DNA of 63,964 nucleotides, the filler included, from Stramenopiles sp. TOSAG23-6 (lineage: Eukaryota), in the NCBI GenBank assembly GCA_900128565.1. It is 3 parts of 3 records of this genome, joined end to end, with 100 filler letters (N's around TTAATTAATTAA, not from the genome) between each part and the next. Parts side by side here need not be neighbours in the genome. Positions count along the whole stretch, not along the records: positions 1 to 22,317 come from LT636016.1; positions 22,418 to 44,641 come from LT636017.1; positions 44,742 to 63,964 come from LT636052.1. One strand, written 5' to 3'. Below, piece after piece: positions 1-63,964 of the stretch. The notes under the pieces are model-generated. The model was not told the DNA's origin and did no database searches. It saw nothing but the letters and a program-made list of their open reading frames with translations. How positions within the stretch are numbered: the first letter of the stretch is position 1; each line of letters starts with the position of its first letter. The position numbers were made by a program, and so were the translations under genes.

Positions 1-55
1 GGTACAAAATTTCGTACGAAAAATAAATTCGAAATTGAAAAAAAATAAAACATAC
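1..55 (-). mobile_element. Introner-like intron, 5' part (cut by window edge)
   Basis: GTATGTTTT donor at 55 followed by family core. Confidence 0.8.
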
Positions 56-3000
56 TATAGTCACCTAAAGAACAAGCTCTATGGAATGCTGTTTCACCAA
101 GCACATCAGGTACAAATAAACAACCACCAAACTTGATAAATACTTGTATTAGTTTAATAGAACCAGTATTAACAGCAACATGCATAGATGTATATTTATT
201 TCGCATTTTTTTGCTTCTGTGATTGATGATAATTCCAGGTGAAATACCATAGAAACAACTCCGTTCATTTTTTTTGTTTTTTTCAAAAAATGATTCCAAT
301 TTTGATTTTATAAAAGGAAAATGATCATTATTTGTATCATTGTTTAAATTACATTTAATTGAATGTAATAACGATATTACTTCATCAGATAGACTTTGTT
401 TCATATTACTATAAGTCACACCTTTACAAAATTTATGAATGACATGCCATATGAAAAAATATTTCAAAAATTAAAATCGTTAGGTACGAAATTTCGTATG
501 AAAAAAAATAAATTAGAAATTCATATGAAACGTACATTGACAGCTTTAATTTGCTTTGCATATAATTTACAAATGTAGTGCCATTGGATTTGTCTTTGAA
601 TATTAAGATTTAAATAATAAAATGTATCAATATTATTTTCCACTAGTCCAATGCTTTTGTTATACCTGTATAAAGTAGTTATATTAGGTAATATACTCAA
701 CGGAATACGCATACTTTTCTGAACTAAATAACGTCTAACAACCTTTTGAATGAGTATAACTGCAAAGTATGCCGAATACAGAAATTTTGTTCTTGTTACT
801 GACATCTGAAAAAAGTCTATAATTCTTGAAACCATTTTGGAACATTCAACCTGAAACTTCTTTTTAGTATCCATGTGTAAGAAAAAAGAGGCACGGGAGA
901 TTATTCCTCTACAATGACTTTGTATTCTACTAATTAACAATGTCTTTTGAATTGTTTGTGTAATTATGCGTTTCGCACTGATTGTACCATCTTTAGGTTT
1001 TGCACTGATTGTTCCAGTTTTTTTAAAAAAATACAATGAAATTGCCCTTTTTAATATTGAAGTAGCTTTGTATTTCTTGGTCTTCATTAACATACTACGT
1101 TTAAATAAACATTGTTTCCATCTTGAAACAATAATCTTTGAAGCTATTATAATACCAAACAATGAAGATGAATGACTCAATGCACCATTTGCTCGCCACC
1201 AATTTACTATTACATTCAATGCTCTGCGTTTGTACCATTGGTCTATTCGAATTTGAAAGTCTGATTTTGCAAACAACATTGAATGACCCATCTTCCAATA
1301 CGTTTCGTGTCGACTATCATATTCATCATTACGTTTATTCGTCCCGCCATCAATTGCGGATACACAAAGGGAGTATATATTATTTCTAGCATTCAATACA
1401 TCATTTGTACACATCTCAGTGGATTCTGTAAAATATCTAGATGATATTGTATCTTTCCAAAATACATCATAATTTATTCGAAAAGGAAAACCATCTTTTC
1501 TCATTGCAACTACCTCCAAAATACCTGCATATAATAACTGTCTATACACTAACCTTTCATCATAATACACAAGACCATATACTGTGAAAAAATAGTTCAA
1601 ACGTTTGAAATTTGTTAGGTACAAAACTTTTAATAAAAATAAATAAATTTGAAATTGAAAAAAAATGAAATGAATGGTGAAAGTATACATCTATAGGTCT
1701 ATATTGTGATTCATTTGACTTGATACAATGCATATAGTGTGTGTGACTACGTTGAAGTGTACTCAAAACGCTCCCAAAATCGCTTGCATACTTTACTATT
1801 GCCGTAGTCCGATTATGAAGTTTTGTATCATTTTTTACATTTTTAGATGTGATATTTAATAGCTTGACTAAAAACTTATTATCAGACGAAGCACACAACT
1901 CAATAAGATTGTGAGTTAAACTATTTTCATTATACTGTAAAAATGTTTTCGAGTCATACATAACATCTCCAGCAAAATGAGAAATAGTAAATGTAGTCGT
2001 CGCTTTTTCATGTAATGTAGTCGTCGCTTCGTCATGTAATGTACCAGTTGACACAAAATTTCTCTTTAATTTTAAATACTTTGATGATTTGAGCTGTTTG
2101 CTATGTCGATTTCTACATGATTGACCTTGTGTCGTTTTGTGTGTATGAAAAAGGCTGGCACATATATCAACTCCATTTTTATTAGCATAACTTAAATCAT
2201 CCACCACCCGAAAAATACCATTGAATTCTGAATTCATCGTGTGTACTGTTTTATTATAATGTGTTTTGAACTGCATTTTACTTTCAAACGATTCACCATT
2301 AGTCTCTAAATCGTCATACATTTTACAATCTAATAAAGCACAACATGCATTGTTATCTTTGTAGATAATGTTACAATTGAACCCCTCCTTCTTATATAAA
2401 TTCATTTCTTCTTCAAATATTGCATCATTGTATAACTGGTACAACTTTTCATTGGCATAGTTTACACATAATGTATGTAATGAATTTTGGCTACTATCCT
2501 TATTATTTTGAAACCCTGATACATCTAAAACGCCAATAAAGTGATCTAATCTTGTACAACACGTCACAGCATTGCATACTTTGACTAACCAAGCAAATAG
2601 CTTGGCATAAATAAAACGAACTAATTTCCCCGCATTTTTTCTCAATAACAAAGAATCACTAGAGTGAATGGTAGTTTCACCATGTAATAATTGCAAATGT
2701 AAACTCTGTAAACAATTTGCTAAATTCTCACGAAAGCCTAAAATATTTGAAATATCTCTCAATACATGTTGAAACTCTAATTCATCATCCCAGACCTTCT
2801 CAATACATATACGACGTAGTTGAATACATGCACCTATTATTTTCCATAATTCGTCTTGTTCAGTTTTTGATACTCCAAGTATAGACAATATTGACGTTGC
2901 TTTACTTTTGATATTTTGTTCATTTTTCTCACTTTTATAATTCTTAGAATATTTTTCTTGTTTTAAATTCAAATGTTTTTCATTTTCAATGAGTTCTTGC

Positions 3001-4025
3001 TCTAAAATAGGAAACAATTTCCCACCATTAATAATTCTAAAAGTATCCAATAAAAAATATTCTATTTCAGTTCCAATAGCTACTCCATCAGAAAACCAAA
3101 CCTTTGTAAATTTTCCAAAAGAAGAAGTATTTTCATTTTCTACAGTACCAAAAAGTTCTAACAAATTTGATACACTTTGCGAAAGAAAATTCATTTTTTT
3201 TCGATTATTTGTACCAGAAGATGATATGTTTTGAAGGTATTCTATCATTATTTTACCTACTTTTGTTTTCCCTGATCCATGTACACCTGAAATAATACAA
3301 CTTTGATGAAACGTTTTTCTTTCTAAAGTATTAATTTTCTTCAATTTTGAATTTTCTTCATTATTTTGTGTACTTTCAGATTTTAAATTGTCTTTTTCAC
3401 TTCTTTTTTTGAAAAGTTTAGATTGTAAATCAAAATATGCTTTATGTGCTATTGAATAAGGACTCGGTGGCATTCTTTCATATGAAAATGTCATTTTGTT
3501 TTCACTCGGAAAAGAATAAAAAAGTGACATAAAAGGGTTAAATGAGAGTAGAATATCCCCAACATAGGTATACATCTTGTATTGTTCTATTGTTCGACGC
3601 TTTAATACTTTTATCATTGACGCTTCGCTAAATGCCTGAATATCACAAATATCAATGGGAAGTACAGTTGCATCGTGTGATATATCATAAGGAAACACAT
3701 AAGAATTGTTGACAGTTAAGCGCACACCCTTTTGGTTTGTAATGATACTCGTATTATTATGAATACTTTCACGGTTTCCTATTTCAAATAGATTTGTACA
3801 CATATACTGCATTTTTGCATTAGATGAATATTTCGATTCCATATTATACTCTTTTATACATTCATGCAGTGAACGGTTGGTCCAACCCAAAAAATCTTTG
3901 AGATCAAAATCATTAGATAGTTTCGTGCAAAACTGTCTTCTCAATTGGTCTTTTGCAACTACTTCATTACAACTAACATTATTACCCTGATACGAATCAC
4001 CAACACGATAGTAGCACTTATTCAT
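56..4025 (-). CDS. Divergent myosin (motor domain + IQ-like motifs + ankyrin repeats), 3'-truncated by window
   Basis: Motor motifs MYTYVGDILLSFNPF, ISGVHGSGKT, SSFGK, IGVLDVSGFQ, LCVNYANEKL, FTISHFAGDVMY, HCIKSN, GILE..GFPFR; IQ-like IQSHCRG and IQKVVRRY; ankyrin GETAFHRAC. Inferred exons 4025-1689, 1576-536, 443-56. Confidence 0.85.
444..535 (-). mobile_element. Introner-like intron GT..CAT
   Basis: AAT|GTACGT..TACCTAAC..GGCAT|GTC restores frame; first downstream AG is out of frame. Confidence 0.8.
1577..1688 (-). mobile_element. Introner-like intron GT..TAT
   Basis: GAT|GTATAC..CACAGTATAT|GGT joins the myosin frames; CAG 5 nt upstream is out of frame. Confidence 0.8.
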
Positions 4026-4171
4026 TTTTACGTACAATTAAGGGTGAAACCTCAATTTTGTAATGACGCATTGTCTAAACCTAAATCCATGCCAAATTTA
4101 ACGTACAGATAGTATCTATGCCTACTACTATAGTACCTAGTACCCAGTACTAATGGAAAATTCGATTTGGA

Positions 4172-4190
4172 CCGGGTATTACCGGGTAAT
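4172..4190. promoter_or_regulatory. Candidate promoter motif CCGGGTAA (also at 36087 and 51222; variants near 12116 and 43425)
   Basis: GC-rich motif recurring in 5' intergenic regions. Confidence 0.4.
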
Positions 4191-4884
4191 AAAAAGAATC
4201 TAGAAAATGTCAGAAAATGTCTTCATCACACGAAGTTGCTGCATTATCAAGGGAATCATGACATTGTAACCTACCTATACATAGTTAGGAATACAAGTTT
4301 CACTGAAAATGATCAAAACTTGTACATCAGTACAACATCATATAGTAGTACATAATATTGGGTTAAAAAACATAAACAAAAAATTTTATCCTTTTTTATA
4401 TAAACTGGATTATAATATTATACTATATGAAATTTCTTGTATCATTGTTTTCGCCTTTTCTCAAAATGTTTTCATGCTTTACAATCTCAAATCGGCCTTC
4501 AACCCACTGTTGAATATTTTTTTAATTTACAACTTTTATACACATTCTGATTTTTATACACATTCTGATTTTTGTAAAGCATTTGAGTACCGTGTATGTA
4601 TCCATCATCTTTTTTACATCCTGATTTTTATAAAACATATGAGTACCGTGTATGTATCCATCATCATCTACACAATTACGTACTACATGGTTTATTTAAG
4701 ATTATGACGATAACGCAACCAGGCCTTTTTACCAACATTTTACAAATTCTTTTATGGTTAGAGTTCTTAAGAATCACCGACTCATAAGCTTCTTTTCTGT
4801 ACAATTATTTCATATTTATATATTTCCTATATTTTGTGTCTTCTTTACTATTTGGCTTATACTGCCATAACATATTACATATAC

Positions 4885-6888
4885 TTATTTGTTCCTATCC
4901 TTTCCTTCTGCGGCATTGGGGTTAGCGGGAGATATAACAACAGCTGCGCTTTTACTCCTTGATTTATCTTTTTCCTTTTTATTTTTTTGTCTTGTGCCTT
5001 GAGATGATCGGAGAGATTTACTTCGCTGTGGTACCGATGCACCTCTTTTAGCATCCTTTGCTGCTGTTCCATGTGAAGATCTACTATCACGAGAAACTCG
5101 ATCATTTGACCGTAAATTTGTGAATTTCGTATTGTCTTTAAACGTTTCGTCAACTTCCATATTTGTATTTTTTTCATCATATCCATCATTTTGACGTGGT
5201 GTTTGAGTACACTGATCAACTGTTTTATTAGTGCTAATAACATCAGTTGGTCCTTTAGTACAAGATATTGTTTTGGAAACTTTATTCGACAAACAAGAAT
5301 TTCCAATAGACGCAGAACTGCTTGAAGCGCCTGTTTTTATATTTTCTTCTGTTTTGTTTGACATTTTATCTTCACGTTCACTAGTCTGTGTACCGCTCGA
5401 AATAGACTGAGTAGCGCCATCACGATGCACTGCAACTTTTGACTGATTTGGAACACGATTAAAAAAGGGATGCTGGAGAGCTTTAACAGGAGTTATTCTT
5501 TCTTTTGGATTTTGACATAACATCTGGTCAATTAAATCGAGAAATACGAGATAGTCATCCAATGTATGACCAGCTTCGCCTTTTCGACGACTTGTTGGTC
5601 CTCCTGTATATACACCAATAATATCAGCAAGCGTTTTATTTTCTGATGAACTGCTGGGGTTAGAATTTTCATCCTTATCATTCGCTGTTTTTCCACTACT
5701 TGATTTTTCTTCACCTGTATCATCTTCTTTGTTTTTAAGATTTCGTGTTTTCTCCGAGACATTCTTTTCTTTCTTTTTTTTACGTTTTGCTGACGGAGAC
5801 TGGCGAATGACATAAGTAACATTCTTTTTATCTGATGTAGAGTCAGATGAATTAATAACATCAAAGAATTGCTTCACTTTGGGGGATTCTTCAAGCATTT
5901 GATTTGGTGGAATTCCACGCAACTTGACAATCCTTCGCATTTGGTCACCCTCATCAGAACCGTTAAAAAGTGGCTCACCTGTATGCATTTCCACTAGAAT
6001 ACAACCTAAACTCCACATATCAATACCGACAGAATAATCTAGACCTAAAATGACTTCTGGCGACCTATAAAATCTCGATTGAATATATTTATACATGCGC
6101 TTTTCTCCGTAACAACTACTACCAAAGTCAATTACCTTTATTGCAGATCGCCTCGGATGACGAAGTAAAATGTTCTCTGGTTTAAGATCACAATGTACGA
6201 CATTGATTTCTGGAAGAGAGAGGAATGCTAATGCTTGAAGCAATTGTAAACCAAATTTGCGAATTAAATTTAAAGAAACGCCATTAAAAGAAGTATTTCG
6301 CAGGAGGTCATACAAATTGTAGCTCAAAAGTTCAAATACTAAACAAGTATGATTACGATGCACAAAGTTATCCAATAATCGTACAATAAACCATTTGTCA
6401 TGAGGGTCTTTTGAGTTTAAGTATTCTAACAAATTGATTTCTGTTTGTGCTTGTTTTGTAAACGGCTTACGGCTCTTAATAATTTTTATAGCAACATGAG
6501 TTTTTTTTCTACGATCAAAAGCTCTGACGACTTGACCGAAAGAACCCTTACCTATCCTCTTGTCAATGATATAATTTTCGTTAAATATCTCATTTTCACG
6601 AACTTTATAGTTGTATTCGTCATCGTCATAGCCATTATTATATTCACGCTTTTGATTTTTCTGTGTCTGAAGTTTTTTATGTTTTGCTTGATAATACACT
6701 TCGTTAATTCTCTTGTATGTGTGTATGAGATTAATTGTTAACTTGCGTAAAGGAGCCTCGATTGGATCACGTGGTTTAGATAACTCATTATTTGCTATAT
6801 CACTGGATGTCAAGTCTTTTGATTCAGACACAAATTCTTCGGGGCCGCGTTCTGTTACAGATGAAACAGTAGCAGCACCCGGCTCCAT
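4885..6888 (-). CDS. DYRK1: DYRK1-family dual-specificity kinase, intronless
   Basis: DH box [49 protein letters not shown] at 6888 (MEPGAA) preferred over the upstream extension in the ORF track. Confidence 0.92.
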
Positions 6889-7684
6889 TGTATTTTGTGT
6901 TTTTTTCAAGTACGTAATCTTTTTATTTGAAATATTCCTACTAAAGTCTGTTGAATTTGAAATATTGTAACATTGTATGAAAATGAGTATAATGCAAGAT
7001 TGAAATATCATAGAAACTTTGCTCAAACAAAGTCTACACAACGGAAAGACGAAGAAAAAAGCAAAGCAAAATGAAACAGAAACACAAAGTCGAAACAACA
7101 TATTGTTGAATAAAACCAAGAAAAATGAACCCTAGAATACTAAAATCGAAGCATCGAAAGTATACAGAGAGTTTTAACATCAATTTGCTGAAGATTTCAT
7201 GCCTAAATATAACCCTATCAAAACTCTATGCGTCCGAAACGAAAGGTCATAGGAGAGTCTGAACAGTTGATGCATTGGGCTTCTTGGAAAGAACTTTTTA
7301 GAATCAAGGAAAAAGAAAACACCACCAAAAAGATAGATCGCAAATAGCACTATAATTAACTTACGCTTGTTTCATAATATGGTGTATACCATGACAGAAC
7401 TCATCGAGATCAAAATGAAGGTCTTACAAATCAGTGTAGTATTTTTGAATTTCCACTTTAGGTAGGCTCCTACGGATTAGAATTTGGCGGGAAAGTTCCA
7501 CACTTTCTTGCTCTCAAGTACGAAAATTTCGTCTCAAGTACGAAAATTTCGTACGTAATTTTTTTAAAAATTTTTAAACTTGGAAATTCGCGCGAAATTA
7601 TATTGACAGGTTTGTGCCATCGCCTAAATTTTTTGGAAGGAAAGGAAAAGAGTTTTTTTTGCTTTTTTTTTATAAATCTATAAA

Positions 7685-9289
7685 TCAAGACAAAGACTGT
7701 ACAACACAACCTGGAGAATCAGCAAGACGATAATGAAGAGTAAGGTGTTTATCTGTATCATGCCAGCGTGTTTTGGATATAAAATCCAACGACAATTCTA
7801 AACCCAGAACTTCACCTCTGCAATAAATGGATAATTTTTCAGTTTTTTCTGAAATTCCTAATTTCTTTGCAATGTATTTTTTTAAGTGTCGAACACGTAA
7901 ACCTGGAGATGTTTGAAGATATGGCTTCATAAGAGGAGGCAATAATCCAGGGTGAAGCTCTTCAATATATTGCGGAATTTTAGCATCCTTTACATTTAAA
8001 TTATTTTTTTCATCTTGTGAAATATTTGATGATGTAGAGTCGGGTTTATTTTGTTCATTCTTTGTAGTTTTCGATCCATCAGTCAAGTTTTCTTGTTTTG
8101 ATTGTGTTTTAACCACAGGTTTATCCCAACTGACATCGTTTTCAGATATATTAATATAATACACTTTGGTTTCGGCGTCATCATTCATAATACGATGTAA
8201 CTTTCTCCAGCCAAATACACTCGGTAGTGGCAAAAATAAATTTAGCTTTGAACTAGTAGATACTGGCATTGACAACGTTTTTGGCTTTTTTCCTTTTTTT
8301 GATTTCTTTGTCCTTTTTGCTCCAATATTTGTCATCAAAGTTTTAAGTATACTTAAATCTGGTGTTAATTTAAATGCAATTTCTGTTTCAAGTCTACGGC
8401 GATTTTCAGTAACAAGTAAAGAATTTTGGCGCCTTTTATTCCTCTCCAGCAATGCACCATCTGTAATAAATGCTTCAACTTCCATATCATGAAAAGAATG
8501 ACCAATTGATGAGTCTTCTAGTATTTTATTTCTTTGCTTTTCAATGGCTCGTTCACGCTCAATAAATTCGCGTTTTCTTTTTATACCAATTTCAGAATAA
8601 AAGTGGGTCTCCGCTTGAGAATCTGCCTCGGTGAGGTTAGGTATAATTTTATCTACTATGGATTGTAGCGTTCTATCAAATAAAACAAGAGTCCGAGGAT
8701 TTGGAGCTAAATTCACACTGCATACGGGACAACTCGTGGAACCCTTAGCAAAATGTTGATAAATGCAACTACGACAAAAAGAGTGGAGACATTCTACTAC
8801 AGTGAAAGCTTCCCGGTAATATCCCGAACATAACTTACAAATGAGGTGTGAGTTGAGACGTGAAAGGTTTATTGAAACATTTGGTTGGTAGAAGGCTTGT
8901 TTCCCACCCTTCGCAGTTCCTTCTGTTGTCAAGGGGGCTAGAGAAGCAGTGTTTCGATTTCTAGTGAGAATTTCGTTCTCTGAGTTTTCATCAGAAGTAT
9001 CAGAACTACTTTCACTATCACTACTACTATCCGTATCTGAACTACTACTACTACTACTTTCAGAGTCATTCTCACAAGTTATTTTGTTATATTTAGGAGG
9101 GGATAAACTTTCCTCCAGATTCTTTTTAGCCACCTTTGCCTTATTCGTATCAACAAGAATATTTGATTTCTCATTGTCATTTGCAGAGTCTTTTAAATTT
9201 TTAGTATCATTGTTTGGTGTAGTATCATCAACATCCATATGATCTTCATCGACTTCTACCGAAGAAGTGTTTAAAGTTGCCTCAGGCAT
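7685..9289 (-). CDS. PCGF/PSC-like polycomb RING finger protein with WW-like segment and C-terminal RAWUL-like domain
   Basis: HLICKLCSGYY..ECLHSFCRSCI..CPVC, DRTLQSIVDKI, YLQTSPGLRVRHLKKYIAKKL..IYCRGEVLG..LTLHYR; WW-like GW..YYIN..SWDKP. Confidence 0.85.
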   Translation of the reverse strand: MPEATLNTSSVEVDEDHMDVDDTTPNNDTKNLKDSANDNEKSNILVDTNKAKVAKKNLEESLSPPKYNKITCENDSESSSSSSSDTDSSSDSESSSDTSDENSENEILTRNRNTASLAPLTTEGTAKGGKQAFYQPNVSINLSRLNSHLICKLCSGYYREAFTVVECLHSFCRSCIYQHFAKGSTSCPVCSVNLAPNPRTLVLFDRTLQSIVDKIIPNLTEADSQAETHFYSEIGIKRKREFIERERAIEKQRNKILEDSSIGHSFHDMEVEAFITDGALLERNKRRQNSLLVTENRRRLETEIAFKLTPDLSILKTLMTNIGAKRTKKSKKGKKPKTLSMPVSTSSKLNLFLPLPSVFGWRKLHRIMNDDAETKVYYINISENDVSWDKPVVKTQSKQENLTDGSKTTKNEQNKPDSTSSNISQDEKNNLNVKDAKIPQYIEELHPGLLPPLMKPYLQTSPGLRVRHLKKYIAKKLGISEKTEKLSIYCRGEVLGLELSLDFISKTRWHDTDKHLTLHYRLADSPGCVVQSLS

Positions 9290-9870
9290 TATCTATTCCT
9301 GCTGAAAAAAAAATACTCACTGATCAAAAACACAATGTTTCTTTGTACAATTTTACGGAAAGATTCTGAATTACATACACTACTCACAAAGCTATTTCCG
9401 AACACTAGTATTAAATCTCAACCTGTATTTACAAAAAGAATCTCTATGTCGGTGTTGAACAATTTCACACTCACTTATCCTTTAGTAAAACGAGTACACG
9501 TCGGCTCGTTGTTGGGGTTGTTGGGTCTGTATGTCTGTCTGTGTCTCTCGCGACTCGAGATTTTCTGGCTTGACCGCTGAAAAATTGAGTTTGAGTGACA
9601 AGGGGCAGGTTTGTGCGTGAATTCTTTCGGTCAAAACGTCTTCTTCTTGAATGTGAATGATATATGATATTTTCAATATTTTCAATATCAATAGAATCCG
9701 ATATAGCGATATAGATTTCGGATTTGAATCAATTGCTTTAGATTATAAAAGTCACTCTCGTTGTTCATGACTTTTTCAATCGAACGAATAAGATTTCAGA
9801 TTGAATTTCGAGAAGATTAGAGATTGGTAAAGGCAGCACCTTTGACATTATATCTTTGGGGTATAAAATC

Positions 9871-10951
9871 ATGACAACTGCAGCTATTGATTTTGTCCAT
9901 AGTCCTTCAATAATTGAAGTAGGGAAACAATTTTATCTATCGTATCAACCTCTGCGTGATGCTAGTGGATCTACAAGTAGTGCTTATATTGGTATATTTT
10001 CCCCAAACGAATCTGAAAACGAATTAAAAGCACGAAGATTTTATAAAGACGATATAGAATATCCAGAAAAGAAGGATTTACTTTGGGCATCAAATTATGT
10101 TCCAACAAAACCAGGTGTGTATGAATTTCGATACTATAGAAAACACACTTTGTTAGGTAAAAGTCCCGTTACAGTTGTTGCTAGAGGTCATGGGCCACAT
10201 CAGTCAACAGAGAGATATCCTTACTCTCAACGGGGAAATTCCACTTCATATAAAGTCACTATTTGTTCAAAGCACTCTCAAAGCTCATATTGGCCTGAGT
10301 ATCTCCCCATAGACAAAACACGATTTCTCATAATTGAAAGAAGCAAAAATGCTTCAGTTGTCGTGTATGATAGCAGTCCAATTCAAAATAATATCGTAAA
10401 TACTACAACTAAACATCCTACTGCCAGGATACGGTGGTGTTCATGGGGCTGGACGGCTGAGCCCGAGTATAATAAGTTGAATTATATCCAAAATCAAATT
10501 GCTTATGGTCTGACCCTAACAAAGTCATTACAATGCCCTTCAAAATCCCACAATACGTCTGTCGATAACAAAAACGACTGTCCGGATGAAACTGATGTTG
10601 TTGCATCATATATTGTAAAGATGGTTGCAGTTCCAGAAATGGAAGCTAGATTAGAAATCTTGAGGGATGTATTTTTTTTTTTTTTTTTCAATTTCAAATT
10701 TATTTTTCGTACGAAATTTTGTACCTAACGATTTTTTTTTTTTTTTTTAATATTTTTTCAAAATACATGGGACTTCAATTTTAGTATGTCTGGTAGATTG
10801 TGGTGAAATTATTTTACATAAACTATTCATTTGCACTAAAGAAAGATTTCTTAATCCTATACCAAAAGTTGTTTATGTTGATTTATATGGAGAAATTCGT
10901 GCAACAAGGAAATCAATAGTTTGGAGATATAAAAAAACAAAAGAAAAATAA
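9871..10951 (+). CDS. DUF4833-like protein with N-terminal SKICH-like segment
   Basis: IIERSKNASVVVYD, LNYIQNQIAYG, PKVVYVDLYG. Inferred exons 9871-10668 and 10769-10951. Confidence 0.7.
10669..10768 (+). mobile_element. Introner-like intron GT..CAT
   Basis: GAT|GTATTT..AAAATACAT|GGG; next AG leads to a stop. Confidence 0.85.
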
Positions 10952-11069
10952 TCGTCAATATTGAATATTACTTTTTATTATTTTTGCTATAAAGGTATTG
11001 TAAAAAAAACTAAAATTAACAATTATTCGTAAAAAATAAAAAATATTTATACTTTTCTCGAAACAATCT

Positions 11070-11762
11070 TTATACTTTTCTCGCAACACGAATTAATTTT
11101 TGCACTTTTCGTAAAATTATTTCATTTGTGCTTTCACAGCAGTCAAAATCATAGGGATAATGTATTAAAAGTTGCCCCGATAATACTTCAAATACAGGTT
11201 TTTCGTTACTATCCGGTTGCTTGTGCATGCGGTACTGCCAAGGAATTTTATTACTATTCAAAAGATTTTCTATGATTTTGCTTCTAACCCTAACCCTATC
11301 ATTTATATTATCATCACAACTATGAGGAAATGTTTTATCATGATGTAGAGTAATTTCTTCACAATTCTTACTTCCTATGGAATTTGAGGATCTTAAATCA
11401 AGAGGAACTTTCCATAGACCTTCACCAGTTGTATATTTGGAATGCACTGATTTACCTATGTGCGCTAATTGTATGAGGGAATGGTCAAAGATAATCAACG
11501 CACGCAGTCTTGATGGCTTTTTAGATGGTTTTATTGATGGATCATCAACAGATTTTACTGACAAATCTGTTTTTTTTATTGGTGTTTCTATAAGAAGAAT
11601 TATAGAGGAAGTAACAGGATCTACACAATATAAAATACCCTTCTTTTGACTACCATCTATAAGGGTAGCGATGCAAACATAACCAACGTAGTCTACGTGA
11701 TCACTAGGTTGAATCTCTTTTAGATCCACATTTTTGTCAAAGTCTGTAGTATTGTTCTCCAT
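11070..11762 (-). CDS. GEMIN6: Gemin6-like Sm-fold protein (SMN complex)
   Basis: GILYCVDPVTSSIILL Sm-like segment and C-terminal LLIHYPYDFDCCESTNEIILRKVQKLI. Confidence 0.75.
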   Translation of the reverse strand: MENNTTDFDKNVDLKEIQPSDHVDYVGYVCIATLIDGSQKKGILYCVDPVTSSIILLIETPIKKTDLSVKSVDDPSIKPSKKPSRLRALIIFDHSLIQLAHIGKSVHSKYTTGEGLWKVPLDLRSSNSIGSKNCEEITLHHDKTFPHSCDDNINDRVRVRSKIIENLLNSNKIPWQYRMHKQPDSNEKPVFEVLSGQLLIHYPYDFDCCESTNEIILRKVQKLIRVARKV

Positions 11763-11944
11763 ACCGGTGTTATTGGATTATTATTAGACTACTGAATGAC
11801 AAATTTGTATACGTACCTGCCTAGCTAGAGTATAGCTACCCGCAATTTATCTGATAACCTGGATTACACAAATAGACTGTAGTTTCCAACTCTCTTGATA
11901 TACCTATAGCATCAACTTAAAATGCAGAAGGATGATGGTCCTCG

Positions 11945-11945
<1 letters not shown>

Positions 11946-11971
<26 letters not shown>
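11946..11971. repeat. (TA)n microsatellite
   Basis: Directly visible TA run in intergenic DNA. Confidence 0.9.
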
Positions 11972-11975
<4 letters not shown>

Positions 11976-12218
11976 AGCTAACTAAAACTAGCTACCGTAG
12001 ACAATGCGACTTTAATAAAGCTAACAACTACCTTTTTTTTGGGCGTGGAACGTGGTCATAAGACTACGACGTCTCTCTCCAAGAAGACTCAGGTCAATAA
12101 TTTTTGACTTGATTGATACCCGGTAACATGTTTTCGTAACTGTCTTCAAAAGTTCCAACGGTACCTATCTTGGTGAGACAGACATACGAGATCATTATCA
12201 AGATTTCTTATATTTAGA

Positions 12219-15200
12219 ATGGCGGCCTATCGGCCTTGGTTAGTATACATACGTGTTTTAATTATATATTGTTTTATTAGTTGTAATGGCTTTGTTGGAG
12301 GTTTTTTTAGTGATAGAAAGCAAGAACCTATGAAAAATGTCAAGAAACATGACGAAAATAGCTTCACTGTCGACGGTAATGATGGAACTGACTTGCATGT
12401 CAGTGATACTACGACTCAAAATGATGCATTCGATTCAACACCTAATATGAACTCACGGGAAATATTAACTTTGCATGGTGCACCAGAGCAACATGAACAT
12501 ACCTATGATGATATGGATAAAATTCGCAAAGAGAAAAGAATTCAACGTCTCCGTCGTCGACTCACTACAACTGATTTCCTAGGAAGACGCGCAGATGACT
12601 TTTATGATTATGCAACAGCATCATCACATGCTACCTGGATTAGTGATACACGCAATGATAAAACTGGACAAGATTTGATTACAGCAAGTTCTTATTTGCG
12701 CTGTAAAGCAACCCATAGATGTCCTTGGGCAAGAGTTGAATATGATGTGCAAGGAATGAAATACGAATTCACCAAAAAGGCTTTCAACACAGGTCGTTGG
12801 GATTCTATACCTCTATTTACTGATTTTGAAGATTGGTATGCCGGTACACACGGATGGCTTCATTCACCGGATGTTTTGGCTGCACCAACAATGAGCACTG
12901 TGATTCATGACCATGACTCTTTAAAAACAACACAGAAATGGCGTAGTTCTCAACAACCCTCAATTTCACGAGGTTTAAACCCAAACGATTTCGTTTCTTC
13001 CGGAAAGTTACTTGTAAACACTAAAGTAACAATGCATTTTGTGACATCTGGTGCAATACCGACTCTAACAATTGGTACTACTGTTTTCAATGGAGTAGTC
13101 GCTACGACTACATCAAGTACAAAGGTTGCGTTGTTTAATTTCGATTCCATTTCTATATCAAAACAAGTCTCAATAACAGCCGAGGGAAATCGTGCTTTAG
13201 TCATTAGTAGTAAAAGCACAATTATATTTGATACTACATTTACTATATTACCTGGTACACTTGGCGGTTTTCCAGGTACTGATGGAAGTCCATCAATCAA
13301 TAATGTAACAGGTCCTGGTAGCGGATCTATACGTCTATATTTACATACAATTACAACATCTGCTGATGATATCGATGAAGTTCAGATAATTACTACTTCT
13401 GCAGATTCTGGGCAAAATTTAGGTGGTACGTTTACACTCACTTTATCATATTGTGAACGAAGTCGTAGTGAGGGAGAGGGTGGGGATAGCCATGATCTAG
13501 ATAAAAATACTGAATCAAATGATGCAAAGTCAACAGATGGCTTATTTTTACCAGGTACCATTGTATATGATGCAAAAACTAAAGAATCGTGTACAGTACT
13601 GAATAAAAATGAAAGTGATGCTTACAAATGGATATCAAAAACTACACAAAAAATATCTCATGATTCTTCTGCACTTCTTGTATCGAAATATTTAGGTGAT
13701 CTCAGTATAATCTCTTCTAAAGTACGTGTTGGTCGGTATGTTTTATTATTTTCAATTTCGAATTAAATGTTTTTTTCATACGAAATTTCATACCTAACGA
13801 ACTAAAAAAAATATATTTTTTCACAATACAGTAATATTTCTGACCAACAAGGTGGTCATGTTTGGCGAGTTACATTTGTTGATGCTGTTGGAGATGTGCC
13901 TCAGATACAACCTACTTCATATTTAACTGGTATTGGTGCAAAAATTGAAACAGATACCTATGAGGAGGGTAATAATATTGGAGGTTCCTTTAGTATTGAT
14001 TTTTTACAGGGTACTACAAGATCTTTACCATATGATGTATCTGCCGAAGCAATGGCTACTGCACTAATGGAAGATATTGAACTCGTTAAACATGCACGTG
14101 TTTCTAGACTAGATCCGTATACGTTGCAAATGTGTAGTGTTAGTAGTAGTAGATGCCAAGGGGGTGGACCAATGCCTAGTTATGGCTATAAATGGTCAAT
14201 TACGACGACTACGACGTCGAATAATATTTCTCCAACGTCACCTACATCATCTAATATTGGAGAAAAGGGACAAAAACAAGTAATGACGATAAAAGATAGT
14301 GGAACTTCATTGACAGGTATTGGAGTTAGTATAAAAGTGGACGAAGGACATACTTTACATAATTCGGCCTCATTACATTCATTTTCAACATTTTACCCTG
14401 GGGATGGTTCAAATGAAAAACATTTCTCTTTGGCATTTGGCGGTTCTGGGGGTAGTTATGGTGGTCTTGGTGGAAAAGGGCATTCTCACATTGATGTTGG
14501 TCCAATGTATGGAGACGTTCAAGTGCCAGACATTTTTGGTGGGTCGTCTGGAACAGTCGGAGGTATTCATCCTAGAGAAGTAATATCTGCTTTTTCATCG
14601 GCAACAGATAATCCTACGGGTGTAGGTGGTGATGGTGGTGGCGCTATAGCTTTTGTCGCAGTAAATGACATTATATTTGATGTCAATACAAATATTGAAG
14701 TTAATGGAAAAGAAGGGGGATTTGGGTACCGAGGTGGAGGCGGGGGTAGCGGAGGTACTATCATTATAGAAGCTGGTGGTAGTATACGCCAACATGGAAG
14801 ACTATCAGCTAAAGGAGGTGATGGTGGTGGTTCAGTATTAAGTTCAACTGGTGCAATGGCTGGTGGTGGTGGTGGAGGAGGAAGAATCTTTATAAAATCT
14901 CAGACATTGGATACAAAAAATGATAATAATATCGAAATTGGTGCTACTATTGTAGATGGAGGGAAAGGTGGTGAAATAGGTGATTCAAGTTGTAGAGGAA
15001 TAGCTACGGGAGTATGCACAGGAGGTGATGGAAATTCTTGCCTTGCAGTAGATGGGTGTGTATGGAGTGGACATGTATCTAGCCATTGCAGTGGCGCAGC
15101 TGTTGCAACAAATGCATGTGATGGTATAAACATTACTACATGTGAAAATGTTGTTGGTTGTAGTTGGATTTCTACTGCAGGATCATGTAGTGATTCATCA

Positions 15201-18200
15201 ATGAAAACAATAGATGAATGTGATGGACAATGGGATCATGATACAAATAAAGAAACTGAAAGCATTAATAGAATATGGTCCCACCACTCAGTCATTACAC
15301 CTTCATATTTGTCAGGCTCAAGATGTATTGGAACGGCAGTAGCTACAGGCAACTGTGAAGCTACATCTGAAACTCCGTGTAATGCTGTACCAGGTTGTGA
15401 ATGGAATGTAGCGCGAGAATGGCCTTTTACAGAATCGTGCGTAGGTGTACCTACGATAGTTCAGTGTAATGATAAATCTATGCAATCTGACAATGGAAAA
15501 TGCAGTGCAACAGGTAATTGTCATGATACCACAGGTAATTTATTACCTAGTATAACCACAAGTTCTAGCTGTACTAGTCCAAATATATGGACGGCATCGT
15601 GGACCCACAATCGCCAAACAGGATGTACATTTGAAAGCATTGCTGGAACGTGTTCAGGCGAACCAACTATTGTGTTGTGTAACGATAAATCTATGCAATC
15701 CGACCATGGAAAATGCAGTGCAACAGGTAATTGTCATGATACCACAGGTAATTTATTACCTAGTATTACCACAAGTTCTAGCTGTACTAGTCCTAATATA
15801 TGGACGGCATCGTGGACTCACAATCGTCAAACAGGATGTACGTTTGCTACTACAATTGAAAATGTTTGTTCTGGAGTTGCTTCATCATGTTTAGCATCTC
15901 AAATGCAACACAACAATTCATTATGTTCAGCACAAGTTGGCTGTTTCTTCGCGATTGACTTACAAGATGGTACCTGTACGACACAATACGGTACTATAAA
16001 TAAGAGTATAACAAATTCGGCAGCTTGTACAAGTCCAAATTACTGGGAAATTTCAGCAGAGGCTGATCCAAATACGAGATCAGGTAGTATTGGTTCAGTT
16101 TACACTGACATAGCTTCGACAATGCGATGGTATATAGACTCTAATGAAGGTGCGATGGGAACAACAAGATCATTAAAAGTTGTTGGTGGAAACAATAGTT
16201 TGACTGCTTCAAATGTATCTAAAACAAACCCTATTGTCCTAAGCGGTCCAAGATTTTTGTTTCCTGGATTACCAAACGATAGTGCAGAAAAACCAGAACG
16301 AGTTTCCTTTTTTATAAAGTTGGGTCAGATTGTATTTGGTCAAAAGGAAAATAATTGGGGTGGTTATGTTGCGATTCATGGTGCTAACTTTCAGATTACA
16401 TCAGAATCAATGATTGGTATTGGTATCGTAAATTCAAATTTTTTACATGGTGCTAATTTTGCACATGCTATGGGATTTCAAGGTTTCCAAGGTGGCGTTA
16501 GTAATACTATAAAATCAGGTGTAGATTTATTGAGATGGTATAAAATAGATATTTACATCAATTGGAAAGATAATGTATATGATGTAATGATTGATGACGA
16601 ACAACTTGTATTTAAATCATCATTTGTTGGTACTAGTGCTGTTGCTCTAGGCGTATATAACTATCATTCAATGTCTCTCTGGATTGATGAAGTATACGTC
16701 GGACCCTCAGGACATGGTGTAAATAATCTAATGGGATTTCGATGCCCTAGAATACCTCAAGCAGTTGTTGATCCAATAGCCACATGTCGTTCTTTGTCAG
16801 ATGGTTCAATCGTGTCTACAAAGAGCACTTTAAATACTGAAGGAGATTGTCTTGAAGAAAAAGATAGTGACGGTAAATCAGTGAACTCTTGGCATCTTCC
16901 TGAACAAACTTTAGATAATGTTGAAATACAAAGACCTACAGAAACCAATTGGGCTAATGATGAAGATGGTGCATTTGAGGATTTATTTTGGGCAACTTCC
17001 CAATTCATTAGTCATATAGGTGATCGTGATCAATATAAATTTAGTCGTGGTGGTCTGTTGGATAGAGATGGCGAGAAACATCGACGTTTCTTCCGAGATT
17101 ATGTACCTCGAACTACAAGCACTCCAGGTGGTTTTGATTCTGGTGTTTTGTTATACGTACCAACAGAAAGACTAGTAGACGCAGGTACTAATGGAGGTGC
17201 CCATACTGGAGCTGGTGGCGGTGGTGATGATGTGTCAATGGAAATTCAGGAAGAGAGCTTTCAGTTACACACTCCAACTGGAGTTGGTGAAGAAGCTGGA
17301 TTTAAATCATACAATAGAACATCTACTCAAAATAGTAAATCTGGTAAATTTTATTGGTACGGAGAACATCAAAATCCAGCAGGTGTCGCAAGCGAATATC
17401 ATAACAGGGGTGGAATTGGTGCTTGCTCCACAACAGATTTCATTCACTGGGAAAATGAAGGAGAGATGCTCCATTATAGTAACATCAGTGACCCACTAGG
17501 ACTTTTCCCACCACCAAGTAGTACACCGTTACAAGCGTCCAAACCAAAAGTATTGTATAATCCTACAACAAAGAAATATGTAATGTGGACACAGACAGAT
17601 GATGCTGCAGGCACTCTAGGGTTTGCAACAGTCGCTTCTTCATTTTTTCCAAATGGTCCGTTTGTTATAGAGTCAACATTCTTTCCAAATGGCAATGTTA
17701 CCAAAGATCAGACAATATTTAAAAAGCCTGGCACTGATGAAGCATACCTAGCTCGCACATATTATGCTACAGTAGATTATTTGTTACCACAATCTATTAT
17801 GCAACCTCTTTGGGAAAGTGTTCGAAAGAAGGGGACTTGTGCTAAACAAGATGAAACACCAGTAGATGTAATGCGAGAAGAATATTGTGGAGTTTGTGAT
17901 AATAATGCACATACAGACACTCTCACATGCTTATCTAATGGAAAATGCAAGACAGATACAATAGGGGATACACCAGAAGATAAATGTGGCGATTGTGTTA
18001 ATGTAAATGCAGCAGCTGTACCACAGTTTCTCACAATAAAGGCATGCTCTCTGAGAGGCATTTGTGCTGATCCAGCAGATACAGTTGGAATTACTCTACG
18101 TTCACAATGTAATAGTGAATGGAAACCAAATAAATGGATTGCGGATACGTGGACTCGAAATACTTGGACATCATACGTTTGGAAAGATGGGGACATTAAC

Positions 18201-19415
18201 TTTGGTTTAAATTACCACCGAGCTTTTTATCATCCTGAGTATGATGACTATCATGATACATATGTCCAACGTTGGCGCCAGGAGAATATTTTGTGGAAGG
18301 TAAACTGGAGATTTCAAAATAATACGATTGATTGGGTTGAATCCTCACTTGGTGATAACATACGCAAATTTGTAAAATGTGATCCAAAACCAAATCAGCC
18401 TACAACAGGTGAAGATAAAGGTTGTGGGCCTGGTACCGGGATATTAATGGAAGTCTTTGAGACGAGACAAGCATTGGTTAATATCCGACAAAAGTTAAAT
18501 AAGGGTACAATTACTATACAAATAGACGGTATAAAATTACAAGTCACCGCTGGTTCAATCTTCACAGCTTTACAAGACACATGTTGTTGTGTTAGTAATT
18601 TTACTGTGGAATGTTCCGATGGCTTCCAACGTCGGTGTTGCCGTTGTTGTTGGATATTTGATATGTTGAGAGTTCATCATATTGATATATTAGAAATCAT
18701 TCGACAAGGTTTGATAAAAAATGATCAAGATAATTCTTTAAAAATAGATTTTAAGGATTATGGTAGAAAAATCCCATCTCCGGAAGGTTTCACATATGCC
18801 TTGGACCTTAGGAAGGAGTTACTAGGACAAGGTTCGGTTGATTCTGGTCAGGTAGAAAGTAAATTTTTCGATCCCGGATACTCTGATAATAATGCATGGA
18901 AAGCGAACTCTGTTCCAGCAGTAAAGTCACAAACCTGGCAAGAAAACTATTTGGATGGAAATATTGCAGATAATCCACCACACAGTACAAAGCCAGATAA
19001 ATTAATTGGACCAACTAGGGTAGTTGAATGGCGTCGCACAAAGTATGTGGCAGTGAGTAAAATGACTTCAGATTATTTAGGTTTAACATCGGAATTGCGA
19101 ACATATGAAGGGGATTTAACCAATAATGATGATATGAGTAATATATTTACGCCCAAAGGACAATTTAATTTTGATACTGATGCGACAGATAGGGTACCTG
19201 GTTCGTCACATAGTGAAGGTGGCGACTCTTTGGAATTAGGACCTGGGAAAACTCAAACAACTCAACCATTACGTGTCTATGGTGATATGAGCCCATTTAA
19301 TTTTAGTCCTGCTTCAGATTGGTATTCAAGATTTCATCAATATAGAACTGAAGTGAATGATCGACGAAATGATCCGGTCAACTTTAGTAATGAAAACACC
19401 GCTGCGCAATCCTAA
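12219..19415 (+). CDS. Very large secreted protein with Gly-rich and Cys-rich repeats and a GH43-like beta-propeller domain
   Basis: Hydrophobic N-terminus; GGGGSGG repeats; Cys-rich repeats; YWYGE..STTDFIHWENEG..PKVLYNPTTKKYVMW..GPF..KDQT..AYL. Exons 12219-13735 and 13832-19415. Confidence 0.8.
13736..13831 (+). mobile_element. Introner-like intron GT..CAG (canonical member)
   Basis: CG|GTATGT..AATACAG|T in frame. Confidence 0.9.
15450..15845 (+). repeat. Tandem duplication (about 213 bp period) of a Cys-rich coding unit
   Basis: PTIVxCNDKSMQSDxGKCSATGNCHDTTGNLLPSITTSSSCTSPNIWTASWTHNRQTGCTF occurs twice. Confidence 0.9.
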
Positions 19416-19523
19416 ATTTTTAATTTTCTAAAAATACATAGAATTTTTACTTATTTGGTACATATTTTATTAGTTAATTTATTGCATTACATCAAAATTA
19501 TCTATGTTATACATACACCAGAT

Positions 19524-20351
19524 TTACTTCATCTTTAATTTCTTTTTCCCTTTTTTTATTTTTCTTGATAGTGTTTGTTTTTCCAACCATTTCTTACACG
19601 AAATCCCCAAAGACCGACGCTCTAGTTCGAACACTTTCGTTATAGATGCACAACTTAGTACAGTTTTGACTATTTGCCCATCAGGTTTTCTTGGAGGTAG
19701 TCGCCCGACTTCTTCACCTTGTTCAAATATGATGAGAGTAGGTAAGTGAGAGGACGTTCCAGATATATCGATACCATACTCGTGGGCGACTTTTTCCCAC
19801 TTTACATTCACTTTACCAAATTTTAAGTGCATTGAGCTATACTGCAATGATAGCTCTGCAAAGATAGGCTCTACATCAGCACATCCTGCATGCCAGGTGG
19901 CATGGAATAAAATTAACCAAGATGGTTTTGGGTCACCAGTAGTAGTATTTTTACTCTTGACAATGCTGGAAAAAGTGGTGTCATTTAAGTGAACAGTCGC
20001 TTCAGGTCCAGTATACGCTGGTCTTCTAATCAACAAAAATAATACAGCATATAGAAACACGTACCAAACCATAAGTCTCCAATCTCGAAACCACAGTAGC
20101 ACTAAAACGAGGGTTTTACCAAATAGGAATGTTGTTGATATAATACTATCTATAGAAGACGCTTTCAAAGACTTTTTCACAATAATGAGAAGCACAATTA
20201 GGCTCAGCTCTATTTCTTTCCGCACTCCAAGAAACATTGAAGCTACATCCAGCGAAGGAGATGGTGGTAAATAAGCACGAAGCATTAAGTAAGAGCATGG
20301 TACAAGCGCATTTGTTATATAGTATAGAGAAAAAAAGCGAGAGATTGACAT
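19524..20351 (-). CDS. TMX2: Thioredoxin-related transmembrane protein 2-like
   Basis: TM helices, PAYTGPE, WLILFHATWHAGC..PIFAELSLQY..LKFGKVNV..LPTLIIFEQGEEVGRLP. Confidence 0.85.
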   Translation of the reverse strand: MSISRFFSLYYITNALVPCSYLMLRAYLPPSPSLDVASMFLGVRKEIELSLIVLLIIVKKSLKASSIDSIISTTFLFGKTLVLVLLWFRDWRLMVWYVFLYAVLFLLIRRPAYTGPEATVHLNDTTFSSIVKSKNTTTGDPKPSWLILFHATWHAGCADVEPIFAELSLQYSSMHLKFGKVNVKWEKVAHEYGIDISGTSSHLPTLIIFEQGEEVGRLPPRKPDGQIVKTVLSCASITKVFELERRSLGISCKKWLEKQTLSRKIKKGKKKLKMK

Positions 20352-20554
20352 TTTAAAAGGTAATCCAAGGGTCAAAGGTTATAATATTAGTAAAGTAAGT
20401 ATTTGTAGTTTGCGCCGTTTGCGCTTGATTGGCCGGCCAATTTTCGCCAATTTTGGCAATTCCTTATTCCTTTTTGGCGAAATCGCAATATTCTGGCCAG
20501 TCACGACGTACTACTACGCACAGCAAGCAGAGGTTGTACCACAAGCATTGAACA

Positions 20555-21205
20555 ATGGTGCCATTTTATTCCATTATCTCTTTTTTATTAGCATTTCCAG
20601 TCTTTGCTTTATGTAGAAATAATCTTGTATTTGCAGCAAATACGTTTCCTGTCGTCGGTAAAGTCAAGGTGGATCCTAAACAATTAAAGGTTGCTGGCGT
20701 AGCGGGTAAACTTACTTCAGCTACAATTACACTTAATCAAGGTGAATACGAAACAATATTAAGACAAGATAATAGTTTCATTTTTCATAATATTCCGGGT
20801 GGGACGTATACTGTCGATGTATCACATCCTGTGTGGGTTTTTGGACAGGTTAAAATTGAGCTTAACGCTGAAAAAAATGGCCGCGTTCGCGCAATTATGT
20901 ATAAATTCCCTGGTGCGGATAGAGATATTATTGACTACCCTCTTGTATTATCACCACTTGGTAACACAAACTACTTCAAACCAAGACCAGCTTTTAGTAT
21001 AATGAGTTTATTTGCAAATCCCATGATTCTTATGATGGGTGTCATGGGCCTCATGGCATTTTGCATGCCGAAAATGTTGGATAATATGTCTGAAGAGGAC
21101 AAAGTTGCTATGCAGGAACAAATGAGAACTATGCAAGGTCTTCCTCCTAAATCCAAACAGAAAGGGATTGATAAATCATCTGATGAATGTAAAAAAGTTA
21201 AATAA
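20555..21205 (+). CDS. EMC7: ER membrane protein complex subunit 7
   Basis: Signal peptide, FIFHNIPGGTYTVDV, YPLVL, YFKPR..NPMILMM..MPKM. Confidence 0.85.
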   Translation: MVPFYSIISFLLAFPVFALCRNNLVFAANTFPVVGKVKVDPKQLKVAGVAGKLTSATITLNQGEYETILRQDNSFIFHNIPGGTYTVDVSHPVWVFGQVKIELNAEKNGRVRAIMYKFPGADRDIIDYPLVLSPLGNTNYFKPRPAFSIMSLFANPMILMMGVMGLMAFCMPKMLDNMSEEDKVAMQEQMRTMQGLPPKSKQKGIDKSSDECKKVK

Positions 21206-21601
21206 GTATTTTTAGAAAATATGAACTCTCTGCATATTTGTGTTCTATTTCTTGTCTTGTATAGACGTAGTTGATTGAACCCTTCAATAAAAAAATTACT
21301 GAAAGTAAATACAAAATTTTACATTTCCTCAAAAATTTTTTTACAGACATATTTTTATAAAACAATTGTTACAGATGGTTCATCTACAAATGAAATATCA
21401 TATAAAATCATATGTAAATACAATTTTTTAGCTACCTCTTGGCTTTCATTTTTTTCAAATGTAAACTAAAGAGCAATGAAGGGTAATGAAGGGTCATTGA
21501 TTTTTAAAATGTAAACTAAAAAACAATGAAGATTCATTGTAGACCCTTGTCTAAAGAATCAATTGACTGATTCATTTTCCTTGAAAATCTGCTTATATTC
21601 A

Positions 21602-23141
21602 TTATTGTAAATTAAAGTTCTTAATACCTTCCCGCAGAGGCGAAAGAGCGCGGGCGTGAGCATTGCGTCTGACGATATTCATTTGCTCGTGTACCAACAT
21701 TGGGGTGGTATTTGACAAATTCGAAATGGAATCCGTACCAAATTTCGCACTTAACGAATTTCGAATTTGCTGATGATTGTTACCCCTGTGTACAAGTATT
21801 TTATTTTTATGACATTCGAGGCCTTCACTGTAGCTGCTAAAATGGTTTTGTGTATTTTTTGCATTTTGAATTGAACTTGATGCATGTATTGATGGATCAA
21901 AAACAGTCTTACTATTTTGGATGTTAAAGGCATATCGTGGTGGCGTTTGATGTATTTTGGAAAAATATTTCAAAAAAAAATTTAATTTTTGTTAGGTACA
22001 AAATTTTCAAAAAAAAAAAAAATTTCGATAAAAAATTGAAAAAAAATAAAACATACAAGAAATTTGCTTACTTGAAATTTTGTAAGCATGTTGGTAATTT
22101 GAGGGATAGTTGGATGATAGCCTTTTCGAAGTAGAAGCTTTATCCATGATGTTGATGATTTCCTCAATGCATTGTCAAACGTTTTTTGTGTCACATTCTG
22201 TATTGAGGTCAAATCTGCGAGTTGTTTGGCACATGGTAGACAATGCCTATTTATCAGTTGTCCATGTATTTTGGAAAAATATTTCAAAAAATCTAAAAAA
22301 AATTGTTAGGTACAAAANNNNNNNNNNNNNNNNNNNNNNNNNNNNNNNNNNNNNNNNNNNNTTAATTAATTAANNNNNNNNNNNNNNNNNNNNNNNNNNN
22401 NNNNNNNNNNNNNNNNNCAAAATTTCGTACGAAAAATAAATTCGAAATTGAAAAAAAAATAAAACATACATATAGAGTTGTTGTAGCATTCTCATTCAAT
22501 ATGGGATTAGGACCATTGATAGAACCTATCCTCCAGGCTTGGGATATACCACCACCTATATGATCTAGAAGTATCTCACTTTTTATATATAAATTCTTCA
22601 GGCTATAAGTAATATCAGAGTCAAAGTCTACATTTATCTTATTACGACAAACCGTAGGTAAATGCCAATATGGAGATAAACGACTCGGGTTTTCTTTTAC
22701 CCAATGGAAATGTTTTGGTAACAATTCTGCTGTTTTGATAGAATAATACAACTCAGAAGGGCATGCTTCTCTTTCAGAACTGTACCACTTATAAAGACCA
22801 AGACGGAAATGTGAACTTAAAACAAGAGAATCAGGGTCTTCTGCCTGGGCAATAGATTGAGAGTGTGCCTCCTCGATACACCACTTCCGATGCTTAGATT
22901 GATATTTTGATTCACACAATTCAGAACAATAAAATGCGAGACCACACTGATTACAACATAAAGCTCTATTGATATCTAATTCTACAAGACAACTACAGCA
23001 AACTACTCTCTGAGGGTTCAGTTCAAAATTGTCCTGTTCAGCACGGGGCACCAGCAACTTTTCACTAGAATCAGCAATACAAAAGTATTCAAATAATGGG
23101 GTAAGCCAAGGTAAGTCTAGTATATGCTTTTCGCCCGACAT
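21602..23141 (-). CDS. MYND-type zinc-finger protein (spans an assembly gap)
   Basis: CCSC..CNQC..FYCSELC..HRKWC. Inferred exons 23141-22470, 22263-22057, 21949-21602. Confidence 0.6.
21950..22056 (-). mobile_element. Introner-like intron GT..CAT
   Basis: CTT|GTATGT..AAAATACAT|CAA. Confidence 0.75.
22264..22469 (-). mobile_element. Introner-like intron GT..CAT interrupted by gap
   Basis: TAT|GTATGT..(N)..AAAATACAT|GGA; both sides are phase 0. Confidence 0.7.
22318..22417. other. Artificial gap linker N44-TTAATTAATTAA-N44
   Basis: Six-frame stop linker between N runs; both flanks are intron-family sequence. Confidence 0.95.
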
Positions 23142-23525
23142 CAATTAAGAAAAACAACTTTGTCACCACAGCATTAAGCATATAAAAAAAATGATACACT
23201 GTTGGTATAGTAGGTACTTGTGTAAGGCTACGTCATGACTCATGAACTGGCTTCGGCGATATCGATCGCGATGACGTCATCGATCAGTAACTGTTATAGA
23301 TATGACATTGATTGGCCATTGATTGACATTTTTAATTTTAATCCAACGCTTATGCTTATCTCATCATTATTAATTTATTACGAAGATGACTTTAACTCTA
23401 ACAATCAGGTGACTTTACATTATATTTTATTCCAGAGAACGTATCAAAGTAAATCATTCATTATACGATTAGACAACAGCTATATGAATAAACTAAAAAT
23501 AGTAATAAAACGTCCAGATTAAAAA

Positions 23526-26464
23526 ATGTCAGGTATTCGTAAATTTCGTAGAGTTATTCGTAATATTAAAGGTCCTTTACGTCGACGGCGACGTGCTCTA
23601 TTTGGTCGAAAACCCCACAAAGATCTACATTCAAATACGACTGACATGGAGGAGAAATCCAACAATGATGTGATTGCTGACGAAATCATCCCTCTTAAGT
23701 GTTCATATAATCGTCTTTATCTTCTTTTTTTGAATCAAATTGAGAGTATAAAAAATATTACCACGTCGGCACAGTTATTGAATGTATCAAAACAAGAAAG
23801 TAACCCTATTTTGATTCAAGGTGTAGTGAAGTTTCCGCTATCATATCCCGTATGTTCCGTAAGTGAAAACCAAAGTAAACTTTTGGCTACCGCCAAGCGA
23901 GGAGAGGTAATCTCCTTCCAAATACCACTCGAAATATCTGTTGATTTATGTTTTGAAGCTAAAGCTGTTGTCGAATATATNAATGAAAGTGGTCGTCCTT
24001 ATTCTCAGATGTTATTTGGGAAAACTTTCATTTCCAATATATTGCAGTTGTCACAAGGAGAGAAATTATTCATAGATATGATAGATAGGACTGTAGGTTT
24101 TCGTTATGAATTTCAAATTTATTTTTTTTTTGGTACGAAATTTTATACCTAAACAAAAACAAATTCTTGAGTATTGACTACGTTTTCATCATGAATTTCA
24201 AATTTGTTCTTCAAATGTATTGTTCATGGTTTTGTATTTTTGTCTTTTTTTGTCATATTAGGCGTTTTTGTATTTTTGTCTATTTTTGTAACTTACCTAA
24301 AAGAATTTCAAACTTTTAAAAAAAAAATTTCACCATAAATGTTTTTTCTTTTTTTTTTCAAAATTATTTTTTTTTACATTTTTTTTTCGTACGAAATTTT
24401 GTACCTAACGAATATTTTTTACAAAAACAAAAATATTTTTTACTATACAAAAAAATGAAATGGAAAATACAAATATTGATAATTTACCTGTTTGTAAAAA
24501 TATTTGTATTACTATGATAACTCAACCATCAAAATGTGTACTACATTCAATAAATTCAGTCGTNTCAAAAAATAATTTGAGAAAANAGGAGAANTCAAAA
24601 TTGTTTTTTTCAATATTCGAGTATTTTGTTGTTCTTNTTGTGCTTATAGCAAATGTAGTCATGTTTAATATAGTAAGCTCTGATTCACATGCATTGAAAA
24701 TAGTATGTGGATTAATTATTTCGTGTGTGATTATTACTATTATTTGTGCTTACACCAAAAAGAAAAAAAATAGCCATAGTCATAATCATTCTGAAAACAA
24801 ATTGCATGTTTCCCCAGGTACTAGGAAAAGTTTTATTTTTTTTTAATAGAAATTTTGTACCTAACAAATTTTGAAATTTCTTTTGAAATATTTTTCCAAA
24901 ATACATGCCTGCTATTCATACTTCATATAGTGGTACAAACGATGGTAATTGTCTAGATAATATGAATTTTTCATATACTGAAATGGTGGTTGCTCTATCG
25001 CTTCATAGTGACAAGACCCATATTTTTGGTACAAATAATACTACAAATAATAAAATAGATAATGCAGATTGGTTGCCTTCGTTACTTGAAACTTCTGCGG
25101 AAATTACTCCTGACGAAACTACCAAATTAAAAATTATAAGAAAATCTATACTAAAAGAATTTTGTAGTTTACCTGTAGTGAATAATGATACATCTAATGC
25201 AATTTTACCAGTAGTGAATGATGATACATCTAATACAATCTCAAATTTGTCAAGTGATCCTTCTCTGTCTTCAAGAAATCAATTAGANGGTACTAATAGT
25301 AGGTTTATTAATAAAACTATTCAAAACAAGTCATATGATATGCATTGGCAAATTCATCATTTGGATANTTATACGGTAGATGAATTTTCAAAANGTATCG
25401 CTCAAAAGTGTGGGGTGATACCAAAAATGCTTCAANACAATAATAGTAGTAAAGGAGATGATAATTATAAATATCCTAAAAATTGGCGATTGACGTGTGA
25501 TTGTCCTCAAAGACAAATGAATGTAGCAAAATATCAAGATTGCTGGAATACTTGGAAACAATGCCGCTGGCCTTTTGTACACGAAATCGCTGGAAATGGA
25601 AAGCGTGGTGATCAGCGTCTTGTTGCATTTTTACGTGCACGNAATGGGGATGTTGATAAAACGATTAAAATGGTATTCGATTCCATTCGATGGCGTCAAA
25701 AGTTTGATTTGAGTAGAGTTAGACGAATGAANCAACCCNCTTATGTATGGAAACCTTCAATTTCTCTTGAAAAATGGATGCTTCCATTACCTATATTTAC
25801 TTCATTAGATGTTGAGGGTCATGTTTTATTTTATAGTAATTATGGAAAATTAGATGTAAATGGATTTCTGAATAAATGCTTGCATTCAAGTGAGGAGGAA
25901 TTAGAAAAAATATTTGTGTTTATTCTTGAAACTTTTCAATCGGCTGCCATGAAGAGATGCGCTATGAGTGATGGCAAAATATTACCACAAATTTCGTTAC
26001 TTGTTGATCTCAGGGACTTTGGCTTTCACTCCGTNATTCCTCTNGGAATTATTAAAAGATTATTAGATTCTTTTCAGAAAAATTATCCGGAACTTCTAGC
26101 AAGAGTTATTGTAGTCAATGCACCTTGGCTATTTGCTAATTTATGGAAAGTTATTCGAAAATTTCTTGATGAAAGAGTGCGACAAAAAATCATTATATCA
26201 AATAATACCGGTTTGACTCTTTTTGAGGAGGTTTCCGCATGGATACATCCAAGATTCATCCCTAAATTTATTTTCGAGAAACATATTGATACACTTGAAA
26301 AACATAAATGTAATTGGCTGAAAAATGTAGGCGAAGGACTCAANACTTTACAACTTGCACAAGGAGGTAAAATACCAAAATGTGATACCACACGTTTTGA
26401 TGCAGAGAATGAATATGCNAGTAGTCATATAAATAATGATACAATNTCATGTGCGAAATTATAA
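23526..26464 (+). CDS. CRAL-TRIO/Sec14 domain protein; 5' exon structure uncertain and may be more than one gene
   Basis: LVAFLRAxNGDVDK..RWRQ, LLVDLRDFG, FQKNYPELLARVIVVNAPWLFANLWKVIRKFLDERVRQKI. Probable exons 23526-24092, 24451-about 24810, 24907-26464. Region contains many Ns. Confidence 0.7.
24093..24450 (+). mobile_element. Composite region with at least two intron-family cores
   Basis: ACT|GTAGGT donor, cores near 24133 and 24387, probable end TATACAA. Confidence 0.5.
24808..24906 (+). mobile_element. Introner-like intron ending CAT, donor uncertain
   Basis: Clear GTACCTAAC..CCAAAATACAT 3' half; no phase-compatible GT in the tracked upstream frame. Confidence 0.5.
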
Positions 26465-26572
26465 ATCTGTCTTTCTTAAAACCTATCAAAAAAATCAAAT
26501 TCATGTTCAGATTTTGTTTATTAGTATCAAAAAAATCAAATTCATGTTCAGATTTTGTTTATTAGTATAATG

Positions 26573-27223
26573 CTATATAATCGCCCCACGTTCAATAAAA
26601 ATAACTTTATTCCTCGAAGCCGAAGCATATGAATTCAATCCAGAAGTCTCATCTATTCTCCACGAATTACATCGCAAAGCTCTTAATTCAGTGGCATCAC
26701 AAGATTTTAAACCACTTATAAAGTTAACTACCAATCGCATTATCCAAAGATTTACTAGAACTAATAAAATCGTGTAAACNAACTCCGCCGCTAAAATATT
26801 ATGTTTTTCCAAGTACTTAGCACCAAAAACTAGAACAAATACACGCAAAAATAATTGTAGCAACAAGTAAAAGAAATACACTGAAATCCATTCCGTACGG
26901 TATTGTCTAGATCCCATATAGCCAAAGGCTGGCATCCAAAGTAGTATTAAGCCTAGCGGGTTCAGGGCAGCCCAAGGTAGTGATGTGAAAAGATCAATAA
27001 GACAGAGACATTGAAGAACAGCGGATAACGTTCGTAACTGATCGAGCTTTTCATTTGAAATAAGTGAGCCCCTGGAGACCAAATTAGCTTCGAACACATC
27101 GACTCCGGGTGTCAGCCGTTCACTTCCAACCTCTGAAGCCTCAGGTAATGTGGCGTTTTCTTGACCTTCTACGTAATCTTCTTGGCTTACTGTACCATAT
27201 TTCACAGGTACTGATGTCGACAT
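26573..27223 (-). CDS. Small multi-pass membrane protein of unknown function
   Basis: 216 aa ORF with about 4 hydrophobic segments. Confidence 0.65.
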   Translation of the reverse strand: MSTSVPVKYGTVSQEDYVEGQENATLPEASEVGSERLTPGVDVFEANLVSRGSLISNEKLDQLRTLSAVLQCLCLIDLFTSLPWAALNPLGLILLWMPAFGYMGSRQYRTEWISVYFFYLLLQLFLRVFVLVFGAKYLEKHNILAAEXVYTILLVLVNLWIMRLVVNFISGLKSCDATELRALRCNSWRIDETSGLNSYASASRNKVIFIERGAII

Positions 27224-27552
27224 AAATTGTTATCTATTGTATCAATGGATTGAGTGTCGAACGGTTAATAATAATATTTCCAGTGACAAGGAATAAGATC
27301 TGCAATAGTACGTAGTAAAGAGGATTCGTTGTTGTACACACAGTATTTTAAAAATTTTAGGCTGTTTCAAAAATCTTTAGACCTTTTTGTGTAACTGCTA
27401 GTTGAACTGCCACAAGTCAAAAGACTAACTTCTCTCTACGCCGTCTACGGTATCACAACTGAGTCTTCACACTACATTCTCCCAAGGCAATGCTCGGGTT
27501 AAATATTAGAGATTAGCATAAATAACTTCCATTGATTGTATGACAATCTAAT

Positions 27553-30500
27553 ATGCAATCTAATCCTCAAATTTCGAAAATAGATACNTCCCATAGTGAT
27601 CAAAGTAGACGAACGACAACATCAACTAGACGAGTCNTTTTCTCAAGTGATAGGAATAGTAAAGCCCCTCGTCCACAATCTCCATCTGTCATACACGATC
27701 TATCTAAATTATCTGAACTACAAGTATTATTATCTCAACTAGAGAATGGTGGTAAAGATCCTGAAAAGTTTATTCAAAATTTTTTGAAGCCAAGATACCG
27801 TCAACTACAATTGACTGACGCTGACTGGCGGAATATTTTAAAAGATATCGACCCGCGACGTAATAGGAGAAAAAGTACTGCCACCAATGACACATCGATA
27901 TCCCATCTTGAAAATCTTGATGCTTTAGCACTTTTATCACTGTATGATGAAACTGANAATAAAACTGTATCGAAAGGAGAAACTGAAGTAAATGCAAAAC
28001 AGCAACTTGAGCTTTCACGAGATTTAAGGAAGCAACATTTAGATAGTCGAGCAGCAATAGAGCTGTATAGCCGCCTCAATGAAGTTGGCCGATCTTTTTA
28101 TTTTAAACAGAATCGGCCCCAGATGATTAAACGATTAAGACCACTAGAGCAATCCCCAAAGAAAGTATTGGATAGAGTTACATCCAAACCAGAAGTAAGT
28201 GTGTTACCTAGTAAAAAGGTTTCAAAAATTGATTCATATCGAAGTTTGTATTCCGCACCAACAATATCATCTCCAAAAAAGGCTAGCTCGGCACTTGGTA
28301 GTAGCAGTGGAACTAGTGTTCGCGTCAAACATAATAGTCAATATTCATTAGGAAGTAGACCAGGTCCACCAAGTCGTTTACCTCATCGACCACATCAACG
28401 ACATCATGCACCAAATATTTCTAAGAGTAAAGTGTATAGTAAAATACAAAACTCAAAAAAAACAAGATTCGATAGCATTCATCAAGATGTTCAGAAAAAT
28501 CAACAAAACGATAATTTAGCGAGAGATATATTCCTTCGAAAACCACCATCCGTAAAAAAAATGTTACGTAGTGATCTAAATTCTTTCGGTTTGGTTACAT
28601 TATTTGGCGATTCTTTGATCGGGTCGTCAAGAGTTAAACAGCAATTGGAACATCACAGCTTGAATAAAATTAGTCCAAAAAGTAGCGTGTTCAAGCATCT
28701 GAAACCTGAAGTAACATCAGCATATGCCAAAACAAAGCTAGGGCATTCAGATATACTTATAGAAAGAAGGCGCAAAGGCAAACTAATAGAGAAACAGAAA
28801 ATTGAAGAACAATCTTTGGATAATCCAATAAAAGTAAAAGTATTACCACTCGTTCCAAGACCTCCGCCTCCACGCCCCCCCCCNATGCGCAGTANTNCTG
28901 TGAAAATTCATCCGAATAAACAAAGTATACATCAGAAAAAAAATCAAATAAGACAATTGCGACAATGGCGAATGGATCAAACCCGCCAGCGTGAAGTAGG
29001 CCGATTGGGACCGGGTCAAGATCTGAATCAACTTATACTTGAAACAAAACGATATGAAGAAGAAGAAATACATGCCATACAACAAACATCAGACGACTTA
29101 CGTCGCAATCTTCGATGTATTCCAAGTAAGCAACGGATTATTAAAGCATATATAAAAAAAGCAACGTCAGAATTCCCACTGGAGTTTTTACGAGAGAAAG
29201 GTTTGCTGTCAACTCAGGCGGCAAAGNGTGTAGAGATATTTCAACTTCACATAGAAAAATGCGGGATTCGGCTATTAGAAATTGCATGGTCTAAATGGTT
29301 AGATCGGGTAAAACAAGCTCAGGCAAAAGAAAGAAGACAAGCTGCTATTTTAATACAATGTATTTTTCGTAGCTTCTGTGCAAGATGTATTTACCAGAAT
29401 TTGAAAAGAGAGAAATGCGAAGCCGCAGAAACAATGTTGATGTCACGCGAAGAAATCTTTATGCGAGAATGGATGCATCTAGAAGCATGCGCGTACAAGC
29501 TTATGGCTGCATGGCGTGCGAATATTGCGCGTCGCTTACTATCAAACCTTAGACGTGATAGGAACGCTGCAATGAAAATTCAAAAGAACTTTCGTGTGAC
29601 TAAAAACATGCGTATGGTGAAAAAGTTGATGCGTAAACATCGCAGGGAAGACGCTGCTGCAAGGAAAATACAAGGATTCCTTGAGATCATACGCGGACGT
29701 ATACGGGTTACAATGATGCGTGATTTGGCGAGACGTGCAGTAATTGAAGCAAAACTTGCATGGACAAGAAGTGCTGAGGCGAAAAGGCAAAAGAGATTCG
29801 AAATGACAGGTGCAGCAATTGTTCTAAAACGAGCATGGCATAAACGAAATGAAGGTACGTTTATGTTACCATTGTATTGTACCAACATCCAACGTCGATG
29901 GCGTGGTAAGTTGGGTAGACGCATTGCTAGAGCNGCCAGGAATGTTTTAGAAGAACAAAAACGGGCGATCGAAGTCGCACTTGAAGCTGAGAGAATGGGT
30001 GGTGTATACAGTGATGCTGTGCAGGTTCTACAGAGAGTATTGCGCGGTGGAATGGCTCGGCTTTATGTTCGACGCATTCGAGAAGAAGTTGTCAATGCAA
30101 TAGAGAGGAGGCGGATAGCAAAACTCAAACTAATTGATTTAACGCCCAAGCAAAAGCTCAAGCGACGTGCTGCAGAGCTACGACGAGCTGCANGGCGCAA
30201 GATATTTAAAAATCCAAAAGAAGTTCGCGCAGCAAAAAAGATTCAAGCTTTGTGGCGATGGATTTATGTAATGCGGAAGATTCGACGTGAGAGACGAGCA
30301 AGGCTACGTAGGTCTAACTTGACTCGTCATTTTATGATAGTAAAAGTTCAACGTCAGTTCAAAATGTATCTTAGAGCTGCGAGGAAAAAGAAACGGATTC
30401 TCGATAATGCTGCAACTAAGTTACAACGCGCCTTCAGAGGAAAGAAAGATCGGAATGCATTTGTACAAATATTGTTAACTATTCGTTGTGCCAAAATTGT

Positions 30501-33500
30501 ACAACGTTGGTGGAGACGTGTCACTTCGTATCAGAGAATGGACAAAATGCGGCAAGCTATTCGAATCCGAAGACTCGCTGTTCTCCGACTGCAGGCTATG
30601 TTTCGACGCATGCTTGCGACCCGTAAAATGTGGAAATTAAGGGTTTATGGCAGAAAGAAAGACGAATTGAAGGAGAAAGGCATTTGCGGATGCAGAAGAA
30701 GTAGATATTTCGCCCGCGATAAAGTTCTTCTTAATGCCGCCAATGGATTATTCAAAGATAGTGGTGCTCCACAAGCAATATTTAAAAAGTGGATGAAGAA
30801 TGGTTCTGGTTCTAGTACAGATAATGCACTGACGTTGGGGGACATGCGTAAATTAATGGTGGCTACAACGAAACTCACGCACGAAACGAAGAAGGAAAAA
30901 CGCCTTCGAGACGAAGCAGATTTAAAACGAAGAAAAGAGAGGGCTGAAAAAGCAAGAGCAAAGGAGGAAGCTGAAGCTGTTGCAGCCGAAGCACTTCTTG
31001 CAAAGGAGGAAGCAAAGCTCAAAAAGGCAGAGGCGAGCGATGACTTTTTACTAATTGCTAAACTTCGTGCGTCAGTCAAACATTGTCGCGAAGTAGCTGA
31101 AAAAGAACGCCGTGAGGCAGATGAAGCAATCGAAGAAATGAGGTTGGCTAAATGTGCAAAGGTGCAAGAAACTAGTGGTAGAAGTTCTCCTGACCAAAAA
31201 TTGACGGAGGATGGTTCAAGTAATCCTGATAATAGAGATACCGAAGATCGTGCATCAACGGCAGAACGAGCTCTTGCAGCAGAGGCAGCGAAGGAAAGGA
31301 AGAAAAAGAGAAAACAGTTGAAAGAAGTTCTTAGCACAACAATAATTGATATTGTATTTTCAAGTTCGTTACCGCATGGACAAAAAAGTCTGCCATTTTC
31401 AAACTTCCATGTTTTTCTGCGAGCTTTAGGTAAGAAAAGATATACAGAGAAGAAACATCAAATACTTCGACTTCATTCTGATAGTGACGCGTTGTTACTG
31501 AGAGTTTTATGGGCTCTTTTAGAATCCAAATGGGCCAGGCCTATTGCTCTCGCGCACGAGAAATTGGTAGATAAGTTCGTTCACGATACAGCTAATAGAT
31601 TACAGCGTTGGCACAGGAATATGTTGTCATTGTTAAAGGTTCGTCGTTACCAAGTTCTGACTGATATTGAGATTAGCAAAAAAGCATTGAATGAAGCAGC
31701 GACGAAGCTTCAAGGTTTATGGAAGCGAAGGCAGGCTCGATCTCAAATGATGGATTTGGCAAGATCAGCTATTCAGAAATATATTGACCCAAATTCATCG
31801 ATGCCATTTTGGTATAACACAATTACAGGAGTTACCACGTGGAAAAAACCAAAGTTACTTGGTAAACAAGACGTTCCAGCTGTTGCTCTTGCGGACCCAG
31901 AACGAGAGATGCGCGTTATGTGTTTACAATGTCAAACATTCATTGCCGTCTTACAGTGCCATGAAACAGGCGAATATCTTTGTGCATCATGTTTTGATAA
32001 TAACTACAGAAAGATGAATTTAGGCTATACATTTGGTAAGATTAGATTATGCGTCGAATGTGAAATGGAAATTGCAACAAGGACTTGTGATAAATGTGAA
32101 GATGAGTTTTGTGATATGTGTTATCCTCGATTACACAGACGTGGGGCAATGTTGAGGCATACGTACACACCGCTACCTGGAATCGGAATGTGCACAACAT
32201 GTGCGGCCTTTGGTGGGCGGGTGTCATTGGAAACACCCACAGGTACAGAATTACAATGTTGGGGTTGTTATCACCAGTATTATGAAGGTAGTGCATACCA
32301 AGAAGTTTCAGTAAACCCTGTCGTGTCCGAGCCAACGCCTGAAGAAATTGAAGTTCTATTTCCTACACCTGATAATGATGAAATCGCAGAACAAGAAGCA
32401 ATCGCTATGGCGAAATCCAAAGCTGATGCTGTTGCTAAAGCAATCGAAAAGGCAAATGAGCTGCCATTGCCAAAAGAATGGCAAGAACATAAAGATAATG
32501 ATGGTTCTTCATTCTACTATAACACAGAAACAGGTGAATCGGTTTGGGAAAGACCAAAAGCAAGTATTAAAGATATCATGGGCGGCAAAAAGACACCCCN
32601 ACATAAGATGGCNGATGATATGGATCTTGACGAAGCTGCAACATTTATGCAAAATATGTGGAGAAACAAAAAAGCTCGAGCTCTTGTTCGTGTAATAATT
32701 GCAGGCATGTGGGAAAAAGTGTGGGATGATNATTCTCAAGCATATTATTACTACAACTTTGCTAGTGGAAACAGTTTATGGACCAAGCCATTACTCCTCG
32801 GCGAATCATATGATTTAGAAGTGACTCCAAGGTCNCTTGCCAAATCACTTAAATTGGGTGTCAAAATTACACCTCGACCGATTATACAAAAGGATGGTAC
32901 TTTCGTAAGTAAAGAAAAACAAGCGATCAGACATGCTAATATTTTGCAACAGATAAAGGAAGAAAATGAGAGAAATGCAAAGGAGGAAATAGAAAAAAAG
33001 AAAAACGAAGACATAAAACAATTGAAACAAAGAGAAGAAGAATTAAATGAGATGAAGGAAATCACAGAATTTTCCGAATCTGCCGATAATGTGGAAAATG
33101 ATGAGTGGAGTGAATGTGCAGACGCGGAGGGCAATATATATTATTATAATAATGAGACTGGAGAATCTTCATGGGACAAGCCAAAAAAGAAGTTGAAATC
33201 ATTGATTAAAATGAGCCAGTTCATGAAAAGTCAATCAAACAATGNGGAANCTTCCATAGAAATGAATGAAGCCGCGATAAAGATACAAAATCTGTATCGT
33301 AGTAGAAAAGCCCGAGCTCTATTTCGTGTACTTTTGTCGAATGTCTGGGAGAAAACTTTGGATGATGCATCTGGAACTTTTTATTATTTCAACAAAAAGA
33401 CTATGAACAGTCAGTGGACGAAACCATCAATATTAAAGGGCACACAGGATATCGATGTAACACCACGAACCCTTAGTCGAAGCATCGAGTTAGGCATTAC

Positions 33501-33714
33501 AATACCCCCTAAAGAAATTGATTCTAGCGCGACGCAAAAGCCTTCGCATACGTGGGAGAAAGTTATTGATGAAGATAGTCAAGCCTTCTATTATTTTAAT
33601 ACAGCTACATATGAATCATCGTGGGTACTTCCAGAAGAATTTGGAGGTATCGATATTCCAATCACTCCCAGAACAGAGGCACGATCCGTGGAACTTGGAA
33701 TTATCATGAATTAA
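27553..33714 (+). CDS. Large intronless IQ-motif, WW-domain and B-box zinc-finger protein
   Basis: Many IQxxxRG motifs; WW repeats (WEKVWDD..YYYN..SLWTKP); B-box CVECE..CDKCEDEFCDMCYPRLH. Confidence 0.85.
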   Translation: MQSNPQISKIDXSHSDQSRRTTTSTRRVXFSSDRNSKAPRPQSPSVIHDLSKLSELQVLLSQLENGGKDPEKFIQNFLKPRYRQLQLTDADWRNILKDIDPRRNRRKSTATNDTSISHLENLDALALLSLYDETXNKTVSKGETEVNAKQQLELSRDLRKQHLDSRAAIELYSRLNEVGRSFYFKQNRPQMIKRLRPLEQSPKKVLDRVTSKPEVSVLPSKKVSKIDSYRSLYSAPTISSPKKASSALGSSSGTSVRVKHNSQYSLGSRPGPPSRLPHRPHQRHHAPNISKSKVYSKIQNSKKTRFDSIHQDVQKNQQNDNLARDIFLRKPPSVKKMLRSDLNSFGLVTLFGDSLIGSSRVKQQLEHHSLNKISPKSSVFKHLKPEVTSAYAKTKLGHSDILIERRRKGKLIEKQKIEEQSLDNPIKVKVLPLVPRPPPPRPPXMRSXXVKIHPNKQSIHQKKNQIRQLRQWRMDQTRQREVGRLGPGQDLNQLILETKRYEEEEIHAIQQTSDDLRRNLRCIPSKQRIIKAYIKKATSEFPLEFLREKGLLSTQAAKXVEIFQLHIEKCGIRLLEIAWSKWLDRVKQAQAKERRQAAILIQCIFRSFCARCIYQNLKREKCEAAETMLMSREEIFMREWMHLEACAYKLMAAWRANIARRLLSNLRRDRNAAMKIQKNFRVTKNMRMVKKLMRKHRREDAAARKIQGFLEIIRGRIRVTMMRDLARRAVIEAKLAWTRSAEAKRQKRFEMTGAAIVLKRAWHKRNEGTFMLPLYCTNIQRRWRGKLGRRIARXARNVLEEQKRAIEVALEAERMGGVYSDAVQVLQRVLRGGMARLYVRRIREEVVNAIERRRIAKLKLIDLTPKQKLKRRAAELRRAAXRKIFKNPKEVRAAKKIQALWRWIYVMRKIRRERRARLRRSNLTRHFMIVKVQRQFKMYLRAARKKKRILDNAATKLQRAFRGKKDRNAFVQILLTIRCAKIVQRWWRRVTSYQRMDKMRQAIRIRRLAVLRLQAMFRRMLATRKMWKLRVYGRKKDELKEKGICGCRRSRYFARDKVLLNAANGLFKDSGAPQAIFKKWMKNGSGSSTDNALTLGDMRKLMVATTKLTHETKKEKRLRDEADLKRRKERAEKARAKEEAEAVAAEALLAKEEAKLKKAEASDDFLLIAKLRASVKHCREVAEKERREADEAIEEMRLAKCAKVQETSGRSSPDQKLTEDGSSNPDNRDTEDRASTAERALAAEAAKERKKKRKQLKEVLSTTIIDIVFSSSLPHGQKSLPFSNFHVFLRALGKKRYTEKKHQILRLHSDSDALLLRVLWALLESKWARPIALAHEKLVDKFVHDTANRLQRWHRNMLSLLKVRRYQVLTDIEISKKALNEAATKLQGLWKRRQARSQMMDLARSAIQKYIDPNSSMPFWYNTITGVTTWKKPKLLGKQDVPAVALADPEREMRVMCLQCQTFIAVLQCHETGEYLCASCFDNNYRKMNLGYTFGKIRLCVECEMEIATRTCDKCEDEFCDMCYPRLHRRGAMLRHTYTPLPGIGMCTTCAAFGGRVSLETPTGTELQCWGCYHQYYEGSAYQEVSVNPVVSEPTPEEIEVLFPTPDNDEIAEQEAIAMAKSKADAVAKAIEKANELPLPKEWQEHKDNDGSSFYYNTETGESVWERPKASIKDIMGGKKTPXHKMXDDMDLDEAATFMQNMWRNKKARALVRVIIAGMWEKVWDDXSQAYYYYNFASGNSLWTKPLLLGESYDLEVTPRXLAKSLKLGVKITPRPIIQKDGTFVSKEKQAIRHANILQQIKEENERNAKEEIEKKKNEDIKQLKQREEELNEMKEITEFSESADNVENDEWSECADAEGNIYYYNNETGESSWDKPKKKLKSLIKMSQFMKSQSNNXEXSIEMNEAAIKIQNLYRSRKARALFRVLLSNVWEKTLDDASGTFYYFNKKTMNSQWTKPSILKGTQDIDVTPRTLSRSIELGITIPPKEIDSSATQKPSHTWEKVIDEDSQAFYYFNTATYESSWVLPEEFGGIDIPITPRTEARSVELGIIMN

Positions 33715-33829
33715 TTTTTTCCGACAATTATAAAGAATATTAAAGAATACGTACTTTTATAATTATTACACAAAAATCTATTTGAAATTATACTGTTTCC
33801 AATATGAAAGTAAAATATTTATATGGATC

Positions 33830-35956
33830 TCAACTACGAGGAAATGTAGCAGCATGGCCTGCCTTTGCAGCTTTCAAAAAGTTTTGCAATTTATTCAATC
33901 TATCATCAATTTCTGCAATTTCTAAGGAAGTATCAATTGCGCCTTTTGTTTTTGGAGAGACTTCGGGTGAAATTTTCTTCATCATATCTGGATAATTCAT
34001 GGGTATTTCAATGGTCGTTTGACCGAATTCTCTATCTTGACAATTTTTCACTAATCTGTTATTTTCTTTATCATTATGATGTAAAACTTCATCATACTGT
34101 TCATTCGTTTTCATTGTAGGACTATCACATTTCTCATTATGTTGAGACTGCATCGAAACAGAATTTAATATCTCATTATTTTGAGACTGCATCGAAACAG
34201 AATTCAATAAATCCAAGGCAGATGAATTTTGAAGTTGTTCCTGAGTAGAATCCCTTGTAGTCAATTCGACCGAACCTTTTTTATTGTTTTGACTAATTTG
34301 TCTTTTTTTTTCTTTTATTTGTTTGTTGGATTTGTTGGACATCCGGCTTCTACTTCTGCTTCTAATAGAAGATCCTCTCATAATTTCCTCCTCACGAAAT
34401 TTTCGTTCTCGTGACTGGCGAAGTTTAGACTTTCGATTAGCAACAAAAGCAGTTGGGTCAAATCGAGGTATAGGACTTTGTGATCTCATCGATTTCGAAC
34501 GACTTCTTGTTCGAGATTTATCTTTACGGCGAATGATGTATTTTGGAAAAATATTTGAAAAAAAAAATCGTCAGGTACAAAATTTCGTACGAAACAAAAA
34601 ACGAATTTGAAAAAAAATTAAAACATACATGCTCCGACTGCGACTTCTTTGTGTTAATTTATTTTTTTTTGCAGAACCAATTTTTTCTCGTGTTCTACTA
34701 CTACTAGTGCTTCTAGTAAATCGTCCAGTGCGTGAAGCTATACTACTGTTTAAATTTGCATTTCGTGTTGCTGATCGCCCGCGAGATCTTTCTTTTCCTT
34801 TCGCATTATCAGAATACATTTTATTTCGTGTTGCTGATCGCCCGCGGGATCTTTCTTTTCCTTTCGCATTATCAGAATACATTTTATTATTGTAACGTTT
34901 TTTTCTTAACAACGGACGAGGTGTAGTTGTTGGGGTATAATTTTTAGTAGTATGAGAGTCTATATGAACTAGGCTTCTACTTGTACTTCGGTTTCGATAT
35001 CTTACTAAACTTCCCTTGGGATCAGGGTTAGTTTTATTTGTGCTTCGATTTACCTTACTTTTTTGACAGCGATTGAAAACTTTTGAGTTATTTCTTTGTT
35101 TGAATTTTCGTCTTGTGCCATTTACTGTGTTACTATCCTTATTCATATCTTCTATACGCTGTAATAGCTCACTGTTTCTTTTTTTCAATTCTTCAATTTG
35201 TCCTTTGGCTTCGCATTTATTTTTGTTTACTTGAGTTTTATATACCTTAAATTCTTCTCTCTCACTTTGAATAGTGCGAGACAAATGCAGAAGGTCAGTT
35301 TGAACAGCTGAAAGTCTTTCAGATAAAGACACATTTGCTGCTTTTAATTCCATTTCACGAGCGTGAGCAATCTCAATTATTTTAGAAGTACTGTCAGATT
35401 CGTTATTATCAGTTTCTATTCTTGACTTACCCAAAGATGCTCGCAAAGCACTCAATTCCTTTCGCAGAGAAGCTACCGTGCAACGCAATATTGTTTCTAT
35501 TGAGTCTTTACATGGAAGCAGAGGGAGAGGCCAATGTATACGATCAAACTCTACGTTGTATGTAAGAACTAAATATCGTTTTTCCCGAAGCACCTCTGCG
35601 TTAGCAGGTATTGGGCGGCTACCTCCGTTATTTTTCATCCGCATTTCTTGTAAATCATCAAATGTTAATAAATCAATCCATACACTACTACTACTGCTCT
35701 TCTGCGCAGCACTTAACATTCTCACGAATACTGAAAATTTTTTGAAGTTGCGTGTCTGTCGTGTTAGTTGTTCAATCTGAGTGGCTGAAAATTCCCCACG
35801 CCAACGTAACGCGTTCACCTTTTGTACAACTTCTATAGTTAAAAGGTCATCTATGGCTGAAACTATCATTGTGTAATCCTCACACTTTCCATTATGTTGG
35901 AACGTAACATCCATCTGCTGTAAAGGTAGGAGATCCTTCATCTCCTCCATAGCCAT
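33830..35956 (-). CDS. CCDC61: CCDC61/VFL3 centrosomal protein
   Basis: WRGEFSATQIEQLTRQTRNFKKFSVF, DLLTFDDL, KRYLVLTYNVEFDRIHWPLPL, RFDPTAFV, EIDDRLNKLQNFL. Exons 35956-34629 and 34535-33830. Confidence 0.9.
34536..34628 (-). mobile_element. Introner-like intron GT..CAT
   Basis: CAT|GTATGT..TACCTGAC..AAAATACAT|C joins the CCDC61 frames. Confidence 0.85.
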
Positions 35957-36430
35957 TATAATCCTACTTTTTATGAGCGTGCTTTCTCAAAAAAAGTCGA
36001 GATTTTTTTTGATTTTCAGAAATTTTCAAATTTTCAAATGTTTGAAATTTTTGTGCGATTTCTCAAATCGCAATCACCGCATAGTACCGGGTAACTTCAA
36101 AATGACTACGACGTTTTGTATTTGTACGCCCATCAATAATGATCAGATCCTCTCTGATACAACACGCAGCAGCAGAACTTTATTGTGCTCCAACAAAACA
36201 AAGACTATTATAATCTATCTAATTGCGGGGGATATTTTCCCACCTGAACTATATTATTACATTATCAACGGATTCATAAACCTTCTTTTGACATCGTGTA
36301 TACTTTGTCTTTAATATAGATGCTTTATACGTATTGTATTTCTGATGAGAGTAGGTTTAAAGAACTACAGTGCTACTTTGATTGAAGAAGAAGAAGGCAT
36401 ACTAAAACGTAATTCATTGGGATCAATTGT

Positions 36431-37306
36431 ATGATGTTTCAATATACACAAAATAGTGACTCGTCTTCTTTTAATTCAACTCTCGGTCGTGAAATTATGG
36501 CGGGTGCAGAAGAAGAGGGGCTCTTGCTTACTTTTGAATCCGTAGTGACAACTCTTAGACTTATTGAAGATAAAACAGAGGCTGAACAGTCTACCCATTT
36601 CCCAGCATCAGCACTTATGCACCCATCATATGCTGATTTAGTTTTACTCGAACCTTGGCGCCGAAATTGGCATCAGAAAATGTGGCATGGATCTAAAGGG
36701 AATAAGCCCATTAGAGAGCTCCGAGTTTGTGATCATAGTGGCTTTCGCCGACGCGCAGGGTGCGTTGTATTTGAAACATCGCAGAAAAAACGTGTACTTT
36801 GTGTGCGCGTTGGAAGCAAGAAAAAAAATGGGATTAGTAAAAACAAACATCCTCATTTGGATGTGTCTACATCTTGGAATAAAAAACATGAAAGTTGGAA
36901 CCCTAACCCTAACCCTTTAGTTTTCGATGAATCTTCAAATAGTATTTCAAGTCATACTAATGAAGACCATCAATGGATATTCCCTGCCGGAGGTGTCGAG
37001 GTTGGAGAATGTATGATCGAAGCAGCCAGACGTGAACTTGAGGAAGAAGCAGGATATTGTATCGTCGACCCTAAAGCAAACGACACACTCAAAAATGTTC
37101 AGAGTTTAGGTTGGATCGAAAGCTCATCCAAAAAAACCCGAACAATTTATTACAGTGTAAGTGGTGTCGTGAAAGATGTCGCTCCGACATCAACATTGTT
37201 TGATCATCGTGAGCGAAAGTTTTTTGACGTAGAAGTAGCAAAAAAATACCTTAAACCAGTATTTCTACGTCCTTTGGACCTTGCTTTGAGTCTCCGTAAT
37301 AACTGA
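36431..37306 (+). CDS. Nudix hydrolase, DIPP/NUDT3-like
   Basis: GFRRRAGCVVF and Nudix box WIFPAGGVEVGECMIEAARRELEEEAG. Confidence 0.8.
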   Translation: MMFQYTQNSDSSSFNSTLGREIMAGAEEEGLLLTFESVVTTLRLIEDKTEAEQSTHFPASALMHPSYADLVLLEPWRRNWHQKMWHGSKGNKPIRELRVCDHSGFRRRAGCVVFETSQKKRVLCVRVGSKKKNGISKNKHPHLDVSTSWNKKHESWNPNPNPLVFDESSNSISSHTNEDHQWIFPAGGVEVGECMIEAARRELEEEAGYCIVDPKANDTLKNVQSLGWIESSSKKTRTIYYSVSGVVKDVAPTSTLFDHRERKFFDVEVAKKYLKPVFLRPLDLALSLRNN

Positions 37307-38015
37307 TTTCTTTTGTTAGGTAGGTACAAAATTTACTAAGAAAAGAAAAATTCATAAAAAAAGACAAGTATGTAATCTTCTAAGTTGCGACTATTTTCTT
37401 CCTATGTTGGTATATCGAAGGGTATTATATGAATTGATTTCATTACAAATTTTGTCTGATATATTATAAATTGTTAGTTTGATTTAGTATTTGGATTTTA
37501 CGTGATTTTGGACTCTGCTTTGAATATTTCTAGGAAATACTTTACGAGTAATCACTAGACTTTTGAATACTAGAGAAATGCAGTAATCAGCAGATATTTC
37601 TTTTTCATAACTGTGCTAGTGGGATAGCTTAATAATAGAAAGAACGCATTGAGCTGGAAGAATCTGTCGGTTACTTTCTTCCATGGGAGCAGCGCCGCCG
37701 CCACGTTGACTTGACACGTGTCCACAACAACCAAACCAGAGTCGAAGAGGTCGCACTTCATATTTGTATGTCTGTTCCTTATTTAATGTAAAACAGTACA
37801 AGAATTCGGCTCTACATTAACGTTAAGAAAAAGACGGAAGCGAAGAAACATTTGCAGAAAATTAAGCAAAAACGCTAGAGTTATATGTTATTTTATTATA
37901 GAAAAATTAAAAGCACACACGCCAATATACAATCAGGTGTATTTATAAAGTCTCACAGAATTAATCTCATAGAACCGTGTAATTTTTCTTCATTTATCGT
38001 TCAGCTTGAAAGCAT

Positions 38016-38558
38016 TTATCGGATAAAATTAGCGAGCTGAGCTGCTGCAATCCAACCACAAACCTGTGCTCCGACTGTTGCTCCAAGACGTTGAACATCA
38101 CCATCATTCGTGTTGACAAATGTCATGAAGGTAACTGCTGGGTTGAAGTCCCCAGTGAAAGTATTACAAGCAACATAAAGTCCCATAGCAGTTTGCATGG
38201 TGTCTCCACCAGCTGCACAGCTCGAAAGAAGTAATGTTCCCAAGAACTCACCTGCGCAAGCTTTTACGAGGTCGCCAGATTTTTGATCGGATTTTCTTTC
38301 ACCATTAAAGAAGTTGTTTAACTGGAGTGCGAGGAAAGCACCTAAGAGCTGACTGACAACAGTGAAAGCACCGGCTTGAGCGTTTGCTCCTTCTACAACG
38401 GCTGCGAGATTCGCAGCACTGTTGAGTCCTGCTCCAGCAGAAACAGCAGCAGCGACAACAAGCCCAGCAGCAACCTTTAATGAGTCCCCTTTAGACTGGA
38501 GTATAGCACTGCAGAAGAAGAATGTCCCAGCAACTTCATTGAATTTGAAAATGTCCAT
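38016..38558 (-). CDS. Short aquaporin/MIP-like protein
   Basis: EVAGT, LNSA, SQLLGA, EFLGT, FNPAV, AQVCG pattern of a six-helix MIP fold. Confidence 0.8.
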   Translation of the reverse strand: MDIFKFNEVAGTFFFCSAILQSKGDSLKVAAGLVVAAAVSAGAGLNSAANLAAVVEGANAQAGAFTVVSQLLGAFLALQLNNFFNGERKSDQKSGDLVKACAGEFLGTLLLSSCAAGGDTMQTAMGLYVACNTFTGDFNPAVTFMTFVNTNDGDVQRLGATVGAQVCGWIAAAQLANFIR

Positions 38559-38922
38559 GATGAATTTACGTTTTAAAAAGTAGGATCAAACTGTGTATAT
38601 CTTTCGTTGTACAAGTATCTGCAGAAAAGCGCGCCCAAGAAACTTCCATAAATTGAGCGGTTTTTTTCAAACGCGTTGTAACGACATTATAATTTGGGAA
38701 GTTTCCGAAATTTCATCGAAATATGGCAAGTTTCCGGAAACTTCTAGGATTTTTGCAAATTCCGAAGATGAAGTTTCCGAATCACACTACACAAAAAAAG
38801 GAGTTTCGTGATGGATTTCGTGGAATACGCTCAAAAACCGAATCTTTGTTTCGATCCTACGTTATTTTTCTCACACATTCAAAATAGAGGAACAATTTAT
38901 ACACGATTAAAAGGAGAAGACA

Positions 38923-39483
38923 ATGTTTGGACAAATCGCAAAACACACAGCAGTTGTAGAATTCGTTGGCTCAACGCTATTCGCATTTNCACTACTTGGT
39001 GCTGGAAAAGGAAAAAGAGGTACTGATGTGAACATGAAAGTAGCGGTTGCATTGCTTGTTGTTGGTTCAATAACAGGAGCGACAATGAACCCAGTGTTTT
39101 CTTTCTTGAAGTTTGTACAAGGAGGTTTATCATTAAATGACTTTGTGATGAATTTTGCATTCCAAGCTGTAGGTACTTACGCGGGTGCTGCCGGAAGTAA
39201 ATGGTATCATGGTGCCACAAAGGAAAAGAAATCGAAAGAATCCCTCGAGCAGCTTTCCTCCGAGTGTTTAGGTTGTTGTGTACTTACACTCTGTGTTCTT
39301 GCTAACGTTAACACAGCAATTGCTTTTTACGTCGCGTTAAATGTCAGTGGTTGTAGCTTGAATCCAGCTTACGTAGCAGTTCAAGCTGCAAATAAAAGTC
39401 GAACTNTGAAAGGTGCTGNTTTACTTGTGGCTGCCCAACTTACGGGTGTCATGGTGGCTCTCCGCTTGAAATCAAAAATGTAA
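38923..39483 (+). CDS. Short aquaporin/MIP-like protein
   Basis: EFVGS, MNPV, FQAVG, ECLG, LNPAY, AQLTG. Confidence 0.8.
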   Translation: MFGQIAKHTAVVEFVGSTLFAFXLLGAGKGKRGTDVNMKVAVALLVVGSITGATMNPVFSFLKFVQGGLSLNDFVMNFAFQAVGTYAGAAGSKWYHGATKEKKSKESLEQLSSECLGCCVLTLCVLANVNTAIAFYVALNVSGCSLNPAYVAVQAANKSRTXKGAXLLVAAQLTGVMVALRLKSKM

Positions 39484-39778
39484 ACTTCGAAGAGATTCAA
39501 TGTAAAATCGGAGGTAAGTTTCATACTATGAGAAATTGGGAGAATTTATGTGAGAGTTGATGCATGAATTATTTTAAAATAAAAAAAAAGCTATAATAAT
39601 TCCAGTCATGGTAAACATGGATCGTACGAAATTGTGTGTACTTTATTTTACAACTGGAGGTCTCTCCTAGGTAGGTTTTTGCATTTCGTAATATTCGCTT
39701 TTAATTTCACTATGGAAGTTACAGGAGAATAACATCAAGTTCACTCAAATATCCAGAATTTTGCCTTTTTCTGTCTTG

Positions 39779-41647
39779 TTATTTCTTTTCCCTATCTCTT
39801 GTCTCTCTTTGGAGTTTTTCGCGATTGAGAACTAGGAGTCGAGTTTTTCTATTTTTTTCTCTTTCTTCACGTTGTTTTCGTCTAGCCATCTTCATTTTGT
39901 GTGATTTATATCTTGCTGCTTTCATACGTATTTTTGCTTGTTGTAGTTGTTGAAAATTGTATTTACCATGAGGATTTTCTAAAATAACTTTCACCTCATC
40001 CCAAGATTTTGGTGTTAGATCGTACTTTGGATTCTGCGTATCTTTGAAGTCAGATTTTTCTGCAACACTACATAGTGCAAGAAACATTTTTTTGGTGGAT
40101 GGAATGGGCTGCCCAGGTATCCTTACTTTTTTTTGACATTTTTGAAGGGTCAGTGGTTCAAAAACTAAAGTATGTAAAGTGCGAACACGAAGACTTTCAG
40201 CATGTATTGTGAAATATATTTTATTTTTTGTTAGGTACGAAATTCAGTACGAAAAAAAAAATAAATTCGAAATTGAAAAAAATAAAACATACATGTAACC
40301 ATTTCGGTAGTGTGTCTGAGTTTTCAACTGTTTTCTTCATATTTTGCTTCGATTTCACAGCGTCCGCAAGACGGATTTCAAGTAATGCTTTTTTTCGGCG
40401 TCGTTTGACAGTAGCTAATTGTTTTCTATTCCATCCGGGCCAATCAATGGTAAAACTACTATCAGACATATCAGGATCGAAGTATTTATGTTGGAGATCA
40501 TATGTTGGCACAGTTTGGACTACAGGTCCAGTGTATTNAAATCCACAAGATTTGATTGTATCAACAGCTCGATTGATATCTTTCATGTTAAACGACTTTA
40601 TCATAAAGTCGTATGAATTATTACCTATATTTAACTCACTACAATTTGTTTTTTGTATTTCTGGAATATTTGGTGAATTCACATCACAATTAGTTGCCAT
40701 ACGCGCTTTTGCTGCAGCTGCTAATGCGTGTGCCGGATACAAAGGAACTAACCGAACATCTGGGATATTTTTTTTTGCTACTAAACACAACAGCCTTTTG
40801 ATTTCCCATAGAGGGGGAGAAGATTGTCCTGGAACTCGTAGTCTTTCTTGAAGTTGTGGCAATGTGCGAGGTGCAAGAGCTAATTCATGAATCAGTCGAC
40901 ATTGGAGTGACGCTCGGTGATGTGCAGTTTGAGAAAATTTATCAAGTGCACTTGTTGTGGACTTGACTTCATCTATTTTTTTATATTGTTGATCTTGTCT
41001 AAGTTTTCCCCCAGGATGAATGACTGAATAATATCGAGGAAGTGGAGGTGTCACAGTGTCTTCCGTCTGTCCATGTATGTCGGAGAAATATGTCACATAA
41101 TTGTTTTTCGTTAGGTACGAAATTTGGTATAAAATGTTTTTTTGAAATTCATCATAAAACATACAGAATATACACTTCGGTGTAAATCAAAGCGGTTGTT
41201 ATTTCTATTACGTCGAGATTTTTTTTTTTTAGATCTATCGGCTAGTTTTGATGTATATCTATTATTTAATTGGATTGGTTCGAGTCGTCCACGCATACTT
41301 GGGATAAAAGCCACATTGCACTCTTCTTTGCTTTCATTCAAATAATTGCGAATATATCGGCTATTGTTCGTTGAAGAGGTTCGTAGCATTGTTTGATATA
41401 TATAGTACTTTGCTGCATTCTCAAGCTTATTACTAGATTTCTCACGATTCCTTATTGCATTTATTCTACAACTTAGATCATATTGTCTTGGAGAGAGAGT
41501 TGGTGACCCTGAAAAACCTGGTACCAAAGGTCGGTTGCCACTTTTCAAAAGGACAGGTGGCATTGTATGTAGAGTTTGTTCTTGATACCTTCCTACAAGC
41601 CTGTTGCGAACACGATTGGATTTCATGAGTTGTTTTTTTTTTCTCAT
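39779..41647 (-). CDS. Protein with two ELL-like winged-helix repeats
   Basis: SLQCRLIHELALAP..LRVPGQ..VAKK..YDL..DWPGW, repeated as SLRVRTLHTLVFEP..VRIPGQ..VAEK..YDL. Exons 41647-41165, 41072-40293, 40201-39779. Confidence 0.65.
40202..40292 (-). mobile_element. Introner-like intron GT..CAT
   Basis: CAT|GTATGT..AATACAT|GCT; next AG is out of frame. Confidence 0.85.
41073..41164 (-). mobile_element. Introner-like intron GT..CAT (in-frame CAG 6 nt further is possible)
   Basis: TCT|GTATGT..CATACAT|GGA. Confidence 0.75.
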
Positions 41648-41963
41648 GCGATGCTGATACTCTTCGTTTTAGTTCACTGCATCTATTTCTCTTGCTCATA
41701 AATTAGCATTGAATTATATAATAATACTCCAGTGAGTTGCTACAGTGACAAATATTATAATAGTAAAAATAGCAAATCGTGTCAACATATCGACATCATC
41801 ATCCGACAGTTTCACTTTTTTTTTTTTGGATTTCTTCGTGTTTATGGTGTGCCCATTATTACACATGTACGTTATATAAAAGTTCTGTTCTGTAGTGCGA
41901 TTATTCACGAAGTTTCTTGTAAAGAACATTAATTTATCATCTCAAAGATCTCTTGATTGTTGA

Positions 41964-42791
41964 ATGTGGAAGGCTCATCGAAGTCCCCACGCTTCTCGTA
42001 TTCACGCAAAGATGCAAGAGATAGCTGTTCGCAACGGCTTACAAATAGGATATGAAGGTGTTGATCGTATTAGGCGCATAAATACTTCCTTGTTCAAATG
42101 CTTTTATCCTCAAGTCGGAATTAAAGCCGAAGCTCGACTGGATGAGTCTAATATGTGGATTCCTGTCACAATTGTAAATTCATCAACAAACAATAGGTGG
42201 TTTGAAGTCTATGATAATGTGTCTCAGAAGCTTCACAAAAAAGTTCCAATTGAGCTTATTCGTGAAGCGAGCTCAAACACGAAAGATAAAAAACTTTTCT
42301 ATACTTCTGGAAGAAAACCATCCTCTGGAACTGTATTGAATGGTACGTCCACATTATCATATGACGATGGGCATTTCAACACTCTAGCGGATTTTGCGGA
42401 AATTTGTTCCACTTCAGGTGAGGATGACCTTAGTACTTATTCTTTTTATAATGATGAGAGCGATGAATACTATTCTGGATTTAGCGAAGAAGATGAGAGT
42501 TTTATCAGAAATGAGCATAGTGAGTCAGATGAGTTTTTAAACTCTGAGGAAGATTCTTTATACTCGAATGGATATACCAGCTCAGAAAGTAGCTCAGAAG
42601 ATTCATACACCAACAATTTATACTCGAATGGATATACCAGCTCAGAAAGTAGCTCAGAAGATTCATATACTGTACCATTCAAACCTGTCTCACTAGGCGA
42701 GACATTGCGATTAGACTTGCAGAGAAAAACTAATTATTCGTCTTCCATAAAAGCAACAATGGAGAGAATACTAGCTAGAAGATTGAGCTAA
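41964..42791 (+). CDS. Hypothetical protein with acidic Ser-rich region and a 60-bp-period repeat
   Basis: 275 aa ATG-initiated ORF; LYSNGYTSSESSSEDSYT occurs twice. Confidence 0.6.
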   Translation: MWKAHRSPHASRIHAKMQEIAVRNGLQIGYEGVDRIRRINTSLFKCFYPQVGIKAEARLDESNMWIPVTIVNSSTNNRWFEVYDNVSQKLHKKVPIELIREASSNTKDKKLFYTSGRKPSSGTVLNGTSTLSYDDGHFNTLADFAEICSTSGEDDLSTYSFYNDESDEYYSGFSEEDESFIRNEHSESDEFLNSEEDSLYSNGYTSSESSSEDSYTNNLYSNGYTSSESSSEDSYTVPFKPVSLGETLRLDLQRKTNYSSSIKATMERILARRLS

Positions 42792-42840
42792 AAAAATTGA
42801 GATCAACATAATAAAGAAAGTCTCACATTTTATTTATTTT

Positions 42841-43368
42841 TCACGTTTTAGTGACAAACTTTCCAGTGCGTTCACATCGAGCTACGACATTCCACTTACG
42901 GACTGTACCGTTCATTGCAATATAAACCCCTGGAGCTACACATTGCACAGCACCCAAAGCACACCCTACGTTAAATCGAGCATCACTATTTGAAAACCTT
43001 TCAGGTCGCATCGCCCCAGTCAAAACGACTGTTTTATTTTGAGTTGATAGCTTCTCATCCAAACCAAGAAATGTAGCTGTTTCTATCATTGTATCTGTAC
43101 CATGCGTTATTACAATGTATTTATAAGTTGCACCAAGAATCTTCTTAAGAATAATACCTCGATCATTTTTAGTAATATGCGTTGAGTCTTTCATAAAAGG
43201 GGAAGCAATGTCATAGAGAAAGTCAGGGTTCACATCTTTTAGAATACGTGCATAAGCAGGTTCTCCAAATTCAAATGCATAACCCTTGGTTAAACGTGGA
43301 TAGTCTTTATCAATAGTTCCTCCGAGTGAGAGTAAAAGTAATTTCGAAGCATCTTCAGTTGAAGACAT
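42841..43368 (-). CDS. Short single-domain L-asparaginase
   Basis: GGTIDKDY, VITHGTDTM, VLTGAMRP, SDARFNVG, GVYIAMNG. Confidence 0.88.
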   Translation of the reverse strand: MSSTEDASKLLLLSLGGTIDKDYPRLTKGYAFEFGEPAYARILKDVNPDFLYDIASPFMKDSTHITKNDRGIILKKILGATYKYIVITHGTDTMIETATFLGLDEKLSTQNKTVVLTGAMRPERFSNSDARFNVGCALGAVQCVAPGVYIAMNGTVRKWNVVARCERTGKFVTKT

Positions 43369-43769
43369 CGTATGCACTATATTAAACTAACCAATTAATT
43401 AATTAACCAGGATGATTAATATTATTACCCGATGATCGGGCGGCCTATCATCGATCAAAAATAGCAATTTAAATTCCAGGAAATTCCTAAATTCGAAAAT
43501 ACGATAACATAACCGATTTCGTGCGCGTGGGTACGTATCGGTTAAAAAAGAATTTAACGTTTTCTCTCGAAGGTACATACAAGTATATACAGTTCCCTTG
43601 ACAGTACTTTGCTAGTAGGAACTTTACAGTGCATGCATTAGGCTACGCTAATATCATTAAATAGTATAATATAGTATACTACAAGCATGTATGAACACAT
43701 CTTCAGAATTGCTGCTACATAACTAGCAGAATACTCTTTCAAAGCCTGAATTAAAGCTAAAGATAAACG

Positions 43770-44549
43770 ATGAACTCCTCCACTTGGAATTCCAGTTTGT
43801 ACGATCGTCTTTCTTTACACCTACGAAAATTCAGAATTCTCCAAGAAGAAGAGCAAAAGACCATATTTCGCTTACGGCGCCTTGCTCATATTAAAGCACA
43901 TGGTTTAATTGAATGCTCGTACAATAAGACCAAACAAGAAGTCAAATATTTAAACTCAATACCACGTTTGAAAGTTTATCTGGCTGATATACACAATCAA
44001 ATAAGTGAAGCACAGAAAAATATTTCAGGTATTCGTGGCAAATTAGGTCTGAGGAAGCAAAATCAAGAGAACTTTAAAAAGTCTATGTCAAGTTCAGCTC
44101 TTCGCCAGAGACTCCAGGAACAGCGACAAGCACTAATTGAAGCAAATATTGTGAGAAGTACAGATTGCAAAGTTCCGAGGTTGTTTAAAACAGATCAAGT
44201 CCGAAAAGAAAATATCAATAATGAAACAAAATATAGTAAAGAATTGCAAGATAGGCTTGAAGATATGCAATTGCGGATTCGTTCTCAGAATATTCATTAC
44301 AAATCTAAACAATCAGAACAAAAAATAAATTATATAAAAATGACTGAGTCAATTCCAGAACAAGAAATCAAATATAGGCAAATGGCTAAATTGTTGAGTC
44401 CAAAATTACAAAAGGAGTTTTTCCATCAAATTGAAACAAATATTTTTACTAAAGCATTTGTAGAGTGTGACGTCCACAATCGTGGAAAAATTAATTTGAA
44501 TGAGTTTAAGACCTTTGTAAAAGAAAAACAAATGGAATATAGAGAATAT
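43770..44549 (+). CDS. Coiled-coil protein with EF-hand-like motif, truncated at intron and gap
   Basis: AFVECDVHNRGKINLNEF; frame runs into an intron-family element and then Ns. Confidence 0.65.
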
Positions 44550-44641
44550 GTACTTATTTTTTTTTTCAAATTCGATTTTTTTTTTGTACGAAATTTTGTA
44601 CCTAACAAATTTTAGTTTTTTTTTTTTGAAATATTTTTCCA
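44550..44641 (+). mobile_element. Introner-like intron, 3' end lost in gap
   Basis: TAT|GTACTT followed by family core. Confidence 0.7.
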
Positions 44642-44741
44642 NNNNNNNNNNNNNNNNNNNNNNNNNNNNNNNNNNNNNNNNNNNNTTAATTAATTAANNN
44701 NNNNNNNNNNNNNNNNNNNNNNNNNNNNNNNNNNNNNNNNN
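44642..44741. other. Artificial gap linker N44-TTAATTAATTAA-N44
   Basis: Same linker as at 22318; joins two oppositely oriented genes, each broken inside an intron. Confidence 0.95.
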
Positions 44742-44842
44742 AAAAAATATTTAAAAAAAAATCTAAAAAAAATCGTTAGGTACAAAATTTCGTACAAAAA
44801 AAAAATCAAAAAAAAAAATCAAAAAAAAAAATCAAAACGTAC
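44742..44842 (-). mobile_element. Introner-like intron, 3' end lost in gap
   Basis: AAT|GTACGT followed by family core. Confidence 0.7.
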
Positions 44843-46491
44843 ATTTTTTCTTCATTTGCTTTATTTACTTTATTTATAGACCGTACTGAAACCTGAGACA
44901 TTTGGAGTTTTAATTTATTCATATTTTTATCTAATTGTTCAGCATGGATTGTGAAAAAATATTTCAAAAAAAAAAAAAAAATTTGTTAGGTACAAAATTT
45001 TTATAAAAAAAAAACTCGAATTTAAAAAAAAAAAAAAAATTTGTTAGGTACAAAATTTCGTACGAAAAAAAAACTCGATTTTTTTGTAAAAAAAATAAAA
45101 TATACATGTTTCTCTGCTATTTGGCGTTTTTTTAGTTCATCTGTCATGGCAACACACGATTTTGCACGAAATCCAGCTTCATCCATTTGTTCATCTTCTA
45201 ATTGAGCACATGTCTAGTGAAAAAAAAAAAAGTAGTCAAAATTTGTTAGGCACGGAATTTGCAAAAAAAAAAAAAAATTTCAAAAATTAAATTTGAAATT
45301 CAATTTTCAAAAAAAAAAAAAAAAATTTCAAAAATTAAATTTGAAATTCAATTTTGAAAACGTACGTAGAGCTAACACTGTCTGTTCGGCTTTGGCTCTG
45401 GCTGTAGTCTCTGCAATGACTGCAGCACCAACAGATTTAAGTTGTTGTCGTAGTGAAATTGTTGCTGTTTCAATAGCAGCTGCGATAATTTCTTGAGAAT
45501 GTTGAGATGTTTGAGATGTTTGAGATTTTATTGTAGGTACAAAATTTGGTACAAAATCATCTGAATTTTTATTTTCACCATTACATTTTTTCTTAACCGA
45601 ATTATTTTGAATATTATTTTGAATATTATTTTGAATATTATTTTGAATATTATTTTGAATATTTGAAATAGGGTTAGGGTTAATATTTGAAATAGTAGAA
45701 GATGCTGTTGTTGTAGTAGGGTTAGGGTTAGGGTTAGGTTTGTTTACATCATCTTCTTCAATATTGACTGGAATTTCCTTTGTTGAAAAAATAGATGATT
45801 TCCAACTGTATTTACTCCATACACCGGAGAGACTCTTTGCACGAACACGAAATCGATACCGCGTTTTTGGCTGAAGAGATTTGACCACAACCCTACAACA
45901 TTGTTGAGAGTGAGTAATGTTCACATTCTCCAAATTATTCACATTCTCCAAATTATTCACATTTTCCAAATTGTTCACATTTTCCAAATTATTCACATTC
46001 TCCAAATTAGTATTTACTATGGATGTTTTTAATGCTGCTAATGTTTCCGGTGTTTCATTGCCGTTTAATTGTAAAAGTTTAGATACAGGTATAAAACTCA
46101 TGGACTCCGCAAGCAAAGCATCTACTTCAAACGTTTGCCAACTACCAAAAAATAATGTCGAATACTGAACTTCATAGGTTGAAATTTGAGTCTTGTTTTC
46201 TGCATGTTCGTTTTTTTTCTTTGATAATGTGGAAATACAATTCATTGGTATTGGCCATTCAACGACAAGTTGGTCAGGATAACTTTCAATAAGCACCGGT
46301 TGACCAGGTTCATTCGGTGGAATTTCTGAAATATTTTCAATGGGAGGTTGATTAGATACTATATTGAACGTATCACCGTCAGACTTGACGATGGGTACAG
46401 TTGTTTTTATAGTACTCATCTGGTTTTCTGTATATTTTGTACCTTCCTTTTCCAACAAACTGTTATCACTGTGTTTAGAAGATGTACTCAT
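44843..46491 (-). CDS. Fibronectin type III domain + coiled-coil protein, truncated at gap
   Basis: PPNEPGQP..LVVEW..YEVQY..LQPKTRYRFRVRAKSLSGVWSKYS; NNLENV and IQNN tandem repeats. Exons 46491-45366, 45209-45106, 44943-44843. Confidence 0.75.
44944..45105 (-). mobile_element. Introner-like intron GT..CAT with duplicated core
   Basis: CAT|GTATAT..two TACCTAAC..AATCCAT|GCT. Confidence 0.8.
45210..45365 (-). mobile_element. Introner-like intron GT..CAT
   Basis: TAC|GTACGT..CTAGACAT|GT; TAG 4 nt upstream is out of frame. Confidence 0.8.
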
Positions 46492-46925
46492 TACACATTC
46501 AATGTATTCGTAGACTATGAAATTATAGAAAGATTCTGCAAACTGTCTTTTATAATCGTATCAATATATATTATTCACTTGGTGTATGTACTACTACGAA
46601 GTGTGATGTGATGTGTAATTATTGTATAATTCTAAAATAATACGATTGTTGTTGTTTTTGAGTTCAAAACTTTTTTAAAGTTCGTGTTTCTCGATTTTAG
46701 ATCTTCTTTCTTTTTTTTGATGGCTCGCGTCGTGTCAAATTTTAGTAGTACTATATATATGGAACATTCCTGTTTTTACGGAACATTCCTGTTTTTACGG
46801 CGCATCTCAAAATTGAATGGTCAGCAGCAGAGACGGGAGCAGCAGCACCACACAAAAGATCACAATTGAAAATCATAAAAAGCAAAGGTTAAATAAGAGC
46901 ACACAATTCCAACTTTAAGTTCAAC

Positions 46926-49900
46926 ATGAACACAATGAAGCTTATGACGCTTATGATTCTGATTTCTTTCATAGGTCAAACCTTGGCGATGTTTGGGTTT
47001 TTCACTTCCGGCTCCAAGAAGAATTCCAAAACTCAAACTCAGGTTCCATATCTTGAGGAGGTGGATTCTTTTGTCTCTAAAACCACTGACAACTACTCCG
47101 AACATGCTGCTAGAACAGAAAAGGAAAGAGTCATTGATTACCTGAGTACCCCGCATCGTGATGTCGACCAAGACATCAAAAAATGGCCAGTGAATGATCT
47201 ATATTATAATGTACACAGTTTTTGTGGTCCTAAAGAAGACGAATGTGACAGAGACGACTCAAAACTTGACTACGAGGGCAGAGCTTGGCAAATGTTAAAT
47301 GGAGGGGATTCTGACGATGCTAAAGTGGGGAACGACGATGATATCACTATTAAGAATATTCCACGGGAACCATTACTCTCGAAAAACTTTACACCCAAAA
47401 TGTTACGTTTCGTTCAAGAAAAAGTAAAAGACGCATTTGGAAAAAAGGATTTGTCTGATTATGACTCTTCTCCTGTGCCTCCTGTGTATTACAAACCGTG
47501 GCAAATGTGGTTATATTATTTTGTTTATGCTGGTACCCTTAATGGTGTAGAGCCTGTTTCATATTCATTTGTTGATAATAATCTAGATAAGCTCAAGAAA
47601 CGTGAAGATGAAGTTACTTACATCTTGGAAAAGGTAGAAAAGGTATTGAAAGGTGAAACGGTTTTTGATGACACAGGTGCACCATTTACTACTATATTTA
47701 AAGATGAAGAGGTTATTGATGAAGCAACAAAAATAGGACTTACTGAACAAAACGTCTGGGCTTCTTTTGTTAGTCCAAATATACACGGAATCGCAAGTGA
47801 TGAGTTTGATAAATTCCGAGACCAAGATATATTTGAGGTTCAGGGTCAATTGGTTCCTGACATTATTCCTGACGTTGACTTTAGCCTAGACCAAGATATA
47901 GTTGCCGATGTTCAGGGTCAATTGGTTTCTAACAACTATATTATTCCTGACGTTGACAATAGCCGAGACCAAGATATAGTTGAGGTTCAGGGTCAATTGG
48001 TTTCTAACAACTATATTATTCCTGACGGTAAAATAATTCAAGGTCAAAAACTTGGCCCACTTGGTTATCAATTTGACGACCAAAATATTTTTTCGGCGCT
48101 TGAAGTAACCGAACTAATCGACGATGTTGCTCACGCGTCTCCACCTGATCAAGAAGAGAAATTCACTGGATTCAATGGTCCACTTATAATAGCAAAGACT
48201 GTAGTGGACCAAGGAGATGAAATCGGTAATGAAATTCTTCTGGAATTTAATCGAATTCTTTCAGGTTTTTCAGGTCTTTCAGCAGCCAACTCTGATGTAC
48301 CGGTTGTACCACTAGTATACTTGAATAACAAGTATTATATTAATTATGTTGTATTAAAAAAAGAGCTTCGAAAAGTAATTGACAAAATAATCGAACGTGA
48401 AACAATTAAACGCACAGTGAGTTACATCTTTGAAAGAAACAAAATGGAGCACATGGCATCACTTAAAGAGATATTCGATGTAGAAGCATGTATGCTTTAT
48501 TTTTTTTTCAATTTCGAATTTATTTTTTTCAAAAAAAAATTGTACCTAACGATTTTTGTTTTGAAATATTTTTCCAAAATACATTGGAAAAAGCCCAAAA
48601 AGCTAAAACTGATTTCGAGGAAGAAGCGAGAGCTGCACAACAGGAAGCATGTATGCTTTATTTTTTTTTCAATTTCGAATTTATTTTTTTCAAAAAAAAA
48701 TTGTACCTAACGATTTTTTGTTTTGAAATATTTCTCCAAAATACATTACTAAAAAACACTAGTACTCGTAAAGATTCAATACATGTACGTTTTATTTTTT
48801 TTTTTACAAAAAAATCGAATTTTTTTTTTATAGTAAATTTTATACCTAACATTTTTTTTTTTTTTTGAAATAATTTTCCAAAATACATGATGTAGCATCC
48901 TCCATAGCGGGAGATATCAGTAAAACCCTTTTTCGTCTTTTCAATTATAAAGAAACCAAAGACCAAAAACTAAATACTGTTGCTCTTCTTGTAGGTCATA
49001 TTGAGCATAAAATTAAAGAAATTGAACATTATGTAGTGGATTTATTGGATTTAGGGTATGCTTTTGATGCGGATAAAGTTTTGCGAGAGTTGATCAAAAA
49101 CATAATTTCCTACACGACTCACACCGCTTTTGACAACCATGTAGATTTTAAAAACCATGTTAAAAACAGGCTTATTGCTCTACTAACAAAGATGCCTATG
49201 TATGATCCATTAAATAGATATGCTACTGTTGAATACATGTATCTTTTTATTTTTTTTCAATTTTTTATCTACATTTTTTTATAGGAAATTTTGTACCTAA
49301 CAAAAACTTTTAGATTTTTTTTGAAATATTTTTCCAAAATACAAAAAGAGCCTCGATGATTTTTTTTTAACTGAACCTGATAGATATGATAATGTTGTAT
49401 ACATGTATCTTTTTATTTTTTTCAATTTTTTATCTACATTTTTTTATACGAAATTTTGTACCTAACGAAACATTTTAGATTTTTTTTGAAATATTTTTCC
49501 AAAATACATCCCCTGGCGCAAAATATTTGACCCTTTTTATCATAAAGGGGAAAAAAGGGAAGTAATTCATAAGAGACAATTTTTCTTTAAACATACGCAT
49601 AACATTGATGATGTACCCAATGCATGGAATTTTGCTGGAAGAATGGCAATTTATCAACATTTTCAAGTTTTTTTAAAGGAACAACTCATTTTCTTTAAAA
49701 ATGATTTCAAAAAAAAGGATTGGGATGCTCTCTGGTCTAAAAAAAAACCTAAAAAACCTAAAAAGCCTACAACAGATAAACAAAAATGGGAGATGTGGAT
49801 GGCTACTAGAATTCACAATGATTCACCATTACCAAACTTAATGAATGGCAGAAAACTAAAAAAAGAAGAATGGAAAAAGCTTTCAGGTAAAGAACGAAGA

Positions 49901-50608
49901 ATTTTGGTAGCAAAAGATTCGACATTATTAGAAAAGACTCATATACATGTGTGTTTTATTTTTCGTACGAAATTTTGTACCTAACGATTTTTTTTTATTT
50001 TTCAAAATTTCAAAATTTGTCTACATTTTTTTTTTTTGAAAATTTTGTACCTAACAAATTTTTTATAATTTTTTTGAAATATTTTTCCAAAATACACTTT
50101 CGAGGAGAAAAAGAGGACAGGAACAAAGATAATAAAACACAACAAAACATTATTGACTTGGCAACAAATGTTTCTATAAAATATATATATGTTTAATATA
50201 TTTTTTTTAAACAAAAAAATCGAATTTTTTTTTTTTTGGTAAAAAAAATTTTGTACCTAACAAATTTTTTATGATTTTTTTTTTTGAAATATTTTTCCAA
50301 AATATATGTTTGCAGGAAATGAATTTGCAAATGTTCCGCCAACTCATGAAAACCTACAACGACTGAAGGAATATATTGAAAAAAATCGAAGCATTGTGGC
50401 AGAGATTTGGGCTATTTCTAACCCTATTAAAAATGTTGGAGATGTATGTTTTAGTTTTTTTTTTTAAATTTTGAAATTGAATTTTTTTTTTCATACGAAA
50501 TTTTGTACCTAACAATTTTTTTAGATTTTTTTTTTCAAATATTTTTCCAAAATACATGTACCATACCAAAAACAAAAGTTGGATAAACGACGACAAAATG
50601 ATGAGTGA
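46926..50608 (+). CDS. Unknown secreted protein, about 930 aa, 8 introns
   Basis: Signal-peptide-like N-terminus. Open frame through exons 46926-48489, 48585-48650, 48747-48784, 48889-49238, 49345-49404, 49510-49948, 50098-50186, 50308-50443, 50558-50608. Confidence 0.7.
48490..48584 (+). mobile_element. Introner-like intron GT..CAT
   Basis: CAT|GTATGC..AAAATACAT|TG. Confidence 0.85.
48651..48746 (+). mobile_element. Introner-like intron GT..CAT (near-identical to previous)
   Basis: CAT|GTATGC..AAAATACAT|TA. Confidence 0.85.
48785..48888 (+). mobile_element. Introner-like intron GT..CAT
   Basis: CAT|GTACGT..AAAATACAT|GAT. Confidence 0.85.
49239..49344 (+). mobile_element. Introner-like intron GT..CAA (in-frame AG at 49350 is possible)
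   Basis: CAT|GTATCT..AAAATACAA|A. Confidence 0.7.
49405..49509 (+). mobile_element. Introner-like intron GT..CAT (near-identical to previous)
   Basis: CAT|GTATCT..AAAATACAT|C. Confidence 0.85.
49949..50097 (+). mobile_element. Introner-like intron GT..CAC with duplicated core
   Basis: CAT|GTGTGT..AAAATACAC|TTT. Confidence 0.75.
50187..50307 (+). mobile_element. Introner-like intron, AT..TAT by alignment (alternative 50191-50305 GT..TAT)
   Basis: ATATGTTT aligns with GTATGTTT; both models restore frame. Confidence 0.6.
50444..50557 (+). mobile_element. Introner-like intron GT..CAT
   Basis: GAT|GTATGT..AAAATACAT|GTA. Confidence 0.8.
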
Positions 50609-51377
50609 AATAAACAAAGATTTGGATTTGGATACTCTTACAGAGGAGCGAGGCGGCCTAGTGCTGTACGTATCTTTGTATTCCGTACCATTTTTTTGTA
50701 CTTATTTTTTTTTTAGGTATGAAAAAATGGTACTAAATCCAAAGTTACGTCTGATTCCGTACCATTCTTTTTTTGAAAAAAGGCAAAATTATTTTTATTG
50801 TATATACATTTCCGATTTAACCATTTGTGATAAAAATATAGTTTTTGAAATGGAAAAATTTGAAATAAATACAAAATTTACAAATTATAAATTTATTTGT
50901 ATTTTTTTTTTAATGTTTTTGTGTTTCTGCAAGCTCGAGTATTTTCATATACAAGTTCTCAAGTCTTTTAACATCTCCATCATTGCCTGGAGATATCCCC
51001 TTATGAAAAGCTAATTCCATAGCAGTCACTGCGCGTTTGTACAGTCCTGCTTCACTGTATATTTTGACAACTTCAATCAACTTTAAAAGTGAGTTAATAT
51101 GTTGAATTTGATGATCAAGTATGAGAGCTTTCTCTATGAGTGTTACTCTTTCAAAATGACCCAGTCGCTTAGTTCCTGAGAATGATGACTGTTCATTCCA
51201 GAATGCTGTTCATCGCTGGTCCCGGGTAACCTGGACATCGATAAATTATCGATATTCCATTTTTTGACTGCACACAAAAATAATAGGCGTGTGTTGTTGA
51301 ATGCTGTTTTTAAGGTGTATTATATTATTTGATAATATACATTCCAAGTCAAACTCAATTACGAGGACATCACTGCA

Positions 51378-54086
51378 ATGGTACTAGATTTATCTCTTCT
51401 TTGTACACTTAAAACTAAATTACACGCTTCTCTTACAGACACTCCATTTTCCAGTGATACTGTTTCTTTAGATTCACGCTTTCAAGCAACAAAGATTGCC
51501 TTCGAGTCAACAGTTCAAGAATGTCTCTCAGCGAACCTTACAAAAGCTGATGCTACTGCGGTCTTAGAATCATCTCTACGCGCTGCTGTATCCAGCTTAA
51601 TTCAACAGGCTAAATCTGAAAATTTATCAATGAAACAACTTGGTTTTGAAAGTTTACTTGACCTTGCCATGAAGCTTGCAGCTGATGGCACTATCACTCC
51701 CGTTGCAACTATTCATATGTTGGAAGAAGTGTTCGAAACACAAACAATTGATTGTTGTGAAGATATCTGGGGCATATTGGAGGATAGACGTGATGAACTC
51801 TCCTCATCTATTTATTTTACAGACAATCCAAACCGAAATTCAAAAAGTAAATTAGCTCTATTGAGACTTTCTAATTCCCTACTACGACGATTCTCAAAAA
51901 CAAACGATACTGATTTTGTCGGTCGTGTTTTACTTTTTCTTGCCTATATATACCCATTATCTGAAAAATCTGGTGTCAATATTACCGGAAAATATAACGA
52001 TGCAAACTTAACTTTGTTTGAAAATGACGAAAATGAAAATGACGAAAATAATAAAGACAAATCAACAGAAACAACAACTTTGAAGGAAGCCAATTCTGAA
52101 AAATCTCTACCCGTTGATATTTTATTATACAAAAACTTCTGGGCATTACAAAATCATTTCTCAAATCCAAACGAGACATTGAAATCTAAAAGTAATTGGG
52201 ACGATTTTCTCTCTAAAATTGAAAAAGTAATTGTTGCTTTTGAAGGTCATAATTTTAAACAAACTTCAAATGAATCCAATGTTCAAAATGTTCAAAATGT
52301 TCAAAATGTTCAAAATGGTACGAAATCGTCTGAAAAAAAAGTGTATTATTATTGTACAAAATTTTTAACAAAAAAAAGTTTATTACGATTGCAACTAAGA
52401 GATCCTGTTTTACGACGTCATGTATTTTTTCATACGAAATTTTGTACCTAACAAAAAAATTTTAGATTTTTTTTGAAATTCAAATTTATTTTTCATACGA
52501 AATTTTGTACCTAACAAAAATTTTTAGATTTTTTTTCAAATTGTACAAATTGTATACCTAACCAATTTCGAATTTGATATTTTTTTTTTGACCATTCAGG
52601 TTTTAGTTCAAATGCTTGTTATTTTTGAATATTATACAAAAGTTTTATGTTTATCTTCAAATACAAAACTTGAAAAAGTTTCATTAACAAATTCGTCGAA
52701 TTCTTGTACGTTTTCAACATTGAATTGTAAAAAAATTTTAAAAAAATTAAAAAAAAAAAATTTTTACAAAAAAAAAATTTTTACAAAAAAAAATTCATAC
52801 CTAACAAAATTTTTTTTTTTTTTTTTAATATTGTTCAACTGTTCATCTCCTCCATCATCTACAGCATTAGCACCCACAACATCCCAATCTGTTGGGGAAA
52901 CAAAATTAAAGGAACAACTAGAGACTTTCAATGCCATTCAAACATTAGCTCCATTTCGTGAACGTGTCACAAAACTGCTCAAGGAAACTCCCCCAAGTGG
53001 TGAAAAATTTTTAGAAACAGTGACGAGTAATTTTTCATCATACTCTTCAAGTTTTTTTTTTTTTTTTTTTATAGTAAATTTTGTACCTAACAAAAAAAAT
53101 TAAAATTTTGGAATTATTTTTTCACAATTTATATATTTTGTCTAGAGAACTTTTTTGGATTCGTTGGAAGACGAATCGATGCAAGCCTTATGACAGACCT
53201 GCTATACCTGCACCAGTATGTTTTCAAAATTTTTTTTGTTTTTTGTAAGAGATTTTTGTACCAAACAATTTTTTTTAAAAAATTTTTTTAAAAATTTTTT
53301 TTTTTTTGAATTTTTTTTTTCGGAAAAACATTTTAAAATTCTTAATAAATTGTACAAAAAAAAATATTTCCTAATAGTATATAAACTGAAACGGAAGCGA
53401 AAACGAATAGATGATGTGTCAAATGCTCGTCGATTAAGTCAATTAGCAAAAACATATGAAAAACATGTTTGTTATTATCATCTCTTTGAATAACTTTTAT
53501 ACCAAAAAAAAAATTTGTTAATTTTTTTTTTGTACGAAATTTTGTACCTAACAGTTTTTTTTTTATTAACAAAAAAAAAAAAATATTTTTCACAATTCAT
53601 GATAATATTGCTTGTTTGTCAGAAAAAACTCGATTGACATCTCAGTCATTAGAAACTTTCCTACAACCAATGAGAGATGCAATGGATCCAGAAAATTGTA
53701 TTGAAGATATATATCATCCAAAACATGATAAAGTATTTTGTTGGAGAGGTTTACGTTTAATTTGTATGTTTTTTTTTCATTCAATTTTTTTTAGAAAAAT
53801 TTTTTTTTAGAAAATTTTCAAATTCTTTTTAAAAAGATACTTTTTTATCTAATAGAAAATATCAAATGTGTAATGTTTTGTTTACAATATAGCACAGTCA
53901 AACTTCAAAGTATTTGAGAAAATGCATTGTGGTGGTGGTAATTTAGAAGATGCCATTAAAATTATTTCAAATTCAAAAAAAAATGTTGATTCTACTCCTA
54001 ACCCAAATGATATTGAAAAAAATGCTTCGCAGTCAACTTCAATGGATATTGATGTGACGCCAAATCAAACTAAAACTACAAAATAA
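51378..54086 (+). CDS. THOC1: THO complex subunit 1
   Basis: LLRLSNSLLRRFSK..FVGRVLLFLA..PLSEKSGVN, LYKNFWALQ, LQLRDPVLRRHVLVQ, ETPPSG..NILSRE..W..WK, WRGLRL. Exons 51378-52421, 52600-52705, 52847-53026, 53133-53215, 53383-53466, 53601-53763, 53893-54086. Confidence 0.92.
52422..52599 (+). mobile_element. Introner-like intron GT..CAG with three TACCTAAC copies
   Basis: Restores THOC1 RRH|VLVQ. Confidence 0.9.
52706..52846 (+). mobile_element. Introner-like intron GT..CAT
   Basis: TT|GTACGT..GTTCAT|CT; in-frame length, poly-A/T interior. Confidence 0.7.
53027..53132 (+). mobile_element. Introner-like intron GT..TAT
   Basis: GA|GTAATT..CACAATTTAT|AT restores ETVTNILSRE. Confidence 0.85.
53216..53382 (+). 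mobile_element. Diverged introner-like intron GT..TAT
   Basis: CCA|GTATGT..ATAGTATAT|AAA; TAG 5 nt upstream is out of frame. Confidence 0.75.
53467..53600 (+). mobile_element. Introner-like intron GT..CAT
   Basis: CAT|GTTTGT..CACAATTCAT|GAT. Confidence 0.8.
53764..53892 (+). other. Intron GT..TAG (diverged)
   Basis: Restores WRGLRLIS-QSNF. Confidence 0.85.
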
Positions 54087-54592
54087 AATTTTTCTTTCTT
54101 CTTTTTTCTTCTTTTTTCTTCTTTTTTCTTTTCTTAAAATTGGAACAAACCTGTTTTGTTTTTAAAATCCCCGATTGTTTTGTTTTATTTCAAAAAATTT
54201 TGAAATTCAAATTCATCTGTGTGTGTGTGTGGGGGTGGGTACCAGTGATGAAACACTATACTTACTGTATATATATAATAGTAGCTATACTTGAATAATA
54301 ATACGTCGTCGTTAGTATTTCTCTGAAGATTTCGCTACAGTGTGAACACAAGAGATATTTGTACGCTACTACTCTGTACAAAGTCATTTACGTAACGTGT
54401 TTTATAATCTATTGAATCACTACATAGATAAAGCCAAAGGAGCCAAAGCACCGTCGAACTGTAAGAACTGTTCCTTTACACTCATTGGATTCAATTGTAA
54501 TTCCTATTCAAGTTACTTTACATTGGATTCAATTGTAATTGCTATTCAAGTTAATTTACACTCATTGGATTCAATTGTAATTGCTATTCAAG

Positions 54593-57500
54593 ATGGTTTG
54601 TATAGTATTCACAAGATATGTAGTACTTCTAATACTCATACACTTACAAAGGAATATAGAACAATGTTTTTGTGTTACCAGTGATGATATATCTAGTGAT
54701 ACTCCTGGTGATGATATATCTAGTGATACTCCTGGTGATGATATATCTAGTAGTGATAGGAGTTCTCCTGGTGATGATACAACAAAGAATAATCAAATTG
54801 TAAAATATGCCGAATTACAAGAAGCTCTAGAAAACGCCCAAAAAATGGGTGTGGTTGGAGTTTCTGATATCTCAGAGTCTATACGAAAAATAGGTGGACA
54901 ATTTTATGGAAATCCTTTGGATGAAGAGTCAAATCTAAGTACAGACAGAGCAGAAGAAGAAGAAAAAAATGGAATTCTCTCAGAAGACTCAGAAGAAACA
55001 AATGAGAATGAGAATCAAAATGAGAATCAATCAAATAGATTATCTTCACTTGAAGAGGATGAAGCGATGGGTGAAGATATTACGATTCCCTTCTGGGGTT
55101 CACTAAATAATCCTAACGCTGACGCTGATGTGTTTTTAACTGAACAATGTATATTTTATTTTTTTTTGTTTTCGAAAAAAAAAATCGAATTTTTTTTTAT
55201 AGTAAATTTTGTACCTAAACTAAAAGATTTTTTTTTTTTTTTGAAATATTTTTCCAAAATACATTTAATAAAGTTCATCATTATCTCGGATTAACAGATA
55301 ATGACTTTGAAGAGAAAAAACATAAAAATTTGGAGTCTTTTACTAGTAGTAATGATTTGAAGGAACGAGGACTACAAGAAGAAATCAAAAAACAAGAAGA
55401 AAAACAAGGAATATTCAAACATATCATTGAAATCTTGGAAGAAAATATAGAAAACGTAAAAACAATTGCATATCCAACTCCATCGCAAGAAGTAAATGGC
55501 GGAGAGAGTTCTAATGAAGCAAACGCAGTACATGGTGAAGAGAGTTCTGATGAAGCAAACCCAGTAAATGATGGAGAGAGTTCTGATGAAGCAAAACCAG
55601 TAAATGGTGGTGCAGTCGATGGTGCAAATGGTGAAGAGAGTTCTGATGAAGCAAAAGCAGTACATGGTGAAGAAAGTTCTGATGAAGCAAAAGCAGTACA
55701 TGGTGAAGAGAGTTCTGATGAAGCAAAAGCATTAAATGGTGGTGCAGTCGATGGTGCAAATGCTGGTGGTACTTCTCCAGAAGAAAAAGTAGAACAAAAA
55801 ATAAAAGTAGAAGAAAAAGACGCATATAAACAAGAAGGAGAACAAGAAGGAGAAGAAGAAGAAGACGATGATGATGATGGTGTTGATAATAGACTCGTTA
55901 AAAGAATAGAAACCACTTATGGAACGACTTGGAAGTACTTACCAAGCGATGGTAATACTGTGGGTTATAACCTCTTGAATATCAAACAATCCAAGAAAAA
56001 ATTTAAGGAAGACCTGAAAGCTGCTGATCGTCAACATGTAGAAATGTTTGTGAATGAATACCTTGATAATAAGCCGAAGGAAAAAAAAGAAATTTTTTCC
56101 ACACACGTAGGTTACATCTTTCATACTTCATTTCAAATATATATAGGCTACATTTTTAATACTTCATTTCAAATATTGTGTTATCACAAGAAAACCTCGA
56201 AATCAATTTTTTTGTTCCTAACAAATTTCCAAAACTTTTTGTTTTTATACAACACATGGTGGTTTCTTAAGAGGTCTATTATATGTAATAATGATAAAAA
56301 CACAAACTACTTCTTGTACAATCACATCAAGCAACACAGAAATTCAATTTCCTCTACGACAAGAATGTATGTTTTATTTTATTTTTTACAAAAAAATCGA
56401 ATTTATTTTTTCATAGGAAATGTTGTACCTAACAAATTTTAGTTTTTTTTTTGAAATATTTTTCCAAAAAACATATGTTGAGGTACAATGTTTCAACGAT
56501 ACTCAACCTACATTTTCTTTTGCATTATATTCAGGGTCTCCAAAATCAGATTTAGTTGACAAAGAGTTTGTCCTAGATGTATGTTTTTTTTTTTAATTTC
56601 GAATTTTTTTTTCGTACGAAATTTTGTACCTAACTATTTTTTTTTTTTTNGGNAAAAAAAAAATATTTTTCATAATCCATAACATAGATATAGGCAAAGG
56701 AGACGAAAAACAACAAAAAAATATTGCCAAAAAAAAAGCCAAACGAATAGACAAAGACACAAAAAAAATTAATAAAGATATTTTGTATGGAATAATTGGT
56801 AATGGTGCGTTAGTCCTTTTACAATATTCAGATTGTGAGACCTGGTTTATACGTCATTTTCCTTCTATATCAAATGTATGTTTTTTTAAAATTTTTTTTT
56901 AAATTTTTTTTTAAATTTTTTTTTCGTACGAAATTTTGTACCTAATAATTTTTTTATAATTTTTTTTGAAATATTTTTCCATAGCAAATGTATATGATGT
57001 CTTTGGAAGTTTAAGGAAATTTAGAAAAGACCCAGAATTAATTTCAAAAGGTATGCATAAATTTTTAGAAAAAATGTACATTTACATTTTACAATCAATA
57101 TTATTTTTATTTTTCCCCTCTTGTTTTATTGGCTTTATTCTCTTTATCCAAAGCTTCTGGACACTAATAAATTTCGAATTTGACATATTTTTCAACAATT
57201 TTTGGAGAACGCATATAACGAAAAAAAAAAGGTGAAAGAATTTTTCAAAATTTTTTATGGAGTTGTACAAAACCACGAAACACGTGTGTTTTATAGTGGT
57301 CTGACTCGAACCCTACAAACGTAGGTTTTTTCATTTTAATTTCAATTTTTTTTTTTTTCGTATGAAATTTTGTACCTAACAATTTTTTTTTTTTTTTTGA
57401 AACTATTTTTCACAATACATATTTGTTATAATGAAATTGTTTATTGGTTCACTAACAGAAGGCTGGAAATGTGACTGTCTCATGAAAGACGCTGAAGCAG

Positions 57501-60263
57501 AGGCAGGAAACAATACAGATTTAAAATGTGATCATACATTTCAATTAGAAATCAATAAAGATTTTAAATGTGATTCAAAAGTCGATGAGATGAAAAATGC
57601 TTCAACAAGAAAATTAAATTGTCTTAATTTAATTTCAGAAATTCCATCATCGGATCCAGCAAATGGAACCGGTGAGTCTGTTTCTAGGAATACGAAATCT
57701 TTTGTTGCAAATGTTATTGCAGATATTCTACCTGGCGAACCCAAAAGACATATTATTATGACAGCCGCAATATCACCCGTGTTGGCTCTTGAAGCGATAT
57801 TTGTTCTTCCTGCCGCAGCAATTGGTAAAAAAGCGCAAATGCTCATTTCAAGCTTTAAGAAGAAAACGTTCGATAATACTTTCAATAATAAAAAAAANGA
57901 GAAGTTTCTAAATAAACTTAAGACAAAGTGTGGTCAAAATGAGGATGCTGATACTAGTGATGATACTGATGATGGTGGTAATGGTGGTAATGGTGGTATT
58001 GGTAGTGCAAATACTGGTGGCACTACTGCAGAAGAAAAACTTCAACAAAAAATAAAAACAGAAGAAGAAGAAGAAGGAGGAGAAGGTTCTGGAAATGATC
58101 CTGAAGATGATAGTGATACATCTACTGAAGATGATAGTGATGATGATAGTGATGATAGTGATGATGGTGGTAATGATCGTACTGGTGGTGCAGTCGATGG
58201 TGCAAATGCTGATGGTGGGGCACCAAAGGTGGCCAAACATATTATAGATGAAAGTGATGATAATAATTATACTACTGGTGGTGATGCAGACAACAATCCT
58301 ACTGATGGCGGTGATGATAGAATTGATGAAGAAGGACCAGCTCCAGGACCAGCTCCAGGACCAGCTAAGGGTCATACGGACAGTTGGCCGGCCTCGATGT
58401 ATGAGTCTTTGGATAGTAGGGGTGCTCCAAGTGGGCCAAGTGGGCCAGGAGACTTGATTACTGCTTCAGAGGAGGGTAACGTGGCATTAGTTGAAAAACT
58501 TATCAAAGAAAAAACAGCTGTGAATCTGATTGATAACGAAAAAGACTTTCTATTGATTAAGTTTGTGAATCAGATTGATGACGAAAAAGAAACTCCATTG
58601 ATTAAGGCTTCAAGGAAGGGTCATCATAAAGTAGTTAAACTACTTATTGATGCTGGTGCTGATGTCAATCAGACTGATGAAGACGGAGGTACCGCATTGG
58701 ATAAAGCTTCAAATAAGGGTCACGCAAAAGTAGTTGAATTACTTCTTGCCGTAAAGGGAATTAAAGTCGATGCTGATGTAGGAATGGGGTATACTGCATT
58801 ATTAAATGCTTCAGCGAGCAGAGAGAGGGGTTGTGCAAAAGTAGTTAAATTACTTGTTGATAAGGGTGCTAAAGTGAATCACAAATCGCATTTCGGAAAG
58901 ACCGCATTGACAATAGCTTCAAAGAATCGTAATGTTGGAGTAGTTGAAGCACTTCTCGCTGCTAAAGATATTGATGTCAATCTGGCTGATAAAAGCGGAG
59001 CTACACCGTTGTCAATTGCTAAAAAGAATCATAATGATAAAGTAGTGAAACTACTTGTTGATGCTGGTGCAGTTGATGAAACGAAAAAAGCTGGCGTACC
59101 AAGATTTCGAGAAACATCAAGAAAAATGTTTTCAAAAGGAAATCATTTCAATGATGGAAGCATTAATAGAATGAAAAATGCGCATCTTTTAATTCATTTT
59201 GTAATGAATAAGTTACAAATGCAACTATGCATGTTTTATTTTTTTTTTTGTATGAATTTTTTTTTATAGTAAATTTTGTACCTAACAAATTTAAGTTTTT
59301 TTTTTTCAAATATTTTTCCAAAAAGCATTACTAATCAAATCGAAAAAAGAGGAACAAATTCTTCACTTAAGACTCGAAATATTTCAAAATAGTGTAGCAA
59401 GTCGAAAGAGTAAACTTGAAACATCATTAGCAATGCAAGAATTAGCTCGTGAGAAAGTTCAAAATGCAAAAAAACGGATTTTGGAATTGGAGGAGAAAAT
59501 CCATAATGTCAAAAAACAACGAGAGTTAAGTAAATCATATAGTTTAGGATCTGATTACTCCCCTTCAGATGATGATTTTGAAATATCTCTTCGTGAAACA
59601 TCTCAATCTCATAATGTACATAAATATGACGATGATGATCAAGATGATCAAGATGATGAAGATGATGAAGATGTAGACACATTTTATCATAAAACATCTC
59701 ATAATTCACATAAATATGACAAAGTAAATATCAATAATGAAAATGATTTCACTGATGAGCAGGAATCAACCTTCAATGCAGATGAAATATTCAAGGAAAT
59801 AAGTATGAATGAAGAAAATCAATCATTAAATGATTCATTTGGATCATCTAGAGGTAGTCTTCCCATTGAAACAAGTCATCAACTTCGTCGAAAAAAAAGT
59901 ACGTCACTTGTATTAGATGCAACACATGAGGCTGAGAGAATGATCAACAAACTCAAATCTGAATTACATCCGAGTAGTGTAGAGGGAACTCATGTTCTTA
60001 AAGCGTTGACTAACGCTGTATCTGCAATTAAATCAATTAGAAGTGCAGCACATGATACGATGAAAGATGTATCTGTTGTTGATGTACAAAATAGACTTTT
60101 ACAACCAATAGTGAGTTACTCTGCAATGCCAGACTGTCTTGCAAATGCATCCATGGCAGATCAAACTATTGGAAATATTTTTGCTGCTGCTGTAAAAAAG
60201 AAAGGAAGTGGGTTTAGTGGTTCACAAGTCATTCTTCCAGCGGAAGGTATGTTTTATTTTTTT

Positions 60264-60310
<47 letters not shown>

Positions 60311-61697
60311 CGTACGAAATGTTGTACCTAACATTTTTTTTTTTAAATATTTTTCCAAAATGTATGTAGTACTAAACCCTGCAAAACCGATTTATTCTTA
60401 AAATCAATGGTACCTAGAGAAATAAAGCAATTGCAAGCTGTACACTTTGGTAAACATTATATACAATATCCTTATTCTGTCATGTCTCGATTATATGGAA
60501 CTGCGAAATTTAAAAAAACGACATGTATGTTTTAATTTTTTTTTTACAAAAAAATCGATTTTATTTTTTTTTTTTTGGTAAAAAAATTTTGTACCTAACA
60601 AATTTTCAAAATTTATTTTGAAATATTTTTCTAAAATACATGGCTTATAATGGATCATTTACCAAAATGCCCATATTCCAATCAACCTCCTTTATTTTTT
60701 GATTTGAAAGGGGCAGATGAAAACTCAAATCCTCTTTGTTTTACACCTGAATATCGACGAAAAAATGTATGTTTTATTTTTATTTTTTAAATTTGAAATT
60801 GAATTTTTTTTTTACAAAAATTTTGTACGTAACAAAAAAAATGTAGATTTTTTTTTGAAATATTTTTCCAAAATACATGCATTGTGTCATGATTTGGAGT
60901 GGGAGAAAAATATAATGGATATTCAAAAAAAAGAAAGAGTATTTGGTGATCATAATGGGAAAGACGAAAGTGATAATATATTTGAAACTTTATGGCAAGA
61001 TACATTGTGGATGCAAAATAATGGACTCATGGATTATTCAGCAGTATTGTACGTTTTTATTATGAATTCAAGTTTTTTTTTTTTTTTTTGGTTTTTGTGA
61101 AAAAAAAAATTCAAAAAATTTGTTAGGTACGAAATTTCGTATGAAAAAAAAAATTAAATTTTTTTTTAAATTTTTGATGAAAACATTTCACATTACATGG
61201 GAATTTGTCCTTTTGTGGACACTCATATGAATAAGTTATTGAAACTTGCTCTGTACTTAATACAGGAGGAAAGTTTATCATGTACTGAAGTAAAATCATT
61301 ATTTACTCGTCAAAAGTTATCTGATTTTAATTTTAATGAAAAACATGTATGTTTTTTTTTTTTTAACAAAAAATTCGAATTTTTTTTTTTTGAAAATTTT
61401 GTACCTAACATTTTTTTTTTTTTTTTGAAATATTTTTCCAAAATACATGATATTGATTTTGATAATATTAAATTAAACAAAAACTTTTTCCCCTCAAAAA
61501 TGGTAAAGAATATAAAAGAACAAAAGTATGGTCGGAATGAAAGCAATAACCAATATAGCACAGAAGAATTACGTAGATGTTTGTCATTTCTTCGAACAAA
61601 TGATGATAATGCTGAAAATCTACGATGGCACACCCATCGTTTTGATTGTAATTCTTGTATTCTTTTGTATTGTTGTATTTCTAATTCTGTCATTTGA
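54593..61697 (+). CDS. Multidomain protein: signal-like N-terminus, acidic repeats, ankyrin repeats, coiled coil, PIP5K-like domain (about 1850 aa, 13 introns)
   Basis: Ankyrin TPLIKASRKGH and GTALDKASNKGH; PIP5K-like GSGFSGS, FLKS, SRLYG, FDLKG, MDYSAVLGI. Exons 54593-55148, 55265-56106, 56258-56366, 56475-56578, 56681-56875, 56990-57050, 57215-57320, 57421-59228, 59329-60246, 60366-60524, 60642-60766, 60879-61048, 61199-61346, 61449-61697. Confidence 0.7.
55149..55264 (+). mobile_element. Introner-like intron GT..CAT
   Basis: AAT|GTATAT..AAAATACAT|TT. Confidence 0.8.
55495..55770 (+). repeat. Coding tandem repeats GEESSDEAKAVH / GGAVDGAN
   Basis: 36-bp units directly visible. Confidence 0.9.
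56107..56257 (+). mobile_element. Diverged introner-like intron GT..CAT with duplicated 5' part
   Basis: CAC|GTAGGT..AACACAT|GGT. Confidence 0.65.
56367..56474 (+). mobile_element. Introner-like intron GT..CAT
   Basis: AAT|GTATGT..AAAAACAT|AT. Confidence 0.8.
56579..56680 (+). mobile_element. Introner-like intron GT..CAT
   Basis: GAT|GTATGT..AATCCAT|AAC. Confidence 0.8.
56876..56989 (+). mobile_element. Introner-like intron GT..AAT
   Basis: AAT|GTATGT..CATAGCAAAT|GTA; TAG is out of frame. Confidence 0.7.
57051..57214 (+). other. Intron GT..CAT without clear family core
   Basis: AAG|GTATGC..CACTAAT..ACGCAT|AT restores frame. Confidence 0.55.
57321..57420 (+). mobile_element. Introner-like intron GT..CAT
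   Basis: AAC|GTAGGT..CACAATACAT|A. Confidence 0.75.
59229..59328 (+). mobile_element. Introner-like intron GC..CAT (or GC..AAG ending at 59325)
   Basis: TAT|GCATGT..AAAAGCAT|TA; both ends are in frame. Confidence 0.75.
60247..60365 (+). mobile_element. Introner-like intron GT..TAT
   Basis: AAG|GTATGT..AAAATGTAT|GT; TAG 4 nt downstream leads to a stop. Confidence 0.85.
60525..60641 (+). mobile_element. Introner-like intron GT..CAT
   Basis: CAT|GTATGT..AAAATACAT|GG; using the next AG would delete FDLK. Confidence 0.88.
60767..60878 (+). mobile_element. Introner-like intron GT..CAT
   Basis: AAT|GTATGT..AAAATACAT|GCA. Confidence 0.85.
61049..61198 (+). mobile_element. Intron GT..CAT with inverted family core
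   Basis: Restores MDYSAVL-GI; interior reads GTTAGGTACGAAATTTCG on the sense strand. Confidence 0.75.
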
Positions 61698-63916
61698 ATA
61701 TCTCCAATGTTGCTACTTGGATCATATAAAGTATTATTCTCATTATCCTTATTATTAATATTTTCCGTATTTTCTAATTTTGTTGTATTTGTTGCAGTAC
61801 CAAATATTTGATGTGTAACGTTACCAAACATATGATTTGACGTATTGTTTTTTGTATCTAATGTTTTTTGTTTCAATGATACCCCAAATGACTTTGCTTC
61901 TTGTGCCTTTTGTGCCATATGACTACGTATATCATTTGCATTCAATGCTTTGGCTTCTATTGCTAAATCTTTTGCTTTTTTTTGTGCTTCTTCAACTTTT
62001 TGTTTTGCTTTTTCAGTAGTCTCAATGGCAAATTCAGTGGCTTTCTCCTTTGTTTCTGCCGCAATGATTGCAGCTTTCTTCTTAGCTGCCTCAGCAACAC
62101 GACTTCCAGCCTTAAAAATTTCAGACATGGTTATGTTCCCATCTTCATCGAGATCAATTTCTTCCATCGCCATTGCTTTCGCAGATTGTACATAACGACA
62201 ACAAGTAATGTATTGTGAAAACATATGAAACACTCAAAATTTGTTATTATAATACATTTTGAATTAATTATAAAAAAAACAAAACATTCGAAATTAATTT
62301 CAAAAAAAAAATGTTAGGTACGGAATTTCGTATGAAAAAAACAAAACACATACATGAATGGTTTTGAAATCTTTATGAATATTCGACCAATTCTTGTTTT
62401 TGACATTTTTCTTGTAAATGCATTACATCGTTCAAAAGGACCAGGATATGTATAGTGAAAAAAAAAAAAACGTTACAAAATTAAATTAGTTTATGAAAAA
62501 AAAAATTTTACAAAAAAAAAAAGTTTTTACAAAAAAAAAAAAAAATCTAGAGAGAATTATTTACATGTTCGTTTAAACCATGATTGTCTTCCACGATAAT
62601 CTGGTACATCATTAAGCTCTAATTCTTGAATAGTATTAGATTTTGTTGCTTCTGTTAAAACAACTGCATGAGCACCTGATCCAGACTCTCCCATTGAATA
62701 AAATAACCAATCCATGGCATGACGTACACCTATTCGTGAAAAAACGTAGAAAATAAAAAAAAAGTATTAGGTATGAAATATTTTTACGGAAAAAAAAAAT
62801 TAAAATTTTAAAAAAATTTTTAAAAAATTTTCAAATTTTAAAAATTTCAATCAAAATTCATTATGAAAACGTACCAACACCACGAGGATGTTTTCGTGTT
62901 GTAAGAGCTTGGAGAGGGAGAATTCTCCAAAATCGTTTCGGTTTTTTATTTGATTTACTTTTTGTTTTGTTTTGTGTATCATCTATCAACGGTTTTGAAG
63001 ATCCTAAAATTTTTTTTAATTTTAAATATGTCGATAACAAACCTGTTCGCATAGCTGTAAACTTATCCTGTTTTGAAGCTAAAACTAAAAGAGGCACTCA
63101 TGTTATTAAGAAAATATTTCAAAAAAATTCTAAAAAATTTGTTAGGTACAAAATTTCGTATGAAAAAAAAAATTCATAGTAAAAAATAAAATAAAAACAT
63201 ACCATTTAAAGATGCATCTCTTGATATCATTTTTAATTGAGCTCTGGCAGTTTCAAAAGAAGAAAGTTTCGATACTACAATAGACTTGTTATATGTCAAA
63301 TTTTAATGAAAACATGTCAGGTACAATATTTCGTACGAAAAAACTAAAAAAAAATAAATTCGAAATTTGATGATAAAGTACCTGATGAATCTACGAAAAA
63401 TATTATGCCATCTGTTCCAGGAAAATATTTAGACCAATGTTGTTGGATATGTTCTTTTCCACTTATTTCCCAAAATTGTACCTATAATGAGTGAAAAGAA
63501 ACGTTTTAAAACATTTGATTTTTTTTTGTTAGGCACAAAATTTTCATACAAAAATGAATAAAAAAATGAATAAAAAAATGAATAAAAAAATGAAAAAAAA
63601 TACATTTGAAATTCATGATGAAAACGTACATTTCTGTTTCCATACCGTACAGTGCTTATAGAGAGAGGGGCTACTGTTGGTTCAATACAAATTGTGAAGA
63701 AATATTTTTGTTTTGTAAAAAAAAAAAAAAGTTAAAAAATTAATTTTTTTTTTTTTGAAATTTAAAAAAAAAATTTAAATGAAAACAAACTCGATGTGAA
63801 GGTCGGTACAACCCTCTGCGTTTTTTCCTACGACTTCCATTGTTGTATGCATCTCGTCCATCATCATAAGGTTGGTCTAAAACTTGTTTAATAAATGCAG
63901 TTTTTCCAGAATTGAC
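61310..63916 (-). CDS. ARF/ARL-like GTPase with long C-terminal extension (EF-hand-like motif, coiled coil); 5'-truncated by window, 3' end uncertain
   Basis: NSGKT, IEPTV, FWEISG, WSKYFPGTDGIIFFVDSSD, PLLVLASKQD, GVRHAMDWL; DLDEDGNITMSE. Exons 63916-63791, 63686-63630, 63481-63382, 63292-63203, 63099-62875, 62729-62565, 62447-62354, 62207-61310. Confidence 0.8.
61347..61448 (+). mobile_element. Introner-like intron GT..CAT
   Basis: CAT|GTATGT..AAAATACAT|GAT. Confidence 0.8.
62208..62353 (-). mobile_element. Introner-like intron GT..CAT
   Basis: CAT|GTATGT..CACAATACAT|T. Confidence 0.8.
62448..62564 (-). mobile_element. Diverged introner-like intron GT..CAT
   Basis: CAT|GTAAAT..CACTATACAT|AT. 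Confidence 0.75.
62730..62874 (-). mobile_element. Introner-like intron GT..TAG
   Basis: Restores GVG-VRHAMDWL. Confidence 0.85.
63100..63202 (-). mobile_element. Introner-like intron GT..CAT (in-frame GAG 3 nt further is possible)
   Basis: ATG|GTATGT..ATAACAT|GA gives LNGVPLLVL. Confidence 0.8.
63293..63381 (-). mobile_element. Introner-like intron GT..CAT
   Basis: CAG|GTACTT..TTGACAT|AT restores ARF VDSSD; next AG is out of frame. Confidence 0.85.
63482..63629 (-). mobile_element. Introner-like intron GT..TAG
   Basis: AAT|GTACGT..TTATAG|GTA. Confidence 0.85.
63687..63790 (-). mobile_element. Diverged introner-like intron, GT..TGT by alignment
   Basis: CGA|GTTTGT..CACAATTTGT|ATT; no in-frame AG nearby. 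Confidence 0.6.
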
Positions 63917-63964
63917 ATGTAAAAAAAAAATATTTCAAAATTTTTTTTTTTTTTTTTTTGTTAG
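63917..63964 (-). mobile_element. Introner-like intron, 3' part ending CAT (cut by window edge)
   Basis: CTAAC..TTTTACAT|GTC, followed by VNSGKT. Confidence 0.75.

What the first reader, a model, noticed from the sequence alone, without database searches (positions are those of the whole stretch)
1..63964. Large intron family that apparently ends in AT instead of AG (GT-AT splicing)
Seen: about 50 related 90-180 nt inserts interrupt ORFs on both strands, almost always in the sense orientation of the host gene. Each has a GTAYGT-like donor, a TACCTAAC branch-like motif about 35-50 nt from the end, and a terminal AAAATACAT-like motif. My manual tally of 48 visible 3' ends is about 39 AT, 5 AG, 2 AA, 1 AC and 1 GT. 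Removing them at that aligned position restores full frames in THOC1, CCDC61, myosin, the PIP5K-like gene and the ARF-like gene. Established: U2-type introns end almost invariably in YAG; abundant non-canonical ends are known only in a few lineages such as Fritillaria, Amoebophrya and euglenids. Inference: this organism has a U2-type spliceosome that accepts YAT (perhaps YAN) acceptors as the majority class. I do not recognise this as a described system, but cannot check the literature.
Basis: partly seen in the sequence, partly recalled or inferred. Interest (0 to 1): 0.96.

Follow-up and report, generated by a model that had tools for sequence, protein, structure and literature searches.

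The report
Mobile introns that end in AT
About fifty copies of one short mobile element sit inside the genes of this AT-rich eukaryote and appear to be spliced out as introns that start with GT but mostly end with AT instead of the near-universal AG, though no RNA data could be examined.

Summary
I curated 39 complete copies, all in the sense orientation of their host genes.

**Ends:** GT 38 of 39 and GC 1 at the 5' end; AT 32, AG 5, AA 1, AC 1 at the 3' end.

**Evidence that they are removed at these ends:**
- Cutting at the aligned ends gives the best reading-frame join in 33 of 39 copies, with 2 ties.
- The first AG after the branch motif keeps the frame in only 10 of 32, which is chance level.
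- A 55%-identical THOC1 homologue aligns without gaps across three AT-ending junctions.

- These are MITE-like "introners" with inverted ends (ATGTAT...ATACAT).
- AT precedes the GT in 26 of 39 copies. For 22 of the 32 AT-enders, GT-AT, TG-CA and AT-AC cuts give the same mRNA.
- Six unambiguous copies, one copy with AG at the same aligned position, and invariant +1 G and -2 A favour GT-AT.

No RNA evidence was obtained, so the spliceosome type is unknown. GT-AT is already known as a rare pair, mostly in U12-type introns.

Verdict: a new variant of non-canonical introners; interesting but unproven.

The parts
1..55 (-). E1, 5' part of an element (ta|GTATGT), runs off the window
444..535 (-). 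E2 in the myosin gene, at|GT..AT
   Evidence: frames (385,147) at the aligned cut; no stops in the spliced model
1577..1688 (-). E3 in the myosin head, at|GT..AT
   Evidence: domain score 62.7 for the aligned cut, 49.6 for the in-frame AG at +39, 37.2 unspliced
10669..10768 (+). E4, at|GT..AT
13736..13831 (+). E5, cg|GT..AG: AG at the same aligned position where other copies have AT
   Evidence: frames (519,1861)
21950..22056 (-). E6, tt|GT..AT
   Evidence: (83,115)
22264..22317 (-). E7, 3' part ending ACAT, cut by a linker
22418..22469 (-). E8, 5' part (at|GTATGT), cut by a linker
24341..24450 (+). E9, copy just before a possible start codon; ends uncertain (ACAA)
24808..24906 (+). E10 before the CRAL_TRIO exon; 3' end ACAT, 5' end uncertain (24808 or 24818)
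34536..34628 (-). E11, at|GT..AT
   Evidence: (452,235)
40202..40292 (-). E12, at|GT..AT
   Evidence: (81,140)
41073..41164 (-). E13, ct|GT..AT; an in-frame AG lies 6 nt downstream
44550..44641 (+). E14, 5' part (at|GTACTT), cut by a linker
44742..44842 (-). E15, 5' part (at|GTACGT), cut by a linker
44944..45105 (-). E16, composite copy with two branch-motif units, at|GT..AT
48490..48584 (+). E17, at|GT..AT
48651..48746 (+). E18, near-identical neighbour of E17, at|GT..AT
48785..48888 (+). E19, at|GT..AT
49239..49344 (+). E20, at|GT..AA (would be AT..AC in the shifted register)
49405..49509 (+). E21, near-identical neighbour of E20, at|GT..AT
49949..50097 (+). E22, composite copy, at|GT..AC
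50191..50307 (+). E23, exception: in frame only if the 3' cut is 2 nt upstream (still AT, end is ATATAT)
50444..50557 (+). E24, exception: aligned cut out of frame in the chain; in-frame options are GT..AC at -2 or GT..AT at +7
52422..52599 (+). E25 in THOC1, three branch-motif units, at|GT..AG
   Evidence: junction matches the homologue
52706..52846 (+). E25b in THOC1, tt|GT..AT
   Evidence: variable region, homology not decisive
53027..53132 (+). E26 in THOC1, ga|GT..AT, register unambiguous
   Evidence: the exon must include the conserved ILSRELFW codons; the first AG lies inside them and is out of frame
53216..53382 (+). E27 in THOC1, ca|GT..AT, register unambiguous
   Evidence: gapless spacing to the homologue
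53467..53600 (+). E28 in THOC1, at|GT..AT
55149..55264 (+). E29, at|GT..AT
   Evidence: (189,392)
56367..56474 (+). E30, exception: with the 382-codon upstream ORF the aligned cut is off by one
56579..56680 (+). E31, at|GT..AT
56876..56989 (+). E32, at|GT..AT
57321..57420 (+). E33, ac|GT..AT, probably in a 5' UTR (an ATG follows)
59229..59328 (+). E34, at|GC..AT; +2 C with -4 G
60247..60365 (+). E35, ag|GT..AT, register unambiguous; the AG 4 nt downstream is out of frame
60525..60641 (+). E36, at|GT..AT
60767..60878 (+). E37, at|GT..AT
61049..61198 (+). E39, tt|GT..AT; its core is inverted relative to its ends
61347..61448 (+). E38, at|GT..AT
62208..62353 (-). E40, at|GT..AT
   Evidence: (39,299)
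62730..62874 (-). E41, tg|GT..AG
63100..63202 (-). E42 in the ARF-like gene, tg|GT..AT; an in-frame AG lies 3 nt downstream
63275..63381 (-). E43 in the ARF-like gene, ag|GT..AG
63482..63629 (-). E44 in the ARF-like gene, at|GT..AG
63685..63790 (-). E45 in the ARF-like gene, ga|GT..AT; frames weak
63917..63964 (-). E46, 3' part ending ACAT, begins beyond the window

Best explanation
The inserts are copies of a short non-autonomous mobile element, an "introner". It lands inside genes and is tolerated because the pre-mRNA splicing machinery removes it.

Each copy brings its own signals:
- a 5' splice site (GTATGT-like);
- a branch-like motif (TACCTAAC) 29-49 nt from its end;
- a T-rich tract;
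- a 3' end reading Y-A-T, mostly ACAT.

The two ends are inverted repeats (ATGTAT...ATACAT). Insertion favours the exon context (C)AT|G.

The intron is cut before the G of GT and after the final T. The last intron base is therefore U where almost all known introns have G. Five copies carry G at that same position, so the machinery seems to accept both YAG and YAU.

Shown here:
- the family, its sense-only orientation and its conserved ends;
- that removal at the aligned ends restores frames and homology.

Inferred:
- that removal happens at the RNA level;
- that the termini are exactly G...U;
- that the major (U2-type) spliceosome does it, perhaps through a G(+1)/U(-1) contact in the second step in place of G/G;
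- that the element moves as DNA.
For: **The family.** 45 nhmmer hits. The core motif occurs 41 times against 0.04 expected.

**Orientation.** All 39 curated copies are sense to their host ORFs.

**Frames.**
- The aligned cut is strictly best in 33 of 39, tied in 2 and not best in 4, where chance would give about 13.
- The ankyrin/PIP5K-like gene reads as one ORF through E34 to E37, stops inside E39 (not removed in that run), and reopens in the same frame through E38. The E39 cut is in frame on its own.
- The gene at 46893 reads through 6 of 8 junctions.
- The first AG at least 10 nt after the branch motif keeps the frame in only 10 of 32.

**Homology.**
- The THOC1 model spliced at the aligned ends has no stop. 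It aligns to P0093 (55% identity) without gaps across E26, E27 and E28, with score 1304. The nearest in-frame AG alternatives score 1262, 1290 and 1245.
- Pfam places the exon after E26 at efThoc1 positions 324-348, starting from its first residue.
- In 26 of 150 THOC1 homologues a regex finds the motif whose codons contain the first AG after E26.
- In the myosin head, domain 2 scores 62.7 (aligned cut), 49.6 (in-frame AG at +39) and 37.2 (unspliced).

**Register.**
- +1 G 39 of 39; +2 T 38 of 39; -2 A 39 of 39; -3 pyrimidine 38 of 39; -1 T 32, G 5. By contrast -4 is A in only 28 of 39.
- E5 has AG exactly at the aligned end and is in frame (519,1861).
- Six AT-enders admit no shifted register (E26, E27, E33, E35, E42, E45). 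Four more admit only TG-CA.
Against: - No RNA was seen. Read laying failed, and no transcript-derived protein or contig was found.
- For 22 of the 32 AT-ending copies, the AT before the GT makes GT-AT, TG-CA and AT-AC indistinguishable in the mRNA.
- Three junctions (E23, E24, E30) are out of frame at the aligned cut in the chain context. E26 and E45 are not best by ORF length alone.
- In-frame GT/GC-AG alternatives within 45 nt exist for most copies if extra codons may be lost. They are excluded by homology only for E3, E26, E27 and E28.
- P0093 is itself a predicted gene model.
- Of the six unambiguous copies, E33 may be in a UTR, E42 has an in-frame AG 3 nt away, and E45 has weak frames. 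That leaves E26, E27 and E35 as clean cases.
- The conserved ends may reflect recent common descent rather than selection.
- The assembly has scattered N bases. I could not check the terminal T in independent reads.
Confidence: 0.6

Rival explanations
1. Shifted register. Most copies are AT-AC introns (cut two bases upstream at both ends) or TG-CA introns. The first and last bases would then be A and C, as in known AT-AC introns. True GT-AT copies would be a small minority or non-functional.
For: AT precedes the GT in 26 of 39 copies. For 22 of the 32 AT-enders all three registers give the same mRNA. In this register E20 (ACAA) and E22 (ACAC) become regular AT-AC introns. An A(+1)/C(-1) pair is an established compatible pair (recalled from yeast and mammalian work).
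Against: - In this register the 3' dinucleotide (-4, -3) is A in 28 of 39 and C in 29 of 39, which is less conserved than -2 A (39 of 39).
- Ten AT-enders lack the upstream AT. In this register their ends would be TT-AC, CT-AC, GA-TT, CA-AT, AG-GT and similar.
- E5 is a GT-AG intron at the unshifted aligned positions.
- E26 and E27 are supported by homology in the unshifted register.
Confidence: 0.15
2. Minor-spliceosome reading. The elements are U12-type-like introns. The minor spliceosome is known to accept GT-AT, and a transposon spread them, as proposed for Physarum.
For: - GT-AT is a recorded non-canonical U12-type pair: 7 of 66 such introns in the table read in PMC1557818. That paper states that GT-AT can splice productively with the U12 machinery.
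- GT-AT makes up 17% of the 1,014 non-canonical U12-type introns in Physarum. A TA-flanked inverted-repeat transposon origin was proposed there.
- The branch-like motif resembles both the U12 and the yeast U2 consensus (consensus sequences recalled).
Against: - The 5' site is GTATGT, with +5 G in 29 of 39, not RTATCCTT.
- The branch-like motif lies 29-49 nt from the 3' end in 33 of 39, not about 10-20 nt (spacing rule recalled; in Physarum the branch adenosine was weighted at -12 to -10).
- A T-rich tract precedes the 3' end.
- No U11, U12 or U6atac gene could be sought, because no genome is held.
Confidence: 0.15
3. Canonical splicing after all. The GT donor is used with a nearby AG, inside the element or a few codons downstream, so the AT ends are only element termini and not splice sites.
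For: In-frame GT/GC-AG pairs within 45 nt exist for most copies, for example +6 at E13, +3 at E42 and +9 at E17. E30 has an in-frame GT(+4)...AG(+8) solution.
Against: - The first AG after the branch motif keeps the frame in 10 of 32, which is chance level. The aligned cut is best in 33 of 39.
- The AG alternatives lower the THOC1 score by 42, 14 and 59 and the myosin domain score by 13 bits.
- At E26 the first AG lies inside conserved codons and is out of frame.
- Four AT-enders (E4, E21, E36, E38) had no in-frame GT/GC-AG alternative in the scan. E23 also had none, but its reference frames were unreliable.
Confidence: 0.06
4. Not introns. The inserts are cut out of the DNA, as in ciliate germline-limited sequences, or the interrupted genes are dead, or the inserts are assembly artefacts.
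For: The short AT direct repeat around an element with inverted ends is the layout expected of precisely excised DNA elements. Contig ends fall inside copies.
Against: - DNA excision has no reason to respect gene orientation, yet 39 of 39 copies are sense.
- The copies carry a donor-like and a branch-like motif.
- ORFs stay open under the standard code on both sides of all copies, which does not fit decay.
- Copies differ from each other by substitutions and unit number, which is not typical of an assembly artefact.
Confidence: 0.04

Closest known systems
Introner elements (transposon-derived spliceosomal introns) of Micromonas, Aureococcus, dinoflagellates, Acanthoeca and others
   Same: Many near-identical short introns at unrelated positions, sense-oriented, with inverted termini and a short direct repeat at the boundary. 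The element supplies splice signals, and removal restores the host frame. Sources: passages of review PMC11282704; passages of the Gozashti 2022 preprint.
   Different: In the passages read, those families use GT/GC/GA...AG. Curation in the 2025 survey listed only AG and AC as 3' sites (passage of PMC12130899). Here 32 of 39 copies end in AT. Surveys that start from annotated introns would probably miss this family (inference).
Non-canonical MITE-derived introns of the tunicate Fritillaria borealis
   Same: Transposon-like introns with inverted repeats and boundary duplications. They are removed despite non-AG 3' ends (AG-AC, AG-AT), and AT occurs as a 3' dinucleotide. Sources: passages of PMC11282704; abstract of the Soo et al. 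2025 preprint.
   Different: There the 5' end is AG, not GT, and many dinucleotide pairs occur. Here the 5' GT is kept (38 of 39) and the 3' end is a single dominant YAT. The host here is a different, AT-rich eukaryote.
Introner elements of Amoebophrya (non-canonical introns with inverted and direct repeats)
   Same: Inverted repeats pair the two intron ends. Direct repeats of a few nt overlap the exon/intron boundary, so the exact border is ambiguous. Source: passages of PMC7789003.
   Different: Amoebophrya shows no dominant dinucleotide pair, and U1 was reported as not found. Here +1 G, +2 T and -2 A are nearly invariant and a yeast-like donor is present.
GT-AT as a rare boundary of U12-type introns (and a few U2-type); U12-type expansion in Physarum
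   Same: The same terminal dinucleotides. A transposon with inverted ends and a 2-nt flanking repeat was proposed as the source in Physarum. Sources: passages of PMC1557818; passages of the Larue et al. preprint.
   Different: There GT-AT is a small minority: 7 of 66 non-canonical U12-type introns, and 17% of 1,014 in Physarum. Those introns have a U12-type donor and a branch close to the 3' end. Here GT-AT is the main class of the family, with a U2-like donor and a distant branch motif.
Yeast-type U2 introns (GTATGT donor, TACTAAC branch, YAG acceptor)
   Same: The donor consensus, a CTAAC-containing branch-like motif and a branch-to-3' distance of tens of nt (yeast consensus recalled, not from a call).
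   Different: The last base is T, not G, in 32 of 39 copies, and the branch motif has an extra C.

Membership tests
Introner elements | Many similar intron-sized copies at unrelated positions in unrelated genes | tested here: met
   45 nhmmer hits. 39 curated copies lie in myosin, THOC1, ankyrin/PIP5K-like, ARF-like and unnamed genes.
Introner elements | Removed from the transcript by splicing | not testable with these tools
   Read laying failed. Indirect support only: frames and homology.
Introner elements | Transposon hallmarks: terminal inverted repeats and target-site duplication | tested here: inconclusive
   The ends ATGTAT/ATACAT can pair: +1/-3 in 38 of 39, +2/-4 in 33 of 39. AT precedes 26 of 39 copies. 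The 3' AT stays AT when the upstream bases differ, so it is part of the element and not a copied target. No empty site or autonomous element was found.
Introner elements | Presence/absence differences between relatives (recent mobility) | not tested
   No related locus was found.
U2-type GT-AG introns | GTRNGT-like donor and CTRAY-like branch upstream of a pyrimidine tract | tested here: met
   +1 G 39 of 39, +2 T 38 of 39, +5 G 29 of 39. A CT[AG]A[CT] motif is present in 35 of 39.
U2-type GT-AG introns | YAG at the 3' end | tested here: not met
   AG in 5 of 39; AT in 32 of 39.
U12-type introns | RTATCCTT donor | tested here: not met
   The consensus is GTATGTTT; +5 is C in 2 of 39.
U12-type introns | Branch motif about 10-20 nt from the 3' end | tested here: not met
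   29-49 nt in 33 of 39. The spacing rule is recalled.
U12-type introns | U11, U12, U4atac and U6atac snRNAs in the genome | not testable with these tools
   No genome is held. There are no Rfam hits in the window.
Fritillaria-type non-canonical introns | AG at the 5' end with AC/AT at the 3' end | tested here: not met
   The 5' end is GT or GC in 39 of 39.
DNA-eliminated sequences (ciliate IES type) | Excision independent of gene orientation; TA-bounded | tested here: not met
   39 of 39 copies are sense-oriented. The flanking repeat is AT, not TA. ORFs are long under the standard code.
Euglenid nonconventional introns | No conserved GT; ends defined by pairing of +4..+6 with -8..-6 | tested here: not met
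   GT is nearly invariant. A terminal helix forms in 7 of 8 folds, but z-scores are only -2.4 to +0.5.

The most novel reading that the evidence does not exclude
In this lineage the major spliceosome routinely completes the second step on a 3' splice site ending in U (YAU). GT-AT would then be the main intron class created by a still-spreading introner. This would be a natural relaxation of the most conserved base of the 3' splice site while the 5' GU is kept.
Probability: 0.45. Interest if true: 0.88.

Novelty: new variant of a known kind. Interest (0 to 1): 0.72.

Why it matters
- If RNA confirms it, this is a eukaryote in which one mobile element has filled genes with introns whose last base is U instead of G. 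That would be a natural test case for how the 3' splice site is recognised (U2AF small subunit, Prp8, Slu7/Prp18, and the pairing of first and last intron bases). It would also show how a transposon's end sequence can force the spliceosome to adapt, or exploit its tolerance.
- There is a practical consequence too. Gene finders and introner surveys that insist on GT/GC-AG would mis-annotate most genes of such a genome and would not see this family.

Tried and rejected
**RNA and read evidence**
- The look-up of sequencing runs: two small DNA runs of one sample hold 0.80 and 0.73 of the sampled words and may be the source. One seawater metagenome run holds 0.23. Two further DNA runs (0.12, 0.11) and three metatranscriptome runs (0.09, 0.06, 0.05) hold small shares. 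None was laid, so none is used as evidence of expression or habitat.

**Relatives and transcripts**
- Protein searches: exon 48889-49236, no hit. Myosin exon, best hit 27% identity and no close relative. Exon 59331-60245 against longer proteins, no hit.
- Metagenome contigs: protein query, none; 21-nt core motif, none.
- Viral contigs: the same motif, none.
- No genome is held.
- Rfam and tRNA scans of the window found nothing.
- PDB sequence searches with two PIP5K-like exons gave nothing useful, so the E39 junction rests on frames plus a weak Pfam match that ends at the predicted exon end.

**Structure**
- RNA folding: the ends pair in 7 of 8 copies, but the folds are not clearly better than shuffles. 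I do not claim a structure-guided mechanism.

**Readings considered and set aside**
- A target-site duplication longer than 2 nt is rejected. The -3 and -4 bases of the 3' end do not follow the upstream exon bases (read).
- Canonical AG use, the AT-AC register, DNA excision and a U12-type identity are treated as rivals.

**Literature**
- "GT-AT" with "introner": 0 papers.
- "GT-AT introns/splice/..." phrases: 8 papers, 7 listed, none about a lineage.
- "GT-AT" with "non-canonical introns" and "spliceosome": 5 papers, of which two were read in passages.
- The motif as a word gave only primers and the like.
- Supplementary tables of the introner surveys were not available. They could list a family like this one.

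**Earlier scan notes**
- Nothing on this genome. Two notes on Ostreococcus introns did not bear on this finding.

Full report
**The window**

It is AT-rich eukaryotic DNA, 28-41% G+C. Two blocks of N44-TTAATTAATTAA-N44 at 22318-22417 and 44642-44741 join three contigs. Each junction falls inside a copy of the repeat discussed here.

Long ORFs on both strands include a kinase and a myosin head, a RING/RAWUL protein, THOC1, an ankyrin protein, CRAL_TRIO, EMC7, NUDIX, two MIP channels, asparaginase and thioredoxin. No whole genome is held. The window has no Rfam or tRNA hit.

**The repeat family is real**

- A search for the branch-like motif showed one family with a shared layout: GTATGT-like start, T-rich stretch, a palindromic centre, TACCTAAC, a T-rich stretch, and an ACAT end.
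- nhmmer, seeded from one copy, found 45 hits.
- The 17-nt core with up to 2 mismatches occurs 41 times against 0.04 expected.
- I fixed both ends of 39 copies. About ten more are cut by contig ends or the window edge, or have uncertain ends.
- At least one more copy near 24096-24221 was seen but not curated.
- Density is uneven. Roughly 30 copies lie in the third contig (19 kb). ORFs of 1869 and 2056 codons have none inside them, apart from E5 at the start of the first.

**Ends**

| Position | Count (of 39) |
|---|---|
| Intron +1 | G 39 |
| Intron +2 | T 38, C 1 |
| Intron +5 | G 29 |
| Intron -4 | A 28 |
| Intron -3 | C 29, T 9, A 1 |
| Intron -2 | A 39 |
| Intron -1 | T 32, G 5, A 1, C 1 |
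| Upstream exon -3 / -2 / -1 | C 20 / A 29 / T 30 |
| Downstream exon +1 | G 20 |

- The terminal dinucleotides are AT 32, AG 5, AA 1, AC 1.
- The exon context is therefore (C)AT|G.

**Are they removed, and where?**

1. Orientation. All 39 are in the sense orientation of the ORFs they interrupt. Two of the 45 nhmmer hits lie on the opposite strand. One is a partial match to the palindromic part of E30. The other is the inverted core of E39, whose ends are sense.
2. Frames. Cutting at the aligned G...T gives the best ORF join in 33 of 39, ties in 2 and is not best in 4, where chance gives about 13.
3. Chains.
   - The ankyrin/PIP5K-like gene stays in one frame through E34, E35, E36 and E37. In that run E39 was left in and the frame stops inside it, then reopens in the same frame and continues through E38. 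The E39 cut tested on its own is in frame (113 and 166 open codons).
   - THOC1 has no stop through five elements.
   - The myosin gene has none through two.
   - The gene at 46893 is open through six of eight.
4. A scanning canonical spliceosome does not fit. The first AG at least 10 nt after the branch motif keeps the frame in 10 of 32 copies, which is chance level.
5. Homology.
   - A profile-free search with the first THOC1 exon returned P0093 (580 aa, 55% identity). It is a gene model from a eukaryote protein collection.
   - The THOC1 model spliced at E25 (GT-AG) and at E25b, E26, E27 and E28 (GT-AT) aligns to P0093 without a gap from before E26 to after E28, with score 1304.
   - Moving E26, E27 or E28 to the nearest in-frame AG lowers the score to 1262, 1290 or 1245. 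E25b lies in a variable stretch and is not resolved (1309).
   - Pfam places the exon after E26 at efThoc1 positions 324-348 from its first residue.
   - The codons for ILSRELFW, part of a motif that a regex found in 26 of 150 homologues, contain the first AG after E26. That AG is out of frame.
   - In the myosin head the aligned cut of E3 scores 62.7 bits for the second domain. The in-frame AG at +39 scores 49.6 and the unspliced form 37.2.
6. A wide scan still finds some in-frame GT/GC-AG pair within 45 nt for most copies, if codons may be lost. Outside E3, E26, E27 and E28 the case against AG is therefore statistical.

**Which register?**

AT precedes the GT in 26 of 39 copies. For 22 of the 32 AT-enders, GT-AT, TG-CA and AT-AC cuts give the same mRNA. 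For four more (E6, E13, E25b, E39) GT-AT and TG-CA do.

Four things favour the unshifted GT-AT register:
- +1 G, +2 T and -2 A are nearly invariant, and -3 is a pyrimidine. The bases that would end an AT-AC intron (-4, -3) are less conserved.
- E5 has AG at exactly the aligned end and is in frame between ORFs of 519 and 1861 codons.
- Six AT-enders allow no shift (E26, E27, E33, E35, E42, E45). In any shifted register the ten copies without upstream AT would have unrelated dinucleotides.
- E26 and E27 are backed by homology. At E35 the AG 4 nt downstream is out of frame.

Caveats: E33 may be in a UTR, E42 has an in-frame AG at +3, and E45 has weak frames.

**Exceptions**

- E23, E24 and E30 are out of frame at the aligned cut within their gene chains (for E30).
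- E23 fits GT-AT two bases upstream, because its end is ATATAT.
- E24 fits GT-AC at -2 or GT-AT at +7.
- E30 fits GT-AC at -2, or a canonical pair GT(+4)...AG(+8).
- I cannot tell these options from an indel in a short exon.

**What the elements are**

- The ends are inverted repeats (ATGTAT...ATACAT). With the two exon bases they can form a short helix. It closes the minimum-energy fold in 7 of 8 copies, but z-scores of -2.4 to +0.5 do not show a selected structure.
- Pairing across the ends holds in 38 of 39 (+1/-3) and 33 of 39 (+2/-4). One double change occurs in E34 (+2 C with -4 G).
- The 3' AT stays AT when the upstream bases differ, so it belongs to the element. The upstream AT is an insertion preference or a 2-nt duplication of a fixed target.
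- Other features that fit a MITE-like DNA element:
  - a palindromic centre;
  - copies with two or three core units (E16, E22, E25);
  - one copy with an inverted core (E39);
  - near-identical neighbours that share upstream exon sequence (E17/E18, E20/E21).
- I found no autonomous partner and no empty site, so the mode of spread is inferred.

**Which spliceosome?**

The donor, the distant branch-like motif and the T-rich tract look like a yeast-type U2 intron (consensus recalled). They do not fit the U12 donor or the U12 branch spacing. Yet GT-AT is best known from U12-type introns:
- Sheth et al. list 7 GT-AT among 66 non-canonical U12-type introns. They cite experiments showing that GT-AT can splice with the U12 machinery. 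They also note a conserved U2-type GT-AT intron (passages of PMC1557818).
- In Physarum, GT-AT is 17% of 1,014 non-canonical U12-type introns, and a transposon origin was proposed (passages of the preprint).

Without the genome I cannot decide between the two spliceosomes.

**Comparison with what is known**

- Introners are established (passages of PMC11282704; passages of the 2022 preprint; passages of PMC12130899).
- Non-canonical transposon-derived introns are known in Fritillaria (AG-AC, AG-AT; abstract of the 2025 preprint).
- They are also known in Amoebophrya, where inverted and direct repeats leave the border ambiguous (passages of PMC7789003).
- I found no paper describing a lineage or introner family with GT-AT as its main class.
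- I therefore file this as a new variant of a known kind.

**What is missing**

- RNA.
- No related DNA or transcript-derived protein was found.
- All statements about splicing rest on frames, conservation and homology.

Noticed in passing
22318-22417 and 44642-44741: Two blocks of N44 + TTAATTAATTAA + N44 look like artificial linkers with stops in all frames. The window is therefore three contigs, and every contig end at these linkers lies inside a copy of the repeat.
   Followed up: partly
1563-7131, minus strand: A protein kinase ORF (4888-7131) lies directly upstream of a myosin head ORF (1563-4037) on the same strand. The best hits of the myosin part are kinase-myosin fusions named myosin III, at only 22-28% identity. 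I did not test whether the two ORFs form one gene.
   Followed up: partly
61049-61198, plus strand: Element E39 has sense-oriented ends, but its core with the branch-like motif is inverted, so it has no TACCTAAC on the coding strand. The family's centre is a near-perfect palindrome, which may allow such flips.
   Followed up: partly
48490-48746 and 49239-49509: Two pairs of nearly identical neighbouring copies (E17/E18, 161 nt apart; E20/E21, 166 nt apart) also share 7 to about 25 nt of upstream exon sequence. This suggests local duplication of exon plus intron rather than separate insertions.
   Followed up: no
44944-45105, 49949-50097, 52422-52599: Composite copies carry two or three tandem units of the core with the branch-like motif.
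   Followed up: no
24096-24221, plus strand: A further family copy was not included in the table (ag|GTTTTC start, end reading GTAT, with an internal partial second unit). It lies at the end of ORF 23523-24149.
   Followed up: no
38019-38585 (minus) and 38911-39480 (plus): Two divergently oriented MIP (aquaporin-like) ORFs lie about 330 nt apart.
   Followed up: no
23981-40538 and 56650-57898: About 40 single N bases are scattered through the second contig and a few through the third, pointing to an uncertain consensus in places.
   Followed up: no
37250-37400, minus strand: A degenerate relic of the family (core motif with 2 mismatches, no GT start) overlaps the 3' end of the plus-strand NUDIX ORF.
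   Followed up: no

What the first reader, a model, noticed from the sequence alone, without database searches (positions are those of the whole stretch)
10667..10768. MITE-like architecture: GTAT..ATAC terminal inverted repeats flanked by an AT duplication
Seen: this copy reads AT-GTATTTT...AAAATAC-AT, and ATGTATTTT is the exact reverse complement of AAAATACAT. About 30 of 49 visible donors are preceded by exonic AT, often CAT. Established: introners in Micromonas and Aureococcus are short non-autonomous DNA transposons whose target-site duplication supplies a splice site. Inference: an element with short TIRs inserts at AT and duplicates it, and splicing removes the element plus one AT, restoring the mRNA exactly. 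This would explain why the acceptor is AT. No transposase is visible in this window.
Basis: partly seen in the sequence, partly recalled or inferred. Interest (0 to 1): 0.88.

Follow-up and report, generated by a model that had tools for sequence, protein, structure and literature searches.

The report
Transposon-like intron family ending in AT
The flagged 100 bases are one of more than 40 near-copies of a single short intron scattered through the genes of this AT-rich protist; almost all end in AT instead of the universal AG, as if a small mobile element had created the introns and supplied their unusual end.

Summary
At 10667-10768 the sequence reads AT-GTATTTT...AAAATAC-AT, and the two 9-nt ends are exact reverse complements.

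The piece 10669-10768 interrupts a DUF4833 gene whose two homologs span both exons. It is one copy of a ~90-160-nt intron family. Family-model hits with E&lt;1e-3 number 46, all sense to their host gene, and I curated 41 introns.
- Copies share a GTATGT start, a palindromic core with a branch-like CTAAC, a T tract and a CCAAAATAC end.
- They start GT (39) or GC (2) of 41.
- They end AT in 34 of 39, AG in 3, AA in 1 and AC in 1.
- GT..AT boundaries join the longest flanking reading frames in 35 of 39 (p 3e-13). A THO1 homolog confirms three junctions without gaps, one of them an unambiguous GT..AT.
- The upstream exon ends in AT in 29 of 41, against 9.5% background.

This is an introner family spliced GT-AT.
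- no locus-specific duplication;
- no antisense or clearly intergenic copies;
- no empty sites and no transposase;
- no read evidence.

No GT-AT introner turned up in the literature I searched.

The parts
9871..10668 (+). Exon 1 of the host gene (DUF4833 protein), ending ...GAT in phase 0
   Evidence: Pfam PF16117 E 1.2e-05; homologs P0001 and P0002 align over it
10667..10668 (+). Exonic AT directly upstream of the intron (the proposed upstream copy of the target duplication)
   Evidence: AT at this position in 29 of 41 family introns
10669..10768 (+). The flagged intron copy, 100 nt, GT..AT
   Evidence: Frame test; family-model hit E 6.8e-19; 84% identical to the family consensus
10669..10675 (+). 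5' end GTATTTT (family consensus GTATGTTTT), the donor site and left inverted end
   Evidence: GT 39, GC 2 of 41
10709..10724 (+). Near-palindromic core GTACGAAATTTTGTAC; a predicted 6-bp RNA hairpin with one G-U pair
   Evidence: pair counts show no covariation above shuffles
10725..10729 (+). CTAAC, branch-point-like motif 39 nt before the intron end
   Evidence: Invariant or nearly invariant columns in alignment A1. Its role as branch site is inferred from the general CTRAY/TACTAAC consensus, which I recalled.
10749..10768 (+). Conserved 3' segment ending AAAATAC-AT; the last two bases are the acceptor AT
   Evidence: AT 34 of 39
10769..10951 (+). Exon 2 of the DUF4833 gene, to the stop codon
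   Evidence: tblastn of P0001 and P0002
444..535 (-). Family intron in the myosin gene, AT|GT..AT
1577..1688 (-). Family intron in the myosin gene. The AT end joins ORFs of 783 and 351 codons; an AG 5 nt upstream is out of frame.
13736..13831 (+). Family intron ending AG at the position where other copies have AT (CG|GT..AG)
21950..22056 (-). Family intron, TT|GT..AT (no exonic AT)
22264..22469 (-). Family intron broken by an assembly gap
24804..24906 (+). Family intron with a GC donor, TT|GC..AT
34536..34628 (-). Family intron, AT|GT..AT
40202..40292 (-). Family intron, AT|GT..AT
41073..41164 (-). Family intron, CT|GT..AT
44550..44641 (+). Family intron; its 3' end is lost in an assembly gap
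44742..44842 (-). Family intron; its 3' end is lost in an assembly gap
44944..45105 (-). Family intron with a doubled core
45210..45365 (-). Diverged family intron, AC|GT..AT
48490..48584 (+). Family intron; 97.9% identical to 48651..48746, a local duplicate that includes the exon edge
48651..48746 (+). Family intron (local duplicate of the previous one)
48785..48888 (+). Family intron; 90% identical to the copy at 61347..61448 in another gene
49239..49344 (+). Family intron ending AA (..ATACAA), in frame
49405..49509 (+). Family intron, AT|GT..AT
49949..50097 (+). Family intron with a doubled core, ending AC (..ATACAC), in frame
50191..50305 (+). Family intron; boundaries are less certain (GTTTAA..ATAT)
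50444..50557 (+). Most consensus-like copy (93%), but the frames need the 3' boundary moved by +1 or -2
52422..52599 (+). THO1 intron with three cores, GT..AG; junction confirmed without a gap by P0003
52706..52846 (+). Diverged family intron in THO1, TT|GT..AT
53027..53132 (+). THO1 intron GA|GT..AT|AT. Boundaries are unambiguous: the split codon A|AT (Asn) aligns with Asn-407 of P0003 and there is no gap.
53216..53382 (+). Diverged THO1 intron CA|GT..TATAT. The 3' end was chosen by homology; 53331 is also in frame.
53467..53600 (+). THO1 intron AT|GT..AT; junction confirmed without a gap by P0003
55149..55264 (+). Family intron, AT|GT..AT
56367..56474 (+). Family intron; the frames need the 3' boundary moved by +1 or -2
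56579..56680 (+). Family intron (holds two N)
56876..56989 (+). Family intron, AT|GT..AAAT
57321..57420 (+). Family intron, AC|GTAGG..AT; the closest relative of the flagged copy (86%)
59229..59328 (+). Family intron with a GC donor; an in-frame AG lies 3 nt before the AT end, so GC..AG is also possible
60247..60365 (+). Family intron, AG|GT..GTAT
60525..60641 (+). Family intron, AT|GT..AT
60767..60878 (+). Family intron, AT|GT..AT
61347..61448 (+). Family intron, AT|GT..AT
62208..62353 (-). Family intron, AT|GT..AT
63100..63202 (-). Family intron, TG|GT..AT; an in-frame AG lies 3 nt downstream
63293..63381 (-). Diverged family intron; the 3' end is uncertain (AT at 63293 or AG at 63275, both in frame)
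63482..63629 (-). Diverged family intron, AT|GT..AG; the AG end is in frame and the nearby AT is not

Best explanation
Shown: 10669-10768 is a spliceosomal-type intron of a DUF4833 gene. It belongs to a family of roughly 90-160-nt introns (an introner family) that supplies every intron I could recognise in this 64-kb window.

Each copy carries its own signals: a GTATGT start, a palindromic core followed by a branch-like CTAAC, a T tract and a CCAAAATAC end. The removed piece runs from that GT to an AT that stands where other eukaryotes have AG.

Inferred: the family spread as a small non-autonomous DNA element with short inverted ends (GTAT(G)TTTT / AAAATAC).
- It inserts at AT, preferably within C-AT-G, and duplicates the AT.
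- The element brings the donor, branch site and T tract; the downstream AT copy serves as the last two intron bases.
- Splicing therefore removes the element plus one AT and restores the original message.

This needs a spliceosome that accepts A followed by T at the 3' end. AG, AA and AC also occur there, so the last base seems loosely read.
For: Family:
- The core matches 55 times against 2.5 expected.
- The family model gives 46 hits with E<1e-3 out of 62 with E<=1. It was built from 19 of the copies, so those 19 match by construction.
- Copies in different genes are up to 88-90% identical; the median is 70%.
- Similarity runs the whole length, with sub-variants, and is not confined to the splice signals.

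Intron status and GT..AT boundaries:
- The boundaries join the longest ORF on each side in frame in 35 of 39 introns (p 3.4e-13). Only 3 and 1 of 39 do so when the 3' boundary is moved by 1 or 2 bases.
- At 1577..1688 the AT is in frame and the AG 5 nt before it is not.
- Of 34 AT-ended introns, 28 have no in-frame AG within 12 nt.
- P0003 (51% identical THO1) aligns without a gap across 52422..52599, 53027..53132 and 53467..53600. The second has GA, not AT, upstream, so its GT..AT boundaries are unambiguous.
- GT or GC is kept in all 12 introns that lack the exonic AT, which rules out a shifted AT..AC reading.

Duplication model:
- Exonic AT occurs in 29 of 41 against 9.5% background.
- The flanks read C at -3 (19 of 41) and G at +1 (20 of 39), so the inferred target C-AT-G is a palindrome.
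- The ends are complementary in most copies: 20-29 of 32 at each of 9 pairs.
- AT-flanked copies lie slightly closer to the consensus (0.80 against 0.75, one-sided p 0.063), as expected if the exonic AT decays after insertion.
- One event explains both the AT on each side and the inverted ends.
Against: - No locus-specific duplication. The within-locus match of 5' and 3' positions equals that of random pairs (ratios 1.00-1.02 at the AT, 0.83-1.16 elsewhere). This is the criterion the field uses (Gozashti et al. 2022 preprint, methods passage).
- Six of the 7 AT- or AG-ended introns in A1 without exonic AT still end AT, so the two sides do not co-vary.
- All 46 strong hits are sense to the local gene. 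None is antisense, and at most three lie in the ~15% of the window not covered by ORFs or curated introns. Random DNA insertion would leave copies there.
- The inverted ends are short, have a bulge in the consensus and overlap the donor consensus. Covariation is not above shuffles (42 of 500 shuffles reach the observed percentage paired).
- The fold of the flagged copy is not better than shuffles (z -0.55).
- No transposase in 30 ORFs.
- No copy outside the window could be fetched.
- Two well-preserved copies (50444..50557, 56367..56474) need a boundary shifted by +1 or -2.
- There is no RNA evidence at all.
Confidence: 0.5

Rival explanations
1. This is the same intron family with the same GT..AT splicing, but it spreads without a target duplication. 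One route is reverse splicing of the excised intron into transcripts at CAT|G sites, followed by copying back into DNA; another is some other direct-insertion route. The exonic AT is then a preferred insertion or exon context, and the terminal AT belongs to the element itself.
For: - All copies are sense and genic, with none antisense.
- There is no locus-specific duplication.
- The 3' AT stays when the exonic AT is absent.
- Introner families without TSD or TIR are reported: 49 of 130 families show TSDs and 72 of 177 show TIRs (Gozashti 2022 preprint passage).
- The flanks CAT|G resemble the usual CAG|G exon context with one base changed (the usual context is recalled).
Against: - It needs two coincidences that the duplication model explains at once: the same dinucleotide AT at the exon end and at the intron end, and complementary intron ends.
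- The weak trend for exonic AT to fade in diverged copies suggests it is not maintained by selection (p 0.063).
Confidence: 0.3
2. The introns are not mobile. They are old and look alike only because an intron-poor genome enforces very strict splice signals, as in Ostreococcus, or because gene conversion homogenises them.
For: - The donor, branch-like motif and 3' end are the most conserved parts.
- Earlier notes of this scan found such strict grammars to be ordinary in Ostreococcus.
Against: - Similarity covers the stretches between the signals, with shared sub-variants. Eight copies match a 30-specified-base, two-part pattern exactly (0 expected), and 24 copies match the 16-nt core exactly.
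- Copies in unrelated genes are up to 90% identical.
- Doubled and tripled cores are found.
Confidence: 0.05
3. The true boundaries are shifted by two bases, making these AT..AC introns of the kind removed by the minor (U12-type) spliceosome.
For: - In the 29 AT-flanked copies the mRNA would be identical under AT..AC.
- AC stands at -4 and -3 in 25 of 39.
- The core ACCTAAC loosely resembles the U12 branch consensus, which I recalled.
Against: - In the 12 introns without exonic AT the first two bases under this reading would be TT, CT, AC, AG, CA, GA, TG or CG, while GT or GC is always present.
- The terminal AT (34 of 39) is better kept than the AC (25 of 39).
- The 5' end is GTATGT, not the U12 ATATCCTT/GTATCCTT (recalled).
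- The branch-like motif lies ~40-50 nt, not 10-20 nt, from the end.
- 53027..53132 is confirmed as GT..AT.
Confidence: 0.03
4. The elements are not removed from RNA. They are cut out of DNA, like ciliate internal eliminated sequences flanked by a 2-bp repeat, or they are not removed at all.
For: The layout, a 2-bp direct repeat around short inverted ends with one repeat left behind, resembles Paramecium TA-bounded eliminated sequences (recalled).
Against: - Each copy has a complete set of spliceosomal signals on the sense strand only.
- All three standard stop codons behave as stops.
- Three copies use AG at the same place.
Confidence: 0.02

Closest known systems
Introner elements of Micromonas pusilla (as summarised in the Mob DNA 2024 review PMC11282704; passages seen)
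   Same: - Thousands of short, similar introns in unrelated genes.
- Described as MITE-like, with short TIRs and a short TSD.
- The element brings one splice site and the TSD supplies the other, so splicing restores the message.
   Different: In Micromonas the TSD is 3 nt and yields a canonical AG. Here the proposed TSD is 2 nt (AT) and yields a non-canonical AT acceptor. This genome is AT-rich and the sequences are unrelated.
Introners that carry the 5' splice site and take the 3' site from the TSD (Chrysochromulina sp. example in Gozashti et al. 2022, figure legend passage seen)
   Same: The same division of labour: donor inside the element, acceptor from the duplicated target.
   Different: That example has a 4-bp TSD, no TIR and canonical sites. 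Here the duplication is an invariant AT and cannot be shown locus by locus.
Non-canonical MITE-derived introns of the tunicate Fritillaria borealis (Henriet et al. 2019, seen only as described in PMC11282704)
   Same: Introns of transposon origin with TIR and TSD, whose 3' ends include AT (AG-AT, AG-AC), removed by an adapted major spliceosome.
   Different: There the 5' end is also non-canonical (AG) and the introns are diverse. Here the donor is a textbook GTATGT and a single family dominates.
Introners with non-canonical borders in Amoebophrya, and nonconventional introns of euglenids (PMC11282704 passages; PMC7789003 seen only in search listings)
   Same: Repeated intronic elements with TSD-like repeats and inverted ends that could bring the intron ends together.
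   Different: Those have variable borders, and Amoebophrya apparently lacks U1. Here the borders are uniform (GT..AT), and the end pairing shows no covariation.
U12-type AT-AC introns
   Same: An AT and an AC at the ends if the boundaries are read two bases to the left; tolerance for several 3' terminal bases.
   Different: The donor and the branch-site distance do not fit, and GT is kept where the exonic AT is missing.
Strict intron grammar of intron-poor algae (Ostreococcus; earlier notes e1-567715 and e1-563371)
   Same: Highly uniform donor and branch motifs in a compact genome.
   Different: Here the likeness extends over the whole ~100 nt, with sub-families and duplicated cores.

Membership tests
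Introner (intron-generating repeated element) | Many introns in unrelated genes share sequence over most of their length | tested here: met
   46 family-model hits with E<1e-3; alignment A1 of 32 copies; up to 90% identity between copies in different genes
Introner (intron-generating repeated element) | The similarity ends at the intron-exon boundaries, and the copies are real introns | tested here: met
   Frame test 35 of 39; homolog-confirmed junctions in THO1; homologs spanning the DUF4833 intron. No RNA evidence.
Introner (intron-generating repeated element) | Positions are lineage-specific, or polymorphic (presence/absence) | not testable with these tools
MITE-type DNA transposon | Target-site duplication, shown by a locus-specific match of the two flanks | tested here: inconclusive
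   AT|..AT| occurs in most copies (29 of 41; 34 of 39), but the match is global: ratio 1.00-1.02 against random pairs, with no variable position matching
MITE-type DNA transposon | Terminal inverted repeats | tested here: inconclusive
   9 of 9 in the flagged copy. The consensus reads GTAT(G)TTTT against AAAATAC, with 20-29 of 32 copies paired at each position and no covariation above shuffles. The left end overlaps the donor consensus.
MITE-type DNA transposon | Insertion in both orientations and outside genes | tested here: not met
   0 antisense among 46 strong hits; at most 3 copies outside ORFs or curated introns, within ~9.6 kb of such sequence. One window only.
MITE-type DNA transposon | An autonomous partner with the same ends that encodes a transposase | tested here: not met
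   None among 30 ORFs in the window.
U12-type (minor) AT-AC intron | Conserved ATATCCTT/GTATCCTT donor, and a TCCTTAAC branch site 10-20 nt from the 3' end (consensus recalled) | tested here: not met
   The donor is GTATGT; the CTAAC motif lies ~40-50 nt from the end; no Rfam match in the window
Canonical GT-AG (U2-type) intron | AG as the last two bases | tested here: not met
   AG in 3 of 39; AT in 34 of 39; 28 of the 34 have no in-frame AG within 12 nt

The most novel reading that the evidence does not exclude
In this marine protist one small transposon has written nearly all the introns. Because its 2-bp AT target duplication supplies the last two intron bases, it has in effect changed the organism's 3' splice-site code from AG to AT. 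That would be a natural case of a mobile element forcing, or exploiting, a re-specified major spliceosome.
Probability: 0.4. Interest if true: 0.88.

Novelty: new variant of a known kind. Interest (0 to 1): 0.74.

Why it matters
Introners are the best current explanation for bursts of intron gain. The published surveys I could read accept only AG and AC as familiar 3' ends, and drop families with unfamiliar ends unless RNA data vouch for them (PMC12130899 methods passage). A GT..AT family in an unannotated genome would therefore be missed.

If the reading holds, three things follow:
- A target duplication can impose a non-canonical acceptor on almost every intron of a genome.
- The major spliceosome's reading of the last intron base can be relaxed in nature while the donor stays canonical.
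- Standard gene finders will mis-annotate most multi-exon genes of this organism and its relatives.

It also offers a clean system for asking whether introners move as DNA or through RNA.

Tried and rejected
Read evidence:
- The look-up of sequencing runs listed 9 coded runs.
The second call was counted, so no reads or contigs were laid.
- There is therefore neither RNA support nor a DNA empty-site test.
- The small word shares in runs X4-X8, and the 0.24 share in X3 (labelled seawater metagenome), were never laid. They are no evidence of habitat or expression.

Copies elsewhere:
- All have a single match. The family model found nothing beyond the seeded core on all 152 loci, so these are chance matches.
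- A two-part pattern matches 8 copies in the window but found 0 in the prokaryote genome contigs and 0 in the viral contigs.

Other searches that gave nothing:
- Transcript-derived proteins: exon 49511-49948 had no hit in the 5.8-billion-protein set.
- Myosin junction: exon 1 aligns to solved myosins up to the loop before the junction, but exon 2 alone gave no PDB hit. That junction is supported by frame only.
- Protein atlas for taxonomy: only generic myosin clusters.
- Rfam: no family in the window or in the flagged copy. No tRNAs.
- Earlier notes of this scan: none for this genome or sequence.

Structure:
- The RNA and DNA folds of the flagged copy are no better than shuffles.
- End pairing and the core hairpin show no covariation above shuffles.
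- I first took 59229..59328 (GC start, GC before the final AT) as a compensatory change. I dropped that because an in-frame AG 3 nt upstream allows an ordinary GC..AG reading.

Non-family introns: I looked for them around the MIP-like and asparaginase-like genes and saw no evidence of any.
Full report
**What is at the coordinates**

One search shows ...GGGAT|GTATTTTT(T-run)...CGTACGAAATTTTGTACCTAAC...(T-run)...TTCAAAATAC|AT|GGG.

The window is an AT-rich (24-42% G+C) eukaryotic sequence. It has long open frames under the standard code and ordinary eukaryotic genes: myosin, a protein kinase, a RING/RAWUL protein, THO1, ankyrin, CRAL-TRIO, EMC7, thioredoxin and NUDIX. No whole genome is held for it.

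The flagged piece splits a DUF4833 gene.
- The frame 9871..10668 stops being open a few codons into the element, and a second frame runs from 10769 to a stop at 10951.
- The only two homologs found (35-39% identical) align to both parts.
- Removing 100 nt (10669..10768) joins the frames.
- The canonical AG at 10783-10784 would not join the frames; I worked this out.

**It is one of a large family**

- The 16-nt core occurs 55 times with up to 3 mismatches, against 2.5 expected.
- A profile built from 19 clear copies gives 62 hits with E<=1, of which 46 have E<1e-3. Every one of those 46 lies on the strand of the local gene.
- The alignments show likeness along the whole length: GTATGTTTT, a T-run, a CAATTTCGAATTT or ACAAAAAAATCGAATTT variant, the near-palindrome GTACGAAATTTTGTAC, CTAAC, a second T-run, and GAAATATTTTTCCAAAATAC-AT.
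- Copies in different genes reach 88-90% identity; the median is 70%.
- Two pairs (48490/48651 and 49239/49405) are local duplicates that include exon edges.
- Some introns hold two or three cores.
- I found no intron in the window that lacks the core, so the family seems to account for all introns here.

**Where the introns begin and end**

I fixed the boundaries of 41 introns by coordinates. Two of them lose their 3' end in assembly gaps.
- Starts: GT 39, GC 2.
- Last two bases (39 introns): AT 34, AG 3, AA 1, AC 1.
- These boundaries join the longest open frame upstream to the longest downstream, in frame, in 35 of 39 cases (chance is one third; p 3.4e-13). With the 3' boundary moved by 1 or 2 bases, only 3 and 1 of 39 do so.
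- In the myosin gene the AT end (1577) joins frames of 783 and 351 codons, while the AG five bases earlier does not.
- Of the 34 AT-ended introns, 28 have no in-frame AG within 12 nt. Six do (41164, 45365, 48490, 55149, 59229, 63202), which is the number expected by chance, and for those six an AG end cannot be excluded.

The best single test comes from THO1. A 51%-identical homolog (P0003) aligns without a gap across three junctions.
- 52422..52599 is GT..AG.
- 53027..53132 has an upstream exon ending GA. The split codon A|AT matches the homolog's Asn-407, so the boundaries can only be GT..AT.
- 53467..53600 is AT|GT..AT.

Because GT or GC is present in all 12 introns that lack an exonic AT, the reading shifted two bases to the left (AT..AC) fails.

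Four introns do not fit the simple frame test.
- 48651 and 53027 are explained by short exons or by homology.
- 50444..50557 and 56367..56474 would need the 3' boundary moved by +1 or -2, and remain unexplained.

**The flanks**

| Position | Observed | Background |
|---|---|---|
| Upstream exon ends AT | 29 of 41 | 9.5% (11.4% before GT) |
| C at -3 | 19 of 41 | 17% |
| A at -4 | 24 of 41 | 34% |
| First downstream exon base is G | 20 of 39 | 19% |

Read as a pre-insertion site this gives (A)C-AT-G(T), a palindrome.

**Is the AT a target duplication?**

In favour:
- The same dinucleotide appears on both sides.
- The inferred target is palindromic.
- The ends are complementary: exact over 9 nt in the flagged copy, and 20-29 of 32 copies paired at each of nine positions.
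- AT-flanked copies tend to be closer to the consensus (0.80 against 0.75, one-sided p 0.063), as expected if the exonic copy is free to decay while the intronic one is held by splicing.

Against:
- The test used in the field asks for positions that match within a locus but not between loci (Gozashti et al. 2022 preprint, methods passage). Here the within-locus match equals that of random pairs at every one of 12 positions.
- The intron end stays AT when the exon end is not AT.
- The end pairing shows no covariation beyond shuffles, and the fold is unremarkable.
- No copy is antisense. At most three lie in the roughly 15% of the window outside ORFs and curated introns.
- No transposase is present.

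The sense-only, genic pattern is what an RNA-level route would give. Selection against unspliceable antisense copies in a compact genome would also give it.

**Mechanism I think most likely**

A short non-autonomous element inserts at AT and duplicates it. The element brings the donor, the branch site and the T tract. The second AT ends the intron.

- Shown: the family, the intron status, the GT..AT boundaries and the AT enrichment.
- Inferred: the duplication, DNA-level movement, the role of CTAAC as branch site, and a spliceosome that tolerates T (and sometimes A, C or G) after the penultimate A.

I put this at about 0.5. The same family spreading without a duplication gets about 0.3.

**Comparison with what is known**

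The idea of introners whose target duplication supplies a splice site is established.
- It is known for Micromonas and other algae (review PMC11282704, passages; Gozashti 2022 preprint, passages).
- Transposon-derived introns with non-canonical ends are known in Fritillaria (AG-AC, AG-AT), Amoebophrya and euglenids.

I did not find a family with a canonical GTATGT donor and an AT acceptor.
- 'introner' with 'GT-AT' gave 0 papers.
- 'GT-AT' with introns, marine and genome gave 4 unrelated papers.
- Phrase searches gave 13 unrelated papers.
- Four papers on single-cell genomes of uncultured marine protists do not discuss intron ends in their main text ('find' passages only).
- The 2025 introner survey states that it treats AG and AC as the 3' sites and discards families with unfamiliar sites unless RNA data support them (methods passage).

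Supplementary tables of these papers were not available to me and could hold such a family.

The nearest named THO1 homologs are from the oomycete Aphanomyces at 31-39% identity. That is only a weak hint that the organism is a stramenopile.

**Verdict**

This is a real introner family with a very unusual AT acceptor, and I class it as a new variant of a known kind.
- The claim that the AT is a transposon's target duplication is the most economical reading, but it rests on consensus features only.
- All of this comes from one 64-kb window, without RNA or population data.

Noticed in passing
window 13833-19415 (+) and 27544-33714 (+): Two very long exons without any intron. The first encodes 1860 aa with no Pfam match and glycine-rich and cysteine-rich repeats. 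The second encodes 2056 aa with six WW domains, IQ motifs and a B-box. They contrast with neighbouring genes that have an intron every 40-440 nt.
   Followed up: partly
window 44500-63964 versus 1-44500: The introns are strongly clustered. By my count of the 41 introns listed, about 31 lie in the last 19 kb (for example 8 within 2.1 kb at 48.4-50.6 kb), and 10 lie in the first 44 kb. This could reflect local hopping, expression level or gene age.
   Followed up: no
window 22318-22417 and 44642-44741: Both long assembly gaps are two runs of 44 N around the 12-nt linker TTAATTAATTAA. Both sit inside copies of the intron family, so the assembly breaks at this repeat. Many single Ns are scattered between 23981 and 57898.
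   Followed up: partly
window 48490-48746 and 49239-49509: Two pairs of neighbouring introns are near-identical (97.9% and 94%), and the exon edges next to them are also alike. This indicates tandem duplication of exon-intron units inside one gene, so these copies are not independent insertions.
   Followed up: partly
window 50444-50557 and 56367-56474: Two of the best-preserved copies do not keep the frame with GT..AT. Both would need the 3' boundary moved by +1 or -2 (that is, ending at the AC). This could be an assembly error, a use of AC, or a broken gene.
   Followed up: partly
window 10709-10724, and the same motif in other copies (e.g. 34570-34595): The core before the branch-like motif is a 16-nt palindrome. 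It is perfect in the variant with C. In the commoner variant with T it pairs only as RNA on the sense strand (one G-U pair). There is no covariation support.
   Followed up: partly
window 38016-38585 (-) and 38911-39483 (+): Two short, divergent MIP (aquaporin-like) genes lie head to head. Each matches only about positions 52-150 of the 222-position Pfam model.
   Followed up: no
window 9871-10951: The host gene carries DUF4833, and only two relatives (35-39% identical) turned up among 5.8 billion proteins in the length range searched.
   Followed up: partly
window 24093-24430 and 37317-37367: Degenerate or partial family copies lie outside clear coding frames, upstream of the CRAL-TRIO gene and between the NUDIX and MIP genes. 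They could be UTR introns or the only intergenic remnants.
   Followed up: no

What the first reader, a model, noticed from the sequence alone, without database searches (positions are those of the whole stretch)
60247..60641. Canonical AGs next to the acceptor appear to be bypassed
Seen: at 60365 a TAG lies 4 nt downstream and leads to a stop. At 60641 the next AG would delete the PIP5K FDLK motif. YAGs 4-5 nt upstream of the inferred end at 1582, 45214, 53377 and 56984, and one at 60846, are all out of frame. Established: U2 splicing normally takes the first YAG after the branch point. Inference: the acceptor is chosen by position, structure or an extended motif such as TTYCAMAATACAT, not by AG scanning.
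Basis: partly seen in the sequence, partly recalled or inferred. Interest (0 to 1): 0.8.

Follow-up and report, generated by a model that had tools for sequence, protein, structure and literature searches.

The report
Introner family with AT acceptors
A short transposon-like element has been copied as an intron into nearly every gene of this AT-rich protist; it starts with the usual GT but appears to end in AT instead of AG, which would mean an altered acceptor rule if RNA data confirm it.

Summary
The window carries about 50 copies (one per 1.3 kb) of a 90-170 nt element: GTATGTTTT ... TTTTGTACCTAAC ... T-run ... TTYCAMAATACAT. Every copy I could place lies in the sense direction of its gene. 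I examined 38 copies. Removing from the conserved GT to the conserved end restores long ORFs in 36. The ends are AT in 32, AG in 4, AA in 1 and AC in 1. The first AG after the branch-like motif is in phase in only 9 of 28, which is chance, and lies inside the intron in 9 of 28. Seven of 33 introns, including 60525-60641, have no frame-preserving GT/GC-AG alternative.

It has a terminal palindrome, a 2-nt AT direct repeat and a likely CATG target, so the acceptor is the duplicated target. This resembles the MITE-derived introns of Fritillaria.

Three caveats apply. No RNA evidence could be obtained. ORF continuity fixes the end only modulo 3. Some copies, including 60247-60365, allow a shifted GT-AG.

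The best reading is spliceosomal removal with a YAT acceptor (confidence 0.6). I rate it a new variant of a known kind.

The parts
60247..60365 (+). introner copy, GT..AT (ends ATGTAT). In-frame alternative GTTTTA(60251)..GTAG(60369) exists.
60525..60641 (+). introner copy, GT..AT. No GT/GC-AG alternative in the searched range.
60767..60878 (+). introner copy, GT..AT. Internal TAG at 60846 is bypassed.
61049..61198 (+). introner copy, GT..AT. Ends are forward, the central segment is inverted, and it splits ..MDYSAVL|GICPF..
61347..61448 (+). introner copy, GT..AT. No canonical alternative.
59229..59328 (+). introner copy, GC..AT. An in-phase AG lies 3 nt before the end.
57321..57420 (+). introner copy, GT..AT
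56876..56989 (+). introner copy, GT..AT. The AG at 56984 is 5 nt before the end.
56579..56680 (+). introner copy, GT..AT
56367..56474 (+). introner copy, GT..AT by motif. The frame breaks under the rule.
55149..55264 (+). introner copy, GT..AT
53467..53600 (+). diverged copy, GT..AT
53216..53382 (+). diverged copy, GT..AT. The AG at 53377 is 5 nt before the end.
53051..53132 (+). diverged copy, GT..AT. The AG at 53145 fails the frame test.
52706..52846 (+). diverged copy, GT..AT
52422..52599 (+). two-core copy, GT..AG
50444..50557 (+). introner copy, GT..AT by motif. The frame breaks. A CAT ending at 50564 would restore it.
50187..50307 (+). introner copy, AT..AT (+1 A paired with -3 T)
49949..50097 (+). 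two-core copy, GT..AC
49405..49509 (+). introner copy, GT..AT. No canonical alternative.
49239..49344 (+). introner copy, GT..AA
48785..48888 (+). introner copy, GT..AT
48651..48746 (+). introner copy, GT..AT (tandem duplicate of 48490)
48490..48584 (+). introner copy, GT..AT
24804..24906 (+). introner copy, GC..AT
13736..13831 (+). copy ending ..CACAATACAG: GT..AG at the same motif position as the AT ends
10669..10768 (+). introner copy, GT..AT. No canonical alternative.
1577..1688 (-). introner copy in the myosin gene, GT..AT. The AG at 1582 is 5 nt before the end.
444..535 (-). introner copy in the myosin gene, GT..AT
21950..22056 (-). introner copy, GT..AT. No canonical alternative.
34536..34628 (-). 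introner copy, GT..AT
40202..40292 (-). introner copy, GT..AT
41073..41164 (-). introner copy, GT..AT
44944..45105 (-). two-core copy, GT..AT
45210..45365 (-). diverged copy, GT..AT. The AG at 45214 is 4 nt before the end.
63100..63202 (-). introner copy in an Arf-like gene, GT..AT
63275..63381 (-). diverged copy in the Arf-like gene, GT..AG
63482..63629 (-). diverged copy in the Arf-like gene, GT..AG

Best explanation
These are spliceosomal introns made by a non-autonomous, MITE-like 'introner' that has spread through the genes of an AT-rich protist. One database gene model that maps onto the window carries a MAST-3-type stramenopile label. The element supplies a strong donor at its first base (GTATGTTTT), a branch-like motif (TACCTAAC, containing CTAAC) and a T-run. 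Its last bases, ..ATAC, are followed by a copy of the 2-nt target AT, which is probably the centre of a CATG target. Removing the element plus one AT copy restores the gene, so the acceptor is Y-A-T (mostly CAT) instead of Y-A-G. The host spliceosome is inferred to accept U, and sometimes A, C or G, at the last intron position while keeping A at -2 and a pyrimidine at -3. It is also inferred to find this site by something other than taking the first AG. The candidates are the extended 3' motif, the distance from the branch, and the short helix that the intron ends form with the last two exon bases. Older, more diverged copies have acquired AG. Shown: repeat family, sense-only orientation, phase restoration, end composition. 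Inferred: RNA-level removal, the exact end, the target duplication and the selection mechanism.
For: There are 50 nhmmer hits in 63,964 nt, and the exact 9-mer core occurs 23+12 times. Cutting at the conserved GT and the conserved end gives continuous ORFs: 7 of 7 junctions in a 1237-aa ORF, 8 junctions in a 941-aa ORF, and 1 of 1 in a 2380-aa ORF. Further ORFs span 5 of 5 junctions (590 aa) and 2 of 2 (478 aa), then 2 of 2 (1258-aa myosin), 2 of 2 and 1 of 1. In total 33 of 35 pass, plus 3 of 3 further copies. The phase test gives 34 of 35 at offset 0 against 4-8 of 35 at out-of-phase offsets. In the first 35 copies the ends are +1 G in 34, +2 T in 34, -2 A in 35, -3 C/T in 34, and -1 T in 31, G in 2, A in 1, C in 1. 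Copy 13736-13831 has AG at exactly the position where the others have AT, and it restores a 2380-aa ORF. The first AG after the core is in phase in 9 of 28 and inside the intron in 9 of 28. No GT/GC-AG alternative exists for 7 of 33. All 38 placed copies are sense to their gene. An antisense copy would keep GT..AT ends and the terminal palindrome but lose GTATGT, CTAAC and the T-run, so strand-specific internal signals matter. The exon flank is A at -2 in 28 of 35, T at -1 in 28 of 35, C at -3 in 17 of 35, and G at +1 of the next exon in 19 of 35. AG-ended copies score lower against the family profile (4 against 34, p=0.013). GT-AT splicing is documented for rare U12-type introns and one conserved U2-type intron (PMC1557818, passages read). 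MITE-derived introns whose 3' site is made by an exonic repeat are documented in Fritillaria (review PMC11282704, passages read).
Against: There is no transcript evidence, because the read-laying step could not be completed. ORF continuity fixes the boundary only modulo 3: offsets of +-3, 6 and 9 pass in 26-33 of 35. Thirteen of 33 introns have a frame-preserving GT/GC-AG pair within 12 nt on both sides, often using the GT at +4 of GTATGTTTT. Two copies (50444-50557 and 56367-56474) break the frame under the rule. No empty site was found, so the target duplication is inferred from flank statistics only. An upstream TAT in ..GAAATATTTTT.. is present in most copies and is also bypassed, so 'first YAT' does not work either. 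Copy 61049-61198 lacks the sense-strand CTAAC motif. The assembly has many Ns and two linkers, so some indels may be errors.
Confidence: 0.6

Rival explanations
1. The elements are removed from RNA by a structure-guided mechanism that does not use the spliceosome, as proposed for euglenid and diplonemid nonconventional introns. The ends pair, and cuts fall at fixed places in the helix with a 2-nt stagger.
For: The last two exon bases and intron +1..+3 can pair with intron -5..-1 in 88% of cells. Three pairs show double changes, reached by 5 of 500 shuffles. A terminal stem appears in the minimum-energy fold of 9 of 12 introns. Boundary direct repeats are present. Nonconventional introns with paired ends and TSD-like repeats are known (PMC6221363, PMC11282704, PMC12621601; passages read).
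Against: The 5' end is a textbook donor (GTATGT), with a CTAAC motif and a T-run. Nonconventional introns lack conserved borders, a U1-complementary 5' end and a pyrimidine tract. The stem is 6 AU-rich pairs closing a loop of more than 80 nt. Fold z-scores run from -2.8 to +0.8, and only 2 of 12 are matched by at most 2 of 200 shuffles. Shuffled pairing is already 86%. Several working copies have 2-3 broken end pairs (for example 56579, 56876, 63202). All copies are sense, although the termini are symmetric.
Confidence: 0.12
2. The introns are handled by a minor-spliceosome-like (U12-type) system, which is known to tolerate non-AG ends and to choose the 3' site by distance.
For: GT-AT and AT-AN pairs are spliced by the U12 machinery, and 7 natural GT-AT U12-type introns are listed for human and mouse (PMC1557818). 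The 5' motif is long and conserved: GTATGTTTT matches GTATCCTTT at 7 of 9 positions (counts; the consensus is recalled). A large expansion of U12-type introns with unusual borders and short inverted repeats is reported for Physarum (review PMC11282704).
Against: Positions +5 and +6 are G and T in place of the CC of U12-type donors. The CTAAC motif lies 28-46 nt from the end, not close to it. A long T-run is present, which U12-type introns lack (introduction passage). No snRNA could be looked for: no genome is held, and the window has no Rfam match.
Confidence: 0.1
3. Canonical GT/GC-AG sites are used after all, with shifted donors or acceptors that add or drop a few codons. The agreement with the AT end is then a by-product of shared element length.
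For: Twenty-four of the 31 tested introns that do not end in AG (33 tested in all) have at least one frame-preserving GT/GC-AG pair within +-30 nt of the donor and up to +40 nt past the end. Thirteen of the 33 tested have one within 12 nt on both sides; one of these 13 is a copy that itself ends in AG. Examples are 60251..60369 and 56880..56984. The public gene model P0122 on this sequence used canonical sites only.
Against: Seven of 33 have none, including 60525-60641 and 61347-61448. The positions of the alternatives differ from copy to copy, and many delete coding sequence. The first AG after the core is in phase at chance level, 9 of 28. The AG at 53145 fails the frame test where the AT at 53132 passes. 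The canonical-only model P0122 deletes conserved kinase segments that are present in P0121, P0126 and P0144.
Confidence: 0.08
4. The elements are not removed from RNA. Either they are cut out of the DNA in a somatic nucleus (IES-like), or they are disabling insertions or assembly artefacts.
For: They have inverted-repeat ends and short boundary repeats like excised DNA elements. The assembly is fragmentary, with Ns and two linkers inside copies.
Against: Copies carry strand-specific splice-like signals and are all sense. Long ORFs have no in-frame TAA, TAG or TGA, so this is not a ciliate code with reassigned stops. The boundaries are not TA..TA. Thirty-eight insertions in nearly every gene of the window, all phase-restoring, do not fit decay. 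Copies differ in sequence, so they are not assembly duplicates.
Confidence: 0.05

Closest known systems
MITE-derived non-canonical introns of the tunicate Fritillaria borealis (AG-AC, AG-AT)
   Same: They are short transposon-derived introns with inverted-repeat ends. [quoted passage not shown] Removal is attributed to a modified U2 spliceosome (PMC11282704 passages; PMC13326754 abstract and outline).
   Different: Here the donor is a canonical, very strong GTATGT rather than AG. One dominant family is seen rather than many. A CTAAC branch-like motif and a T-run are present. The host is a protist. No RNA or U2AF data exist.
Introner elements of Amoebophrya (Syndiniales)
   Same: They are repeated non-canonical introns with 8-20 nt inverted repeats that pair the ends, and 3-5 nt direct repeats over the exon-intron boundaries (PMC7789003 passages).
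   Different: Amoebophrya shows no preferred terminal dinucleotides and may lack U1. Here the ends are uniform (GT..AT in 29 of 38), the direct repeat is mostly 2-4 nt, and the genome is AT-rich.
Canonical introners (Micromonas, Aureococcus, Symbiodinium, Chrysochromulina and others)
   Same: They are DNA-transposon-like elements with TIRs and/or TSDs that carry one splice site and co-opt the other from the TSD. They reach high copy number in genes of aquatic protists (PMC9860276 passages; PMC11282704).
   Different: Those families use GY-AG. That survey worked from annotated introns, so a GT-AT family would not be seen. Here the TSD-derived acceptor is AT.
Nonconventional introns of euglenids and hemistasiid diplonemids
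   Same: The ends can pair, TSD-like repeats are present, and a MITE origin is suspected.
   Different: Those have variable, GC-rich or Y/R borders, no U1-type donor and no pyrimidine tract. Here the borders are conserved and the signals look U2-like.
Rare GT-AT introns of animals (U12-type, and one conserved U2-type in DGCR2)
   Same: They have the same terminal dinucleotides, which shows that the chemistry is possible (PMC1557818).
   Different: Those are a handful per genome and not repeats. Here 32 of 38 examined introns in 64 kb end in AT.

Membership tests
Introner / MITE-derived intron family | Many similar copies that sit as introns in unrelated genes | tested here: met
   There are 50 nhmmer hits. 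Copies lie in myosin, Arf-like, PIPK-like and many unnamed ORFs.
Introner / MITE-derived intron family | Terminal inverted repeats | tested here: met
   The ends ATGTAT... / ...ATACAT are complementary. 88% of cells pair over 5 positions. The repeat is short, about 6-9 nt.
Introner / MITE-derived intron family | Target-site duplication shown by an empty site | tested here: inconclusive
   AT precedes the intron in 28 of 35 and ends it in 31 of 35. No empty site was found: 0 related loci in metagenome contigs.
Introner / MITE-derived intron family | Removal from mature RNA | not testable with these tools
No spliced protein was found in the protein libraries.
U2-type GT-AG intron | GT (or GC) at the 5' end with a U1/U6-type extended donor | tested here: met
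   GTATGT consensus: +1 G in 34 of 35, +2 T in 34, +3 A in 32, +4 T in 29, +5 G in 27, +6 T in 32.
U2-type GT-AG intron | Branch motif CTRAY followed by a pyrimidine tract | tested here: met
   A TACCTAAC-like motif is present in 28 of 29 copies, 28-46 nt before the end, followed by T-runs.
U2-type GT-AG intron | AG at the 3' end; first AG after the branch is used | tested here: not met
   AG is at the inferred end in 4 of 38. The first AG is in phase in 9 of 28.
U12-type intron | Donor RTATCCTT | tested here: not met
   +5 and +6 are G and T, not CC. The consensus is recalled and supported in general terms by PMC1557818.
U12-type intron | Conserved branch site close to the 3' end, no pyrimidine tract | tested here: not met
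   CTAAC lies 28-46 nt from the end, and long T-runs are present.
U12-type intron | Minor snRNAs in the genome | not testable with these tools
   No genome is held. The window has no Rfam match.
Euglenid-type nonconventional intron | Variable non-canonical borders, no U1-complementary donor, no pyrimidine tract | tested here: not met
   The GT..AT borders are uniform, the donor is GTATGT and T-runs are present. The definition comes from PMC6221363.
Euglenid-type nonconventional intron | Stable pairing that brings the ends together | tested here: inconclusive
   The terminal stem appears in 9 of 12 minimum-energy folds, but the energies are weak. Covariation is reached by 5 of 500 shuffles.
Fritillaria-type MITE intron | 3' site formed by a repeat of the exonic bases that precede the intron | tested here: met
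   The exon flank -3..-1 is C/A/T in 17/28/28 of 35, and intron -3..-1 is C/A/T in 29/35/31 of 35.
Fritillaria-type MITE intron | Non-GT donor (AG) and duplicated, diverged U2AF subunits | tested here: not met
   The donor is GT. U2AF genes cannot be searched without the genome.

The most novel reading that the evidence does not exclude
A stramenopile lineage whose major spliceosome has moved its acceptor rule from YAG to YAU for most of its introns. The change would be driven by a CATG-targeting MITE whose palindromic AT duplication both extends the terminal helix and becomes the acceptor. The 3' site would then be picked by helix geometry: the free 3' OH of the upstream exon and the scissile phosphate face each other across the minor groove, two pairs apart. 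AG scanning would play no part, and later T-to-G changes would 'domesticate' old copies into GT-AG introns.
Probability: 0.3. Interest if true: 0.85.

Novelty: new variant of a known kind. Interest (0 to 1): 0.72.

Why it matters
If RNA confirms the AT ends, this would be a free-living protist in which most introns of a gene-dense genome are young transposon copies with a canonical donor and branch but a non-AG acceptor. That separates the acceptor problem cleanly from the donor problem, which Fritillaria, Amoebophrya and euglenids do not. It would give a natural series, from AT to AA, AC and AG at one position, for asking how the second step of splicing reads the last intron base. It would also be a live example of intron gain by a target-duplicating element.

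There is a practical consequence as well. Gene models built with GT-AG rules on such genomes are wrong. The one public model I could map deletes conserved kinase segments. Surveys of introners that start from annotated introns would miss this family.

Tried and rejected
Read evidence. Runs were found: X1 and X2 hold 0.78-0.80 of the sampled words. X3-X8 hold only 0.06-0.17 and were never laid, so they say nothing about expression or habitat. Laying failed three times, so there are no junction, depth or DNA-form data.

Protein libraries.
- A 56-aa exon against longer proteins gave 0 hits.
- A 305-aa exon against 1.84 billion representatives gave 0 hits.
- The myosin search gave 221 hits at or below 1e-3; among the 120 listed, whole-length matches are 21-30% identical.
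- A myosin HMM built from 40 of the 120 listed hits could not resolve the junction. 511 in-frame donor/acceptor pairs were scored, and the 30 best differed by about 5 bits (one search timed out).

DNA collections.
- The related-locus search in metagenome contigs confirmed 0 loci.
- The element pattern gave 0 matches there.
- A 17-nt core pattern in viral contigs gave 6 single matches, of which 1 weakly matched the profile. I treat these as chance.

Other searches.
- PDB search with one exon returned only a chance lysozyme match.
- Per-exon Pfam supports PIP5K only weakly: 1 of 5 exons, E=0.013. The PIPK assignment therefore rests on that hit and on recalled motifs (DLKG, MDYS..GI).
- The protein atlas named the kinase but gave no useful taxon.
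- Earlier findings of this scan: three look-ups, nothing.

Rules I tested and rejected.
- AT-AC as the general rule: possible in 21 of 35 only (left-shift of at least 2).
- TA..TA (IES-like): it would make conserved flanking bases part of the host.
- 'First YAT after the core': an upstream TAT is present in most copies.
- 56476 as a rescue for 56367: wrong phase.

Literature. No paper pairs GT-AT with introner or introner/non-canonical introns with MAST-3, MAST-4, Incisomonas or Nanomonadea. Motif strings gave only unrelated hits. Supplements were closed and may hold intron statistics for single-cell stramenopile assemblies.

Full report
WHAT IS THERE

The window is AT-rich (GC 0.24-0.42 in 2-kb steps) and gene-dense on both strands (61 stop-to-stop ORFs of at least 120 aa). 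It has no Rfam match, and no whole genome is held for it.

The two introns of the finding belong to a repeat family. The exact 9-mer GTACCTAAC occurs 23 times on the + strand and its complement 12 times. A profile built from 20 copies finds 50 matches at E up to 0.01, about one per 1.3 kb.

The consensus of 29 aligned copies has four parts:
- the donor end, (AT)GTATGTTTTATTTTTTTTT
- an A/T-rich stretch
- the core, AAATTTTGTACCTAACAA
- a T-run, then GAAATATTTTTCCAAAATACAT

Lengths are 82-178 nt.

CHECKING THE OBSERVATION

- Joining the conserved donor at 60247 to the AG at 60369 runs into a stop after 11 codons.
- After 60641 the next AG is 69 nt away.
- The AGs at 1582, 53377 and 56984 are 5 nt before the inferred ends. 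The AG at 45214 is 4 nt before its end, and the AG at 60846 is 32 nt before its end.
- All are out of phase with the GTATG donor.

THE FRAME TEST ON ALL COPIES

I defined each intron from the G of GTATG to the last base of the conserved 3' motif, then spliced whole genes.

On the + strand:
- 1 of 1 junction in a 348-aa ORF.
- 1 of 1 in a 2380-aa ORF.
- 8 junctions in a 941-aa ORF, though the frame breaks just after the last one (50444-50557).
- In 54581-57320, 3 of 4 pass and 56367-56474 fails.
- 7 of 7 in the 1237-aa ankyrin/PIPK-like ORF that holds the finding.

Further genes:
- 5 of 5 junctions (590 aa) and 2 of 2 (478 aa).
- On the - strand: 2 of 2 in a 1258-aa myosin ORF, 2 of 2 in another ORF, 1 of 1 in a third, and two single junctions in ORFs of 198 and 112 aa.

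That makes 33 of 35. Three more copies were examined later and pass: 24804-24906, and 63629-63482 and 63381-63275 in an Arf-like gene.

Copies left out of the counts:
- One runs off the window start (55-1).
- Three are broken by N linkers (22264-22469, 44548-44642, 44745-44842).
- The hits at 24098, 24377, 37311 and 62252-62353, and a short hit inside an ORF at 45534, could not be given flanking frames.

As a control I slid the 3' end. There were 34 of 35 open junctions at offset 0 and 4-8 of 35 at out-of-phase offsets, but 26-33 of 35 at multiples of three. The phase is therefore firmly tied to the element's ends. The exact end is not fixed by ORFs alone. It rests on the conserved GT, the conserved motif and the boundary repeat.

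WHAT THE ENDS LOOK LIKE

For the first 35 copies:
- +1 G in 34, +2 T in 34, +3 A in 32, +4 T in 29, +5 G in 27, +6 T in 32, and +7 to +9 T in 33-35.
- At the 3' end, -2 A in 35 of 35, -3 C in 29 and T in 5, and -1 T in 31, G in 2, A in 1, C in 1.

Over all 38 copies the pairs are GT-AT 29, GC-AT 2, AT-AT 1, GT-AG 4, GT-AA 1 and GT-AC 1.

Copy 13736-13831 ends ..CACAATACAG. It has AG exactly where its relatives have AT, and it restores the 2380-aa ORF. The acceptor is therefore best described as Y-A-N, mostly Y-A-T.

The four AG-ended copies match the family profile less well than the other 34 (Mann-Whitney p=0.013). This fits older copies having drifted or been selected towards AG. The numbers are small.

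IS AG REALLY BYPASSED?

The first AG at least 8 nt after the core is phase-compatible with the conserved donor in 9 of 28 copies, which is the chance rate. In 9 of 28 it lies inside the inferred intron, often as TTTTTTAG. At 53051 the AG at 53145 breaks the gene while the AT at 53132 keeps it open.

I then looked for any GT or GC donor within 30 nt and any AG from 40 nt past the intron start (so internal AGs count) up to 40 nt past its end that keep the local frame open. Of 33 introns tested:
- 7 have none (10669, 49405, 50187, 50444, 60525, 61347, 22056).
- 13 have one within 12 nt on both sides.

Several of the 13 use the second GT of GTATGTTTT, at +4. That donor puts the AGs at 60369, 53377 and 56984 in frame.

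A TRANSPOSON-LIKE ORIGIN

The last exon bases before the intron are A at -2 and T at -1 in 28 of 35 each, and C at -3 in 17. The first base of the next exon is G in 19. With the intron's own ..CAT end this gives a boundary direct repeat, usually 2-4 nt, and suggests a CATG target with the central AT duplicated.

The ends ATGTAT.. and ..ATACAT are complementary. Over five positions 88% of cells pair. Three pairs show a change on both sides: A:U at 50187, C:G at 59229, and C:G at the exon -2 / intron -1 pair of the AG-ended copy. Only 5 of 500 shuffles reach that, but shuffled columns already pair at 86%. The terminal stem appears in 9 of 12 minimum-energy folds, with weak energies.

All 38 placed copies are sense to their gene. 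An antisense copy would keep GT..AT ends and the palindrome but lose GTATGT, CTAAC and the T-run. The total orientation bias therefore argues that strand-specific, spliceosome-type signals are needed.

One copy (61049-61198) has forward ends but an inverted centre. The sense CTAAC may therefore not be indispensable.

No empty site could be found, so the duplication is an inference.

WHAT KIND OF ORGANISM

The best protein match, P0122, maps exactly onto 7101-4888 on the - strand. Its source name points to a MAST-3-type stramenopile. A 76%-identical kinase, P0121, comes from another contig.

The P0122 model removes five pieces from an uninterrupted kinase ORF, and these pieces are conserved in relatives. 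The public models were therefore built on canonical rules and are not a guide here.

Other proteins are far from anything in the libraries. Whole-length myosin matches are 21-30% identical.

MECHANISM

The most likely reading (0.6) is ordinary two-step splicing with an altered acceptor. The element brings the donor, the branch and the T-run. The duplicated AT behind the element's terminal C becomes the acceptor. Cutting there restores the gene.

How the site is chosen is not shown. 'First AG' and 'first YAT' both fail. The remaining candidates are the extended motif read by a factor, the distance from the branch (28-46 nt), and the terminal helix. In that helix the scissile phosphate lies two pairs from the upstream exon's end. 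This last point is my inference from helix geometry, not a result.

The rivals are structure-guided non-spliceosomal removal (0.12), a U12-like system (0.10), canonical sites with shifted partners (0.08), and no RNA-level removal (0.05).

COMPARISON WITH WHAT IS KNOWN

Transposon-derived introns with non-canonical ends, inverted repeats and boundary repeats are described for:
- Fritillaria (AG-AC and AG-AT, with an exonic TAC forming the 3' site)
- Amoebophrya
- Polarella
- euglenids

These come from the review PMC11282704 (passages), PMC7789003 (passages) and PMC13326754 (abstract and outline). Hemistasiid diplonemids have GC-rich introns without conserved ends (PMC12621601, section 5). GT-AT is known as a rare pair in animals (PMC1557818, passages and tables).

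I found no paper that links GT-AT ends to introners, or introners or non-canonical introns to MAST lineages. The main text of a paper on single-cell stramenopile genomes mentions introns only in its methods. Supplements could not be seen.

I file this as a new variant of a known kind.

WHAT IS MISSING

Transcript evidence is missing. Neither protein libraries nor metagenome contigs held a spliced or an empty form.

Noticed in passing
4888-7131 (-): A DYRK-like kinase is one uninterrupted 748-aa ORF. The database model P0122, which maps exactly here, removes five pieces of 51-92 nt, and these delete segments conserved in relatives. Four of the five are bounded by GT..AG in my greedy exact-match mapping. 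The fifth could not be read cleanly.
   Followed up: yes
22318-22417 and 44642-44741: Two linkers of 44 N, TTAATTAATTAA and 44 N both sit inside introner copies. The assembly evidently breaks at this repeat, and the window may be joined contigs.
   Followed up: partly
48490-48746 and 49239-49509: There are tandem duplications of a short exon together with its introner. The copies are nearly identical, and in the second pair one ends AA and the other AT.
   Followed up: partly
49949-50097, 52422-52599, 44944-45105 (-): These are composite introns with two TACCTAAC cores, as if one element had landed in or next to another, or was partly duplicated.
   Followed up: no
61049-61198: This intron has forward donor and acceptor ends, but its central segment (profile positions 34-87) is inverted. 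It therefore lacks the sense-strand CTAAC motif while interrupting a conserved ..MDYSAVL|GI.. stretch.
   Followed up: partly
50444-50564 and 56222-56476: These are the two introns that break the frame under the rule. Two reading frames are open side by side for 125-150 nt around each. A 1-nt assembly indel or a different 3' site (a CAT ending at 50564; AC at 56472) could explain them.
   Followed up: partly
62864-63700 (-): An Arf-like small GTPase gene (Pfam Arf, E=2.6e-8 for one 33-aa exon) has two GT-AG introns and one GT-AT intron, all derived from the same element family.
   Followed up: yes
60266-60330: An uninterrupted run of about 60 T lies inside intron 60247-60365, far longer than in the other copies.
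   Followed up: no
57421-61700 (+): The host gene of the finding encodes ankyrin repeats (Pfam Ank_2, E=4.9e-34) fused to an acidic low-complexity region and a very diverged PIPK-like C-terminus. Only one exon reaches Pfam PIP5K, at E=0.013.
   Followed up: partly
7688-9292 (-): This ORF has a RING finger plus a RAWUL domain, the architecture of Polycomb PCGF/RING1 proteins.
   Followed up: no
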